Source of the DNA: Candidatus Lokiarchaeum ossiferum
GTDB taxonomy: Archaea; Asgardarchaeota; Lokiarchaeia; Sigyniarchaeales; Promethearchaeaceae
DNA length: 32,000 nucleotides
Reading direction: 5' to 3'
Assembly (NCBI GenBank): GCA_025839675.1
Contig: CP104013.1
Coordinates: forward strand, 5,460,001-5,492,000
Shown here: positions 1 through 32,000 of the stretch, piece by piece
Layout of the letters: every line of letters starts with the position of its first letter
Numbering within the stretch: position 1 is the first letter of the stretch
Notes under the pieces: generated by a model
Databases searched by the model: none
Told to the model about the DNA's origin: nothing
The model's input: the letters and a program-made list of their open reading frames with translations, nothing else
Position numbers and translations under genes: made by a program

Positions 1-1255
1 TATCATTGTCCATCTGCCACGTGGCTGTATTATGTTTAAGTAATCGGAACTCAGAAAATGTTTTAAACAAATTTTGAAAATGAGGTGCGGACATTTCTGA
101 AACTTGACTGGAAACTTTATTTGTCGAGAAATCAGAAAGAATTACACTATTCTCATTGATTAATAAGAGTGCTTGAGCATTAATTTCCTGTGCAAACCAT
201 TTCAATTGTTCGCGCAAAATCTCCCTATTTGGGGACATGAGCGAAATCCCTTCTGAAAAAGACTTATTGAGACTATAAGCGTTAAAGATTGATGTGTTAA
301 AAAATTTGACTCGAAAATCCTTGGAATTTTCAAGTATTCGATTTTTAAGCAATTCAATTTTTTTTGTTAACTCATGATCTTCTTTGATATCAGGATCAGC
401 TTTGTGAAAATTAACAACAATTGGTGGGTGTTGTTTAAAGGATCGAAATATATTTAAAATTTGAAAGAGAAATTCTAAGGCTTCCACATAACGCGTTTCA
501 TCTCTGATATCAATTAAAAAATTTAATAAATTGGTATCGAAGAGATAAAGATCGGCTTGTTTCAGAAAATTCTGCCGGTATTTTAGCTGTCCGCCCACAT
601 CCCATTCGAGTAAACTTTGCCCCAACATTTGATCTTGGGAACGTTCGATTCCTTTAGTGGGCTTTATTCCTGTTAGTTCACTATATCGTTGCTTAATAGC
701 TCTTAGATAACTTGTCTTTCCGCTCGCATCCAAACCAGTAAATAATAATTTCAATTTTCGTGCATTGCTTATCGGTGAATTTACGTTTGAAACAAATTTA
801 TCCACTTTTTCTAAAAGTTCCACCATAAATTCTTTTGAATCTTTTAGATAATTATCATGAGTTATTTTATCTGCTGTTTCTGAGAAATATATTGATAAAT
901 CCTTCATATTCTCATATAAGAACGCTGCATGATTTTCATCAACAAGAATTGAAATTGTGGAGGCTTTTGCTTGGCCGCGAGCTTCCTTATCGTGGATAAG
1001 GAAGAAATATGTTAATCCGGTGAGACATAAATCTGGAAATGGTAAGATACCGAAATATTTGATGGAATCAAAAACTTGCCCTTCTTGGTAGATTTGTTCT
1101 CCCATGAGAAGTGAAATAGTTTTCATTGAAATGTTGATCTTATGGATTTCTGACATGTCTTCTGGAAAAGTTACCACGGGGGTGGGACCTTCATACTCAA
1201 AGACGGCAAAAATCAAACCCTTTATTATATTCGTTAACGATATTGCAGTTCCCAA
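1..1255 (-). CDS. Rag/Gtr-like small GTPase with N-terminal longin-like domain and C-terminal roadblock-like domain (partial; C-terminus runs off the window)
   Basis: Absent from the supplied ORF track because it is open to the window edge. I translated the minus strand by hand and found no stop from 1255 down to position 2. An in-frame TGA lies just upstream of a TTG at 1255..1253. N-terminal part: IIKGLIFAVFEYEGPTPVVTFP...KTISLLM...YFGILPFPDLCLTGLTYFF...STISILVDENHAAFLY. GTPase motifs: G1 LLFTGLDASGKTS, G3 WDVGGQ, G4 FHKAD, G5 NTSIFN. Roadblock-like stretch: EINAQALLLINENSVILSDF. It is collinear with the 514-aa paralogue at 18137..19681. Confidence 0.75.
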   Translation of the reverse strand, partial: MGTAISLTNIIKGLIFAVFEYEGPTPVVTFPEDMSEIHKINISMKTISLLMGEQIYQEGQVFDSIKYFGILPFPDLCLTGLTYFFLIHDKEARGQAKASTISILVDENHAAFLYENMKDLSIYFSETADKITHDNYLKDSKEFMVELLEKVDKFVSNVNSPISNARKLKLLFTGLDASGKTSYLRAIKQRYSELTGIKPTKGIERSQDQMLGQSLLEWDVGGQLKYRQNFLKQADLYLFDTNLLNFLIDIRDETRYVEALEFLFQILNIFRSFKQHPPIVVNFHKADPDIKEDHELTKKIELLKNRILENSKDFRVKFFNTSIFNAYSLNKSFSEGISLMSPNREILREQLKWFAQEINAQALLLINENSVILSDFSTNKVSSQVSEMSAPHFQNLFKTFSEFRLLKHNTATWQMDND

Positions 1256-1337
1256 TATTACCCCTCAACATTTCAATCTAGAAAATGATCTATGTATCAC
1301 ATTATATTTCCTTCTATTTTATTTTATTTGTATCAAT

Positions 1338-2171
1338 ATGTCAGATGTTGATCGATTATTGAAGGATTTAATTAAGAATCTATACCTTTTATACGAGTTT
1401 GAGAAACCTTCCAATTATCCTATAAATTTTGATTCGGGTTTATCACTCTTAGACACACCTACGAAAGAAAAAAAGAATGAAATATCGAAAAAAAACTCTC
1501 GTAACTTTCAATTGAAGAAACAAACTTCCTCACAAAGCCAAATAAAATTTCAAAAAAGTATGATTCAAAAATTGATGGATAATACTTATAGATTTGTCCC
1601 TGAAAATCGCATCTTTAAGAATTATTTTCACTGTTTTCAATATGTTTCCACGAAGTACTCTATGGAGTCAATCATTGATTCATTTTCTTGGCAAGAATTT
1701 GAAAAATTCATTGTGACTGCTTTAAATCATTATGGTTTTCATGCTTTTCGGACATTTCGGTATACTATCAATGAAAAACGCCACGAAGTGGATATTATCG
1801 CACGTGAAAACCGCAAAATTCTATTTATTGATGCAAAACATTGGAGTTCCCGTACTGTGAATATGGGTGCTTTGAAAAAAGCAGCAGTAGATCAAAAATT
1901 GCGTGCTTTAAATCTAATCACTGATAGGGTTTTATGCGGGAAATTACTTGAAAACTTGCAATATTTACCTCAATCTAAATTTAGATCCTTCCAAATTTTT
2001 CCCATTATTCTCGTTTCCAATAAAATTCAACATTTTCACATAGAAGATGGAGTTCCCATTTTATCAATATCACATTTTAATCATTTTTTAAACAATTTTT
2101 CCAAAATTGAATTTGATCTATCACCAATTGATATGAAAACTATCAATTTTCAAAAGAAACTGAAATTTTAA
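1338..2171 (+). CDS. PD-(D/E)xK restriction-endonuclease-fold (Mrr-cat-like) protein
   Basis: The core WQEFEKFIVTALNHYGFHAFRTFRYTINEKRHEVDIIARENRKILFIDAKHWS matches the Mrr_cat pattern (helix, D, (D/E)xK = VDII...IDAK). I place the start at ATG 1338 (MSDVDRLLKDL...). The track start at 1104 would overlap the N-terminal coding region of the divergent GTPase gene. Confidence 0.5.
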   Translation: MSDVDRLLKDLIKNLYLLYEFEKPSNYPINFDSGLSLLDTPTKEKKNEISKKNSRNFQLKKQTSSQSQIKFQKSMIQKLMDNTYRFVPENRIFKNYFHCFQYVSTKYSMESIIDSFSWQEFEKFIVTALNHYGFHAFRTFRYTINEKRHEVDIIARENRKILFIDAKHWSSRTVNMGALKKAAVDQKLRALNLITDRVLCGKLLENLQYLPQSKFRSFQIFPIILVSNKIQHFHIEDGVPILSISHFNHFLNNFSKIEFDLSPIDMKTINFQKKLKF

Positions 2172-3154
2172 TCAATATTTTGAGGGTGCAAAATAAAATT
2201 GGTGTGTTCCTTAAGTTCCTCTGGAATTGATGCGATTCTATTTCCATTCAAAGTGAATCTTTTTAAATCGTAAAGCAATTCCAAATTGGGTGGGACATAT
2301 TCTATGAGATTGTGTGACAAATTTAATTCTTCAATATTGGGTAATTCGCAGATATGCTTTGGTAGACTTAAGAGTTTATTATTTTCCATAGATAATATTT
2401 TGAGATTCTTAAGATTTTGAATAAATTTTGGGAGGTAGGTAATTTCATTATTGCTCCCATAGATCTTTTCAAGTTTTTTTAATTCGATAATGGATTTTGG
2501 TAGGTGAGTTATTTGATTCTCTTCAAAATCCAACTCTTTTAGGTGTCTAAGGTCTTGAAAATTCGTTGGTAATGTTGTTAGTTGATTTTGACTGATTTTC
2601 AGAATGATTAAGTTAGAAAGATTTGAAAAATTATCGGGTAATGATTTAAACTGGTTGCGTTTTAAATCGAGATATTTTAAACTGGCTAACTTTGAAAATG
2701 ATGTGGGTAAAATTTGCATCACATTGTTGTAAGCCTTAAAGGTTTCTAATTTTCGCAAGTTTCCTATGCTTTGGGGTAAATATTCTAATTCATTGGAGGA
2801 AACATCTAAATAAACGAGTTGCTGACAGTTTTCAATGGATGGAGGTATTTCTTTAATTTTGTTTGATTCAATAACTAACGCTTTCAAGTGAGCCAAATTT
2901 CCAATATTCTCTGGAAGATTTTTAAGTCCTTTTGAATAAAGTCCTAAGCCGGTGACGTGGATTCCTTCTTGAAAATATCCAAAGGTGGAGTATTTAAATT
3001 TTGAAACAAGGGGTATTTTTTCGCCAAGCAATGTTTCTAATTCCATTAATACCTCATATTCTTCCTTAAGAAGTGAATTTTCATGGTATTTTTTCATGGT
3101 TTCCGAAGTAGTCATCAATAGAAATTGTGCTTTTATTTTTTTTAAACCTTCCAT
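2168..3154 (-). CDS. Leucine-rich repeat protein (about 10 repeats of 23 aa, cytosolic type)
   Basis: Tandem 23-residue units of the form LxxLxxLxLxxNxLxxLPxxI. Examples: IGNLRKLETFKAYNNVMQILPTS, FSNLSNLIILKISQNQLTTLPTN, IQNLKNLKILSMENNKLLSLPKH. No signal peptide or TM segment is visible. Its stop overlaps the convergent gene stop at 2168-2171. Confidence 0.85.
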   Translation of the reverse strand: MEGLKKIKAQFLLMTTSETMKKYHENSLLKEEYEVLMELETLLGEKIPLVSKFKYSTFGYFQEGIHVTGLGLYSKGLKNLPENIGNLAHLKALVIESNKIKEIPPSIENCQQLVYLDVSSNELEYLPQSIGNLRKLETFKAYNNVMQILPTSFSKLASLKYLDLKRNQFKSLPDNFSNLSNLIILKISQNQLTTLPTNFQDLRHLKELDFEENQITHLPKSIIELKKLEKIYGSNNEITYLPKFIQNLKNLKILSMENNKLLSLPKHICELPNIEELNLSHNLIEYVPPNLELLYDLKRFTLNGNRIASIPEELKEHTNFILHPQNID

Positions 3155-3322
3155 TATTCGAAGTATTTTGAAAGATTGATTGTTTCATGATATAAAATTT
3201 TCATATCCCAAATATTGTGAAAATTTAAAGGCCTAACATTAATTATTATATATAAGAAACATGTGAATCATTATTATTAATACCAACAATAGTGGCCATG
3301 AGAAAGTGATTGGAGTGATATT

Positions 3323-5968
3323 ATGTTAACTTTTAATACTCTATTTAGAGCCAAAGATCGAATTTATTTACCATCATTGGTAGGTATCGTGATTACTATT
3401 TCTTTATTTACGGGAATGAACTTCTTTTTTGAAGCCAGTCAAAAGGCAAATTTTTCTGAGACATTTAAGATGTGTAATGACATAGAGATTTACCAAGATC
3501 ATCCCATATTTTATTTGGATGGGACTCGATGTTGTTATCCTAATACGAAATTCTGCGAAATTTTTCGGGAGAATGATGTCATAGCCAATGAACTTGTTGA
3601 AAATTCTTTATTAAAAATTAAAGGTATGTATCGAATGGGGGCAATAATGTTTGATAGAGGCTATTTCGTTCTAAATGATTACAAACAAAGAATCCATCCA
3701 AATTTAACAAAAACAATTGATTATTTCTTATCTATGAACGCAACGAGAGTACAATTTGAATTTTTTGAAACAGAATTCTATCATTCTGAGACTTTTCACG
3801 ATTATTTTAAAATTCTTAATGGGAGATTTCCTCGCAATAATTCAGAATTTTTAATTGATTATACTACTGCTTTAAAATATGGGGTCAAAGTAGGTGAAAA
3901 TCGAAACTTTACTTTCCGAACTGGAAATATTTGGCAAGCTGAACAAGATTTAGTTGTTCCAAATTTAATAGATTACTCTCTTCAAAATGCATCAATATGT
4001 GGGATTTATTTACCTCGGTATTATGAAACCAAATTTAATGATGAAACATTTTACTACTCATATACATTTGAAGATTTTCAGAATGGTTGTATATACAAAC
4101 AAAAGATGGTAGAAAACCCTATTATTTTTTGTTGGTCCAATTTTTCTTTACCCAATTGGAATCATCAAGTAGCAAGTTTAATCCAATCAATGGAGGATGA
4201 TCCTGCTTACACCTTGCGTTATTGGAATGGAGAGTTTTTTATTAATGGGGCTACAGGTTCTTCGTATGTAATTTTTTATCAGCGAGAAACTATTGATTAC
4301 AAAAAACTAAATCAAGAATCAGCCCAAATAGTTCAGCAAATTCGATACATTGGCAAATATTTACCTTTTCATTCAAGCATAAGAAGTTATGTTGAATACA
4401 CAATGGGAAAATATTTGACTGATATCCAAAATTTTCGCACAAATCTTTTTTTAATGAGTATTCCGATGATCTTAGGTTCCATTTTAATAGGTTCAAGCTT
4501 TCAAAAATCTTTAGAAAACAAGCGATTAAGGGAAGTCTTTCTATTAAGATGCAAAGGGGTTGATCTAAAACATATTAATAGACAATTATTGATGGAAATT
4601 ATTTCTTTAATTGCAATATCATGGATTTTTGGTGTTTTACTTGGAAATCTCACTTTCTATTTATTTTATGCCATTATGGGTGATTTGTTTTTAGATCCGA
4701 CTTTCAATGGCATTATATATCCCAATATCTCAGCAAATCCTTTAATTCTATCCGCGGTAATATGTTGCCTTGAAACTATAGTGATTTATTATCCTTTACG
4801 CAAAAAAATTAAAAAACAACACTTTAATGAGCTAAATCATTCCCTAAATTCTCCATTTGCAAATTCAGACGGTTTCGAGGTTCTTTATGATAAAATCCAA
4901 AAAACAAGTAGAAGTAAGTGCTTCATAAAACAACTATTTTATATGAAGAGAAAAAAATCTCAAAATATTTCTGAAAACTTGCGTAGAGCGGATTCTGAAG
5001 ATGTTATATATGATTATGGGCCTGATCATGATTCTAAAATTGATCTTTTTAAGATCAAATCGATTTTTGTCAAGCGATTGATAACTTTGGCACTTGTATT
5101 CATCCCATTGTTTTTCATATCAATCACAATATATAGCTATTTTTTTCCAATCCCTGATAATTTAAAACAGTCTGCAACATTTTTTAAACAAAATCCATTC
5201 ATGCTTGAAATTATTTTGATGAGTTCTATGGTATTGATGACCGTAAGTTTTTCAAGATTCATATTTCAAGACAGTCCATCTCTTTTTATTCGAGTCGTTA
5301 AGTGGATTTCGCATATTTTTGTAAAGGATTATGACACTCTTATCTCTATGGAAATAATTGGCAAAAAGAAATGGCTCAATAATTTAATTCTATATTCCAG
5401 TTTTATTAGCCTATTAGTATTCACAAACTTTATGTTTCAGAATAATGTTATGCTCTTCAATACATTCGAGTATTATGCTAATCAAAAGTTTGAATTTGTC
5501 TATGAATTGTTGCCCAATGATAAAGACGCATTGAAATTCTATAATTTTTTCTTCAAATTTTTAATTGTATCAAGTTTTTTTATCTTAATTGAATCTGCAA
5601 TTTTGCAAATCCTCCTCTTTAAAGAAAATCATATCATAAACCAGAGTCTAATGACTCGAGGGTTGACAACTTCAAAGTTATATAGAATTCTCCTTTTTGA
5701 ATCCATTATCATTTTTCTTTTAGGTTCTTTAATAGGCATAATTATTGGGGTTTTCTATGGGTTATTGACTTCCTATAATAGTTTTTTAAGATGGAATATT
5801 GTATATCTGCAAGATTTGGATCTCATTATTGATTTTGTGTCTCTAATTTCTCTGGAAATTGGGAAAATCTTGGTCATTATTTTAGGTGTTTTTGTTTTAA
5901 GTACTTCCCTCTTCTTTATTTATGCAATTAATCGAAAAAAACTCACATCTCATCCAAATGCATTGTGA
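3323..5968 (+). CDS. Double FtsX-module (MacB/YbbP-like) integral membrane protein with large extracytoplasmic domain, paralogue 1
   Basis: 881 aa. N-terminal TM (LPSLVGIVITISLFTGMNFFF) is followed by a roughly 340-aa hydrophilic Cys- and sequon-containing domain. FtsX-type module 1: KRLREVFLLRCKGVDLKHINRQLLMEIISL plus TMs. Then a cytoplasmic linker and FtsX-type module 2: ENHIINQSLMTRGLTTSKLYRILLFESIIIFLLGSLIG. An SD-like GGAGTGA lies 7 nt upstream of the ATG. Confidence 0.75.
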   Translation: MLTFNTLFRAKDRIYLPSLVGIVITISLFTGMNFFFEASQKANFSETFKMCNDIEIYQDHPIFYLDGTRCCYPNTKFCEIFRENDVIANELVENSLLKIKGMYRMGAIMFDRGYFVLNDYKQRIHPNLTKTIDYFLSMNATRVQFEFFETEFYHSETFHDYFKILNGRFPRNNSEFLIDYTTALKYGVKVGENRNFTFRTGNIWQAEQDLVVPNLIDYSLQNASICGIYLPRYYETKFNDETFYYSYTFEDFQNGCIYKQKMVENPIIFCWSNFSLPNWNHQVASLIQSMEDDPAYTLRYWNGEFFINGATGSSYVIFYQRETIDYKKLNQESAQIVQQIRYIGKYLPFHSSIRSYVEYTMGKYLTDIQNFRTNLFLMSIPMILGSILIGSSFQKSLENKRLREVFLLRCKGVDLKHINRQLLMEIISLIAISWIFGVLLGNLTFYLFYAIMGDLFLDPTFNGIIYPNISANPLILSAVICCLETIVIYYPLRKKIKKQHFNELNHSLNSPFANSDGFEVLYDKIQKTSRSKCFIKQLFYMKRKKSQNISENLRRADSEDVIYDYGPDHDSKIDLFKIKSIFVKRLITLALVFIPLFFISITIYSYFFPIPDNLKQSATFFKQNPFMLEIILMSSMVLMTVSFSRFIFQDSPSLFIRVVKWISHIFVKDYDTLISMEIIGKKKWLNNLILYSSFISLLVFTNFMFQNNVMLFNTFEYYANQKFEFVYELLPNDKDALKFYNFFFKFLIVSSFFILIESAILQILLFKENHIINQSLMTRGLTTSKLYRILLFESIIIFLLGSLIGIIIGVFYGLLTSYNSFLRWNIVYLQDLDLIIDFVSLISLEIGKILVIILGVFVLSTSLFFIYAINRKKLTSHPNAL

Positions 5969-5973
5969 GTTAA

Positions 5974-5989
5974 TTTTTTCCTTTTTTTT
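5974..5989 (+). terminator. Oligo-T tracts (T6, T8) directly after paralogue 1 stop
   Basis: ttttttccttttttttc begins 6 nt after the TGA at 5966-5968. Oligo-T termination is established for archaeal RNAP. Confidence 0.45.
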
Positions 5990-6222
5990 CCGGACTTCCC
6001 CTATTTCGTTTAAATCAATTTCTTTCATGTGGAGAATGGATACTTTTATAAAAATCACAAAACATGAAAATTGAAAATACAACAGATTAGTACCTATATA
6101 TAAACCGAGCTAATGTTTTTTGTGAAAGTTCATTTTTTTCTCCATCAATAAGTCAGAACTCAAGCAAATCTTTTTTTAATTAAACACCCAAAATAAAATA
6201 ATCTTTCAAAAATGTGAACATC

Positions 6223-8895
6223 ATGTCAAATTTTTCTTCCCTAGCTTCAATTAAAGATAAAATTTCCATCCCCACTTTAGTAGGAGTTGTGATTTCCATC
6301 TCAATGTTTGCGGGGTTAAATTTTTTTTTTGAAGCAAGCCAAAAGGCAAATTTTAATGAGGCTTTTACGAATTGTAATGATATCGAAATCTATCATGAGC
6401 ATGAAATTTGGTATGATGGAGGAGGGGGACGTCATTGTTTTCCAAACCTTCAATTTACTGAGACATTCAAGGCAACTGATTCAAAAGTTAATTCTTTAAT
6501 AAAAAATTCGTCCTTAAAAATTTCAAATGTGAGTAAATCTGCTTCAATTGTGTTTGACAAGGGTTATCTTGTGATAGACCAATATAATCTCACGGGATGT
6601 GAAAATGCTATGAGTAAGGAGGAATATTTGTTGCTAATGAATTCTACTATTACAGGATTTGAATTTTTTGAGTCCAATTTTTATCAAACAGATACTTTTC
6701 ATGATTGTTTTAAGGTTATTGAAGGAGAAACACCAAAAAATTATTCACAATGTTTGATTGACTATACAACAGCTCTAAAATTAGGTTTAAAGGTGGGCGA
6801 ATGTCATAATATTATAATGCGGGAGGGAAGCATTTGGAAAAATCCTTTACTTAATTTTCCCGTAAATACTATGATGCGAGATTATCTTATTGAAAATATG
6901 ACCATTTGTGGAATTTATCTCCCCAAATCCTATAAAACTCAATTTAACGAAGAGTTCTATAAATTTTCATACAATTATGAGGATTATCAAAGTGGAAAAA
7001 ATTATTCTCAAACATTTATTGAAAATCCCGTGATTTTCTGTTGGTCTAACTTCTCGATGCAGGGACAAAATTCTCCTGCTCACTTTTTAATTGAATCCAT
7101 GATGAAGGATCCCGAAAATTTTCAATGGAGAACTGGGCGATTTTTTATTAATGGGGCTACAGGAACGGCATATACTTATTTGTATGAACGCGGAACTCTT
7201 GACTATCAAAATATAAATCAGGATTCAAAACAAATTTATATGCAAATCTATAACATTTCAAACCATCTTCCCTTCTATACTGGAATCCGAAGTTATGTGG
7301 AGTTTACAATGCGACAATTTTTGACAGATATGCAAGATTTTCGCACCAAACTGTTCTATATGAGTCTTCCAATGATGATTTCTACTATTCTTATTGGTTC
7401 CAGCTTTCAGAAATCCATTGAAAAAAAGCGTCTTAATGAACTTTTTTTATTACGTTGTAAAGGAATGAGCAAAAAAAATATTAGATCCGTAATTGCTACA
7501 GAAGGTTTGATATTTATTCTAATTTCCTGGGTATTAGGAATAATATTCGGATGTGTGTTTTTCTATCTTTATTATTTTTTTATGGGAGATCTCTTTCTTA
7601 CCAATAATTATGGAAATTTTATGGTTCCATCAATATCTTCTACTCCTCTGATCATTTCAGGGATAATTTGTAGCCTTGAAGTTGCCCTTATTTATTTTCC
7701 ACTTTGGAAAAAAATTAAAAATCAACACTTCAATGAATTAAATCTAGCCCTTAATTCTCCCTTTGCAGATTCAGAAGAACATTTTGATGAAGTTCAGCAT
7801 AAAATTGATGTAAGCTTAAGGAAAAATCGCACAAATAAAAAAATTTTCACTTCTAAATCCAAAAAAAACTCTTTTCAGAATGATTTAAATCATCATCCAA
7901 AAAATGATTCAACATCCAATCAAACCCCTAAAGACCTTGGTTTAGAAAATGAGATGGGATTTCAACTTCCTAGAATAAAACCCATTTTGTATAAATCCAT
8001 TAAATTTTTAGCCATTGTATTTCTCCCGCTAATTTTTTGTCTTTTAACTGTACTGAGTTATTTTATTCCCATGCCGGATCAATTTTCAACTTTTTCTCAT
8101 TATTTTAAATCCAACTCTTTCATTCTTGAATTAATAATGATGAGCTCTTTAGTATTAATCACTGTCAATTTTTCTCGAATAATATTTCAAGAAAATCCCT
8201 CTATTTTTATTAGAATTGTACGCCGCATTTCTCATTTGTTTGTGAAAGATTATGACAATCTCATCTCGTTAGAATTAGTCGGTAAACGAAAATGGGTGAA
8301 TTATTTAATTTTGGTCTCGAGTTTTACAGGTCTCGTGGTTTTGACAGATTTCATGATGCAAAATAATTTGAAAATTCTCACGATTCTAGAGAATTTTCTA
8401 AATCTGACATACAATGTTGGACTGGATGCACTCCCAGGGGATAACATTTTTGATTCTTTCAATTTTTATCAGCTGTTCTTTAGATTTTTAGTCGTTTCCA
8501 GTTTTTTCATAATCATTGAATCAGCATTGTTGCAAATATTGCTCTACAAAGAAAATCACATTTTAAACCAAAGCCTTAGTATACGGGGACTTACCAATTC
8601 TACGCTATATAAAATATTATTCTTTGAATCGGTTATTGTTTTTATTTTTGGAATAGTAATCGGATATATCATAGGAATTGGATTTGGTCTACTTCTATCC
8701 TTTATCAATTTCTTGAAATGGCAACTCGAATATTTCCAGCATCTTGAAATGACAGTAAGTTTTGAATCTTGTATTGGGTTAGAAAATGGGAATATTTTGT
8801 TACTCCTTCTTAGTATTTTCATATTGAGCATTTCTCTTTTCTTTATTTATGTAATTAATCGAAGGAAGCTAACTCCACGGCCAAACGAATTGTAG
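6223..8895 (+). CDS. Double FtsX-module integral membrane protein, paralogue 2
   Basis: Collinear with paralogues 1 and 3. Shared motifs: EASQKANF, ICGIYLP, FCWSNFS, FINGATG, KRLNELFLLRCKGMS, HFNELN.ALNSPFADSEE, ENHILNQSLSIRGLT. I prefer ATG 6223 (MSNFSSLASIKDKISIP) over the track GTG 6214 because it gives the same N-terminal length as the other two copies. Confidence 0.75.
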   Translation: MSNFSSLASIKDKISIPTLVGVVISISMFAGLNFFFEASQKANFNEAFTNCNDIEIYHEHEIWYDGGGGRHCFPNLQFTETFKATDSKVNSLIKNSSLKISNVSKSASIVFDKGYLVIDQYNLTGCENAMSKEEYLLLMNSTITGFEFFESNFYQTDTFHDCFKVIEGETPKNYSQCLIDYTTALKLGLKVGECHNIIMREGSIWKNPLLNFPVNTMMRDYLIENMTICGIYLPKSYKTQFNEEFYKFSYNYEDYQSGKNYSQTFIENPVIFCWSNFSMQGQNSPAHFLIESMMKDPENFQWRTGRFFINGATGTAYTYLYERGTLDYQNINQDSKQIYMQIYNISNHLPFYTGIRSYVEFTMRQFLTDMQDFRTKLFYMSLPMMISTILIGSSFQKSIEKKRLNELFLLRCKGMSKKNIRSVIATEGLIFILISWVLGIIFGCVFFYLYYFFMGDLFLTNNYGNFMVPSISSTPLIISGIICSLEVALIYFPLWKKIKNQHFNELNLALNSPFADSEEHFDEVQHKIDVSLRKNRTNKKIFTSKSKKNSFQNDLNHHPKNDSTSNQTPKDLGLENEMGFQLPRIKPILYKSIKFLAIVFLPLIFCLLTVLSYFIPMPDQFSTFSHYFKSNSFILELIMMSSLVLITVNFSRIIFQENPSIFIRIVRRISHLFVKDYDNLISLELVGKRKWVNYLILVSSFTGLVVLTDFMMQNNLKILTILENFLNLTYNVGLDALPGDNIFDSFNFYQLFFRFLVVSSFFIIIESALLQILLYKENHILNQSLSIRGLTNSTLYKILFFESVIVFIFGIVIGYIIGIGFGLLLSFINFLKWQLEYFQHLEMTVSFESCIGLENGNILLLLLSIFILSISLFFIYVINRRKLTPRPNEL

Positions 8896-8897
8896 AA

Positions 8898-8907
8898 TTT
8901 TTTTTTT
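8898..8907 (+). terminator. T10 tract 3 nt after paralogue 2 stop
   Basis: tag aa tttttttttt gtg. Confidence 0.5.
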
Positions 8908-9024
8908 GTGATATTTCAATTTTCATTATTGTAATAATTTTAAAATTGAGACTGAATTGATAAGTTCATGAATATCAAGACTAAATAATGGACGGAGAAA
9001 GATATTTTTTTTAATAATTATCGC

Positions 9025-9033
9025 AAATTATAT
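9025..9033 (+). promoter_or_regulatory. TATA-box-like element about 28 nt upstream of the paralogue 3 ATG (would imply a leaderless or near-leaderless mRNA)
   Basis: aaattatat is centred about 28 nt before ATG 9057. No SD-like sequence lies between them. Spacing fits the archaeal TATA-to-TSS distance. AT-rich background makes chance matches likely. Confidence 0.3.
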
Positions 9034-9056
9034 GTATCAGAATATCGTGGTTCACA

Positions 9057-11711
9057 ATGGTCAAATTTAGCGGAATCTTTAAGTTAAAAAGCAAAATCTA
9101 TCTCCCAACCTTAATTGGGATTGTCCTCTCAGTTTCAATGTTTGCAGGATTAAACTTCTTTTTTGAAGCAAGTCAAAAAGCCAATTTTGATGAAGCTTTT
9201 TCCAACATATCCGATATTGAAGTATATCATAGCCATGAAATATGGTATGATGGAGGTAGGCATTGTTATCCGAACACGAAATTCAGTGAATTATTTACAG
9301 AAAATGATCAAAAAATTCAGTCACTAATGGAAAATTCAACTTTGAAGATTAAAGAATTTTCAAGATCGAGTTCTGTCATTTTTGACAGAGGATATTTAGT
9401 CTTAGATGAATATCAGCTTTATGGATGTCAAAATGCTACCGATGTTCTGGATTATTTTTTTTTGATGAACTCTACACTGTTAGGTGTTGAATCCTTTGAA
9501 TCAAGTTTTTATCAATCGGAGTATTTTTCGACTTATTTCAAGCTGATTGAGGGACATGTTCCTGAAAATTCATCCGAATATTTAATTGATTATATTACAG
9601 CTCTGAAATATGGTCTAACCGTTGGAGATATGAAAAATTTTACAATAAGAGAAGGAAATGTTTGGCGTAATCCTGATCCTACTATAAGAGTTGCTCCTCG
9701 GATGCTTGATTATTCCTTTGAAAATTTGTCTATATGCGGAATTTATTTGCCGAAGTATTACAAAGCCAAATTTAATCAAGAATTTTTTTCTTTCTCATAT
9801 AATTTTGAAGATTACCAAAATGGAAAAAAATATACTCAAGAATTTGTTGAAAAGCCCATTTTTTTTTGTTGGTCAAATTTTTCGAATCCTACTTGGGATA
9901 ATCCAGTGAATTCTTTAATTCAAGCAATGAAAAATAATTCTGCAAATCGTAATTGGAAAAATGGTCGTTTTTATTTAAATGGGGCAACAGGATCTGCCTA
10001 TATATATCTGTATGAACGTGATACTCTTAAATACAGGAATATTAATACTGATTCAAAACAAATTTATGTGCAGATGCGAAATATCTCGAGTAATTTACCT
10101 ATTCGTGTGGAAATCCGCAGTTACGTTGAATTTACAATGAGACAATTTTTATCCGAAATACAAGATTTTCGCACTAAACTATTTTTCATGAGTATTCCAA
10201 TGATATTTTGCGCGATTCTAGTGGGATCGAGTTTACAAAAATCGCTTGAAAAAAAACGACTTAATGAAATTTTCTTACTCAGATGTAAGGGTATGAGTAT
10301 TAGAAGTATAAATCTTCATATTTTTAAGGAAATATCTATTGTGATAATTTTTTCTTGGATTTTAAGTATTCTATGTGGTGTTTTGACATTTTATTTATAT
10401 TACTTATTCATGGGGAATATTTTTATCAAATCAACCTTTGAAGGTTTCTTAGTGCCTTACATTTCAGTAAATCCTTTAATCATCTCGTTAATCATATGTA
10501 CCTTTGAAGTATTAATTATTTATTTACCGTTGCGCAAAAAAATCAAGAATCAACATTTCAATGATCTGAATCAATCTTTAAATTCACCCTTCGCTGATTC
10601 TGAAGAATTTTTTGACAATGTACAACAAACCATTCAAGTAAGTATAAATAGAAGGAATCGTCTGAAGCAATTTTTTGTAAAAAGAGCACGAATAAAGAAG
10701 AAAATTAATTCCATGACTGGAGAAAATTCAACTAATTCCCAAAATTGGAAAGACGTTGACCTTTATTATGATCCTGAAGAATATCACTTCCGATTCAAAT
10801 CATTTCTTTTTAAGACAGTCTTAATCTTTGTTATTGCGATCTTCCCATTGTTTTTAATAAGTGTAACAATTCTCAGCTATTCTATGACGTTACCAGATAA
10901 TTATAGCGGATATATTACGTTTTGTAAGAAAAACCCATTTTTACTTGAAATTCTTTTGATGTGCTCGATGGTGTTAAATACGGTGGGGTTATCTCGAATT
11001 TTATTCCAAGATAATCCATCCTTATTTACACGATCTGTAAAATATTTCTCACATTTCATTGTAAAAGATTTTGACACGCTAATTTCAATGGAATTGATTG
11101 GCAAAAAAAAATGGTTAAATATTTTAATATTATTTTCAAGTTTTATTGGGCTCCTAGTTTTTACGAATTTCATTTATCAAAGTAATATTATTTACTCAAC
11201 TCTTATGCAAAATAATGGTAGGGTTCATTATTTTGTTGATTTAGAAGCGAATCAAAGTGTAGTGTTAACTTCTCTTGAATTTTATAACTTCTTCTTTAAG
11301 TTTTTAATTTCTTCAAGCCTCTTCATTTTAGTAGAGTCTGCGATTTTACAAATGCTTCTGTTCAAGGAAAATCATATTTTAAATCAAAGCTTGATGATGC
11401 GAGGTTTAACCACTTCAATTTTGTACAAAATCTTGTTTTTTGAATCTGCCATAATTTTCCTGTTTGGAACCATTATAGGGATTATAATTGGAATTGGTTT
11501 TGGGCTACTTGTATCTTTCAATAATTTCCTCAAATGGCAATGGGAATATTTCCAATATATGGATCATTCAATCGGATTTGGATCCATTATCCATCTTGAG
11601 GTAGGAAAAGTATTGTTAATTATTTTAACATTATTTTTCCTTAGTGTTTCACTCTTTTTTATCTATGTCATTAACCGGAAAAAGCTTACACCTCGTCCAA
11701 ATGAGTTATAA
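9057..11711 (+). CDS. Double FtsX-module integral membrane protein, paralogue 3
   Basis: 884 aa, collinear with paralogues 1 and 2. Shared motifs: KRLNEIFLLRCKGMS, HFNDLNQSLNSPFADSEE, ENHILNQSLMMRGLT, and the C-terminus INRKKLTPRPNEL. Confidence 0.75.
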   Translation: MVKFSGIFKLKSKIYLPTLIGIVLSVSMFAGLNFFFEASQKANFDEAFSNISDIEVYHSHEIWYDGGRHCYPNTKFSELFTENDQKIQSLMENSTLKIKEFSRSSSVIFDRGYLVLDEYQLYGCQNATDVLDYFFLMNSTLLGVESFESSFYQSEYFSTYFKLIEGHVPENSSEYLIDYITALKYGLTVGDMKNFTIREGNVWRNPDPTIRVAPRMLDYSFENLSICGIYLPKYYKAKFNQEFFSFSYNFEDYQNGKKYTQEFVEKPIFFCWSNFSNPTWDNPVNSLIQAMKNNSANRNWKNGRFYLNGATGSAYIYLYERDTLKYRNINTDSKQIYVQMRNISSNLPIRVEIRSYVEFTMRQFLSEIQDFRTKLFFMSIPMIFCAILVGSSLQKSLEKKRLNEIFLLRCKGMSIRSINLHIFKEISIVIIFSWILSILCGVLTFYLYYLFMGNIFIKSTFEGFLVPYISVNPLIISLIICTFEVLIIYLPLRKKIKNQHFNDLNQSLNSPFADSEEFFDNVQQTIQVSINRRNRLKQFFVKRARIKKKINSMTGENSTNSQNWKDVDLYYDPEEYHFRFKSFLFKTVLIFVIAIFPLFLISVTILSYSMTLPDNYSGYITFCKKNPFLLEILLMCSMVLNTVGLSRILFQDNPSLFTRSVKYFSHFIVKDFDTLISMELIGKKKWLNILILFSSFIGLLVFTNFIYQSNIIYSTLMQNNGRVHYFVDLEANQSVVLTSLEFYNFFFKFLISSSLFILVESAILQMLLFKENHILNQSLMMRGLTTSILYKILFFESAIIFLFGTIIGIIIGIGFGLLVSFNNFLKWQWEYFQYMDHSIGFGSIIHLEVGKVLLIILTLFFLSVSLFFIYVINRKKLTPRPNEL

Positions 11712-11980
11712 ACATTTTTCCCCATTTTTTCATTTCAATATCTAACCATATCAATGCTAAGGAGCAAAAAAATACCTAAATTTTAATTTCAAAAAGAGTT
11801 TTTCTTTTAATCATGTGAAATTTTTTAAATTCTCTCTCCTTCAGACCCACCGACTTCAATCTTGACTTTAGAATTCTAACTTGGTTAACAATTTGGATAT
11901 CAGTATTGAGTCTTGGTAAAATGCTGGGTCAGAATTACTTATCATTATCAAGGATTTGATAAATGAAAATAAAAGGATTT

Positions 11981-11991
11981 AAAAAAAAAAA
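11981..11991 (-). terminator. T11 tract (minus strand) 8 nt after the Rag-like GTPase stop
   Basis: The plus-strand A11 run at 11981-11991 reads as T11 on the gene strand immediately downstream of the stop at 11999. Confidence 0.5.
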
Positions 11992-11998
11992 CTCTGAA

Positions 11999-12988
11999 TT
12001 ACAAAATGCTTTTCAAAATTTTAATAAATGAAATAACTTCTTCTCGTTTAAAGGATCCAGTTCCTTTCTGCTTCATAAGCAAGATATAAAGAGGGTCTTG
12101 GGTTTTTTCAATATTAAATTGATCGATATAAAATTCATTATCACCCCGTTCCACTATCATTTCAGTTACACCTTCATCTTGCTTTTCCAAAGTATCACTT
12201 AGGGTTAAGAAATATGGCGTACTGTTTGCAAGAATTTGTTTTGAGGTATTGTCTGCAAAATGTTGTCCAATAACCAATGAATTGGAATCCAATACTATTG
12301 ATGCATTAGAATTGATCTTACCTGAAAATTCTTTAATCGTTTTATCTAAAAGTTCGGATTGGGGGTAAAGTTGGAGCAATATTTCACTAAAGACACTGAT
12401 AATCGACCATAGATCAAAGATCGTTGTTTCTGTAAAGGAAACATTAAATTCTTCATTAACAATTTTTCTAACGTTCTCTTTAATCTCAGAAATAAATCCC
12501 TTTAAGTGAACACCTTTTTCCTTGACATAATCTGGATCATTTTTATGGAAAAGGATGTAAATGAAAGGTTCAATATTCAAGGTTTTAAATTGTTTTATTA
12601 CATCAGCAAAATATGACAAAGATTCAGCAATACGTGGTTTATCTTGAACATCTATCATATAGATACACACCGAAGTATTATCGAAGTACTTAGTTGGTTC
12701 TTTCAAATACGCTATACGATATCTCTCCTGCCCCCCAAGATCCCATTCCGATATTTGTTTTCCTAAGTAATTGAAGATCGCTCGTTGGGCTTGTCGAGTT
12801 GGCTTTAGCATGGCAATTTGAGAAATCTCTCTCTGAAGTAGTTTGATTATTGTCGTTTTTCCTGAATTATCCAACCCTGTGAAAAGAATCTTTTCTTGTA
12901 CTTGGCGAATCTCTGATTGTTTTTGCTTCTCTTTCAGTGTTTCTCCTAAATCTTGAGCAAACTGTGCGTCTTCTTTATTATTTTTCAT
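11999..12988 (-). CDS. Rag/Gtr-like GTPase with C-terminal roadblock domain (full Rag architecture)
   Basis: G1 ILFTGLDNSGKTT, G3 WDLGGQERYR, G4 FHKNDPD, G5 TETTIFD. The segment TTIFDLWSIISVFSEILLQLYPQSELLDKTIKEFSGKINSNASIVLDSNSLVIGQHF aligns by eye with my recollection of human RagA: [56 protein letters not shown]. Confidence 0.8.
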   Translation of the reverse strand: MKNNKEDAQFAQDLGETLKEKQKQSEIRQVQEKILFTGLDNSGKTTIIKLLQREISQIAMLKPTRQAQRAIFNYLGKQISEWDLGGQERYRIAYLKEPTKYFDNTSVCIYMIDVQDKPRIAESLSYFADVIKQFKTLNIEPFIYILFHKNDPDYVKEKGVHLKGFISEIKENVRKIVNEEFNVSFTETTIFDLWSIISVFSEILLQLYPQSELLDKTIKEFSGKINSNASIVLDSNSLVIGQHFADNTSKQILANSTPYFLTLSDTLEKQDEGVTEMIVERGDNEFYIDQFNIEKTQDPLYILLMKQKGTGSFKREEVISFIKILKSIL

Positions 12989-13207
12989 TTAATTTTACAC
13001 CGATAAACTATTTTCTATTTTGAAGTATAGTTGATTTTTAGGAAATTTATTTCTATTGATTTTGATCATTTTTTTTAACAAATTTTCTAAGATGTGAGAA
13101 ATAAATGAGTAGAAATCAAATTAGAAGTTAATAAATACTCAACATAACTTTGAGTTAAAATCATTGTATAAATCACATTAGGAGAATTTAATATTTTACA
13201 ACCAAAT

Positions 13208-13744
13208 TTGAAGTTAATTTTAATGGGAAATCCATCTTCAGGTAAAAGTTCAATACTATATCGATTGTTTTCAAGAGAATTTCAATTGGCGTACATGCCT
13301 ACAATCGGAATGGATTATTATGAAAAATTTTTCTCAAAATATAATATTCTTGCTAATTGTCTCGATTTTGGAGGGATTGATGTGATTGATGTCATAAATT
13401 CTCCATTTTTTAAGGAAGTTGATGTTGTGTTATTTGTTTGCGATATATTTGATAACTACAATCAAAAAAGTTTTTTGAAATTATCTCATTCAATAAAAAA
13501 TCAGAATTCTCAAAAGGTGCACTTTATTATTGTTCGGAATAAATGCGATTTAAATCCTATAACAAATGGAGAATCTCAAAAAATCGACCGATTTTGTGGA
13601 GTTAATGAATTTAAATATATTCACTTATCAGCTAAAACTATGCAAAATTTTGATCTTCTAAAGAAAGCATTATTTTCATCTTTTTCAGACCAAAAAGAAC
13701 AAATTTCTTGTCTAAATTGTTCTACGATTTCAGATTACAATTAA
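13208..13744 (+). CDS. Ras/Rab-like small GTPase, catalytic Gln absent
   Basis: G1 LMGNPSSGKSS, switch I YMPTIGMDY, G3 LDFGGID (DxxG present, Gln replaced by Ile), G4 VRNKCDL, G5 LSAKT. The TTG start at 13208 is needed to encode beta-strand 1 (KLILMG). The next ATG would start inside the P-loop, and an in-frame TAA lies 37 nt upstream. Confidence 0.75.
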   Translation: MKLILMGNPSSGKSSILYRLFSREFQLAYMPTIGMDYYEKFFSKYNILANCLDFGGIDVIDVINSPFFKEVDVVLFVCDIFDNYNQKSFLKLSHSIKNQNSQKVHFIIVRNKCDLNPITNGESQKIDRFCGVNEFKYIHLSAKTMQNFDLLKKALFSSFSDQKEQISCLNCSTISDYN

Positions 13745-13751
13745 TCGGAGA

Positions 13752-14312
13752 TTATTTTGCTTTCCATGCACCGATATCATAAAGAGCTTTTACTATATCT
13801 GCTTCATGAAGAGCATCATCATACGCGCGGTGTTCTTCCATATAGTCCTTTTTATTTGGAAAGAAATACTCCCAAGCTTCTTGTACGCTAGGCCATTTAT
13901 ATTCATCATAAAATCCCGGAATTTTTAGCACCGGAGTGGCTTTAATCATGGGACAATCTAACTCTTTGTGTATTTTTATCCCTCTAGTTTGTAAAAAACC
14001 AAAATCAAACTGTTTATTATAAGCTGTGACTGGAAATTTTAAAAGAATTTTTTGAATTTTTGGTTTGACGCATTCCCATGTTGGACCATTTCTAACATCT
14101 TCTATTGTTAAAGAAGAATTCTGAAATACCCAAGCATTTTCTAATAATTTATCTTCATGCAGAAAGTCAAAATTCACTTCCCTGCATGTGGAATCGAATA
14201 GTTTTGATTTAAAATGTGACTTTAAATCGAGCAAACAAATTCCAATTTCTACAATTGTTCCTGTTTTTGGTGTTCTTCCTGTAGTTTCTATATCTAGTAC
14301 GGCTATTTTCAA
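13752..14312 (-). CDS. DEDDh 3'-5' exonuclease (DnaQ/RNase T superfamily)
   Basis: ExoI IAVLDIETTG, ExoII AYNKQFDFGFL, ExoIII HRAYDDALHEADI. Its ATG lies 1 nt after the stop of the upstream gene. Confidence 0.8.
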   Translation of the reverse strand: MKIAVLDIETTGRTPKTGTIVEIGICLLDLKSHFKSKLFDSTCREVNFDFLHEDKLLENAWVFQNSSLTIEDVRNGPTWECVKPKIQKILLKFPVTAYNKQFDFGFLQTRGIKIHKELDCPMIKATPVLKIPGFYDEYKWPSVQEAWEYFFPNKKDYMEEHRAYDDALHEADIVKALYDIGAWKAK

Positions 14313-14313
14313 T

Positions 14314-14841
14314 CTAAATCACTCTCATTAATTCAATTAGCTGTTCGACGGCCTTCTTCGGGGTTTTTGCTCCTTGAATTATTTCCTTTCTGCTTTCATC
14401 AATCCTTGTACCTGCCAATTTTTGAGACCAACCACCCGAAGTTGATAATGAAACAATTGGTTTTTTTAATCGCCAAGCAAAAGCAATTTCGCTTAGGGTT
14501 CCAGCTCCTCCGGATAAAGTTATTATTCCATCTGCGCTAGAAACCAATATAAAATTTCTTGCTTCTCCAATTCCACTTGGTATGATCAAATCTACATATT
14601 TATTTGCCTGAGATTTTTCATAGCCTGGCAAAATTCCAATTGTAAACCCTTTTTGAGATTTTACTCCTTTACAAACAGCCTCCATAGTTCCTCCCAAGCC
14701 TCCACATATGAGAATGTATTGTTTTTTTGCGATTTCTTGACCTAATTGTTCTGCTAGGTGATAATTCTCTTCAGAAATATTCGATGCTCCACAAACTGCA
14801 ATTACTCCATTATAGGATTGAAAAGATGGGATATTGATCAT
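14314..14841 (-). CDS. TIGR00725 / LOG (SLOG, lysine-decarboxylase-like) family protein
   Basis: IAVCGAS..., ICGGLGGTMEAVCKG, and the PGGxGTxxE-type motif LSGGAGTLSEIAFAW. Size is 175 aa. Confidence 0.8.
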   Translation of the reverse strand: MINIPSFQSYNGVIAVCGASNISEENYHLAEQLGQEIAKKQYILICGGLGGTMEAVCKGVKSQKGFTIGILPGYEKSQANKYVDLIIPSGIGEARNFILVSSADGIITLSGGAGTLSEIAFAWRLKKPIVSLSTSGGWSQKLAGTRIDESRKEIIQGAKTPKKAVEQLIELMRVI

Positions 14842-15059
14842 ACTTTTTTTTCTCGATTCTATATGTAATATATTTAAATGATTTTAAAAAATTCATCTAA
14901 AATATTTCTAAAATAATTTTAAATATACGACTATTTCAATCGAATTGAATTAGTTCTTTTGATATATTAAATTTATAAGGAAATTATCCATATATCTTGA
15001 GTTTAAAATGGTTTAATTTTCATTAATAAAATTCATTGTGGTAATATTAGCTGATTAAA

Positions 15060-16355
15060 ATGGCGAAAAAGAAATCCAGTAAAAAGAAAGCGTCTTCATC
15101 TTCGAAGAAATCGACCGTCAAAAAGAAACCTGTTCCAAAAGCAAAAAAAACTTCCAAATCTAAAGCTGAACTAGAAGCAAAGAAGAAAGCTGAACTTGAA
15201 GCGAAGAAGAAAGCTGAACTTGAAGCGAAGAAGAAAGCTGAACTTGAAGCAAAGAAGAAAGCTGAACTTGAAGCGAAGAAGAAAGCTGAACTTGAAGCGA
15301 AGAAGAAAGCTGAACTTGAAGCGAAGAAGAAAGCTGAACTTGAAGCAAAGAAGAAAGCTGAACTTGAAGCAAAGAAGAAAGCTGAACTTGAAGCAAAGAA
15401 GAAAGCTGAACTTGAAGCGAAGAAGAAAGCTGAACTTGAAGCAAAGAAGAAAGCTGAACTTGAAGCAAAGAAGAAAGCTGAACTTGAAGCAAAGAAGAAA
15501 GCTGAACTTGAAGCGAAGAAGAAAGCTGAACTTGAAGCAAAGAAGAAAGCTGAACTTGAAGCGAAGAAGAAAGCTGAACTTGAAGCAAAGAAGAAAGCTG
15601 AACTTGAAGCGAAGGAGAAAGCTGAACTTGAAGCGAAGGAGAAAGCTGAACTTGAAGCGAAGGAGAAAGCTGAACTTGAAGCGAAGGAGAAAGCTGAACT
15701 TGAAGCTGTCGCTTCAAAACAAGATAAAGAGAATAAAGGTGTTGATAAAATGGGTCAATATAAAGAAAAAGAAGAAAAACAAGAATATACTACTAATGTT
15801 ATTGTGAATTCTGAGGATTTGACTACAGAATTCTTAACTGATTGGAGATGGCATGTTACCATACCTTTCCATGAAATTAACGAAGAAGTTGCCTTATTAG
15901 AAACTAAAGGTGATAGATTAAGCGAATATATTATTCAAAGTCTTAAAATGCACGCTTTCAGTGGTTATAATAAAATTGGATATTTCCCTGAAGATACTCA
16001 TGCTATATTGTGGAATGAAAAAGAAAATCTTTTCTCTTTAATTCTAACAAAGGATTATGAAATTATAGACAAAAATTATGACATAAATAAATGCCACATC
16101 TTTATGGATGAAGAAAACATGAATGAATTTATCAAATCTCAAAAGACAAAGAAGAAAATTGTCCATAAAAGTGAACGTACATTAGGATTACGAGAAAAAG
16201 AAGCCTATGATCTAGCAGATTATATAAAAACACTACCGAATATCATATATGGTCGTAATGATCTGGATTTAACCGAAGATGAGCGTTTTGCAATTAAAAT
16301 CTTGATAACAAAATTGCGTCCAAAGATACTAGGGTTGTATCATTTAATTGATTAA
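15060..16355 (+). CDS. Repeat protein: polybasic N-tail, (KAELEAKK)x22.7 ER/K-type helical spacer, about 190-aa unique C-terminal domain
   Basis: 431-aa ORF. N-terminus: MAKKKSSKKKASSSSKKSTVKKKPVPKAKKTSKSK. Then 181 aa of an exact 8-residue repeat, followed by the non-repetitive WRWHVTIPFHEINEE...LSEYIIQSLKMHAF...KIGYFPEDTHAILWNEKENLFSLILTKDY.... The downstream gene starts about 20 nt later on the same strand. Confidence 0.8.
   Translation: MAKKKSSKKKASSSSKKSTVKKKPVPKAKKTSKSKAELEAKKKAELEAKKKAELEAKKKAELEAKKKAELEAKKKAELEAKKKAELEAKKKAELEAKKKAELEAKKKAELEAKKKAELEAKKKAELEAKKKAELEAKKKAELEAKKKAELEAKKKAELEAKKKAELEAKKKAELEAKKKAELEAKEKAELEAKEKAELEAKEKAELEAKEKAELEAVASKQDKENKGVDKMGQYKEKEEKQEYTTNVIVNSEDLTTEFLTDWRWHVTIPFHEINEEVALLETKGDRLSEYIIQSLKMHAFSGYNKIGYFPEDTHAILWNEKENLFSLILTKDYEIIDKNYDINKCHIFMDEENMNEFIKSQKTKKKIVHKSERTLGLREKEAYDLADYIKTLPNIIYGRNDLDLTEDERFAIKILITKLRPKILGLYHLID
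15162..15706 (+). repeat. 24-bp perfect-phase tandem repeat, 22 full units plus a 17-nt partial (consensus aaagctgaacttgaagcRaagRag)
   Basis: Counted unit by unit. Variable positions are only nt 12 (a in unit 1), nt 18 (gca/gcg, synonymous; pattern a g g a g g g a a a g a a a g a g a g g g g) and nt 22 (aag to gag, K to E, in units 19-22 only). The repeat is in frame with the CDS at 15060. Confidence 0.97.
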
Positions 16356-16377
16356 TTTTTTTTAAAAACTAAATTTG

Positions 16378-17055
16378 ATGATAATCATGAAAAATGTACC
16401 CATATCCGATGAATTATTCAATAGAGTTATGAAATATCAAGAAGATAAAAGCCTTGAAGCCTTTGAACCCGTCGCAAAACGAATGATGGGGATCTATGAT
16501 CTTTCTCCGACTCAAGAAAAGAAAATAATGTTGATTGGGGAAGCAGGTGTTGGAAAATCGACTATCCGACAAACCTTTTTCAACTATGACGATCCAAAAA
16601 AAATGCTTGAAAATTCTCTAGAGCCAACCCGTGGAGTTGAAAATTTCAACTATATTATTTCTGACATTAATCTCCTTGTGTTGGATACTGCGGGTCAAGA
16701 AATAGAAGAATTACTTGAAAAAGATCCTGAAATGCATTTTAGCGACGTTGATGCTGTAATATATGTCGTAGATGCTTCCAAATATCAACAAGAGAATATG
16801 AAAATCTATGATTTACTCTATAGAATTAACAAAACTGCGAAATTTTATTCTCCTGAAGTGAAAATTTCGCTATACTTACATAAAATCGATTTGATCAAAG
16901 AAGATGCTGTAAAAACCTTTAAATTCCGTGCGAATTCTCGTCATAAAGGATATGAGTTAACAGAAAAAATTGAAATTCCCATGTTTTTTACTAGCATTGA
17001 AAAGGAGTTTATTAAGCAATTAGAACTCGCATTCTTAAATCTTTTTTATTTATAA
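16378..17055 (+). CDS. Rag/Gtr-like small GTPase, GTPase domain only (no roadblock C-terminal domain)
   Basis: G1 LIGEAGVGKST, switch I EPTRGVE, G3 LDTAGQE, G4 LHKIDL (Rag-type HKxD), G5 FFTSIEKE (compare Rag FRTSIWDE). The protein ends 18 residues after G5. Start is ATG 16378 (track TTG 16375 also possible), 19-22 nt after the upstream stop. Confidence 0.75.
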   Translation: MIIMKNVPISDELFNRVMKYQEDKSLEAFEPVAKRMMGIYDLSPTQEKKIMLIGEAGVGKSTIRQTFFNYDDPKKMLENSLEPTRGVENFNYIISDINLLVLDTAGQEIEELLEKDPEMHFSDVDAVIYVVDASKYQQENMKIYDLLYRINKTAKFYSPEVKISLYLHKIDLIKEDAVKTFKFRANSRHKGYELTEKIEIPMFFTSIEKEFIKQLELAFLNLFYL

Positions 17056-17075
17056 ATTCCATTTAATGGTAGATA

Positions 17076-18035
17076 TTAAATCAATTTTTTTTTTTTTTGC
17101 TCGTCTTGTAGATATATTGAATTTCCTTCAATTATCTCTCCGATTTCATAGAAAATCATTTTAGATTTTTCAATTTCAGCTTGACAATGAGACTTTGTTA
17201 AATTACTACCAGTGATTATAAATCCAGAAGTTAGAAAGAGAAAAAGAAATTCTAAAAGTGTATAAGGCATACGATTTGAATGATATTGTTGGTTAATTTT
17301 TTCAATATCTAAAATTGCACCTTTCTTATTATACTCTAACAATTGAAGCAAAGTCCCCAGAATTCCCCCATTAGATATATCTTTACATGTTGTAATGAGT
17401 TTCCGGGCTATGCAATTGCGAATAAAATCTCTTTTTCCATAAAATTCTTCTGTTTCTTTCATTGTAATCGTGTCCCAATAATACTTATTGGCTGCTGCGG
17501 GTTTTCCATCTATATCCCATACGATTGCAATAAAATTTCCAATTTGCGCATTTTTAGCGGATAAAAAATGAGAAATTTTTGCAGTACCGATTATAGTAGT
17601 TGTTAAATGAGTATTTTCTGAATCTGTAGTAGTATGGCCTCGAATTAAAGGGATGTGAAATTTGTTCGTTGCTTTAAGCATGCCTTTAAATATTTGCTCA
17701 CCTAATTTTGGATCAGCATATTCTACTGTGCTAGTGCATGCAATTGGAATTCCACCTGCAGCCATAATATCGTCAATTCCAACATATATTGAGGAAAAGC
17801 CAGCGCCATAAGGGGATTTTATTACAAATTGAGGTAAAAGAGCATCTGTTGAAATTAGAATTAAATCTTCAGATTCAGGTGTTAAGCGAATTGCTGCAGA
17901 ATCTTCTCCAATGCTCGCATAAATTTGTTCTGATTTATATCCTTGTTCTCGAATCTGGTTTAAAATAGGTTTGAGTTTTTCTTTTTCTTGAATATTTCGC
18001 GAATTTTTAAACCTTTCAATAATGTCATCAAGCAT
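17076..18035 (-). CDS. AIR synthase-related (PurM-like superfamily) ATP-binding protein
   Basis: GEDSAAIRL...LILISTDAL (PurM-type DxAA/D motif), VGIDDIMAAGGIPIA, GHTT, and CKDISNGGILGTLLQL in the C-domain. The subfamily (ThiL/HypE/SelD-like versus an uncharacterised archaeal clade) cannot be resolved by eye. Confidence 0.65.
   Translation of the reverse strand: MLDDIIERFKNSRNIQEKEKLKPILNQIREQGYKSEQIYASIGEDSAAIRLTPESEDLILISTDALLPQFVIKSPYGAGFSSIYVGIDDIMAAGGIPIACTSTVEYADPKLGEQIFKGMLKATNKFHIPLIRGHTTTDSENTHLTTTIIGTAKISHFLSAKNAQIGNFIAIVWDIDGKPAAANKYYWDTITMKETEEFYGKRDFIRNCIARKLITTCKDISNGGILGTLLQLLEYNKKGAILDIEKINQQYHSNRMPYTLLEFLFLFLTSGFIITGSNLTKSHCQAEIEKSKMIFYEIGEIIEGNSIYLQDEQKKKKLI
17085..17098 (+). 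terminator. T14 tract about 30 nt downstream of the GTPase gene stop; candidate archaeal oligo-T terminator
   Basis: A run of 14 T on the plus strand. The same bases are read on the minus strand as AAA codons (QKKKKLI-stop) of the convergent gene. Archaeal RNA polymerase terminates at oligo-T. Confidence 0.4.
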
Positions 18036-18136
18036 TTATAATCAAATGTAAGTTATATATCAAAATTAATTAAAATTGAGAATTTCTCAGAAAAGAAACA
18101 AAGGATTTTTAGATTTGAAAATCCAATATTTTCCTA

Positions 18137-19681
18137 ATGATTAATAAAAATGAGAGTGAAAAAGTATCTTCCTATCCCTTTAATGATTTGCTTGTGAAAG
18201 GATGTGTATTCTCAATCTATTCTGATATGGGTCCTGAAGCAATTTTGTGTTATCCATTACCAAAAGATACATCTTTTTCCTTACTTGATCTTTCCTCTCA
18301 TATATCATCTTTTTCTCAACGTAATTACATGCAAGTTGCTGTAAAAAGCATTTCATTGTTATTGACGGATTATTCTTTCGAAGATAAATCAAATAACTAT
18401 CTTGAAAATATTCATATTTTTGGAGTTTTACCCTATCCAGATATGAAATGTGTCGGTTTGACCTATTTTTGTTATTATTTTTCTTCTAAATCTGATCAAT
18501 ATATACCTGCTACCATTACATTATTTGTACATGAAGATCATAGAAATTTTATTTATGATGCTTTTGATAGATTGAAGCAAGATATACAAAATTTTACTTC
18601 ATCTCTTATTAAGGTGTGTCAAGATCACCATATTTCGTCAGAATTGGGGGCTCAAGATTTTTGGGTGGAAAATTTACCTCGATTCATTAATTTCTTTCAA
18701 AAAATTGAAAAAATCCAATCAAAACCCATTTCGCCTATTACCCAAAAACGGCGGATCAAAATATTATTTACAGGATTAGAAAATACGGGGAAAACAAGTT
18801 TCCTTTTAACAATAAAACGAGAATTCAGTGCATTGCCCAGTTTACTCCCCACCACTGAACCAACAAAGGATAGTCTTGATTTTTTGGGAACAACGATTAT
18901 GAAATGGGATATCCCAGGTCAGAAAGTATTACGGGATGCTATTCTTAAGAATGCTGAACGCTATCTCTATGATTCAGATGTTATCTATTACTTTATTGAT
19001 ATTCAAGATCCACAAATTGCTGATTCTAAGATATTTTTAAGTCAGATTGTTTCTAGTTTAAGTCTATCAGGAATAAAAGTTCCAATTATCTTCATCTTAA
19101 CAAAATGTGATGAAGATATTATTCATTCCAGTAAAATAGCAAACCAGATCCAACACGTAAAAACAATTTTTTCTAATATAGTCAAGGATGTTCCTCATAA
19201 ATATTTTGAAACCTCTATTTTTTCTGATTATAGTATTTTAAATGCTTTTAGCTATGGAATTCGTCAATTATCTCCAAATAAAGAAATGTTAGAGCATCTC
19301 ATGTGGGAATTTATTGGTAGATTGGGTATGATAACTGGTCTCCTATTAAACGAGAACGGAATTGTAATTGCTTCTGCCGATATCTCAGATGGGGATACGA
19401 CAAACAAATTTCCCCATAGTCGAATCTTTGAAATTGCTGCACCTCAGTTTACCACAATCGCTCGCCAGTTTACCCAATATAATCCTCACAAGAGAAATGA
19501 TCTTATTAAATATCAATTTTCAAATGATGATATTGTGCTTCTAAAGAAATTTAAAATACTCGATTTTATGTTTTTCTCCTTATTTTACACAAAGAAACTT
19601 GAGTCCGTGGATCAGCTTGAGCAGAATTTTCCTGTTTTTATAGAAAAGATAAAAAATTTAATAGAAATGTATATTTCTTAA
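18137..19681 (+). CDS. Longin-like / Rag-type GTPase / roadblock-like three-domain protein
   Basis: N-terminal part: VKGCVFSIYSDMGPEAILCYPLP...VKSISLLL...IFGVLPYPDMKCVGLTYF...ATITLFVHEDHRNFIY. GTPase motifs: G1 ILFTGLENTGKTS, G3 WDIPGQ, G4 LTKCDED, G5 ETSIFSD. Roadblock-like stretch: RLGMITGLLLNENGIVIASADIS. Confidence 0.8.
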   Translation: MINKNESEKVSSYPFNDLLVKGCVFSIYSDMGPEAILCYPLPKDTSFSLLDLSSHISSFSQRNYMQVAVKSISLLLTDYSFEDKSNNYLENIHIFGVLPYPDMKCVGLTYFCYYFSSKSDQYIPATITLFVHEDHRNFIYDAFDRLKQDIQNFTSSLIKVCQDHHISSELGAQDFWVENLPRFINFFQKIEKIQSKPISPITQKRRIKILFTGLENTGKTSFLLTIKREFSALPSLLPTTEPTKDSLDFLGTTIMKWDIPGQKVLRDAILKNAERYLYDSDVIYYFIDIQDPQIADSKIFLSQIVSSLSLSGIKVPIIFILTKCDEDIIHSSKIANQIQHVKTIFSNIVKDVPHKYFETSIFSDYSILNAFSYGIRQLSPNKEMLEHLMWEFIGRLGMITGLLLNENGIVIASADISDGDTTNKFPHSRIFEIAAPQFTTIARQFTQYNPHKRNDLIKYQFSNDDIVLLKKFKILDFMFFSLFYTKKLESVDQLEQNFPVFIEKIKNLIEMYIS

Positions 19682-19691
19682 TCGATTTCTT

Positions 19692-20471
19692 TCAATCAAT
19701 TTTCTCGGTTACATTCTCGTTTTCTTCTTCAGATACAATTAGATTATCGTCGGATTTTGTAATAACATTCTTAACTTCATTTTGAGGTCCACTGATGAGA
19801 AATTTTATTTCCTCTCCAATCCACATCAAACTTATAATAAATTCAGGTACGAACTTATGAACAATTAAAACGCATGCAACAGCAATAAAAGAACTTGCAC
19901 TTGAAATAGGATAGTGTAAATCATCCCAGTTTGAACCATTATATAAGGACAGCTGAATCACCATTCGAAGGATATTAACGATATAGAATACAAGGGTAGT
20001 CCAAAATATTGCGAGTAGTTTTCTTCTCCAGATATTATCTTTATTGTTAAAGACTTCCTTAATCCTAGCAAGAATTTTTCTGATAGGTGATGTTTCTGCT
20101 GGTAATTTGGTGGTAGAATTGTCCGATGTATTGTGAGGTATTACCAAAATTACTCCAACAAAGATTGCTATTGCTTGAATTCCGGTACACAATGTCTCCA
20201 TATTAATCGGACCATATCTGGAACCACTTTCAGATACTATTTGATAAACCCATGGATTTAAGGGTCGTGATTCATAAAAAATTAATTCATTTGCATTTCC
20301 TGTTATTAAATTGATTATCGGTAAGGTGATTTTTGCCGAGATTCCATGTAACCATACCCAATCATGCGAAAAATATATGCCCAATGCAATTACTGGTGCT
20401 CCAATAATAAGTATTAGAATTTTGATCCAATCAAACTCATATATTTTTCCATCATAATCTATTTTTCCCAT
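19692..20471 (-). CDS. Archaeosortase/exosortase-family membrane protein (putative)
   Basis: Polytopic membrane protein. A candidate catalytic Cys sits in NMETLCTGIQAIAIFVG (family pattern aCSGi..l), the Arg motif is FYIVNILRMVIQL (N..R), and a later His lies in DDLHYPISS. At 259 aa it is shorter than typical ArtA. Confidence 0.5.
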   Translation of the reverse strand: MGKIDYDGKIYEFDWIKILILIIGAPVIALGIYFSHDWVWLHGISAKITLPIINLITGNANELIFYESRPLNPWVYQIVSESGSRYGPINMETLCTGIQAIAIFVGVILVIPHNTSDNSTTKLPAETSPIRKILARIKEVFNNKDNIWRRKLLAIFWTTLVFYIVNILRMVIQLSLYNGSNWDDLHYPISSASSFIAVACVLIVHKFVPEFIISLMWIGEEIKFLISGPQNEVKNVITKSDDNLIVSEEENENVTEKID

Positions 20472-20715
20472 TAGTAACTGTAAAAAAATATTGTTTTATT
20501 AAAATTGTGATTATACTCCTTTGTTTCTATGGACTAAGATCATTTTAATTTCTGCATAATTAATTTTCCAATGAAGAATTTTTTAAGAGATTTAGTACAC
20601 ATGTTATATATAGAATTTGTAAAAAATACAAAGTTTTTATGAAAAAGAAAGCAATATAAAAATATTCAATTCTGGATGTTCTAAAATTTACATCCTCACT
20701 TAGGAAGATATCACA

Positions 20716-21294
20716 GTGCCTGAAACAATTAATGTTGAAAATAAACGCCATTCTGCTACATACAGTATTCAAAATATTGTTGTTTCAGTGGAATTAAATC
20801 GTGATATTAATCTTAAAAGTATTTGCGAAGCATATAAAGATGCAGAAGAAAATTTAAACAAGTTTCCGGGAATTTGCCTGCGCTTGAAAAAGCCAAAATG
20901 TGCAATCTTGTTGTTTTCCAACGGTAAAATGGTAATTACTGGATTAAAATTATCAAAAGATGCTCCGGTTGTAATAAATCGGGTTATTGATCGATTAAAC
21001 GCGATTGGTATTGAAATAGTTGATGATCCAGAGTGGCGCCTTGTTAATTTAGTTTTAAGTTTAAATTTTCGGCAATCAATTCCTTTAGATGAAGCTGCAT
21101 TACTTTTATCTCATAGTATTTATGAACCCGAAGTCTTTCCTGGTTTAATTTTCCGAATTCAAGAACCTAAAGCAGTTTTTCTCATTTTTAGTTCTGGAAA
21201 GGTTGTTTTAACAGGTTTGAAAGCCGAAAGCCAAATTTTACCTGCAATTAAACTCTTGGGCAAAACATTAAAAGAAAATGGTTTGCTCAACTAA
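20716..21294 (+). CDS. tbp: TATA-box binding protein (archaeal TBP)
   Basis: Two internal TBP repeats. Repeat 1: IQNIVVSVEL...FPGICLRLKKPKCAILLFSNGKMVITGLK. Repeat 2: LVNLVLSLNF...FPGLIFRIQEPKAVFLIFSSGKVVLTGLK. GTG start. Confidence 0.9.
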   Translation: MPETINVENKRHSATYSIQNIVVSVELNRDINLKSICEAYKDAEENLNKFPGICLRLKKPKCAILLFSNGKMVITGLKLSKDAPVVINRVIDRLNAIGIEIVDDPEWRLVNLVLSLNFRQSIPLDEAALLLSHSIYEPEVFPGLIFRIQEPKAVFLIFSSGKVVLTGLKAESQILPAIKLLGKTLKENGLLN

Positions 21295-21383
21295 CTTGAG
21301 TGCAAAATCTCAAAAACCCTAAAATTTTAATTTTCTTCAGTTTTCAAGTTCATATACAAAAATTATTCACATAGTGAAATTTT

Positions 21384-23003
21384 ATGGATGCAAATAAGCC
21401 AGCTGTTTATATTCGGGGGATTTATTCTACTGCCCTAACAAAAATATTCATTGACGCGGGATATCCAATCATTTTCGCATCAAAAGAAATTCGAAAACGC
21501 TTTAATCTCCCATTTAGGCCCAAAAAAGGATATTCAAAAGATATAACTATTAGAGATCGGCTTGATAAACAAGGAGTATCAATCATGTTTAAAAAGCACG
21601 TATGGGAAAAACTTGAAGCTGAAGAATTCAAAGATTTTCCATTGTGGCAAACCAATAATGCTAATTTAATAGTATATAAAGCACGTTTTCACAAAAATGC
21701 TATTTATCGCGGGTTGATTGTTAAATCTAATCGCAATTTTAATTATTCTTATGTTCGTCTTGCCCCAGAATCAATAAATAAAAATGGAGAGCTGGATTCA
21801 GATGATTTTAAAACAACAGTTGCTAGATATGCTCGTTACATCCCTGATTCAAAGGAAGGTATTTTTCAAATCACGCATGAAGATAGCGGTGAAAATTATG
21901 CTTCACTTGGGTCATTTTATACGATTCCAGGAGATTTGATCGTAATCGTACCCTACAATAATAAAGTTATTATCAGCAAAGAAATTACGTATGGGAAGCA
22001 AAAAAAACGTTTATTTGATCTTGGTAAAGAAATTCAACAAACTAAAAAATATGGATTCATATTTCGAACTGCTGCGGAATTAGCAACTAATGACGAAATA
22101 CTCGAAGAGGTAGATCGCTTAGAAAAAGATCTAATTCAAACACAAACTGATATTACACAATTCCCAGATCGGATTGGAGAAATTTATTCTAACTATCGTT
22201 CAATTAATGTTATATTTCCAGCTCAAATGAAAAATGAGTTGGATAATATTCGAAGAACAATCTTACCTACTCTTGAGTCTCACCATATTATTAAATCGTT
22301 GCCAGTGTGGAAAAAAACTGCAAGTGAGCCGAAAAAAGATGATAATAAATTCCAAGACCGAAGAAAATATGATAAAAAGCAATCATTTCGTGAAGAAGAT
22401 GAAGGACAATCTTTGAATTTTGGAAAACTCGTAGATTTTACCGAAAATTTGTTGAAAGGCGTAGACTCATCCCAACATGACACAATACATCAAAATTTCT
22501 TGCATGAATATTACAAAGAAATATTAAAAACCCGGAAATCCTTCTCTGTTTCTCATCAAAAATTAAGTGGAAAAACAATCCATCTATCTTCTGGATATAT
22601 TAAAGCAGTAGAGCTTGAATCTAATCTGCAAAATAAAGTTGTTTTAAAACGAAGAATGCGTGAAGGTGGATTGTATGATGGGCTAAACACGCCCATTGAA
22701 TATGGGGATTATGCTATTGGTGAATATACTCAAGGAAGTTGGTACTATGTGAGTTCCTATTATTCAGCCAACAATGAACTCAAGGGAAGATATTACAATG
22801 TCAATACTCCGATCGAAATTACCGAAGCTGGGATTCATTACATCGATTTAGAGGTGGATGTGGTGGAAAACATGGTTGGAGAAAGAAAAATTATTGATAA
22901 AGACATTTTAGATCATGCTTTGGACATGGGCTTCATTTCTGAGGAAATGTATGCTAAAGCGATAACTCTCGCCGAAAATATTGTAGAAGGACGGGTTGTT
23001 TAA
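21384..23003 (+). CDS. fau-1: FAU-1-type RNA-binding protein / RNase E/G-like ribonuclease with C-terminal DUF402 domain
   Basis: The N-terminus VYIRGIYSTALTKIFIDAGYPI matches the FAU-1 family signature (IRGIYATALTKLL). The C-terminus NELKGRYYNVNTPIE...IHYIDLEVDVV matches the DUF402 pattern. Confidence 0.65.
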   Translation: MDANKPAVYIRGIYSTALTKIFIDAGYPIIFASKEIRKRFNLPFRPKKGYSKDITIRDRLDKQGVSIMFKKHVWEKLEAEEFKDFPLWQTNNANLIVYKARFHKNAIYRGLIVKSNRNFNYSYVRLAPESINKNGELDSDDFKTTVARYARYIPDSKEGIFQITHEDSGENYASLGSFYTIPGDLIVIVPYNNKVIISKEITYGKQKKRLFDLGKEIQQTKKYGFIFRTAAELATNDEILEEVDRLEKDLIQTQTDITQFPDRIGEIYSNYRSINVIFPAQMKNELDNIRRTILPTLESHHIIKSLPVWKKTASEPKKDDNKFQDRRKYDKKQSFREEDEGQSLNFGKLVDFTENLLKGVDSSQHDTIHQNFLHEYYKEILKTRKSFSVSHQKLSGKTIHLSSGYIKAVELESNLQNKVVLKRRMREGGLYDGLNTPIEYGDYAIGEYTQGSWYYVSSYYSANNELKGRYYNVNTPIEITEAGIHYIDLEVDVVENMVGERKIIDKDILDHALDMGFISEEMYAKAITLAENIVEGRVV

Positions 23004-23094
23004 TCGTTTACACGTATATACCCATTTTTTGCCCTTTTTATCAATTTTTGAAAGGCGGTATTTTTTTTAGTAATCTTTCTTTATTGTAATTGAT

Positions 23095-23346
23095 ATGGGA
23101 AAAGTACTTGCTTTCACATTTTTACAGATTGAGCGCCAAAAACGCAATATGGTTAAAGATTACTTGATTAACTTACCCGAAGTTAAGGCCTATTATCGTT
23201 TGACGGGAGCCTACAATGGATTAGTCGAAATTGAAACTAATGATACTGAAGAGATGTACGCTCTCTATTCTGAACATATTGACAATTTGGATGGTATATT
23301 GGAAACCCAAACACAAGTTGTAATTAAGAAATTTTCCGTTCGATAA
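23095..23346 (+). CDS. Stand-alone Lrp/AsnC ligand-binding (RAM) domain protein, no HTH
   Basis: 83 aa: AFTFLQIERQKRNMVKDYLINLPEVKAYYRLTGAYNGLVEIETNDTEEMYALYSEHIDNLDGILETQTQVVIKKF. This fits the beta-alpha-beta-beta-alpha-beta AsnC_trans_reg pattern. Confidence 0.7.
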   Translation: MGKVLAFTFLQIERQKRNMVKDYLINLPEVKAYYRLTGAYNGLVEIETNDTEEMYALYSEHIDNLDGILETQTQVVIKKFSVR

Positions 23347-23365
23347 TGATCTTGGAGATTTTTTG

Positions 23366-24727
23366 ATGATTTCAACAATTTTAATTTTGGTACTTGTAAA
23401 TGTTCTCGTTGGATTAGGTCCTTTATTCATCAAGTTCTTGCCTTCATTGAGCCCATTTTCAATTACTTTTGTAAGATTTTTTATTTCTGCTCTGTTAGAG
23501 CTAGTTATTATAATTGTTCTTTATATCCGTCTGTATTTTCAATTTAAAAATAAGGATTGTGTTTTAGATTTTCGGACGATTGTAAAACAGTCCTTGAAAA
23601 ACTATTATGGAGGGAAAAATTCTCAATTTCTAAAAGGAAGATCACAATTATTATATCTGGCCTGGGTAGGCTTTTTACAAGTTGGGATTGTCGTTCCCTT
23701 TTATTATTTAAGCTTTGAATATATGGGTGTGGTACTAAGTACAATCACTTCTTGCTCAATACCAATCATTGTAATTGCTTTTATTAATTGGGCACAAAAA
23801 CATGAGGAAATGGGGGCTTTTAAACTGATTTACTTATTTCTTCTAGTTGCGGGGGTCATTACTATTGCTTTTAGTAGAACTGGTAATGAAAATCAAAAAC
23901 TAAGCTTTATCGGTGTTTTTGTTCTTATTCTCAGCACAATCGCTTACATCAGTTATTTAGTTTCTGTCGGCCGGGATTCTCAGTTAAGGGTAAAATTATT
24001 TGACCATTTTCGAGTCAGTGGGTTTCCCAATTCGAAAAAAATCATCCAAACAGTCAATTTGTTACGTTCATTTCTTAAATTATTTGGAATGCATTTCTTT
24101 GGAACTCTTTGTCTTTTGATTTTATCCGTGATCCTAAGTTTTATTGCTCCAAATGGTGAAATTGGATTAAAGTGTCATCAATTTTTATACATTGACATAA
24201 AATCCTTTGGATCTCTTCTTCTTAATCCCTTTGTTCTTTCTATAGCATTAATTTGCACTTTACTCCCCTTCTTCTTACAATTATTTGCTTCCATGAAATG
24301 GCCTCGCTTTACTCTAAGTTTTGAATCTTGGAACAGTATTTTAATTGTAATTCAACCTTTAATGGGATTGTATATTGGTTTAATTATATGGGGTGAACCT
24401 ATTCAGAGCGATTATGTTATTTTCACAACAATTTTCCTTGTGATTTCAATTCTAATTCGTTATCTCCATGAAAATTCTAATTTTATGCTTGTTCTCTTTA
24501 CTGTAAGGGTAATAAATGTGAATGCGAAGAAATTGATCACATTCCTTCATTCAATTAAAGAAATTGATGAGATCAATTATTCTTTAGGGAGATATGGTTT
24601 GTTAATTCACGCAAGTGTTCGCTCTCTCCCACGATTGTTTATTATTAAAAAAAGCCTTTTAGAATTTCCTGGAGTACTTGAAGTAAATTATTACCCTGAA
24701 GTGGCGATAAAAACCGATTCTACATGA
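23366..24727 (+). CDS. EamA/DMT-superfamily transporter with C-terminal RAM-like domain
   Basis: About 10 hydrophobic segments arranged as two EamA-like halves. The last roughly 80 aa (nt about 24473-24724), MLVLFTVRVINVNAKKLITFLHSIKEIDEINYSLGRYGLLIHASVRSLPRLFIIKKSLLEFPGVLEVNYYPEV, align position by position with the upstream 83-aa RAM protein. An SD-like GGAG lies 9 nt upstream. ATG 23366 is preferred to TTG 23363. Confidence 0.7.
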   Translation: MISTILILVLVNVLVGLGPLFIKFLPSLSPFSITFVRFFISALLELVIIIVLYIRLYFQFKNKDCVLDFRTIVKQSLKNYYGGKNSQFLKGRSQLLYLAWVGFLQVGIVVPFYYLSFEYMGVVLSTITSCSIPIIVIAFINWAQKHEEMGAFKLIYLFLLVAGVITIAFSRTGNENQKLSFIGVFVLILSTIAYISYLVSVGRDSQLRVKLFDHFRVSGFPNSKKIIQTVNLLRSFLKLFGMHFFGTLCLLILSVILSFIAPNGEIGLKCHQFLYIDIKSFGSLLLNPFVLSIALICTLLPFFLQLFASMKWPRFTLSFESWNSILIVIQPLMGLYIGLIIWGEPIQSDYVIFTTIFLVISILIRYLHENSNFMLVLFTVRVINVNAKKLITFLHSIKEIDEINYSLGRYGLLIHASVRSLPRLFIIKKSLLEFPGVLEVNYYPEVAIKTDST

Positions 24728-24824
24728 CGGAGTAATTAATTTTAATTCAAACCTTTTTTAATAATCTATTAAATGCCAAGAGTGCTCATTTTTTAATTAA
24801 TTAAAAAATAACCCTTCATAAATT

Positions 24825-27068
24825 ATGTCTGTAACTGATAAGTTCATTTCTCTTCCGAATAAATCTCCAAAGTGTACTTTTTCCTTAGAAAATTTTCCTG
24901 GAATTGGAAAAAAAATTCGGGAAAAACTGTTAAATTACTATTCTAATGAGAATGATGCGTTAAAAGCTATTCAAGTTGGTGCTGTTGGATGTGTTCCTGG
25001 AATTTCATTTAAACAAGCATTGAAATTTGCTCAAACCTATTTCGAATTAACTGAAGAGGTTTCATTGATAGACGTTCTAGTTACTCCAGATATTACCGAA
25101 ATTTATGACAATGTTATTGGGCATATTGAAAAATATGCCAGAACTAACTACTCTAAACTAAAATTACGCTTATATTTTCCCTTACCTTCACATAAAATTC
25201 AATTGATCAAAGAAAGACAACAATATTTTTATAAATCGATTCAATTTGTCCAAAAACACAGTCAAAATTTAAAAGAGCGAGGGTTTTCTAAATTGCTTTC
25301 TGCTTTGGATAATTTAAAACAAGGTGAGGATTTTCCGAAAATCCGTTCACGCATTATAATTACTGATTCTCAAAAAGTTGAAAATTTTCTAGTTGAAGAA
25401 GATATTATTTCTTCAATTGTGTTTGAAAAAATTAATTTCAGCAAGATAACTGATAATTTGAAGTTTTTCCAAAATTACAGCCGAAATTTTGATGTGGTAA
25501 TTTATTGTGGGGATCATTCAGAAAAAATCCCTGCTTTTTCTAATTTAATAACCATTCCATCAAAAAATATGTCTATTGAGACACTTGTTCCCGAAAAAAT
25601 AATTCGTGTTTTTGGATTTAATAAAAATATTATCCAGTCTATGATTAGGATCGTTGTCAATTTAAAAAATCTTAAAGAAGAAAAATTAATTAATCATTTT
25701 TTATCTCACTTCGATATAAAAAAAATAAGAACCCTGAAAGAAAATACATCCATCTTGGATGAAAAAGGCGAAATTCTCTCGAAGATAGATTCTACTCTAG
25801 ATGAATTCCGTGCGATTGCCGATGAATTTTCTTCTTTGGTTGGTGAAACAGAATCTTGGATCAATGACCAAATTCAAAGTGAAATAGGTCAACGTTCAAT
25901 TCAAATTCAAGGTAAGCAAATTTTAGATTTGATCCGGACTGATTTATCCATTGAACAAGTTCGCAATTATATACCAGCTGAAGTCGATGAATTAATCGAA
26001 GAAACCATTCATAAAGGACTTGAAACACTCTGTAAACAGTTACATTTAGGAAAACAAGATCAGGATTTAACATTGAATTTAATTCCCGAAATCATTGAAT
26101 TTCCCATACAGCTTAACACTCAAGAATGCGATGTGTTAGAAAAGAAAATATCAGCTCGTTTAAATACACATAAATACTCTGTAATGGTGAAAATTGCAAG
26201 TCAATTGAGTGAAACTTATGAATATCTCCTACAACTTCATCAAATTTTGCTTGAATTCGACTTTTTTTATACTATCGGGACCTTTGCTCATCAATTTGGA
26301 TTATCAATCCCTCAAATTCTAGAAAAACAATATGGTTTTTTTGGGACCAATTTGACCAATTTAGAGTTAAAATCTGAAAAGATTTCTAACCAAGATTCAA
26401 AAAAGAATGATCCCGAACCAATTCCAATTACTTATCAACTAGGATCTTGTACAGATTCTAAAATTCCTGAAATTACGCCTGCGACCCTCTGTCTATTGAC
26501 GGGGAGCAATTCAGGTGGAAAAACAATGTGCATAAATACTTGTTCACAAGCAATTATATTAGCTCAAATGGGATTTCCATCTTTGGGAGATCTAAAATTT
26601 CATCCTTTTGATGAATTATATTATTACAAAAAATCAAGTGGTCAACTATCTGCTGGGGCTTTTGAGACTACGCTTTTGCAATTTGTTCAATTAGCTCAAT
26701 CCCCGAAATTGAAGATTGTTTTTGCCGATGAATTAGAATCTATAACTGAACCAAATGCAGCATCAAAAGTTCTTTCTGGAATCTTCTCTTTATTGCTACA
26801 AAATCCCAATAATTTTGGTATTTTTGTCACTCATTTAGCTGAGTTGCTTCAAACGAATTTCACAGCAAAACAAAAGAATTCTATCCGTATTGATGGAATT
26901 GAAGCCACAGGATTGGATAAAAATCTCCATTTAATCGTTGATCGAAATCCAAGATTCAACTATGTTGCCAAATCAACACCAGAATTAATCCTAACTCGAT
27001 TGGCAAAATCTGGTTCCAAAGAACAACAATTATTCTTTTCAACTATTCTTAAATTATTCAATCATTGA
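24825..27068 (+). CDS. MutS2-like (MutS domain V ABC-type ATPase) protein with N-terminal helix-hairpin-helix, no Smr domain
   Basis: HhH-like FPGIGKKIREKLLNYY, Walker A LLTGSNSGGKTMCI, Walker B VFADELESITEP, and VTHL. The protein ends about 110 aa after Walker B, so there is no room for an Smr domain. Confidence 0.7.
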   Translation: MSVTDKFISLPNKSPKCTFSLENFPGIGKKIREKLLNYYSNENDALKAIQVGAVGCVPGISFKQALKFAQTYFELTEEVSLIDVLVTPDITEIYDNVIGHIEKYARTNYSKLKLRLYFPLPSHKIQLIKERQQYFYKSIQFVQKHSQNLKERGFSKLLSALDNLKQGEDFPKIRSRIIITDSQKVENFLVEEDIISSIVFEKINFSKITDNLKFFQNYSRNFDVVIYCGDHSEKIPAFSNLITIPSKNMSIETLVPEKIIRVFGFNKNIIQSMIRIVVNLKNLKEEKLINHFLSHFDIKKIRTLKENTSILDEKGEILSKIDSTLDEFRAIADEFSSLVGETESWINDQIQSEIGQRSIQIQGKQILDLIRTDLSIEQVRNYIPAEVDELIEETIHKGLETLCKQLHLGKQDQDLTLNLIPEIIEFPIQLNTQECDVLEKKISARLNTHKYSVMVKIASQLSETYEYLLQLHQILLEFDFFYTIGTFAHQFGLSIPQILEKQYGFFGTNLTNLELKSEKISNQDSKKNDPEPIPITYQLGSCTDSKIPEITPATLCLLTGSNSGGKTMCINTCSQAIILAQMGFPSLGDLKFHPFDELYYYKKSSGQLSAGAFETTLLQFVQLAQSPKLKIVFADELESITEPNAASKVLSGIFSLLLQNPNNFGIFVTHLAELLQTNFTAKQKNSIRIDGIEATGLDKNLHLIVDRNPRFNYVAKSTPELILTRLAKSGSKEQQLFFSTILKLFNH

Positions 27069-27076
27069 GAATAAGA

Positions 27077-27087
27077 TTTTTTTTTTT
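27077..27087 (+). terminator. T11 tract 9 nt after the MutS2-like gene stop
   Basis: tga gaataaga ttttttttttt g. Confidence 0.5.
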
Positions 27088-27162
27088 GTTTTGTGAATTT
27101 TACATTCACATTTTTATTCTTTTAAGATATAAGATGTTATATAGGATTGAAGGTAAATTTTA

Positions 27163-27576
27163 ATGACAAACAGCCCTAGTCTGACTGAAATCGAACCAAA
27201 TATGGTTAAAAAAATATTTCAATGTCCTATTTGCAAAAGAACCCATCAAATCTATTTTCCTCCAGAATTTGCAAAAAATCGGTCAAAATACCCTTTTACC
27301 TACATTTTCATTCATTCTTTTCAAAATGCAGATTCGATTGAGGATAAAGACAAAGATGTATTAACCACTCTTTACATCGATGCTCATCTCAATATTCGTG
27401 GAGTGGAGGCAATTATTGCAGAAGATGATACTAATATTCTTTCAAAAGAAGTCTCAAAAGCAATGGTTAGCAAATTGACCAAAGTAATAATGGAGATGCA
27501 AATTGAGCATGATCAACTCGCAGAGAAGTATGCAGTATTGAGAGATAAATATAATGAACTTGTAAAAAAGAATTAA
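27163..27576 (+). CDS. Hypothetical protein (CPxC knuckle, beta-rich core, C-terminal coiled-coil-like helix)
   Basis: 137-aa ORF in an otherwise empty interval. Contains FQCPICKRTHQIYFP and the C-terminal MEMQIEHDQLAEKYAVLRDKYNELVKKN. I do not recognise a family. Confidence 0.45.
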   Translation: MTNSPSLTEIEPNMVKKIFQCPICKRTHQIYFPPEFAKNRSKYPFTYIFIHSFQNADSIEDKDKDVLTTLYIDAHLNIRGVEAIIAEDDTNILSKEVSKAMVSKLTKVIMEMQIEHDQLAEKYAVLRDKYNELVKKN

Positions 27577-27599
27577 ATAAAAAAAGAAGGAAACGTTGT

Positions 27600-28868
27600 T
27601 TATGCAACTATTACCTTTTCAATTTGTTCTAATGCCCAATCCAATTCTTCTTTGGTGATAACCAAAGGTGGAGCAAATCGAATGGTTGTAATATGGGTAT
27701 CTTTTGCCAAAATGCCGTTCTCTTTGAATTGTTCAACAAATTGTCGAGCATTTCCTTCAAATTCCATAGCAATCAACAATCCTTTGCCGCGTACTTCTTT
27801 AACGGGGATTTTGGTGTTTTTAGTTGCAATCTTACGTAGACCTGCTTGGAAATATTCTCCCAATTCTGCAGCTCGATCAGCTAGTTTTTCATCTACTAAA
27901 ACGTCTAAAGATTTTGAGGCAATTACACTGGCTAATGAATTTCCACCAAAAGTGGAACCATGGGTTCCTGGTTTAATTACATCTGGACCAACAACATCTT
28001 TATTGGTAACAATACCAGATACGGGGTAAATTCCTCCTCCAAGTGCTTTTCCTAATAAAAGCATATCTGGTTTTACATTTTCATGATCTACTGCAAACCA
28101 TTTTCCAGTACGACATAAACCAGATTGAATTTCATCAGCGATCATTAATACATTGTATTTAGTACAAATCTCTCTAACTTTTGTGTAAAATCCTTTTACT
28201 GGTACTTTTACTCCAGCTTCTCCTTGGATTGGTTCAAATAGAAATGCTGCGACATTTTCTGGACCTAATTTTAGTATATGGTCTTCCAATTCTTGAGCAT
28301 CACCATAGGGAATGATGTCAAATCCTGGTGTAAATGGACCGAAGTTACCATAATAGTTTCCACATTGTGTGTCTGTGCTAAATCCGACAATAGTTATTGT
28401 TCTACCATGGAAATTGCCATCGCATACAATTATTTTTGCTTGATCTTTAGGAATTCCTTTTTTAATATATCCCCATGCACGGGCCACTTTTAATCCAGTT
28501 TCAACTGCTTCAGCACCTGTGTTCATTGGTAAAGCCATGATACCCGAATTTTTTGGATCATTGATGTGAGGTCCAACTATTCCACATAATTTCTTTAGGT
28601 AAGGTCCCATCTGATCATTACAAAATGCTCGAGAAGTAACTGCAACCTTTTTTAATTGTTCCTCGGCAGCTTTAACAATTTCAGGATGACAATGTCCCAT
28701 ATTCTGGCTAGAGTAAGCAGAAAGACAGTCTAAATATTTTCGGCCTTCTGGATCCCATACCCAGCAACCTTCGGCTTTAGAAATAACCACTTCTAAGGGG
28801 TGATAGTTGTGAGCCCCATATTCATGGTCCATATCGATATAATCTTGTGATGATGGCATAATTTTCAC
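27600..28868 (-). CDS. rocD: Ornithine aminotransferase (ornithine--oxo-acid transaminase, class III PLP)
   Basis: HNYHPLEVVISKAEGCWVWDPEGRKYLDCLSAYSSQNMGHCHPEIV closely matches the canonical OAT N-terminal signature. Also MIADEIQSGLCRTGKW and LLLGKALGGG (PLP Lys). Confidence 0.9.
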   Translation of the reverse strand: MKIMPSSQDYIDMDHEYGAHNYHPLEVVISKAEGCWVWDPEGRKYLDCLSAYSSQNMGHCHPEIVKAAEEQLKKVAVTSRAFCNDQMGPYLKKLCGIVGPHINDPKNSGIMALPMNTGAEAVETGLKVARAWGYIKKGIPKDQAKIIVCDGNFHGRTITIVGFSTDTQCGNYYGNFGPFTPGFDIIPYGDAQELEDHILKLGPENVAAFLFEPIQGEAGVKVPVKGFYTKVREICTKYNVLMIADEIQSGLCRTGKWFAVDHENVKPDMLLLGKALGGGIYPVSGIVTNKDVVGPDVIKPGTHGSTFGGNSLASVIASKSLDVLVDEKLADRAAELGEYFQAGLRKIATKNTKIPVKEVRGKGLLIAMEFEGNARQFVEQFKENGILAKDTHITTIRFAPPLVITKEELDWALEQIEKVIVA

Positions 28869-28888
28869 GTTTGTTTTTTTTTAAAAAA

Positions 28889-29794
28889 TTAGAGATGGAA
28901 ATGCGTTCCTGCGGTTCCAGCAAGTGCTTCCGTTATGTTGTCGACAGATGTAATTATTGCTTGTTCCCCACCTGCTTCAATGAAGTTGATACATGCTTGA
29001 ATTTTTGGTCCCATGCTACCTGCTGGGAATTGGCCTTCTTCTAAATATTTCTTTGCATCAGCAATAGTGAGTTCATCGAGGCGACTTTCGTTTGGTTTCC
29101 CAAAATTTAAGGCAACTTTTTCTTCATCCGTAGCAATCATCATGATATCTGCATGGATTTGTTCCCCAAGTTTAGCAGTTGCAAGATCTTTATCAATCAC
29201 AGCTTCCACACCCTTCAATTTCATATTCTTCTTAAAAACTGGGATCCCTCCTCCACCACATGCAATAATTATGAAGTTATCTTGCATTAATCGTTTGATT
29301 TCGCGATATTGATATATTTTATATGGTTTTGGTGAAGGTACAACTCTTCGCCAGCCTTTCGCGGTTTTTACAAATCCTGGTTTAGGATCTGGATATGCAG
29401 GACCAACCGGTTTTGTCGGGTTTTGGAAGGCTGGATCATCTTCTTTTACTCTTGTATATGTTAGAATTGTTAAAAAGAGCTTTTCATCGGCCATACTTAA
29501 CCGCATTAGCTCCTCATCTAGTGTTCGTTCTATCATATATCCAATTTGACCTTGAGTTTGAGCTCCAATAACTGATAAGGGCATTTTTGGAACTTCATCA
29601 CAAGCTTCTTGTTGTAATAAAAGATTTCCCGATTGAGGACCATTTCCATGGGTGATTACGAGATGGTAATCTTTTGATAATTCTGCCATCTGAGCAACAG
29701 GTTTGCGAATGTTACTGAATTGCTCTTCTGCAGTTCCTTTCTGACCTTTTTGAATTAAGGCATTTCCACCAAGAGCAATTATGAGCTTTTTCAT
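28889..29794 (-). CDS. arcC: Carbamate kinase
   Basis: LIIALGGNAL, ITHGNGPQSGNLLLQQ, NPTKPVGP, WRRVVPSPKP, CGGGGIPV, GVEAVIDKDLA, FPAGSMGPKI. It is collinear with the canonical Enterococcus carbamate kinase as I remember it. Confidence 0.9.
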   Translation of the reverse strand: MKKLIIALGGNALIQKGQKGTAEEQFSNIRKPVAQMAELSKDYHLVITHGNGPQSGNLLLQQEACDEVPKMPLSVIGAQTQGQIGYMIERTLDEELMRLSMADEKLFLTILTYTRVKEDDPAFQNPTKPVGPAYPDPKPGFVKTAKGWRRVVPSPKPYKIYQYREIKRLMQDNFIIIACGGGGIPVFKKNMKLKGVEAVIDKDLATAKLGEQIHADIMMIATDEEKVALNFGKPNESRLDELTIADAKKYLEEGQFPAGSMGPKIQACINFIEAGGEQAIITSVDNITEALAGTAGTHFHL

Positions 29795-29826
29795 GTGATA
29801 TTCACCGGATTTTTATAGAAAAAAAA

Positions 29827-30771
29827 TTAATCCATAATTCCTAACAAGAAAAGCATAATTGCTTTTTGAGCATGTAATCGGTTTTCAGCTTGATCGAATA
29901 CAATTGATTGCGGACCATCAATAACTTCGGCAGTTTCTTCATAGCCTCGTTTTGCAGGTAGACAATTCATAAAAATGGCATCCGATTTTGCCGCTGCCAT
30001 AACTTCTGCATTCACTTGGTAAGGCATGAAAGTTTTTACACGTTCTTCTTCTTCATCTTTAGGAATTCCATAACTCATCCAAGAATCTGCATATAAAATA
30101 TCTGAATTTTTAGCAGCTTCCAAAGCATTATGTACAACTCGAATTTTAGCTCCAGTTTTTTTTGCAATTTCCTCACATTCATCAATAACTTCTTGTTCTG
30201 GGGCATATTTTGGATCATCTGGGCAAGCTACATCTAAATCCATTCCAAACATTGCACACATTCGCATCAAATCATAAGTGACGTTGTTATAGCAATCTCC
30301 ATAGAAAGACATTTTCAAATTATCAAATTTGCCTTTCTTTTCTTTAATGGTTTGAAAATCGCACATGATTTGGCATGGATGAGCAAAATCGTCCAACATA
30401 TTTATTACTGGTACGTCCGAATTTGCTGCAATATCTTGAATGTCTTTTCGTTTGAATACTCGAGCAGAAATCATATCAACATATCGAGAAGCACATTTTG
30501 TGGTATCTTGAATTGTTTCTTTAATTCCTAAGGGAGAGTCTTTAATAGAATAGAAAATTGCGTGTCCTCCCAATTGGGTCATTCCTGTTTCAAAAGAAAC
30601 ACGGGTACGGAGGGAAGGTTTTGCAAAAATCATTAAAAGTGTCTTGTTTTTCAACTTTGTAGTGTATTTTTCATTCCATAAATCCGCTTTCATTTTAATT
30701 GCATAATCAATGATAGCTTCACACTCTTCGCGGGTGAAATCGGAAACTTTAGTTAAATGTCGTAGTGTCAT
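29827..30771 (-). CDS. argF: Ornithine carbamoyltransferase-family transcarbamylase (probably catabolic OTC; two specificity motifs deviate)
   Basis: SLRTRVSFE (SxRTR), HPCQ, SIVFDQAENRLHAQKAIM. However, the SMG loop reads DSWMSYG (canonical DxWxSMG) and HCLP reads NCLPA. Confidence 0.8.
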   Translation of the reverse strand: MTLRHLTKVSDFTREECEAIIDYAIKMKADLWNEKYTTKLKNKTLLMIFAKPSLRTRVSFETGMTQLGGHAIFYSIKDSPLGIKETIQDTTKCASRYVDMISARVFKRKDIQDIAANSDVPVINMLDDFAHPCQIMCDFQTIKEKKGKFDNLKMSFYGDCYNNVTYDLMRMCAMFGMDLDVACPDDPKYAPEQEVIDECEEIAKKTGAKIRVVHNALEAAKNSDILYADSWMSYGIPKDEEEERVKTFMPYQVNAEVMAAAKSDAIFMNCLPAKRGYEETAEVIDGPQSIVFDQAENRLHAQKAIMLFLLGIMD

Positions 30772-30860
30772 TTTATTATTACTCCTTCTAAAAGATATTT
30801 TGGTAATACAAAAAAAAATGGAAATTAATCCATATAATTTATTCGTTGTTGGATGTCAGT

Positions 30861-32000
30861 TTAATTTTTTGGAAATTTTACAATGAATTCTTCAAGCATA
30901 CTTTCAATAGAAGGTGTTCCTAAAGATTTGATATCATAATCAACGCGAACAATTGGTTTATTGCATTTGATTAATTTTCCTAAATCTATTGGGCTTCCAT
31001 CAATTACAACATCAGCAGGGACTGCATTAATTGTTTCTTCCATATCCTTGATTTGTTCATCATTGTATCCCATAGCTGGAACAATATCATCTAATTGTGG
31101 GAATTCTTTGAAGACTTTCTTCATTCCACCAACTAAATATGGTTTTGGATCAACTACTTTTCCGTTGTGTTCTCTGGCAGCAATCATACCTGCACCATAA
31201 GCCATGTTTCCATGAGTTAAGGTTGGACCATCTTCAACAACTAAAACATTTTTACCATCAATCATGCCTTCTTTTCCTGCTTCAACAGTAACGAGTGAAT
31301 TTGTTCTTAAAACTGCGGCCTTTGGATTCAATATCTTCATATTTTCTTCAACAATTTTAACATCTTCAGGTTTAGCAGAATTCAATTTGTTTAATACAAA
31401 AGCATGGCACATTCGGGCATTTACCTCACCAGGATGGAATTGAACTTCGTGGCCTGGTCGGAGAGGATCTACCACAGTGAACATTAAATCTGGAACGTAG
31501 AATGAAATTTCATTATTTCCACCGTCAAACACAATAATGTCTGCTTCCTTTTCGGCTTCATCTAAGATCTTTTGATAGTCAACACCAGAATAAATGACCA
31601 AACCTTGTTCAATATATGGTTCGTATTCTTCACGTTCTTCAATGGTGCATTTATATTTGTCTAAATCTGAATATTCTGCAAATCGCATGCAAGTTTGTTC
31701 GATTAAATCGCCATATGGCATTGGTTCTCGAACAGCTACCACTTTATATCCTTTTTCTTGTAAGAAGCGATATACTGCACGTGAGACTTGGGATTTTCCA
31801 CAGCCTGTTCGAACTGCTGTAATTGCAACAACTGGTTTGTTTGATTTAATTTGAGTATATTTTGGGGAAATAATTCGATAATTTGCTCCATAGGATAAGG
31901 CTCGTGACCCTTTGTGCATAACTTCTGCATGTGGAACGTCCGAATAGGCAAAAACTACTTCATCAATGCCATTATCTTTAATGAATGCTTCCATTCGTGG
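30861..32000 (-). CDS. Cyclic 2,3-diphosphoglycerate synthase-like P-loop protein (COG2403 predicted GTPase family), N-terminus outside window
   Basis: DEVVFAYSDVPHAEVMH, VVAITAVRTGCGKSQVSR (P-loop), VREPMPYGDL, CTIEEREEYEP, IVFDGGNN. The reading frame remains open to position 32000, and family members are about 440-460 aa. Confidence 0.7.
   Translation of the reverse strand, partial: PRMEAFIKDNGIDEVVFAYSDVPHAEVMHKGSRALSYGANYRIISPKYTQIKSNKPVVAITAVRTGCGKSQVSRAVYRFLQEKGYKVVAVREPMPYGDLIEQTCMRFAEYSDLDKYKCTIEEREEYEPYIEQGLVIYSGVDYQKILDEAEKEADIIVFDGGNNEISFYVPDLMFTVVDPLRPGHEVQFHPGEVNARMCHAFVLNKLNSAKPEDVKIVEENMKILNPKAAVLRTNSLVTVEAGKEGMIDGKNVLVVEDGPTLTHGNMAYGAGMIAAREHNGKVVDPKPYLVGGMKKVFKEFPQLDDIVPAMGYNDEQIKDMEETINAVPADVVIDGSPIDLGKLIKCNKPIVRVDYDIKSLGTPSIESMLEEFIVKFPKN

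What the first reader, a model, noticed from the sequence alone, without database searches (positions are those of the whole stretch)
1..19681. Five Ras-superfamily GTPases in under 20 kb, four of them Rag/Gtr-type paralogues
- The genes at 1-1255(-), 11999-12988(-), 16378-17055(+) and 18137-19681(+) all share Rag-type hallmarks. These are HK(x)D or TKCD in G4, the G5 signature T(S/T)I(F/E)(D/N/S/K) corresponding to Rag TSIWD, and WD(V/L/I)(G/P)GQ or DTAGQ in G3.
- Three of them continue into a roadblock-like segment that aligns with my recollection of the RagA C-terminal domain.
- A fifth GTPase (13208-13744) is Ras/Rab-like.
- Gtr/Rag-like GTPases and roadblock and longin domains have been reported as eukaryotic signature proteins in Asgard archaea. 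However, the clustering of four diverged paralogues with different domain complements, interleaved with an LRR protein and membrane proteins, suggests a locus-level functional unit rather than scattered paralogues.
- Rag GTPases work as roadblock-mediated dimers in eukaryotes. Which of these proteins pair with each other is an open and testable question.
Basis: partly seen in the sequence, partly recalled or inferred. Interest (0 to 1): 0.7.

Follow-up and report, generated by a model that had tools for sequence, protein, structure and literature searches.

The report
Conserved Rag-like GTPase neighbourhood in Lokiarchaeia
This stretch of the Lokiarchaeum ossiferum genome really does carry four Rag/Gtr-type GTPases and one Ras-like GTPase, and three of the Rag-like genes sit in a gene neighbourhood kept across about 80 related archaeal species; two of those three carry a built-in folliculin/NPRL2-type regulatory domain, so who regulates whom can now be tested.

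Summary
The window is Candidatus Lokiarchaeum ossiferum. Four ORFs score best against Pfam Gtr1_RagA and a fifth is Ras/Rab-like. Three of the four (here RagL1, Rag329, Rag514) have a C-terminal roadblock domain. Rag329 is the orthologue of the crystallised 'LokiRagO' (PDB 8YL2).

They are homologous longin domains of the FLCN/NPRL2/SMCR8 GAP type. Both carry the GP motif. Only RagL1 has an invariant Arg ('ARG') in the β4-β5 loop.

The gene order RagL1–Mrr-like–Rag329–TIGR00725(LOG-like)–AIR-synthase-like | Rag514–archaeosortase H–TBP recurs in 78 of 80 species-level loci. It holds even where Rag514 orthologues are only 31-35% identical.

The Ras-like GTPase, the short Rag226, the LRR protein, the repeat protein and the three FtsX permeases are lineage-specific insertions.

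Pairing is unresolved; rate covariation weakly favours Rag329–Rag514. The protein types are already published; the conserved neighbourhood and the catalytic/non-catalytic longin asymmetry appear new.

The parts
1..1255 (-). RagL1: GAP-type longin, then Rag/Gtr G domain, then roadblock. About 467 aa; the C-terminal 49 aa lie beyond the window start. Approximate domains: longin nt 776-1255, G domain nt 251-763, roadblock nt 1-238.
   Evidence: Pfam Gtr1_RagA 81.6 bits, Folliculin weak hit at aa 81-135. 17/17 orthologue N-domains hit PF11704 Folliculin. AF2 plus Foldseek on the N-domain find Loki longin 8YQG, NPRL2/3, Lst4, SMCR8/C9orf72 and FLCN-FNIP. Profile vs PDB: 8YL2 2.5e-60, RagA 1e-21. 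The MK-D1 orthologue WP_147663355.1 is labelled 'LGR' by Tran et al..
1184..1189 (-). GP motif (G23-P24) in the β1-β2 loop of the RagL1 longin domain.
   Evidence: Invariant in 27 orthologues. It lies between strands 11-20 and 23-30 of the AF2 model. PMC12290439 describes this motif as specific to GAP-type longins.
974..982 (-). A92-R93-G94: candidate arginine finger in the β4-β5 loop of the RagL1 longin domain.
   Evidence: D89, A92, R93 and G94 are invariant in 27 orthologues. It lies inside the segment matched by Pfam Folliculin and in the loop between strands 78-88 and 96-106 of the model.
1338..2171 (+). Mrr_cat/NERD-like protein (277 aa), divergent from RagL1. Part of the conserved neighbourhood.
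   Evidence: Pfam Mrr_cat 30.2 bits. Found between RagL1 and Rag329 in 40/52 loci with enough flank.
2168..3154 (-). Leucine-rich-repeat protein (328 aa). Accessory, present only in the MK-D1/L. ossiferum/Harpocratesius clade.
   Evidence: LRR_8 123.6 bits. Lies 61 nt downstream of Rag329 in the 88% relative L002. Absent as a recognisable homologue in the distant loci.
3323..11711 (+). Three tandem paralogous FtsX-like permeases (881, 893 and 884 aa). An L. ossiferum-specific insertion, not part of the conserved unit.
   Evidence: FtsX 33.9 bits. Absent from L002 and all other loci.
11999..12988 (-). Rag329: Rag/Gtr G domain plus roadblock. Orthologue of LokiRagO (PDB 8YL2).
   Evidence: Gtr1_RagA 85.4 bits. 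8YL2 E 4e-127 over aa 12-328. 8YL2 is titled 'Homo Tetrameric RagA-like small GTPase ... LokiRagO'. The MK-D1 orthologue WP_147663357.1 shares a 90% cluster with the 342-aa PDB-length sequence. Present in 56/60 loci.
13208..13744 (+). Ras/Rab-like small GTPase (178 aa). G3 reads DFGGI, so it lacks the catalytic Gln. Accessory.
   Evidence: Ras 70.6 bits. PDB best hits Rab8A/Rab/KRas at E about 4e-9. Homologue at this position only in L002, L004, L005 and L011.
13752..14312 (-). DEDDh (RNase T-type) exonuclease, 1 nt downstream of the LOG-like gene. Accessory.
   Evidence: Seen only in L. ossiferum and L002.
14314..14841 (-). TIGR00725 family (LOG-like / SLOG 'LDcluster4') Rossmann protein. Conserved neighbourhood member.
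   Evidence: TIGR00725 157.6 bits against a cut-off of 106.9. Present upstream of Rag514 orthologues in 66/68 loci.
15060..16355 (+). Repeat protein (431 aa) with (AELEAKKK)n encoded by a 24-bp x 22.7 tandem repeat at 15162-15706. It ends 20 nt upstream of Rag226. Lineage-specific.
16375..17055 (+). Rag226: stand-alone Rag/Gtr-like G domain with a roughly 45-aa N-extension and no roadblock. Lineage-specific insertion between the LOG-like and AIRS-like genes.
   Evidence: Gtr1_RagA 69 bits. PDB top hits Gtr1/RagA/Gtr2/RagC. Present only in L. ossiferum and the 88% relative. Small family: 4 representatives at E<=1e-30.
17076..18035 (-). AIR-synthase-related (PurM-superfamily) protein, divergently transcribed from Rag514. 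The most tightly linked neighbour.
   Evidence: AIRS and AIRS_C. Nearest NCBIfam models are methanogenesis marker 2 and sll0787, both below cut-off. Immediately upstream of the Rag514 orthologue in 78/80 loci, median spacer 94 nt. All 135 close homologues come from Loki-type genomes.
18036..18136 (.). 101-nt divergent intergenic region between the AIRS-like gene and Rag514 (putative bidirectional promoter).
   Evidence: Spacer length is conserved (q1 84, median 94, q3 95 nt), with a conserved AT-rich block in distant loci. Promoter function is inferred.
18137..19681 (+). Rag514: divergent GP-motif longin (no loop Arg), then Rag/Gtr G domain, then roadblock. Approximate domains: longin nt 18137-18733 (GP at 18230-18235; family-specific invariant R136 at 18542-18544), G domain nt 18749-19264, roadblock nt 19280-19675.
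   Evidence: Gtr1_RagA 64.6 bits. AF2 pLDDT 80, pTM 0.79. Foldseek: 8YL2, then RagA/C and Gtr1/2 full length at TMt 0.64-0.76. N-domain homologous to the RagL1 longin, hhalign prob 99.9, E 1e-32. Motif survey in 79 orthologues. 100% identical to NEF87_004665.
19692..20471 (-). Archaeosortase H (ArtH), convergent with Rag514. Conserved neighbourhood member.
   Evidence: NF041736 225.9 bits against a cut-off of 200. Downstream of Rag514 orthologues in 64/67 loci.
20716..21294 (+). TATA-box-binding protein. Syntenic with the block (35/59 loci) but presumably functionally unrelated. It marks the right-hand edge of the conserved synteny.

Best explanation
The locus is the L. ossiferum version of an ancient, vertically inherited Lokiarchaeial neighbourhood. 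It is built around three old Rag/Gtr paralogues.

**Shown**
- Rag329 (G domain plus roadblock) is the orthologue of LokiRagO.
- RagL1 and Rag514 have the architecture longin, Rag G domain, roadblock.
- Their longins are homologous to each other and belong structurally to the FLCN/NPRL2/SMCR8 GAP-longin class.
- Both keep the GP motif. Only RagL1 keeps an invariant Arg in the β4-β5 loop.

**Inferred mechanism**
- The proteins oligomerise through their roadblock domains, and probably through their longins as well.
- The RagL1 longin supplies an arginine finger that stimulates GTP hydrolysis on a Rag-type G domain. That G domain could be its own, that of a dimer partner, or that of Rag329 or Rag514.
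- Rag514 would provide the non-catalytic GP-longin partner, as FNIP, NPRL3 or C9orf72 do. On this reading the GTPase, its GAP and the dimerisation platform, which are separate proteins in eukaryotes, are fused here.
- The tightly linked AIR-synthase-like gene and the TIGR00725 (LOG-like) gene probably provide a metabolic or nucleotide-derived input to, or output of, this switch. This is the most speculative step.

The Ras-like GTPase, Rag226 with the repeat protein, the LRR protein, the exonuclease and the FtsX permeases were added later to a locus that tolerates insertions. They are not core components.
For: **Family and fold**
- Pfam.
- PDB sequence searches.
- AF2 model and Foldseek for Rag514.
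- RagGtr class by comparison with the published labelled set.

**Longin type**
- Folliculin Pfam hits in 17/17 RagL1 N-domains.
- Foldseek of the N-domain model hits Loki longin 8YQG (E 8e-8, TM 0.73), then NPRL2/NPRL3, Lst4, SMCR8/C9orf72 and FLCN/FNIP chains.
- The GP motif is invariant in both families. ARG is invariant in RagL1 (27 sequences) and absent from the same loop in 79 Rag514-type sequences.
- The two N-domains are homologous.
- PMC12290439 reports GP plus Arg as the signature of GAP longins and asks which Asgard GTPase is their partner. The fusion seen here answers that question by domain co-occurrence.

**Conservation**
- Same gene order and orientation in 78/80 species loci. 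This holds across the deep split where Rag514 is 31-35% and TBP about 42% identical, while the genes to the right of TBP differ between the two clades.
- The AIRS|Rag514 spacer is fixed at about 94 nt.

**Rate covariation**
- After removing the shared background, Rag329-Rag514 is the top pair in four data sets (r 0.61-0.78).
- The three GTPases form the top three pairs in the 16-taxon set.
- LOG-AIRS also covary.
Against: - No biochemical or expression data were available.
- The genes are spread over about 20 kb on both strands. In various lineages they are interrupted by clearly unrelated genes: NrdD, MtrH, TBP, FtsX, and five genes in MK-D1. Conserved order may therefore partly be inheritance without selection.
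- LokiRagO crystallised as a homotetramer, and Tran et al. obtained AF2 homodimers for longin-containing GTPases. Hetero-oligomers are therefore not required.
- The Folliculin Pfam hits are below the gathering threshold (21.5 vs 23.3 bits for the window protein). HMMER profile searches of PDB sequences with the N-domains found nothing.
- Rate covariation among paralogues of one family can arise without physical contact, and the Mantel test does not fully correct for phylogeny.
- I could not test whether the Arg can reach any nucleotide pocket.
- The AIRS/LOG link to GTPase function rests on adjacency only.
Confidence: 0.5

Rival explanations
1. Synteny by descent only. The three Rag-like genes are independent paralogues with separate cellular roles. 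They sit in a slowly rearranging chromosomal segment, and the neighbourhood has no functional meaning. The extra GTPases in L. ossiferum reflect the general expansion of small GTPases in this genome.
For: - The block contains obviously unrelated genes such as TBP, NrdD, MtrH and PPDK.
- Orientations are mixed, and spacers are long and variable apart from AIRS|Rag514.
- Insertions are tolerated between almost every pair of genes.
- Liu et al. and Tran et al. report that Asgard ESP/GTPase genes generally do not form conserved neighbourhoods or operons.
- L. ossiferum is enriched in Gtr1/RagA GTPases.
Against: - The block survives across a divergence at which the adjoining genes on the right (FAU-1, MutS-like, OAT, CK, OTC) are no longer syntenic.
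- The AIRS-Rag514 pair is adjacent in 78/80 loci with a near-constant spacer.
- The AIRS-like family appears restricted to the genomes that have Rag514.
- The GTPases show the strongest residual rate covariation.
- RagL1 and Rag514 share a specific, otherwise rare architecture with complementary motif content.
Confidence: 0.3
2. The GTPases form a membrane or cell-surface control module. On this reading the Rag-like switches regulate surface-protein anchoring or envelope and protrusion remodelling through archaeosortase H, and in L. ossiferum also through the FtsX-type permeases and the LRR scaffold. This would resemble small GTPases specifying membrane domains.
For: - ArtH lies downstream of Rag514 in 64/67 loci.
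- Three FtsX-like permeases and an LRR protein are embedded in the L. ossiferum locus.
- Tran et al. hypothesise roles of Rab/Rag-like GTPases in protrusions or vesicles.
Against: - ArtH is convergent with Rag514 and is often separated from it by MtrH or other genes.
- ArtH shows little residual covariation with the GTPases.
- The FtsX genes are a single-lineage insertion.
- None of the GTPases shows an obvious membrane-anchoring motif in its sequence (direct reading only, not analysed further).
Confidence: 0.12
3. An anti-virus or conflict island. GTPases, an LRR protein, an Mrr-type nuclease, a SLOG/LOG-like nucleotide sensor and a DEDDh exonuclease would form an NTPase-centred defence system.
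For: - The domain repertoire resembles the components of nucleotide-centric conflict systems: Mrr_cat/NERD, LDcluster4 SLOG, LRR and DEDDh.
- There are weak PADLOC hits of the LOG-like protein to PsyrA and of the exonuclease to a cas-associated DEDDh model.
Against: - PADLOC gives no significant system-level match. All GTPases, the Mrr-like protein, the LRR protein and AIRS score nothing or only P-loop-level hits.
- The core is vertically inherited in a fixed chromosomal context next to TBP in about 80 species. This is unlike the patchy, mobile distribution of defence islands.
- No relative of Rag226 was found on viral contigs.
- The LRR protein and the DEDDh exonuclease are not part of the conserved core.
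Confidence: 0.05

Closest known systems
Eukaryotic RagA/B-RagC/D (yeast Gtr1-Gtr2) GTPases
   Same: - Ras-superfamily G domain with an HKxD-type G4 and a TSI-type G5, followed by a C-terminal roadblock domain.
- The whole-chain fold of Rag514 matches RagA/RagC/Gtr1/Gtr2 (TMt 0.64-0.76, E 1e-15 to 1e-11).
- Pfam Gtr1_RagA is the best family.
- The published phylogeny nests eukaryotic Rag/Gtr within the Asgard RagGtr clade.
   Different: - No TOR kinase, Ragulator/EGO or lysosome context.
- Two of the proteins carry an extra N-terminal longin domain that no eukaryotic Rag has.
- The obligate A-type/C-type heterodimer has not been demonstrated, and the orthologue of Rag329 is reported as a homotetramer.
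- Rag226 lacks the roadblock domain altogether.
LokiRagO (PDB 8YL2) and LokiRagM (PDB 8ZLA, 9M28), crystallised Rag-like GTPases of Lokiarchaeota
   Same: - Rag329 is the direct orthologue of LokiRagO (E 4e-127, full length). LokiRagO is the MK-D1 protein WP_147663357.1.
- RagL1 and Rag514 are paralogues of both.
   Different: - No paper describing these entries is in the searchable library, so only the entry titles are available.
- The structures are of G-roadblock proteins. The longin-containing paralogues and the genomic neighbourhood are not covered by the entries.
Longin-domain GAP complexes FLCN-FNIP, GATOR1 (NPRL2-NPRL3) and C9orf72-SMCR8
   Same: - Longin fold with the GP motif in the β1-β2 loop and, in RagL1, an invariant Arg in the β4-β5 loop.
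- One Arg-bearing and one Arg-less paralogue, mirroring the catalytic and non-catalytic subunits.
- The targets of FLCN and GATOR1 are Rag GTPases.
   Different: - Here the longin is fused in cis to the Rag-type G domain and a roadblock domain. It is not followed by a DENN domain or an NPRL2-specific C-domain.
- Both paralogues keep the GP motif. In eukaryotes that is true of C9orf72 and SMCR8 but not of FNIP or NPRL3.
- GAP activity and longin heterodimerisation are untested.
MK-D1 'LGR'/'XGR' Rag-like GTPases catalogued by Tran et al. 2024 (PMC10933270)
   Same: These are the same orthologous proteins: WP_147663355.1 (LGR), WP_147663357.1 (XGR) and WP_147663364.1 (XGR). They were already classed as Rag-like with longin and roadblock fusions.
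   Different: - That study did not identify the N-domain of the Rag514 orthologue as a longin (it is labelled 'X').
- It did not classify the longin as GAP-type with an Arg/no-Arg asymmetry.
- It stated that GTPase genes generally do not sit with regulators in operons.
- The operon pair it modelled appears to be a different locus (WP_147663117/118).
Bacterial MglA-MglB (small GTPase plus roadblock-dimer GAP)
   Same: A prokaryotic small GTPase is regulated by a roadblock/longin-superfamily dimer that contacts the G domain.
   Different: - MglB is a separate roadblock homodimer without an Arg finger of the FLCN type.
- The window's G domains are not MglA-like: 17-26 bits against labelled MglA sequences.
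Asgard conserved operon of a LAMTOR1-like roadblock protein, a Rab-like GTPase and a DENN protein (Liu et al., 10.1101/2020.10.19.343400)
   Same: It is one of the few reported conserved neighbourhoods that link a small GTPase with roadblock/longin-superfamily regulators in Asgard archaea.
   Different: - Different GTPase family (Rab-like rather than Rag) and different partners.
- It is a compact operon, whereas this is a dispersed neighbourhood that also includes AIRS-like and TIGR00725 genes.

Membership tests
Rag/Gtr GTPases (Pfam PF04670; RagGtr clade) | Ras-superfamily G domain scoring best against Gtr1_RagA, with G1-G5 motifs of Rag type (HKxD-like G4, T[ST]I G5) | tested here: met
   Gtr1_RagA is the top Pfam family for all four ORFs, above the gathering score. 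The motifs can be read directly in the translations.
Rag/Gtr GTPases (Pfam PF04670; RagGtr clade) | Phylogenetic placement with RagGtr rather than ArfL, ArfR, MglA or RasL | tested here: met
   RagL1, Rag329 and Rag514 score 102-136 bits against labelled RagGtr sequences and 28-35 bits against ArfL, and they nest in the RagGtr clade of an NJ tree (labels from Vargová et al. Table S3). For Rag226 this test is inconclusive (46.6 vs 33.5 bits; basal in the tree), although its PDB top hits are all Gtr/Rag. No eukaryotic sequences were included in my tree.
Rag/Gtr GTPases (Pfam PF04670; RagGtr clade) | C-terminal roadblock domain (CRD) | tested here: met
   Met for RagL1, Rag329 and Rag514. Not met for Rag226, which ends after the G domain.
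Rag/Gtr GTPases (Pfam PF04670; RagGtr clade) | Obligate heterodimer of two paralogues through the roadblock domains | not testable with these tools
   No multimer prediction was available. The 8YL2 title says the Rag329 orthologue is a homotetramer. Rate covariation is highest for Rag329-Rag514, which is only suggestive.
Rag/Gtr GTPases (Pfam PF04670; RagGtr clade) | Function in TORC1 nutrient signalling on Ragulator/EGO | not testable with these tools
   Liu et al. report no TOR kinase homologue in Asgard archaea. There is no Ragulator-like gene in the window.
FLCN/NPRL2/SMCR8-type GAP longin domains | Longin fold most similar to the GAP-complex longins | tested here: met
   RagL1 N-domain model (pLDDT 82). 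Foldseek hits, after a Loki longin (8YQG), are NPRL2/3, Lst4, SMCR8/C9orf72 and FLCN/FNIP chains at E 4e-5 to 2e-2. Pfam Folliculin hits in 17/17 orthologues, best E 5e-6. The Rag514 N-domain qualifies through homology to RagL1's (hhalign 99.9%).
FLCN/NPRL2/SMCR8-type GAP longin domains | GP motif at the β1-β2 loop | tested here: met
   Invariant in RagL1 (27 sequences) and in Rag514-type proteins (79 sequences). The position was confirmed on the models.
FLCN/NPRL2/SMCR8-type GAP longin domains | Catalytic arginine finger in the longin domain | tested here: inconclusive
   RagL1 has an invariant A-R-G in the β4-β5 loop, inside the Folliculin-matched segment. Residue-level equivalence to FLCN R164 rests on my recollection of the FLCN sequence and was not aligned by a tool. 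Rag514 has no conserved Arg in that loop, but it has a family-specific invariant R136.
FLCN/NPRL2/SMCR8-type GAP longin domains | C-terminal DENN domain or NPRL2-type domain, and heterodimeric longin pair | tested here: not met
   The longin is followed by a Rag G domain and a roadblock domain, not by DENN or an NPRL2 C-domain. Heterodimerisation was not tested. These proteins should therefore not be filed as FLCN/NPRL2 orthologues, only as carriers of that class of longin.
FLCN/NPRL2/SMCR8-type GAP longin domains | GAP activity towards a Rag/Arf GTPase | not testable with these tools
   Requires a biochemical assay.
Ras/Rab-like (RasL) small GTPases, for ORF 13208-13744 | Best match to the Ras family, NKxD and SAK motifs, catalytic Gln, C-terminal prenylation Cys | tested here: inconclusive
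   Ras Pfam 70.6 bits. Rab8A/KRas are the top PDB hits. NKCD and SAK are present. G3 is DFGGI, with no Gln, and there is no terminal Cys motif (direct reading).
Conserved functional gene cluster or operon | Same genes, order and orientation across distant genomes | tested here: met
   78/80 loci. Per-gene frequencies: 66/68 (LOG), 56/60 (Rag329), 64/67 (ArtH), 40/52 (Mrr), 25/48 (RagL1, limited by the 10-kb flank).
Conserved functional gene cluster or operon | Co-directional, tightly spaced genes compatible with co-transcription | tested here: not met
   Strands are mixed. Median gaps are 510-2191 nt, with unrelated genes inserted. Only AIRS to LOG (first-quartile gap 51 nt) and the divergent AIRS|Rag514 spacer (94 nt) are tight.
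Conserved functional gene cluster or operon | Co-expression | not tested
   No transcriptome data were accessible.

The most novel reading that the evidence does not exclude
RagL1 and Rag514 together form a two-polypeptide, fused precursor-like version of the whole eukaryotic Rag-plus-longin-GAP machine. In this reading an Arg-bearing longin (like FLCN, NPRL2 or SMCR8) pairs with an Arg-less GP-longin (like C9orf72 or FNIP). Each is covalently attached to its own Rag G domain and roadblock dimerisation domain. Rag329 (LokiRagO) acts as a third, co-evolving subunit. The assembly is wired to a PurM-like enzyme and a LOG-like nucleotide-binding protein. That would make it a pre-TOR, prokaryotic nutrient- or nucleotide-sensing Rag pathway conserved throughout Lokiarchaeia.
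Probability: 0.15. Interest if true: 0.85.

Novelty: new variant of a known kind. Interest (0 to 1): 0.55.

Why it matters
- **The usual obstacle.** Asgard small GTPases and longin/roadblock proteins are numerous, but partners can almost never be assigned because the genes rarely share conserved neighbourhoods (Liu et al., Tran et al.).
- **What this locus offers.** It is an exception with two concrete handles:
  1. A domain fusion directly ties the GP-motif/Arg-finger 'GAP longin' class to Rag/Gtr G domains. This bears on the question left open in PMC12290439 of which Asgard GTPase those longins serve.
  2. A small, defined set of candidate partners is kept together across a whole class: three Rag paralogues, an AIR-synthase-like enzyme, a LOG-like protein and archaeosortase H.
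- **Why it is tractable.** Two cultivated species (L. ossiferum and MK-D1) carry the locus, and one component already has a crystal structure.
- **If the Arg finger works as proposed.** The Rag-plus-longin-GAP regulatory logic would then predate eukaryotes and TOR.

Tried and rejected
- **HMMER profiles of the two N-terminal domains against PDB sequences.** These gave only coiled-coil noise. Fold comparison and the Pfam Folliculin model were needed instead.
- **Literature on the solved structures.** Searches for 8YL2 and 'LokiRag' found no paper describing them.
- **Defence-system reading.** PADLOC found nothing meaningful. Rejected.
- **Mobile or viral origin of Rag226.** No relative was found on viral contigs.
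- **Spread beyond Lokiarchaeia.** Some MAG titles say Thor, Hod, Odin or Hermod. In the Rag514 tree these records interleave with Loki MAGs, and some are almost identical to them. I treat the labels as unreliable and claim Lokiarchaeia only.
- **Arf-like classification.** NCBI names these proteins 'ADP-ribosylation factor-like protein'. I rejected this on the basis of Pfam, PDB profile searches and the labelled-set comparison.
- **Heterodimer prediction.** I regard that evidence as weak.
- **Broader relatives of the AIRS-like protein.** I looked for homologues that might reveal an older AIRS-LOG module outside Asgard. All 135 hits were Loki-type, so the question stays open.

Full report
**Source and observation**

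The window has about 30% G+C. It comes from Candidatus Lokiarchaeum ossiferum: the 514-aa product of 18137-19681 is 100% identical to NEF87_004665 on a 6.04-Mb contig.

- Pfam places Gtr1_RagA first, above its gathering score, for four of them:
  - 1-1255(-), here RagL1: 81.6 bits.
  - 11999-12988(-), here Rag329: 85.4 bits.
  - 16375-17055(+), here Rag226: 69.0 bits.
  - 18137-19681(+), here Rag514: 64.6 bits.
- Pfam places Ras first for 13208-13744(+), here Ras178: 70.6 bits.
- RagL1 runs off the window. The full protein is about 467 aa.

**Are they Rag/Gtr or Arf-like?**

NCBI names these proteins 'ADP-ribosylation factor-like', so I tested the classification in four ways.
- PDB profile searches rank RagA/Gtr1 above Arf/Arl. 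RagL1 family: 80 vs 64 bits. Rag514 family: 75 vs 54 bits.
- Rag226 alone hits only Gtr1, RagA, Gtr2 and RagC at the top.
- An AF2 model of Rag514 (pLDDT 80, pTM 0.79) matches full-length RagA, RagC, Gtr1 and Gtr2 over G domain plus roadblock (TMt 0.64-0.76). Arf/Arl proteins match only the G domain at E about 1e-8.
- I took sequences with published class labels from Table S3 of Vargová et al.. The G domains of RagL1, Rag329 and Rag514 hit 'RagGtr' sequences at 136, 115 and 102 bits and 'ArfL' at 28-35 bits, and they nest within the RagGtr clade. Rag226 is only weakly placed (46.6 vs 33.5 bits).

The same paper reports that eukaryotic Rag/Gtr sequences nest among the Asgard RagGtr proteins.

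Ras178 is Rab/Ras-like. It lacks the catalytic Gln (G3 is DFGGI).

**What is already known about these proteins**

- The best PDB match of Rag329 is 8YL2 (E 4e-127 over aa 12-328). The entry is titled 'Homo Tetrameric RagA-like small GTPase from Asgard Lokiarchaeota (LokiRagO)'.
- 8ZLA and 9M28 are a monomeric paralogue, 'LokiRagM'.
- The MK-D1 orthologues are WP_147663355.1 (RagL1), WP_147663357.1 (Rag329, which is LokiRagO) and WP_147663364.1 (Rag514).
- Tran et al. 2024 already list these three among 74 MK-D1 small GTPases. They class them as Rag-like with architectures 'LGR', 'XGR' and 'XGR'.
- The L. ossiferum genome paper notes enrichment of Gtr1/RagA GTPases and NPRL2-like longins.

The protein kinds are therefore known.

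RagL1 and Rag514 each have 160-200 residues ahead of the G domain. The evidence on these domains is as follows.
- The two N-domains are homologous to each other (hhalign probability 99.9%, E 1e-32).
- All 17 RagL1-type N-domains tested hit Pfam Folliculin and essentially nothing else (best E 5e-6). None of the 17 Rag514-type domains does.
- An AF2 model of the RagL1 N-domain (pLDDT 82) is a longin. Its best PDB matches are:
  - a Lokiarchaeal longin, 8YQG (E 8e-8, TM 0.73);
  - then GATOR1 NPRL2/NPRL3 chains, the Lst4 longin, SMCR8/C9orf72 and FLCN/FNIP chains.
- PMC12290439 describes a GP motif in the β1-β2 loop plus an arginine finger as the signature of GAP-type longins. It reports the same signature in some stand-alone Asgard longins and asks whether ArfR or Rag/Gtr GTPases are their clients.
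- In the present proteins the GP motif is invariant in both families.
- RagL1 has an invariant D..A-R-G in the β4-β5 loop in all 27 orthologues. This loop lies within the Folliculin-matched segment.
- The corresponding loop of 79 Rag514-type proteins is variable and often acidic. A different Arg, R136, is invariant in that family.

From memory, the RagL1 segment 'FFLIHDKEARGQ' resembles FLCN 'FFIKDSLARGF' around R164. That resemblance is a lead, not a test.

The covalent fusion of this longin class to a RagGtr G domain is direct domain-co-occurrence evidence that Rag-type GTPases are the clients. The Arg/no-Arg asymmetry mirrors the catalytic and non-catalytic subunits of FLCN-FNIP, NPRL2-NPRL3 and SMCR8-C9orf72.

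Two smaller points follow.
- Tran et al. labelled the Rag514 orthologue's N-domain 'X' (unknown).
- The NCBI model of L. ossiferum RagL1 (441 aa) starts at 'MVTFPED'. It therefore lacks the first 27 residues, including β1 and the GP motif.

**Is the clustering a conserved unit?**

I looked up contigs encoding Rag514 orthologues at 88%, 56% and 53% identity. I then scanned one genome per species with a profile of the family, which gave 80 loci. I annotated every locus by BLASTP against the window's proteins.

Gene order:
- The order RagL1(-) Mrr-like(+) Rag329(-) TIGR00725/LOG-like(-) AIR-synthase-like(-) | Rag514(+) archaeosortase H(-) TBP(+) recurs throughout.
- It holds in the large clade where Rag514 is only 31-35% identical, RagL1 about 45%, Rag329 about 48% and TBP about 42%.
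- The AIRS-like gene lies immediately upstream of, and divergent from, Rag514 in 78 of 80 loci. One exception has no upstream sequence.
- The spacer is 84-95 nt in half of the loci and carries a conserved AT-rich block.

Frequencies in loci with enough flank:

| Gene | Loci with gene / loci with enough flank |
|---|---|
| LOG-like | 66/68 |
| Rag329 | 56/60 |
| ArtH | 64/67 |
| Mrr-like | 40/52 |
| RagL1 | 25/48 (it often lies beyond the 10-kb flank) |

Edges of the block and lineage-specific additions:
- To the right of TBP the two clades differ. One has FAU-1, a MutS-like gene, OAT, CK and OTC. The other has a CxxCxxCC protein, a macro-domain protein and PPDK. The block therefore outlasts its surroundings.
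- Ras178 is present only in four close relatives.
- Rag226 and the (AELEAKKK)n repeat protein are present only in L. ossiferum and an 88% relative.
- The three FtsX permeases are present only in L. ossiferum.
- The LRR protein is present only in the MK-D1/Harpocratesius/Lokiarchaeum clade.
- In other lineages unrelated genes (NrdD, MtrH, five genes in MK-D1) are inserted between core genes.

The unit is thus a conserved neighbourhood that tolerates insertions.

MAG titles naming Thor-, Hod-, Odin- or Hermodarchaeota interleave with Loki MAGs in the Rag514 tree. I therefore claim conservation within Lokiarchaeia only.

**The non-GTPase core genes**

- The membrane protein is archaeosortase H (225.9 bits, cut-off 200).
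- The LOG-like protein is a TIGR00725 family member (157.6 bits, cut-off 106.9).
- The AIRS-like protein is a PurM-superfamily member. Its nearest models are methanogenesis marker 2 and the sll0787 family, both below cut-off. It retains the GEDSAA nucleotide-site motif (direct reading).
- All 135 close homologues of the AIRS-like protein come from Loki-type genomes.
- PADLOC finds no defence-system signature.

**Who pairs with whom?**

No multimer predictor was available, so I used an indirect approach. I computed pairwise protein distances for each core family across loci. I then regressed out the mean of the other families and correlated the residuals.
- Rag329-Rag514 is the top pair in all four taxon and family sets (r 0.61-0.78; Mantel p at the floor of 0.002).
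- In the 16-taxon set containing all seven families, the three GTPases give the three highest values (0.77, 0.67, 0.60).
- LOG-AIRS also covary (0.30-0.61).

This is suggestive only. Paralogues can covary without physical contact, and the permutation test does not remove phylogeny. Set against it are the LokiRagO homotetramer and Tran et al.'s AF2 homodimers for the longin-containing GTPases.

**Conclusion**

- The finding is real and the family assignment is right.
- The idea of a locus-level unit is right in spirit but needs a redrawn core.
- The most informative features are the cis-fused GAP-type longins with their Arg/no-Arg asymmetry and the class-wide neighbourhood with an AIR-synthase-like and a LOG-like gene.
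- The individual protein types, one crystal structure and the genome itself are already published. I found no description of the neighbourhood or of the asymmetry in the searchable literature.

I rate it a new variant of a known kind, of moderate to good interest. It turns an open question, the clients and partners of Asgard longin GAP-like domains, into a short list of experiments in two cultivated organisms.

Noticed in passing
window 1175-1255 (-): The NCBI gene model of RagL1 in L. ossiferum (441 aa, starting 'MVTFPED') appears to be N-terminally truncated by 27 aa. Orthologues are 466-471 aa, and the missing part holds the invariant β1 strand and the GP motif. The likely true start is the TTG at 1255 (or the GTG at 1261), just after an in-frame stop.
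   Followed up: yes
window 3323-11711 (+): Three tandem paralogous FtsX-like permeases of about 880-890 aa, with no adjacent ABC ATPase gene. This is an L. ossiferum-specific insertion. It separates Rag329 from the LRR gene, which lies 61 nt downstream of Rag329 in the 88% relative (L002).
   Followed up: partly
window 15162-15706 (within ORF 15060-16355): A near-perfect 24-bp tandem repeat, 22.7 copies at 97% match, encodes (AELEAKKK)n in a 431-aa protein. Its C-terminal roughly 215 aa have no Pfam match. The gene ends 20 nt before Rag226, and the two may form a lineage-specific pair. In the 88% relative the region is called as two shorter ORFs.
   Followed up: partly
window 18036-18136; loci L016-L086 equivalent spacers: The divergent spacer between the AIRS-like gene and Rag514 is held at about 94 nt. 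In the distant clade it contains a conserved block, TTAAATATAAAGCTATTAATAATTAAATTTGCTTAAA. This may be a shared control region.
   Followed up: partly
Their Rag514 orthologues interleave with Lokiarchaeial MAGs and are sometimes nearly identical to them, so the labels look unreliable.
   Followed up: partly
L002:1-637 (+), just beyond the window's left edge in the relative: In the 88% relative a further small GTPase (more than 213 aa; Arf hit, with weak Ras and Gtr1_RagA hits) lies convergent with RagL1. The L. ossiferum cluster may therefore contain a sixth GTPase immediately left of the window.
   Followed up: no
L080:20318-21370 (+) and equivalents in about 18 distant loci: About 6 kb downstream of TBP many distant loci carry a roughly 347-aa protein. 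It has a C-terminal Ras-family G domain (156 bits) and a roughly 180-aa N-terminal extension of unknown type. There is no counterpart in the window.
   Followed up: partly
window 18542-18544 (R136 of Rag514): An Arg at the β5/helix junction of the Rag514 longin (motif E-x-x-x-R-[SGN]-F-[LI]-Y) is invariant in 79 orthologues but absent from RagL1. It could be structural or an alternative catalytic residue.
   Followed up: no
window 27600-30771 (-): Ornithine aminotransferase-like, carbamate kinase and ornithine carbamoyltransferase genes (arginine catabolism) lie downstream. They are syntenic with MK-D1 (L013) but not with the distant clade.
   Followed up: no
window 17076-18035 (-): The best database match of the AIRS-like protein is 97% identical and lies on a 6.27-Mb L. 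ossiferum contig. Rag514 matches at 100% on a 6.04-Mb contig. This suggests two L. ossiferum genome versions or strains in the databases.
   Followed up: no

Follow-up and report, generated by a model that had tools for sequence, protein, structure and literature searches.

Asgard genomes each carry small GTPases of eukaryotic type by the dozen. Genome layout rarely points to their partners (Tran et al. 2024, PMC10933270). Within the 32,000-nt stretch of Candidatus Lokiarchaeum ossiferum DNA that we analysed (the window), a gene for a repeat-containing protein (gene 1; locus tag: NEF87_004662) lies directly upstream of a gene for a Rag-like GTPase (gene 2; locus tag: NEF87_004663). This arrangement raises two questions: what the long repeat of gene 1 does, and whether the gene 1 product is a partner of the GTPase. 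The initial annotation had described a two-gene unit; both ORFs are indeed real and lie on the same strand, and in the NCBI annotation both products (gene 1: GenBank protein id UYP48377.1) are listed as “hypothetical.” Coordinates of the features are given in Table 1.

Table 1. Features of the gene pair (positions within the window).
Feature	Position	Strand	Details
Gene 1 CDS, 431 aa + stop	15060..16355	+	NEF87_004662; ORF identical to P0011/UYP48377.1
N-terminal tail, residues 1-34, Lys/Ser-rich, polybasic, net +15, predicted disordered	15060..15161	+	composition
Coding tandem array of a 24-bp unit (22.7 copies, 181 aa), candidate charged single alpha-helix	15162..15706	+	TRF, 97% matches
Variable low-complexity linker, residues 216-245, ~30 aa	15705..15794	+	little conservation among orthologues; pLDDT 26-35
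Conserved orphan head, residues 246-431, ~186 aa, net acidic	15795..16352	+	67-96% identity over 5 genomes
31-nt spacer	16356..16386	+	T8 run (16356-16363) right after gene 1 stop, then SD-like GATGA (16377-16381)
Gene 2 CDS, 222 aa + stop	16387..17055	+	NEF87_004663; P0002 100% identical

We identified orthologues of gene 1 in four further genomes (L016, L001, L002 and L006). The N-terminal tail is 44% K and 26% S, and compared with the window sequence it is identical in protein and 99% identical in DNA in L016, and 91% identical in L001. Its basic character had been recognised before, with a length given as 35 aa. Based on sequence composition, no hydrophobic segment was seen in the tail, which therefore lacks a transmembrane anchor or signal peptide. 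The repeat is followed by 216 unique residues; these had been described as a unique domain of about 190 aa and instead divide into the variable linker and the conserved head.

The repeat consists of 18 KAELEAKK units, four KAELEAKE units and one partial unit, with a composition of 35% K, 28% E, 25% A and 13% L (62% charged residues, net charge +13). Its length of 181 aa, the single Leu per octad and the E(i)-K(i+4) pattern are exactly as first described. Charged single alpha-helices are marked by a long (≥40 aa) E/K/R-rich stretch with opposite charges at i/i+4 and i/i+3 and by the absence of a heptad or hendecad hydrophobic seam, and the repeat displays both properties. At i/i+4 there are 89 opposite-charge pairs and no like-charge pairs, and at i/i+3 there are 36 opposite-charge versus 8 like-charge pairs; with a period of 2 × 4, a continuous i/i+4 salt-bridge ladder would take in all E and K residues. 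The resultant vector of the Leu residues is 0.02-0.05 at periods of 3.5, 3.6 and 3.67 but 1.0 at a period of 4.0. Judged from this pattern, a canonical coiled-coil seam cannot form, as had been argued earlier, and the repeat fits an ER/K-type charged single alpha-helix, predicted to be monomeric, rather than a coiled coil.

The contour length of such a helix would be ~27 nm, a value that is plain arithmetic (181 × 0.15 nm) and that the initial annotation had also given. ER/K helices have a persistence length of ~15 nm. The term “rigid stalk” was therefore too strong, since 27 nm corresponds to ~1.8 persistence lengths and the length also differs among strains. The array comprises 22.7 copies in the window, 17.7 in L016 and ~16.6 in L001, giving contour lengths of about 20 to 27 nm across strains. 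This polymorphism provides a natural experiment on spacer length, and the variation argues against a precise ruler.

In gene 2, a ~42-aa N-terminal helical extension precedes a Rag/Gtr-like G domain with the conserved motifs GEAGVGKS, the T in EPTRG, DTAGQ (a canonical G3), HKID and TSI. An HKxD G4 together with a TSI G5 is a hallmark of Rag GTPases. The Pfam profile Gtr1_RagA matched gene 2 (5e-19) over profile positions 1-160 of 232 only, and the chain terminates with the final helix of the G domain (FFTSIEKEFIKQLELAFLNLFYL*; residues 206-221 of 222). A PDB sequence search returned Gtr1/RagA as the best matches, and Foldseek analysis of the AlphaFold model (pLDDT 75.8) likewise placed Gtr1/RagA/RagC G domains first (E 1.8e-12), with Rag, Rab, Arf and Rho G domains making up the best 50 structural matches. 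By these comparisons of sequence and predicted structure, gene 2 encodes a G-domain-only GTPase closest to Gtr1/RagA that lacks the C-terminal roadblock (dimerisation) domain of Rag/Gtr proteins, in agreement with the initial annotation. The accompanying statement that the other three GTPases in the window carry this domain is wrong for one of them, a 178-aa Ras/Rab-like GTPase (13208..13744) that likewise stops shortly after G5. Extension beyond G5 is confined to the 329-aa and 514-aa GTPase proteins of the window. The neighbouring 329-aa gene is an orthologue of LokiRagO. Searching the literature for LokiRagO and for the locus tags gave no reports, and Rfam gave no matches over the whole window.

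Gene 2 had been placed 19-22 nt downstream of gene 1. The GTPase gene does follow directly; however, that spacing relied on TTG 16375 or ATG 16378, whereas the start used in the annotation and kept in all orthologues is ATG 16387, with the SD-like GATGA 5 nt ahead of it. Wherever gene 1 occurs (five genomes), the next gene downstream is the GTPase orthologue. Because these genomes are closely related and four of the five have the entire neighbourhood in common, adjacency is weak evidence except in L006, where downstream synteny differs. The window, L001 and L002 have the T-run after the gene 1 stop codon; at T8-T10 in the L. ossiferum clade, it could act as an archaeal terminator, which makes co-transcription uncertain. 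L006 has no such run, and in its short spacer the GTPase ATG is preceded by AGGTGA, a good Shine-Dalgarno sequence. Purifying selection acts strongly on both genes, and the head has the same dN/dS as the GTPase (0.05-0.11, at dS 1-2). Asgard GTPase genes are generally not found in operons with regulators (Tran et al. 2024, PMC10933270), so the conserved pair is unusual; as the organism is in culture and its genomes are closed, the pair offers a concrete, testable candidate partner.

We tentatively favour the reading that gene 1 encodes a genus-restricted spacer protein whose head probably partners with the Rag-like GTPase in a positioned module. The gene 1 product would be cytoplasmic and bipolar, a spacer protein confined to the genus Lokiarchaeum. 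Its disordered +15 tail would stick to a polyanionic surface, which may be an anionic membrane, nucleic acid or a cytoskeletal filament. The solvent-exposed charged single alpha-helix would serve as a semi-flexible spacer, its length being set by the copy number of the 24-bp repeat and subject to fast expansion, contraction and homogenisation. After the short linker, the conserved acidic head would most likely do the work of the protein, and it would probably contact the G-domain-only GTPase as an effector, adaptor or regulator. The pair, if co-expressed, would then form a GTPase module kept at a distance from the tail-bound surface. A more specific version, rather improbable in our estimation, is that the orphan head is a GTPase-binding module, either new or diverged beyond recognition, and that the length-tunable helix and polybasic anchor keep the GTPase at 20-27 nm from the surface of a membrane or filament. 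If so, the pair would act as a positioning device, comparable to Ragulator or to a tether and specific to Asgard archaea; it would also be the first case in Lokiarchaeia of a small-GTPase partner paired with its GTPase in the genome.

The alternative that survives best, although we consider it somewhat unlikely, is that the two genes have unrelated functions: gene 1 would encode a general polyanion binder (of chromatin, RNA or the cytoskeleton), and the GTPase gene would adjoin it by inherited synteny. The N-terminal half of gene 1, comprising tail and repeat, is strongly basic, and single helices elsewhere bind such ligands: that of CAF-1 KER binds DNA via its excess of basic residues (PMC10335832), and that of INCENP binds microtubules (PMC4571873). 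The neighbourhood common to four of the five genomes and the T-run directly after the gene 1 stop codon are likewise consistent with independence, as are GTPase orthologues that occur apart from gene 1. Against the partner reading, the 3' end of gene 1 is missing from the 51 nt ahead of the GTPase gene in L007 (70% identity), and the same N-extended G-domain-only GTPase family occurs at 30-46% identity in other archaeal contigs with no gene 1 upstream. However, the pair is kept in L006 despite a different downstream gene and with a short, SD-bearing spacer free of a T-run, and Pfam detected no nucleic-acid-binding domain in any of the five heads. Were the genes independent, a lineage-specific charged-helix protein of modest interest would remain.

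Less probable is a second alternative, according to which the repeat is a coding minisatellite, a tolerated, expansion-prone low-complexity insert that has no specific structural role and in the cell is perhaps disordered in part. DNA identity among the units is 96%, and their copy number shifts between near-identical strains; concerted evolution is visible in the arrays, with edges positionally conserved and the interior homogenised. The L001 orthologue also has an in-frame TAA within its repeat. Against this, L001 and L002 retain the A/E/K/L octad in the protein despite diverged DNA units and even with a differing period, every full-length copy keeps at least 16 units, and the 181 aa in the window are free of proline, glycine and frameshifts. 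The A/E/K/L composition is, moreover, strongly helix-forming. We regard the tolerated insert as improbable and retain the reading of the repeat as a spacer.

The head is an orphan domain. A word-indexed search of 5.8 billion proteins, run with a single sequence and with a five-sequence profile, returned the P0001 cluster alone, and an exhaustive HMMER search over 1.84 billion representatives returned P0001 plus P0010, a repeat protein that we rejected as a spurious match. Scans of GTDB genomes and JGI metagenomes for the head were empty. The head family is thus a single 50%-identity cluster within one genus-level clade. Pfam (at E ≤10), NCBIfam and PADLOC yielded nothing usable for the head, and a profile search against PDB sequences gave no relevant match. 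The AlphaFold model of the head, built from a two-sequence alignment, reached a pLDDT of 37.5, and Foldseek found no match to it at E ≤0.001; the best match, to PadR (E 0.77), was discarded because a model of this confidence is unusable for such an assignment.

The initial annotation had proposed that the head has a roadblock/longin fold and could supply in trans the C-terminal domain that the GTPase lacks. The pair would then be a split Rag, or a stalked module like Ragulator or MglB/MglA. This we consider very unlikely. The model accounts for a Rag-like GTPase that ends after its G domain, and its order of putative regulator before GTPase matches mglB-mglA. Furthermore, the low-confidence head model shows a strand-helix(-helix)-3-strand core that threads as alpha-beta-beta-alpha-beta-beta-beta if EEVALLET is a strand. 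However, a Pfam search of all five heads at a cutoff as loose as E ≤10 yielded neither Robl_LC7 nor longin, the PDB sequence search was negative, Foldseek with the low-confidence model gave no match, and the ~186-aa head has about 95 residues of helices beyond a roadblock-sized core. An hhalign comparison of the head with roadblock and longin profiles, built locally from neighbouring Rag-like proteins, also gave no match; this comparison was underpowered, as genuine roadblock pairs reached only 1.7-14% probability. The distribution of the two families weakens the proposal further. Compared with the head, the family of G-domain-only GTPases has an earlier origin and a wider distribution, which argues against a recent split, and since the head is limited to one clade, the GTPase was not split off from this head. 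Distant GTPase homologues (L004) have a gene for a 588-aa protein upstream, and this protein does not resemble the head.

Gene 2 resembles Rag/Gtr proteins and Asgard Rag-like GTPases (LokiRagO, PDB 8yl2; Tran et al. 2024) in its G domain and in its HKxD and TSI motifs; unlike Rag/Gtr proteins, it has the N-terminal helical extension in place of a C-terminal roadblock dimerisation module. In Ragulator-Rag (with the LAMTOR1 anchor and roadblock dimers) and in MglB-MglA, a small GTPase is combined with a separately encoded, surface-anchored partner, as we propose for the gene pair. In bacterial mglBA, the partner gene lies upstream of the GTPase gene. Unlike Ragulator and MglB, the gene 1 head has no detectable roadblock, the anchor is polybasic rather than lipidated, and neither known system has a long helical spacer. 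We rejected assignment to an MglB-MglA module, as the G domain of gene 2 is Rag-like with a canonical DTAGQ G3, no MglA occurs among its best 50 structural matches, and the head has no roadblock signal.

Long helical repeats that contain Leu are often coiled coils, but a dimeric or trimeric coiled coil is extremely unlikely here, as the Leu period is exactly 8 with almost no resultant at 3.5-3.67, hydrophobic residues occupy ≤25% of a/d positions in any register, and the Ala stripe faces the opposite side from the Leu/Lys stripe.

The repeat matched the TolA model TIGR02794 at 66.9 bits, above the model cutoff, over profile positions 130-264 of 362, which correspond to domain II. TolA of the Tol-Pal system resembles gene 1 in having an N-terminal anchor, a long Ala/Glu/Lys-rich helical part (domain II) and a globular end. 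However, gene 1 lacks a transmembrane anchor, the TolA C-terminal domain (Pfam found no TolA_C match, and neither the TolA anchor nor domain III is present) and TolQR/Pal neighbours, and its product is predicted to be cytoplasmic and is archaeal. We therefore discarded TolA homology, the match being compositional and confined to domain II.

The closest likeness of the repeat is to the ER/K single alpha-helices of myosin VI/X/7a, caldesmon, INCENP and CAF-1 KER, with which it has in common dense i/i+4 and i/i+3 Glu-Lys pairs, the absence of a seam and a position as spacer between two functional parts; as in the DNA-binding CAF-1 KER, its net charge is positive. It differs from them as a perfect octad derived from a 24-bp VNTR in an archaeon, with 25% Ala, 13% Leu and only 62% charged residues. 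If helical as predicted, it is among the cleanest natural single-helix designs. The CAF-1 KER helix, at 90 aa, has been called the longest described (PMC10335832), and the predicted helix of gene 1 would be about twice as long.

In the closed 6,035,313-bp genome of Candidatus Lokiarchaeum ossiferum B-35, the products of gene 1 and gene 2 correspond to NEF87_004662 (UYP48377.1, identical) and NEF87_004663 (UYP48378.1, 100% identity); both are annotated as hypothetical, and we found no literature on either locus. The window setting is typical of Asgard archaea (30% GC; a TBP gene, an LRR protein, three FtsX-like permease paralogues and four small GTPases). The permease paralogues are three genes of ~880-893 aa in a row (3323-11711, +), each with FtsX-like permease domains. 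The observation in the initial annotation holds up and far exceeds chance, although two of its factual statements need correcting. Anchor, charged-helix spacer and head form a known kind of architecture, of which gene 1 is a new variant. As the best, still tentative working model, we propose that the gene 1 product would act as a bipolar spacer or adaptor, with the neighbouring Rag-like GTPase as the partner of its head.

Features of the gene 1-gene 2 unit in window coordinates
Feature	Residues	Position	Strand	Description
Gene 1 ORF		15060..16355	+	431 aa
Gene 1 tail	1-34			Lys/Ser-rich, K 44%, S 26%, net +15
Gene 1 repeat	35-215	15162..15706		24-bp tandem array, 22.7 copies, 97% matches
Gene 1 linker	216-245			K/E/Q-rich, variable
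Gene 1 head	246-431			conserved domain
Gene 2 start		ATG 16387	+	conserved and annotated; 222 aa, 31-nt spacer after gene 1

The gene 1 tail contains no hydrophobic segment, and the last 216 residues of the protein have a net charge of -8. The repeat consists of 18 KAELEAKK units, four KAELEAKE units and one partial unit, with DNA variation among units confined to GCA/GCG, AAG/GAG and one CTA/CTT. Both short and long reads went into the B-35 assembly (PMC9834061), which makes it unlikely that this 545-bp repeat arose as an artefact of assembly. Its composition is A/E/K/L only and strongly helix-forming, and its period of 8 (2 x 4) resolves it into four i/i+4 stripes: two alternating E/K ladders, one all-Ala and one alternating Leu/Lys. 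We counted 89 opposite-charge and 0 like-charge pairs at i/i+4, and 36 opposite-charge versus 8 like-charge pairs at i/i+3. The resultant vector of the Leu residues falls to 0.02-0.05 at periods 3.5, 3.6 and 3.67, against 1.0 at period 4.0, and hydrophobic occupancy of a/d positions is ≤25% in every heptad register, which excludes a canonical coiled coil on the geometry predicted from sequence. The single alpha-helix proposed in the initial annotation is thus a prediction well supported by charge pairs, the missing seam and composition. If helical, the repeat has a predicted contour length of 181 x 0.15 = 27 nm, as originally proposed; the proposed rigidity is too strong. With the persistence length of ER/K helices, near 15 nm, the repeat would be semi-flexible rather than a rigid rod, and its rms end-to-end distance as a spacer would be about 21 nm. 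The TolA model TIGR02794 matched the repeat above cutoff (66.9 bits) but only at profile positions 130-264, in the Ala/Glu/Lys-rich domain II of TolA; we regard this as compositional and architectural analogy, not homology. By a further analogy, with the CAF-1 KER helix, which binds DNA (PMC10335832), gene 1 might instead encode a GTPase-independent polyanion-binding protein, the main rival to the adaptor model and somewhat unlikely.

A survey of repeat number returned 17.7 copies in the 391-aa gene 1 product of a second closed Lokiarchaeum genome (CP163304.1, locus L016), with array flanks 95-99% identical to the window at the DNA level, and about 16.6 units in L001, which is more distantly related (dS about 1), against 22.7 in the window. 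Codon 2 of the unit is GCT in all window units and GCC in 14 of the 17 L016 units; in both arrays the first unit and the four closing KAELEAKE units keep their positions. The interior of the array thus undergoes concerted evolution, and its edges are stable. The orthologues at L001, L002 and L006 retain the A/E/K/L charge pattern despite the divergence of their units in DNA, and the L002 repeat has partly diverged in period as well (KKEAELEAKKAEA...). The repeat is a coding minisatellite that evolves fast but is constrained at the protein level: the helix-forming pattern is selected and the exact length (about 20-27 nm) is not. In the L001 orthologue (ENA contig ERZ26802894 NODE_315), unit 10 of the repeat carries an in-frame TAA (KAEA*DNK; L001 9773-9775), and gene callers consequently report two products, of 110 aa and 201 aa; the codon may be a genuine nonsense mutation, or the repeat may have been misassembled, as coverage is 8.7x.

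Strong purifying selection acts on the head (dN/dS 0.05-0.11 at dS 1.0-2.2), on par with the gene 2 GTPase, so gene 1 is a genuine gene. Word-indexed searches that covered 5.8 billion proteins, started from one sequence and from a five-sequence profile, identified no head homologues beyond one 90%-identity cluster containing the L. ossiferum protein and the L001 fragment. Exhaustive HMMER analysis of 1.84 billion representatives added only P0010, a spurious repeat protein, and neither GTDB genomes nor JGI metagenomes yielded a hit when scanned. The L002, L006 and L016 orthologues were recovered only via the adjoining GTPase; those of L002 and L006 are partial, with the contig end inside the repeat. 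By these searches, the head is a true orphan. There was no credible match in Pfam, NCBIfam, PADLOC or PDB sequences. The proposal that the head is a roadblock/longin domain acting in trans found no support and some evidence against it. At a cutoff as permissive as E≤10, none of the five orthologues matched either family. Foldseek returned no match for the AlphaFold head model, which was built from a two-sequence alignment and had a pLDDT of 37.5. Alignment with hhalign to the roadblock/longin domains of neighbouring Rag-like proteins also gave no match, and genuine roadblock pairs failed too, so that comparison lacks power.

Gene 2 lies directly downstream on the same strand, as first described, though not at the 19-22 nt spacing given then. 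Its product comprises a ~42-aa N-terminal helical extension (modelled with low confidence) and a complete G domain, with family-invariant motifs GEAGVGKS, T in EPTRG, DTAGQ, HKID and TSI. The best PDB sequence matches were Gtr1/RagA (E 5e-9), and the AlphaFold model (mean pLDDT 75.8 over the whole protein) best matched the G domains of Gtr1, RagA and RagC (E 1.8e-12), with the Lokiarchaeal RagA-like structure 8yl2 also among the matches. Because of these matches, and because the protein ends at the last G-domain helix, its description as Rag-like without a C-terminal roadblock domain is correct. That all three other window GTPases carry this domain is wrong: a 178-aa Ras/Rab-like GTPase (13208..13744, +) lacks it. 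The latter ends in ...QISCLNCSTISDYN, with two cysteines near the C-terminus that are probably not significant, since prenylatable tails are reported to be absent from Asgard Rab-like proteins. A 329-aa Rag-like GTPase (11999-12988, -) is a close full-length orthologue (E 4e-127) of 8yl2, titled [quoted passage not shown] In the gene 2 family alignment (A3), distant relatives (P0007-P0009, L009, L010) have a ~7-20-aa tail past the last G-domain helix; this tail is absent from the Lokiarchaeum-clade proteins, those paired with gene 1.

A GTPase orthologue lies immediately downstream of gene 1 in all five genomes carrying gene 1. This adjacency says little in four of them, because they share the whole neighbourhood; that in L006 is more informative (GTPase 59% and head 67-70% identical; an Rce1-like gene downstream replaces the AIR-synthase-like gene). 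The L006 spacer is 22 nt, with AGGTGA before the ATG and no T-run, whereas that of the L. ossiferum clade opens with T6-T10 right after the gene 1 stop (T8 in the window, T10 in L001, T6 in L002) and has an SD-like GATGA 5 nt before the gene 2 ATG. Oligo-T tracts act as terminators in archaea, so partial termination after gene 1, or a separate leaderless gene 2 transcript, is possible. The 51 nt available upstream of the L007 GTPase (70% identical) contain no gene 1 3' end. None of the GTPase homologues at 30-46% identity has gene 1 beside it, and those at L003, L009 and L010 stand alone; the G-domain-only family is therefore older than gene 1, which argues against a "split" origin of the pair yet allows gene 1 as a lineage-specific acquired partner. 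In one lineage, whose GTPase is 43% identical to gene 2, the place 13 nt upstream on the same strand is taken by an unrelated 588-aa protein (L004 4221-5987; L005 2-541) that has no Pfam domain and appears all-helical; this protein may be another partner, specific to that lineage, in the slot that gene 1 occupies elsewhere.

A ~100-nt intergenic block (14842-14945; L016 2576-2679, L001 9223-9322) adjoins the start of a divergent SLOG/LDcluster4 gene. It has no Rfam match and is 100% identical in L016 and ~95% in L001, while neighbouring genes have dS about 1. The block contains a long imperfect palindrome, with RNA fold z-scores of -2.9 (minus strand) and -2.4 (plus strand), and may be a conserved regulatory element or 5'-UTR hairpin.

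Follow-up and report, generated by a model that had tools for sequence, protein, structure and literature searches.

Nutrient signalling to mTORC1 in eukaryotes has at its core the Rag GTPases and the longin-domain GAPs (folliculin and GATOR1). The archaea that host the locus analyzed here are the closest archaeal relatives of eukaryotes, and the locus raises the question of whether a longin domain, a Rag GTPase and a roadblock domain are combined there in a single polypeptide, and what such a longin would do. The window, i.e. the whole stretch of DNA under analysis, comprises 32,000 nucleotides of contig CP104013.1 of Candidatus Lokiarchaeum ossiferum. A first-pass annotation of this sequence had assigned the three domain types to one chain and reported the architecture twice. 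AF2 models, Foldseek and Pfam support all three assignments.

The first copy, ORF A, is an LGR (longin-Rag GTPase-roadblock) protein of 514 aa encoded at 18137-19681 on the + strand with an ATG start (taken from the ORF list), and it has 41 homologues of 490-585 aa each. The AF2 model of the full-length protein has a pLDDT of 80.8 and a pTM of 0.78. Its longin domain (18173..18724, + strand, residues ~13-196) was delimited by an AF2 model of the N-domain (pLDDT 88, pTM 0.85) and by Foldseek. DSSP assigns to this model the order beta-beta-alpha-beta-beta-beta-alpha-alpha without an N-terminal helix, which is the longin topology; the elements are b1 (20-29), b2 (32-39), a1 (61-76), b3 (93-100), b4 (105-116), b5 (121-132), a2 (133-163) and a3 (176-195). 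The fold check that had been proposed for the N-terminal domain thus yields a longin with neighbours of the FLCN/FNIP/NPRL class. The P-loop is preceded by 212 aa in A and by 173 aa in the second copy, B, rather than by about 190 residues in both as first estimated.

As for the class of this longin, Foldseek comparison of the A N-domain with the PDB retrieved a Lokiarchaeota longin (8yqg, E = 2.5e-7), the Lst4 longin (2.9e-4), FNIP2 (1.2e-3), the GATOR1 chains NPRL2/3 (4e-3 to 1e-2), FLCN (2.6e-2) and also C9orf72-SMCR8, while SNARE, SRX and sedlin longins were absent from the top 50 neighbours. The modelled N-terminal fold is therefore nearest to the longins of the folliculin/FNIP/Lst4, NPRL2/3 and SMCR8/C9orf72 class. 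The suggested resemblance to longin/uDENN-type domains is borne out for the longin fold and the folliculin class, but the DENN core is missing downstream of the longin in both A and B: neither protein has a DENN match in Pfam, and the G domain follows the longin after ~11 linker residues. Pfam Folliculin (PF11704) gives B a sub-threshold 20.3-21.5 bits against a cut-off of 23.3 bits, and it is matched by 15 of the 27 longin domains related to the B type (E <= 0.1), including one relative (P0098) that exceeds the cut-off with 27.1 bits; the A-type longin has no match to this family.

Sequence comparisons beyond the family are faint. The hhalign alignments to human FLCN and NPRL2, whose sequences were 100% identical to the PDB chains, serve for register only and not as proof of homology: the A-type profile gives non-significant E-values of 0.19 (NPRL2) and 0.51 (FLCN), whereas the B-type profile gives 0.035 against FLCN, with low probability and non-significant by itself, and leaves the arginines out of alignment against NPRL2. 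When the A-type N-domain served as a profile query against PDB sequences, the only match was a marginal one, again to 8yqg (E = 0.049), and a PDB sequence search with the B N-domain alone returned none. The B-type longin profile in a word-indexed search found only Lokiarchaeia-type fragments and zero eukaryotic proteins.

The remainder of ORF A is clearly Rag-like. The Rag/Gtr-type G domain (18755..19270, + strand, residues 207-378, delimited by Pfam and motif coordinates) carries the P-loop GLENTGKT (213-220), DIPGQ (258-262), TKCD (322-325) and TSIF (359-362), as well as a Rag-like G5 and downstream sequence, ETSIFSDYSILNAFSYGIRQLSPN. Pfam Gtr1_RagA (PF04670, cut-off 22) matches A with 64.6 bits (1.2e-17) and B with 81.6 bits (7.6e-23). 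With the G domain and C-terminal region of A, Foldseek retrieved RagA/C, Gtr1/2 and two Lokiarchaeota Rag-like crystal structures (E of 1e-20 to 1e-12) over 300-330 aligned columns, with a TM score (target) of ~0.7. The PDB matches for the Rag part are LokiRagO, LokiRagM, RagC and Gtr2, and phmmer with A gives E-values of 3.2e-24 (8yl2), 5.7e-20 (8zla) and ~1e-4 (RagC). In the models, a roadblock domain directly follows the G domain as in RagA/C and Gtr1/2; in A it spans 19280..19675 (+ strand, residues 382-513, a-bb-a-bbb-a by DSSP of the AF2 model and Foldseek), and in B only its start is visible.

The second copy had been placed at 1-1255, and it is indeed homologous to A from end to end, but it is encoded on the minus strand. 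A location on the + strand was rejected, as all three + frames of 1-1255 are riddled with stops. By six-frame translation, paralogue B, a B-type LGR, begins with a TTG codon at 1255 and reads along the minus strand to position 2, where the window edge truncates it; its visible part amounts to 418 aa, and ~50-60 aa at the C-terminus are missing. On the same strand, its longin lies at ~791-1255, the G domain at ~236-760 and the start of the roadblock at 2-229. The nucleotide-binding motifs of B are GLDASGKT (P-loop, 174-181), DVGGQ and HKAD, and these motifs (P-loop, DxxG and [NTH]KxD) are intact in both A and B. BLASTP aligns the two proteins over 449 columns with 30% identity (E = 3e-64). Because the N-terminal regions by themselves (A 1-200 versus B 1-161) also align, at E = 8e-18 and 24% identity, the motifs shared by them reflect homology rather than chance. 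Three of the four motifs quoted in the first-pass annotation stand as written, with A/B pairs KGCVFSIYSDMGPEAILCYP / KGLIFAVFEYEGPTPVVTFP, IFGVLPYPDMKCVGLTYF / YFGILPFPDLCLTGLTYF and TITLFVHEDHRNFIY / TISILVDENHAAFLY; the fourth, given as (I/V)K(T/S)ISLL, starts with V in A and with M in B.

The architecture was implied to be new; the LGR fusion is, in fact, already known. Orthologues from strain MK-D1 (Promethearchaeum syntrophicum; WP_147663364.1 and WP_147663355.1) are coded ‘LGR’ in supplementary Fig. 6 of Tran et al. 2024 (PMC10933270), the sequences in that figure match the A/B family, and the order of the three domains is identical to that in A and B. Longin-Rag fusions were also mentioned in general terms by Liu et al. 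2020. In AF2 homodimer models of the MK-D1 LGR proteins, the dimer contacts involve the roadblock or the longin (supplementary Fig. 8, PMC10933270). In the same work (Tran et al. 2024, PMC10933270), the N-domain was called just ‘longin’ (‘X’ in one panel), arginine-bearing and arginine-less types were not divided, and the conserved neighbourhood was not described. Our additions are modest, namely the split between an arginine-bearing B type and an arginine-less A type, and a conserved neighbourhood that includes LokiRagO.

Compared with eukaryotic RagA-D and Gtr1/Gtr2, A and B share the G domain with a C-terminal roadblock, the Pfam Gtr1_RagA match and the Rag-like G5 region (with HKxD in B and TKCD in A), and Foldseek aligns these proteins with A over ~320 columns (E of 1e-17 to 1e-12). 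Unlike them, A and B have an additional N-terminal longin of ~170-200 aa. To our knowledge, these archaea have no Ragulator, mTORC1 or lysosome. The longins of FLCN-FNIP (Lst7-Lst4), NPRL2-NPRL3 and C9orf72-SMCR8 share with A and B the fold and a GP motif in the b1-b2 turn, but their DENN domain or NPRL-specific C-terminal domain is lacking here, and sequence similarity to eukaryotic FLCN/NPRL2-class proteins is marginal. B and its relatives further resemble these longins in a b4-b5 hairpin arginine that never varies among them and in Pfam Folliculin matches, which stay below the cut-off for B itself; A lacks the arginine. Among archaeal proteins, the Lokiarchaeota roadblock-longin 8yqg belongs to the same longin family (A3 profile, E = 9.4e-21) and has the GP motif. 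Asgard FLCN/SMCR8-type GP longins were described as stand-alone or roadblock-longin proteins (Traffic 2025, PMC12290439), whereas in A and B the longin is fused to a Rag-like G domain; in some relatives it is joined to a Ras/Rab-like G domain instead. LokiRagO and LokiRagM (8yl2, 8zla, 9m28) are the closest solved structures to the G domain and roadblock of A and, in contrast to A and B, have no N-terminal longin. Our literature search found no paper describing the 8YQG or LokiRagO/LokiRagM structures.

The question of function turns on two elements of the longin. The GP motif has been described for FLCN, NPRL2, SMCR8, C9orf72 and Asgard longins, and its pairing with a hairpin arginine separates GAP longins from non-GAP longins (PMC12290439). 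The GP motif of A (G32-P33, 18230..18235, + strand) lies in the b1-b2 turn according to alignments A1/A2, and that of B is G23-P24 (1184..1189, minus strand). Its glycine is invariant in both the A-type and B-type alignments; its proline shows no variation among the B-type sequences and is at least 90% conserved in the A type. Across the 34-member family alignment, G32, K70, P99 and D102 (A numbering) are invariant, and P33, P40, S73, L74, G96, P101, T109, F111, R136 and Y140 are conserved in at least 90% of the members.

The hairpin arginine divides the family. B carries A92-R93-G94 in the hairpin by the alignments (974..982, minus strand); R93 is invariant across 27 related longin domains and falls in register with FLCN A163-R164-G165 (‘SLARG’) in the non-significant hhalign alignment noted above. 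The GP motif and R93 are jointly invariant across four architectures, including LGR, longin-Ras and roadblock-longin. In A, the b4-b5 hairpin (residues 116-121, 18482..18499, + strand) reads SSKSDQ, without an arginine at the finger position of FLCN R164 and NPRL2 R78. The ARG motif is likewise absent from every A-clade sequence in which the region is visible, except the 202-aa P0042 (‘KRG’). Since 8yqg, a member of the same longin family, also has no hairpin arginine, this residue is not universal in the family. At the position after DxxG, that of the catalytic glutamine, A-clade members carry Q, K, A, S, N, M or T, while the B clade has a conserved Q. The notion that R136 of A serves as a relocated finger was rejected, as it aligns with FLCN R179 (‘MMDRIYL’) rather than R164 and is located on strand b5 at the end remote from the GP motif. 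Judged from these sequences, a catalytic GAP role for the A longin is unlikely.

In our assessment, A and B are rather probably Rag-family switches of the LGR class known from Lokiarchaeia-type Asgard archaea, with the B longin as a candidate GAP module and the A longin more likely a non-catalytic partner. By the precedent of Rag/Gtr and MglB/roadblock proteins, the roadblock domains would mediate dimerisation, and the longin would act as a built-in platform on a G domain, controlling its nucleotide state. B retains the invariant GP motif and an arginine at the folliculin R164 site, and its longin is therefore a candidate GAP module, which may act toward its own G domain or that of a partner. 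The A longin would be comparable to FNIP, NPRL3 or C9orf72, and its partner, we infer, may be a longin that carries the arginine, for instance the one in B.

It is also conceivable, although we consider it improbable, that the longins are non-catalytic platforms in both paralogues, used for dimerisation or localisation or as scaffolds of the GEF type (as in TRAPP, Mon1-Ccz1 or DENN proteins), with a structural role for the arginine of the B family. Most longin and roadblock domains have the role of a platform or a GEF and not that of a GAP (Tran et al. 2024, PMC10933270), both 8yqg and the entire A clade manage without the arginine, and longins of this type also occur in fusions with Ras/Rab-like G, roadblock and further longin domains, as would fit a general adaptor. 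Against such a role, the GP motif and R93 persist together in four architectures and this pair marks GAP longins (PMC12290439), while the Foldseek neighbours are longins of GAP complexes and not those of TRAPP or SNARE proteins. Self-contained regulation in cis, the idea of the first-pass annotation, seems equally doubtful. Here the longin would bend onto the G domain of the same chain and act as its GAP or lock its nucleotide state, which would leave no need for a separate regulator. The linker between the two domains is short and conserved (P-I-S-P-I-T), the full-length monomer has a pTM that suggests a definite placement of the domains relative to each other, and B has both GP and the hairpin arginine, but A lacks this arginine, and all known longin GAPs (FLCN-FNIP2 and GATOR1; PMC12290439) are longin dimers that act in trans on a Rag dimer.

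In these proteins a folliculin-class longin is covalently fused to a Rag-like GTPase in an Asgard archaeon, which provides evidence that both modules cooperated before eukaryotes arose. The gene neighbourhood adds a further component. Between B and A, the window encodes a third Rag-like protein (GR; 11999..12988, minus strand, 329 aa, Pfam Gtr1_RagA 5.1e-24), with a G domain and roadblock and without a longin, which is the orthologue of the crystallised LokiRagO (phmmer to 8yl2, E = 4.1e-127). A GR gene adjoins the A-type genes in 10 of the 10 loci having sufficient upstream DNA. This conserved neighbourhood suggests that the three Rag-like proteins (B, GR and A) act together, and they form a concrete trio for asking if Asgard longins are GAPs.

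A bolder proposal, and in our view an unlikely one, is that this trio represents an archaeal forerunner of the Rag heterodimer and its longin-heterodimer GAP (FLCN-FNIP or NPRL2-NPRL3). The roadblocks would dimerise beneath the G domains, the fused longins would pair above them, and R93 of B would trigger hydrolysis in the G domain of the partner. If true, the partnership of Rag GTPases and longin GAPs would be older than eukaryotes, and the proposal would answer which GTPases are targeted by the GP-motif Asgard longins, whose target GTPase family was left open (PMC12290439).

The cluster of B, GR and A is not an operon, as both strands are used and, in this window, further genes spanning several kb intervene; small-GTPase genes generally lie outside operons with regulator genes (Tran et al. 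2024, PMC10933270). The synteny of B, a LokiRagO-like GR gene and A is kept in MK-D1, several Promethearchaeota MAGs and one Hermodarchaeota MAG. In the MK-D1 locus (L006), the A orthologue is 56% identical to A and lies in the same neighbourhood, with a B-type gene and a GR gene upstream.

The stretch is archaeal and AT-rich (31.6% G+C). It includes a TATA-binding protein gene (20716-21294), unusually many small-GTPase genes and a leucine-rich-repeat (LRR) gene. ORF A (18137-19681, plus strand) encodes 514 aa. Paralogue B is encoded by the minus strand: it starts with TTG at 1255 and leaves the window at base 2, with 418 aa visible. The first-pass annotation had proposed that one longin-GTPase-roadblock (LGR) architecture occurs twice, at 18137-19681 and at 1-1255. 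The second copy is indeed present, but it lies on the minus strand; translation of 1-1255 gave no readable frame on the plus strand. A and B align over 449 columns with 30% identity (E 3e-64), their N-terminal regions alone align at E 8e-18, and the shared N-terminal motifs that had been listed are all there, with small errors in their details. The likeness is therefore homology and not chance, and the two-copy architecture is real.

Each of the two proteins has a central Gtr1/RagA G domain, which Pfam scores well over threshold, and the P-loop, DxxG and [TH]KxD motifs are intact in both. The AlphaFold2 model of full-length A, computed from 34 family members (pLDDT 80.8, pTM 0.78), contains three folded units: a longin domain (residues 20-195; two strands, helix, three strands, two helices), a G domain (residues 207-378) and a roadblock domain (residues 382-513; helix, two strands, helix, three strands, helix). 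The model thus shows three folds in one chain, and the linker from longin to G domain is short and conserved. In Foldseek searches of the PDB, the best match of this model was 8yl2 "LokiRagO" (E 2.5e-20), and the other leading matches were 8zla and 9m28 "LokiRagM"; LokiRagO and LokiRagM are crystallised Rag-like GTPases of Lokiarchaeota. RagA/RagC and Gtr1/Gtr2 came next. These alignments span 300-330 columns, so both the G and the roadblock domains are covered; the match to Arf-like proteins (about 1e-9) is limited to the G domain.

A second AlphaFold2 model, of A residues 1-200 (pLDDT 88, pTM 0.85), matched the longin domain of a Lokiarchaeota roadblock-longin protein (8yqg; E 2.5e-7, TM 0.57 by query and 0.71 by target), the Kluyveromyces lactis Lst4 longin (E 2.9e-4), FNIP2 of the folliculin complex (E 1.2e-3), GATOR1 chains (E 4e-3 to 1e-2), folliculin (E 2.6e-2) and C9orf72-SMCR8 (E 3.9e-2). 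No SNARE, SRX or sedlin longins were among its top 50 PDB matches. These neighbours support by fold the earlier suggestion of a folliculin-type longin; no DENN core follows the domain.

The N-domain profile retrieved only 98 relatives from 1.84 billion representative proteins, comprising LGR proteins, longin domains joined to a Ras/Rab-type G domain (about 340-350 aa), tandem longin-longin proteins and stand-alone domains. Relatives of ~287 aa carry the longin domain in their C-terminal half and are presumably of the roadblock-longin type of 8yqg. Members of B's clade, longin-Ras proteins and the ~287-aa proteins share a conserved "A-R-G" in the hairpin that leads into strand 5, and the sole invariant residues among 27 such ARG-bearing longin domains are G23, P24, P31 and R93 (B numbering). 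Fifteen of the 27 match Pfam Folliculin (PF11704), and one full-length longin-Ras protein exceeds its curated cut-off. The hhalign match to human folliculin (FLCN) is weak (E 0.035); its register places the Gly-Pro (GP) motif on FLCN G14-P15 and ARG on A163-R164-G165, where R164 is the known arginine finger. A's clade keeps the GP motif and has no hairpin arginine (the hairpin of A reads SSKSDQ), and DxxG is followed there by Q, K, A, S, N, M or T, whereas B's clade keeps D-x-G-G-Q. The nearly invariant R136 of A was rejected as a finger, as it aligns with FLCN R179 instead.

Several relatives deserve mention. By its match to the alignment of ARG-bearing domains (E 9.4e-21), the 8yqg longin falls within the ARG family, and it has 'KEPEK' at the place of 'eaRGg', so the candidate finger is missing. 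One A-type subclade (P0036, P0037, P0039-P0041, P0043, P0044, P0047; 530-682 aa) has lost DxxGQ (e.g. WDVGEWE, WETDPDI), with GKN in the P-loop of some members; longin strand 2 is separated from helix 1 by a long charged insert, and to judge from these features the members may be pseudo-GTPases. Other Asgard proteins (P0097, P0098, P0102, P0109, P0110, P0112, P0114, P0124, P0130; ~340-350 aa) fuse the GP- and ARG-bearing longin to Ras/Rab-type G domains, so that Rag-like proteins are not the only partners of this longin type. Four proteins of 323-395 aa (P0087, P0101, P0105, P0108) apparently hold two longin-like domains in tandem, which would be a single-chain counterpart of a longin dimer.

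The two LGR genes belong to a conserved gene order: B-type LGR (minus), Mrr-like nuclease (plus), a Rag-like G domain plus roadblock (GR) gene that lacks a longin domain (minus), SLOG protein (minus), AIR-synthase-related protein (minus), A-type LGR (plus), a protein of unknown function (minus) and an RNase E/G-like protein (plus). This order was also found in MK-D1, two Promethearchaeum MAGs, three other Promethearchaeota/Promethearchaeia MAGs and one Hermodarchaeota MAG. All 10 loci that extend far enough upstream contain the GR gene, and 7 of them the B-type gene; wherever the flank of a related locus suffices, the GR gene stands between the two LGR types. Here it lies at 11999-12988 (minus strand, 329 aa) and is an orthologue (E 4e-127) of LokiRagO (8yl2), a crystallised homotetrameric RagA-like GTPase. 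Downstream of the A-type gene, an RNase E/G plus DUF402 protein (21384-23003, plus strand, 539 aa) and a protein with a weak MutS domain V/AAA match (24825-27068, plus strand, 747 aa) are kept in MK-D1 and related MAGs at 60-63% identity. As listed, the Mrr/NERD-like nuclease ORF (1104-2171, plus strand) shares ~150 bp with the 5' end of paralogue B. Alignments with its homologues from other genomes begin only at residue ~100, and the true start is therefore probably near 1400.

The roadblock domains would be expected to dimerise, as in Rag/Gtr, with the longin domain acting as a built-in regulator. The longin of B, with GP and arginine, is a plausible candidate GAP module. Because the arginine is missing, that of A is more likely a non-catalytic partner, comparable to FNIP, NPRL3 and C9orf72 beside FLCN, NPRL2 and SMCR8, respectively. 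A purely scaffolding role is possible, and the crystallised 8yqg longin, a member of the same family without the arginine, is consistent with it. Known longin GAPs are longin dimers that act in trans on Rag dimers, and this analogy would favour regulation in trans within a dimer over the regulation in cis, by the protein's own longin domain, that the first-pass annotation had envisaged.

The architecture itself, correctly read at first pass, is real and interesting, and it is of little novelty, being already known from the MK-D1 orthologues. All 74 small GTPases of Promethearchaeum syntrophicum MK-D1 were modelled by Tran et al. 2024 (PMC10933270), whose supplementary alignments include WP_147663364.1 and WP_147663355.1, coded LGR; sequences in that supplement match the A and B families. 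The MK-D1 locus was found by our reference-genome scan, and its A orthologue is 56% identical. Fusions of Rag-family GTPases with longin domains were mentioned by Liu et al. 2020, who also described NPRL2-like and FLCN-like longins as abundant in Asgard archaea. A GP motif and arginine finger common to FLCN, NPRL2, SMCR8 and one Asgard longin class were reported in PMC12290439 (Traffic, 2025), which asks what GTPases these Asgard longins serve; neither "fused" nor "GTPase domain" occurs in its text. Our incremental additions are the split of the paralogues into an arginine-bearing and an arginine-less one and a conserved neighbourhood of three Rag genes; with them, a GAP function of Asgard longins, and the GTPase that it would serve, can be tested directly.

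Inserted genes lengthen the cluster in this window, among them an LRR gene, three FtsX-like permease genes and two more small-GTPase genes. The permease genes are tandem paralogues (3323-11711, plus strand; 881, 893 and 884 aa), each with FtsX-like permease domains; they had no tblastn match in related loci and were thus apparently inserted into the Rag cluster here. The additional GTPases, a Ras/Rab-like protein (13208-13744, plus strand, 178 aa) and a Gtr1_RagA-like protein with the G domain only (16375-17055, plus strand, 226 aa), have no counterpart in the syntenic loci of other genomes except a weak Ras match in one locus (L013). Altogether, five small-GTPase genes fall within 20 kb. The LRR gene (2168-3154, minus strand, 328 aa; LRR_8 2.6e-36) adjoins paralogue B, and one syntenic locus (L005) has an LRR gene 42% identical to it upstream of the GR gene.

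What the first reader, a model, noticed from the sequence alone, without database searches (positions are those of the whole stretch)
23095..24727. HTH-less RAM domain protein next to an EamA/DMT transporter carrying its own C-terminal RAM-like domain: possible direct amino-acid gating of an exporter
- The 83-aa gene is a bare Lrp/AsnC ligand-binding (RAM) domain with no DNA-binding domain.
- The next gene starts 19 nt later and is preceded by GGAG. It is a 10-TM EamA-type transporter.
- The transporter's last roughly 80 residues align element by element with the upstream RAM protein: LVLFTVRV/LAFTFLQI; ITFLHSIKEI/VKDYLINLPEV; YSLGRYGLL/YRLTGAYNGL; FPGVLEVNYYPEV/LDGILETQTQVVI.
- RAM domains bind amino acids at subunit interfaces of dimers or octamers. 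Lrp-family regulators classically control amino-acid exporters transcriptionally.
- Here the sensor appears fused to the transporter, with a free RAM subunit available to complete an oligomer. This suggests post-translational, ligand-dependent regulation.
- I am not aware of this architecture being characterised.
- The organism's apparent amino-acid catabolic lifestyle (see the operon at 27.6-32 kb) makes an amino-acid export or import valve plausible.
Basis: partly seen in the sequence, partly recalled or inferred. Interest (0 to 1): 0.65.

Follow-up and report, generated by a model that had tools for sequence, protein, structure and literature searches.

The report
Transporter with built-in and free RAM sensors
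An Asgard (Loki-type) archaeon encodes a membrane transporter whose inner end is fused to a small amino-acid-sensor-like domain, always next to a gene for a free copy of that domain, which points to an unstudied way of switching a transporter directly with a metabolite.

Summary
ORF 23095-23346 is a stand-alone RAM protein (PF01037, E 5.9e-13). ORF 23366-24727 is a 10-TM DMT/EamA-fold transporter, and its last ~80 cytoplasmic residues form a diverged RAM domain. The evidence for the tail is:
- A tail profile hits only Lrp/AsnC RAM structures.
- The AF2 tail matches DM1 at TM 0.85.
- Profile-profile comparison with the free RAM gives E 2.8e-7.

The pair belongs to a conserved module. The transporter-RAM family has about 70 clusters at 50% identity, mostly Promethearchaeota. 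In 12 of 13 loci examined, one or two free RAM genes sit directly beside the transporter on the same strand, down to ~22% identity and across 30-63% GC. A Spirochaetota member fuses a free-RAM-like domain behind the tail. That Rosetta-stone fusion argues the two RAMs form one complex.

Free RAMs keep the canonical ligand-contact residues; tails have partly lost them.

Direct, ligand-dependent post-translational control of the transporter by a RAM heteromer is the best reading but remains inferred. Ligand, substrate and transport direction are unknown. I found no paper describing this architecture. I class it as a new variant of a known kind, namely transporters with cytoplasmic sensor domains or partners.

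The parts
23095..23346 (+). Gene for a stand-alone RAM protein (83 aa, no DNA-binding domain). It carries the motifs TGAYNG (res 37-42) and T71-Q-T73.
   Evidence: PF01037 E 5.9e-13, 49 bits, above the cut-off of 25. The ortholog profile hits the FL11 RAM at E 8e-14 and DM1 at E 1e-9. The single-sequence AF2 model is beta-alpha-beta-beta-alpha-beta with pLDDT 75. Orthologs are adjacent to every close transporter ortholog.
23354..23357 (+). GGAG, a Shine-Dalgarno-like element 8 nt upstream of the transporter ATG, inside the 19-nt intergenic spacer.
   Evidence: Read directly from the sequence. Function is inferred. The short same-strand spacing (2-70 nt) recurs in orthologous loci.
23366..24481 (+). 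Membrane domain of the transporter (residues 1-372 counted from ATG 23366): 10 TM helices with the DMT/EamA fold.
   Evidence: Hydropathy and the positive-inside rule give 10 TM, N-in/C-in. AF2 gives pLDDT 84.6 and pTM 0.81. Foldseek matches LicB 7paf (E 5.5e-4, TMt 0.70), SLC35B1, Vrg4, CST, YddG 5i20 and TPT. The EamA hit is 24.8 bits, below the cut-off of 28.2. 22 of 40 family members hit EamA, best E 3e-11.
24458..24472 (+). Conserved junction motif R-Y-L-H-E at the cytoplasmic end of TM10, running into strand beta1 of the tail about five residues later with no flexible linker.
   Evidence: Across the 40 aligned family members, R occurs in 35, Y in 32 and E in 35. In the AF2 model, helix 349-373 is followed directly by strand 375-383.
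24482..24727 (+). C-terminal cytoplasmic RAM-like domain of the transporter (about residues 373-445, then a short disordered end and the TGA stop).
   Evidence: Predicted topology is beta-alpha-beta-beta-alpha-beta. TM-score is 0.85 / rmsd 1.6 A to DM1, 0.80 to TTHA0845 and 0.79 to STS042. All 9 ortholog tails hit PF01037, best E 1.7e-11. The profile's top 10 PDB hits are all Lrp/AsnC proteins. hhalign against the free-RAM profile gives E 2.8e-7. Canonical ligand-contact positions are G, V and Y in this protein.

Best explanation
This is a two-gene operon for a metabolite transporter of the DMT fold. The transporter's cytoplasmic C-terminal RAM domain docks a separately encoded RAM subunit.

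Shown here:
- Both gene products have the assigned folds.
- The tail is on the cytoplasmic side and joins TM10 without a linker, through a conserved R-Y-x-H-E junction.
- The free RAM gene, or genes, accompany the transporter gene throughout a mostly Asgard family.

Inferred:
- The tail and the free RAM assemble through the normal RAM-RAM interfaces into a heteromer under the transporter.
- A cytoplasmic small molecule, most likely an amino acid or close derivative, binds at the RAM interfaces. It binds mainly through the free subunit, which keeps the canonical Asp/Asn and Thr-x-Thr contacts.
- As in Lrp, FL11 and DM1, ligand binding changes the assembly state or conformation.
- That change passes through the rigid TM10 junction and switches transport on or off.

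My preferred direction is ligand-activated export, acting as an overflow valve. I base this on characterised amino-acid DMTs being exporters and on Lrp-type sensors usually inducing exporters. Trans-inhibition of an importer fits the data equally well mechanistically.
For: - Folds and homology.
- Cytoplasmic tail and rigid junction.
- Conserved module: one or two same-strand free RAM genes sit immediately beside the transporter in 12 of 13 distinct loci. These loci span 100% to ~22% identity and 30-63% GC, with gaps of 2-126 nt.
- Rosetta-stone fusion: the 541-aa Spirochaetota protein P0045/P0096 carries DMT, tail RAM, a ~30-aa linker and a second RAM. The second RAM matches the free-RAM profile over its full length (34.8 bits, i-E 6.9e-13; Pfam E 2.8e-16).
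- Free RAMs keep TG-x-[YFW]-[DN]-G and T-x-T. The equivalent Asp is needed for glutamine binding in Sa-Lrp (PMC3584215).
- Precedent for mixed RAM assemblies: the DM1-FL11 hetero-octamer. Ligand-driven changes of RAM assembly state are also documented (PMC2995911).
- Amino-acid link: an asp_race-type amino-acid racemase (TIGR00035, 205 bits) lies immediately downstream in three ortholog lineages.
Against: - No binding, complex or transport data exist.
- In the window's clade the tail lacks all three canonical ligand-contact residues and the free RAM has Asn for Asp. Ligand binding may therefore be weakened, altered or absent here.
- Canonical RAM ligand sites lie between dimers of an octamer. 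Whether a membrane-tethered heteromer can form such sites is unknown.
- One family member (P0048) has no adjacent free RAM.
- The membrane domain is so diverged from EamA (only 72 hits in 1.84 billion proteins) that even its transport function is an inference from fold.
Confidence: 0.5

Rival explanations
1. Signalling runs the other way. The transporter acts as a sensor ('transceptor') that captures or releases the free RAM protein according to substrate flux. Released RAM subunits then join full-length Lrp/FFRP transcription factors, as DM1 joins FL11, and change gene expression. This resembles membrane sequestration of GlnK by AmtB or of MalT by MalK.
For: The same synteny and Rosetta-stone evidence for a tail-free RAM complex applies. 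Stand-alone RAM proteins are known to form hetero-octamers with full-length regulators (PMC2995911). The tail has lost the ligand-contact residues, as expected for a pure docking site.
Against: The Spirochaetota fusion tethers the free-type RAM permanently to the transporter, which does not fit a release mechanism. No Lrp-type HTH gene is conserved next to the module; only L012 has an HTH_24 gene nearby.
Confidence: 0.15
2. The RAM domains are purely structural. They oligomerise or stabilise the transporter, or help its assembly, without sensing any ligand.
For: The T-x-T half of the canonical site is absent from all tails. In the window clade the Asp is also lost, and the free RAM has Asn. 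Some archaeal Lrp-like proteins are thought not to bind amino acids (PMC2995911).
Against: Free RAMs across the family keep both the Asp and the T-x-T contacts, and 32 of 40 tails keep G-x-[YFW]-D. That pattern of conservation is what a ligand site predicts, not a simple scaffold.
Confidence: 0.15
3. The two genes are neighbours with independent functions. The free RAM is a generic 'demi-FFRP' regulator, and the tail is a relic of an old fusion with no current role.
For: Stand-alone RAM genes are common in archaea and their roles are unclear (PMC2995911). Pairwise similarity of tail and free RAM is insignificant.
Against: Adjacency holds in 12 of 13 loci despite complete turnover of all other neighbours. 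The tail and the junction motif are conserved family-wide. The covalent DMT-RAM-RAM fusion also argues against independence.
Confidence: 0.05

Closest known systems
Stand-alone RAM proteins ('demi-FFRP': DM1/PH1533-type of Pyrococcus, STS042 of Sulfolobus tokodaii, TTHA0845 of Thermus)
   Same: Same domain, size (75-92 aa) and fold. These are the best structural matches of the tail (TM 0.79-0.85) and strong sequence matches of the free RAM. DM1 binds amino acids at dimer-dimer interfaces and can form mixed assemblies with a full-length partner (PMC2995911).
   Different: The known examples are soluble proteins whose only proposed partners are transcription factors, and their physiological role is described as unclear. 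Here the conserved partner is a RAM domain fused to a membrane transporter.
Lrp/AsnC regulator plus EamA/DMT or other amino-acid exporter gene pairs (e.g. PA2577-PA2576 of Pseudomonas aeruginosa, PMC8707732)
   Same: A RAM sensor is genetically coupled to a DMT-type transporter, with the likely logic 'internal metabolite controls its own transporter'.
   Different: In those pairs control is transcriptional, through an HTH domain. Neither protein here has an HTH, and the RAM is part of the transporter polypeptide, which implies control at the protein level.
Small ferredoxin-like sensor proteins that bind their co-encoded transporter (GlnK-AmtB; SbtB-SbtA) (from general knowledge, not tested here)
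   Same: A conserved gene pair encodes a transporter and a small beta-alpha-beta-type ligand-binding protein that acts on the transporter's cytoplasmic face. Covalent fusions also occur in some lineages.
   Different: The sensor superfamily is different (PII trimers with T-loops against RAM dimers/octamers). No PII signature was found. Here the transporter itself carries a homologous docking domain.
Transporters with fused C-terminal ACT-like regulatory domains giving trans-inhibition (MetN C2/NIL domain of the MetNI methionine importer; ModC) (from general knowledge)
   Same: A ferredoxin-like, amino-acid-binding domain sits at the C-terminus on the cytoplasmic side. Its ligand-dependent association locks the transporter.
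   Different: Those domains sit on the ABC ATPase subunit, belong to another family, and need no free partner subunit. Here the carrier is a secondary DMT-fold transporter.

Membership tests
RAM / Lrp-AsnC ligand-binding domain (PF01037): free 83-aa protein | Sequence match above Pfam's curated cut-off | tested here: met
   49 bits against a cut-off of 25, E 5.9e-13. The profile hits the FL11 RAM at E 8e-14.
RAM / Lrp-AsnC ligand-binding domain (PF01037): free 83-aa protein | Canonical amino-acid backbone contacts (Asp in beta3 'G-x-Y-D'; Thr-x-Thr in the last strand) | tested here: inconclusive
   T71 and T73 are present. Asp is replaced by N41 in the window clade, but is Asp in more distant free RAMs. 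The role of the Asp is shown for Sa-Lrp D102 (PMC3584215). The T-x-T role is recalled from DM1/Grp structures.
RAM / Lrp-AsnC ligand-binding domain (PF01037): free 83-aa protein | Dimer/octamer assembly with ligand at the interfaces | not testable with these tools
RAM / Lrp-AsnC ligand-binding domain: transporter tail | Sequence match above Pfam's curated cut-off | tested here: not met
   The window tail scores 13-17.6 bits against a cut-off of 25. Ortholog tails do reach significance (best E 1.7e-11), and 29 of 40 family members hit PF01037.
RAM / Lrp-AsnC ligand-binding domain: transporter tail | beta-alpha-beta-beta-alpha-beta fold superposable on solved RAM domains | tested here: met
   AF2 secondary-structure elements span 375-445. 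TM-score is 0.85 / rmsd 1.6 A to DM1 2e1a, 0.80 to 2djw and 0.79 to 2zbc.
RAM / Lrp-AsnC ligand-binding domain: transporter tail | Canonical ligand-contact residues | tested here: not met
   The window tail has G, V and Y at the D39, T69 and T71 equivalents. Family-wide, D is kept in 32 of 40 tails, but T-x-T is absent.
DMT superfamily / EamA (PF00892) | EamA sequence match above the curated cut-off | tested here: not met
   24.8 bits against a cut-off of 28.2 for the window protein. 22 of 40 relatives match at E<=0.01, best 3e-11.
DMT superfamily / EamA (PF00892) | Ten TM helices (2 x 5) with both termini inside, and a fold matching solved DMT transporters | tested here: met
   Hydropathy and the positive-inside rule. 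Foldseek prob 1.0 to LicB, SLC35B1, Vrg4, CST, YddG and TPT, with TMt up to 0.70.
DMT superfamily / EamA (PF00892) | Transport of a defined substrate | not testable with these tools
   No assay is possible. The only hint is an amino-acid racemase adjacent in three ortholog lineages.
Lrp/AsnC (FFRP) transcription factors | N-terminal winged-HTH DNA-binding domain | tested here: not met
   No HTH family hit in either protein. NCBIfam matches cover only the C-terminal halves of the regulator models. IMG names for some relatives ('DNA-binding Lrp family transcriptional regulator') are therefore misleading.
PII (GlnK/SbtB)-type transporter regulators | PII domain signature | tested here: not met
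   No PII family among the Pfam hits. PII structures appear only as weak generic ferredoxin-like matches of the low-quality single-sequence model. This is an analogy only.

The most novel reading that the evidence does not exclude
RAM domains, so far known only as the sensor halves of transcription factors or as orphan small proteins, here form a membrane-tethered heteromeric metabolite sensor. That sensor would directly gate a DMT-fold transporter. This would be the first post-translational output and the first defined physiological partner for stand-alone RAM proteins. The module is enriched in Asgard archaea, which live by syntrophic amino-acid degradation, so it could act as a fast amino-acid valve.
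Probability: 0.4. Interest if true: 0.7.

Novelty: new variant of a known kind. Interest (0 to 1): 0.6.

Why it matters
- **Role for stand-alone RAM proteins.** They have been crystallised repeatedly, but their physiological role is still described as unclear (PMC2995911). A conserved, genetically linked membrane partner makes that question directly testable.
- **New regulatory principle for DMT transporters.** It would add a regulatory mechanism to the large DMT/SLC35 superfamily and extend the RAM domain beyond transcription.
- **Annotation.** Members are currently named inconsistently: hypothetical protein, DMT-like permease, Lrp/AsnC ligand-binding domain-containing protein, or, wrongly, DNA-binding Lrp family regulator.
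- **Asgard physiology.** The module sits mainly in Asgard archaea, where control of amino-acid flux is central to their syntrophic lifestyle.

Tried and rejected
- **Pairwise BLASTP of tail against free RAM:** not significant (E 0.67). Profiles were needed.
No interface model was obtained, and I did not try to get round the restriction.
- **The search for related loci with the 40-member alignment:** failed because no conserved pattern was found. With the 9-member alignment it returned only two GTDB loci that I already had, so taxonomy rests on source names.
- **Word-indexed searches with wider profiles:** returned few proteins because of the candidate cap.
- **Window-specific substrate clue:** no racemase and no homolog of the conserved ~168-aa upstream gene are present in the window. 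The neighbours FAU-1/RNase E-like and MutS/KamC-like are not conserved with the module.
- **Link to the ornithine/carbamate operon at 27.6-31 kb:** rejected as evidence. It is on the opposite strand, 3 kb away, and is absent from the other loci.
- **Single-sequence AF2 of the free RAM:** gave only generic ferredoxin-like Foldseek matches, so its assignment rests on sequence.
- **Literature:** searches for a described DMT-RAM or transporter-RAM fusion found nothing. The library does not include most subscription journals.
Full report
**1. What is in the sequence**

The window is from a Loki-type Asgard archaeon.
- It encodes TBP at 20716-21294 and several Gtr1/RagA- and Ras-type GTPases.
- The exact transporter protein occurs on a 6,035,313-bp contig, and all close homologs carry Promethearchaeia/Lokiarchaeota names.

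The two ORFs lie at the stated coordinates on the + strand.
- ORF 23095-23346 is 83 aa. ORF 23363/23366-24727 is 454 aa from the TTG or 453 aa from the ATG.
- The spacer between TAA (23344-23346) and ATG (23366) is 19 nt and contains GGAG at 23354-23357.
- Homologs start at the position of the ATG.

**2. The free protein**

- It matches the Lrp/AsnC ligand-binding (RAM) domain, PF01037, at E 5.9e-13, above the curated cut-off, and has no HTH.
- NCBIfam matches cover only the C-terminal halves of Lrp-type regulators.
- A profile of nine orthologs and paralogs hits the RAM domain of FL11 (PH1519) at E 8e-14 and the stand-alone RAM DM1 at E 1e-9.
- Aligned to DM1, the ligand-contact positions D39/T69/T71 correspond to N41/T71/T73.
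- More distant free RAMs of the family have Asp and T-x-T(H).

**3. The transporter**

- Hydropathy and charge distribution give ten TM helices. The K/R-rich loops 56-93, 203-234 and 311-318 are on one side, so both termini and the tail are cytoplasmic.
- The EamA hit is just below Pfam's cut-off (24.8 against 28.2 bits).
- The AF2 model built on nine orthologs is confident (pLDDT 84.6, pTM 0.81).
- Its membrane part matches solved DMT transporters: LicB (E 5.5e-4, TMt 0.70), SLC35B1, Vrg4, the CMP-sialic acid transporter, YddG and the triose-phosphate translocator.

**4. The tail**

- After TM10 (helix 349-373) the model goes straight into beta1 (375-383). The remaining elements are alpha (385-396), beta (401-406), beta (413-419), alpha (422-434) and beta (438-445).
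- This domain superposes on DM1 (TM 0.85, rmsd 1.6 A), TTHA0845 (0.80) and STS042 (0.79), and on the RAM halves of FL11, Lrp, AsnC and others.
- By sequence, the window tail alone is sub-threshold. All nine ortholog tails hit PF01037 (best E 1.7e-11).
- The tail profile's ten best PDB matches are all Lrp/AsnC proteins.
- Profile-profile comparison with the free RAMs gives 93% probability and E 2.8e-7.
- The two RAMs are only ~13% identical (BLASTP E 0.67), so this is an old divergence, not a recent duplication.
- In the window protein the ligand-contact equivalents are G, V and Y.

**5. The family**

- An exhaustive profile search of 1.84 billion representatives found only 72 clusters at E<=1e-3. 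About 40 are full length (420-480 aa) and align through the tail.
- The absence of ordinary EamA proteins from the hits shows how diverged the membrane domain is.
- Of 40 members, 29 hit PF01037 and 22 hit EamA.
- The Gly of the RAM 'G-x-Y-D' hairpin is invariant, and the Asp is kept in 32 of 40. The T-x-T equivalent is not kept in any systematic way.
- The junction motif R-Y-x-H-E is nearly invariant.
- Source names are Promethearchaeota, Lokiarchaeota and Harpocratesius, plus one Spirochaetota MAG.
- Product names vary: 'hypothetical', 'DMT-like permease', 'Lrp/AsnC ligand binding domain-containing protein' and 'DNA-binding Lrp family transcriptional regulator'. The last name is wrong for a 10-TM protein without an HTH.

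**6. Gene context**

I looked up every family member the tools allowed.

| Locus / protein | Adjacent free RAM genes (80-117 aa, PF01037, same strand) |
|---|---|
| Window | one upstream |
| P0004, P0005, P0006, P0007 | one upstream |
| P0009 | two upstream |
| P0008 | one upstream and one downstream |
| P0097 (Lokiarchaeon CR_4) | one upstream and one downstream |
| P0013 | one upstream, 2-nt gap |
| P0092 | one downstream |
| P0098 | one downstream |
| P0057 | two downstream |
| P0048 | none |

- That is 12 of 13 loci. All other neighbours differ, and GC ranges from 0.30 to 0.63.
- No other RAM domain occurs anywhere else in the 32-kb window.
- In three ortholog lineages an asp_race-type amino-acid racemase follows the transporter. 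It is absent from the window.

**7. Rosetta-stone fusion**

- The Spirochaetota protein P0045/P0096 (MBN8215563.1, 541 aa) was seen in two sources with slightly different sequences.
- It consists of the DMT domain, the tail RAM (about 355-437), a ~30-residue low-complexity linker, and a second RAM (464-539).
- The second RAM matches the free-RAM profile end to end (34.8 bits, i-E 6.9e-13) and PF01037 at E 2.8e-16. It carries ITGEYD.
- Two proteins fused in one lineage and adjacent in the others are expected to act in one complex. The simplest unit is a tail-free RAM pseudo-dimer.

**8. Mechanism**

Established knowledge of RAM domains:
- They dimerise and form higher assemblies.
- They bind amino acids at interfaces between dimers.
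- They respond by changing assembly state or conformation.
- The stand-alone DM1 can enter a mixed octamer with full-length FL11 (PMC2995911).
- The beta3 Asp is required for ligand response in Sa-Lrp (PMC3584215).

Putting this together with sections 2-7, my best reading is as follows.
- The free RAM is the ligand-competent subunit.
- The tail is a partly degenerate docking subunit tied rigidly to TM10.
- Ligand-dependent rearrangement of this heteromer controls transport.

None of these steps is shown experimentally. Substrate and direction are open. Amino-acid-type ligands are favoured by the domain family and the racemase neighbour. Export is favoured only by analogy with characterised amino-acid DMTs and with Lrp-exporter pairs such as PA2577-PA2576 (PMC8707732).

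Rivals are reverse signalling (the transporter sequesters a RAM co-regulator), a purely structural role, and independent functions. The last is strongly disfavoured by synteny and the fusion.

**9. Comparison and novelty**

- The parts are known: the DMT fold and the RAM domain, including stand-alone RAMs.
- The general logic is also known. Examples are GlnK-AmtB, SbtB-SbtA, and MetN or ModC regulatory domains, all cited from general knowledge.
- I found no description of a RAM domain fused to, or partnered with, a transporter.
- Databases already detect the domains in some members, so the architecture is visible but unstudied.
- I rate it a new variant of a known kind, with interest 0.6.

Noticed in passing
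window 27600-31994 (- strand): A cluster of ornithine--oxo-acid transaminase (27600-28868), carbamate kinase (28889-29794) and ornithine carbamoyltransferase (29827-30771), all above NCBIfam cut-offs. It is followed by a 377-aa ORF (30861-31994) with no family hit. The cluster looks like the lower half of an arginine/citrulline catabolic (ADI-type) pathway, and the unassigned ORF sits where a deiminase would be expected.
   Followed up: partly
window 11999-12988 (-), 13208-13744 (+), 16375-17055 (+), 18137-19681 (+): Four small-GTPase genes within 8 kb. Three have Gtr1/RagA-family hits, including a 514-aa protein with a long N-terminal extension, and one is Ras/Roc-like. Rag GTPases are amino-acid-signalling proteins in eukaryotes. 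Their clustering here is typical of Asgard genomes but was not examined.
   Followed up: no
window 3323-5968, 6214-8895, 9057-11711 (+): Three tandem paralogous ORFs of 881-893 aa, each with a single FtsX-like permease domain hit near residues 380-500.
   Followed up: no
window 24825-27068 (+): A 747-aa MutS domain V-type ATPase. Its best NCBIfam similarity (sub-threshold) is to KamC, the lysine 5,6-aminomutase reactivase ATPase, rather than to MutS2. It lies immediately downstream of the transporter but is not conserved with it in other loci.
   Followed up: partly
L001 3174-3668, L002 3121-3627, L004 3098-3643, L008 2968-3477: A conserved ~165-180-aa protein with no Pfam hit lies immediately upstream of the free RAM gene in four ortholog lineages, next to a type IIG (Eco57I/MmeI-like) methyltransferase-endonuclease. 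It has no homolog in the window.
   Followed up: partly
L002 5442-6140, L004 5426-6127, L008 5310-6002: An asp_race-type PLP-independent amino-acid racemase (TIGR00035, 205 bits) lies directly downstream of the transporter in three ortholog lineages. It may hint at a D/L-amino-acid substrate or ligand.
   Followed up: partly
P0027, P0094, P0098 (family members, JGI/IMG names): These 10-TM transporter-RAM proteins are named 'DNA-binding Lrp family transcriptional regulator' by one source. The error is propagated from the RAM tail.
   Followed up: yes
window 23358-23365: A run of six T (ATTTTTTG) lies in the 19-nt spacer between the free RAM gene and the transporter gene. Oligo-T tracts can terminate archaeal transcription, so partial termination here could set a higher free RAM:transporter ratio. 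This is untested.
   Followed up: no
window 21384-23003 (+): A 539-aa protein combines an RNase E/G-like region (180-289) with a C-terminal DUF402 domain (444-507), resembling FAU-1/aRNase-type archaeal RNA-binding nucleases. It lies directly upstream of the module.
   Followed up: no
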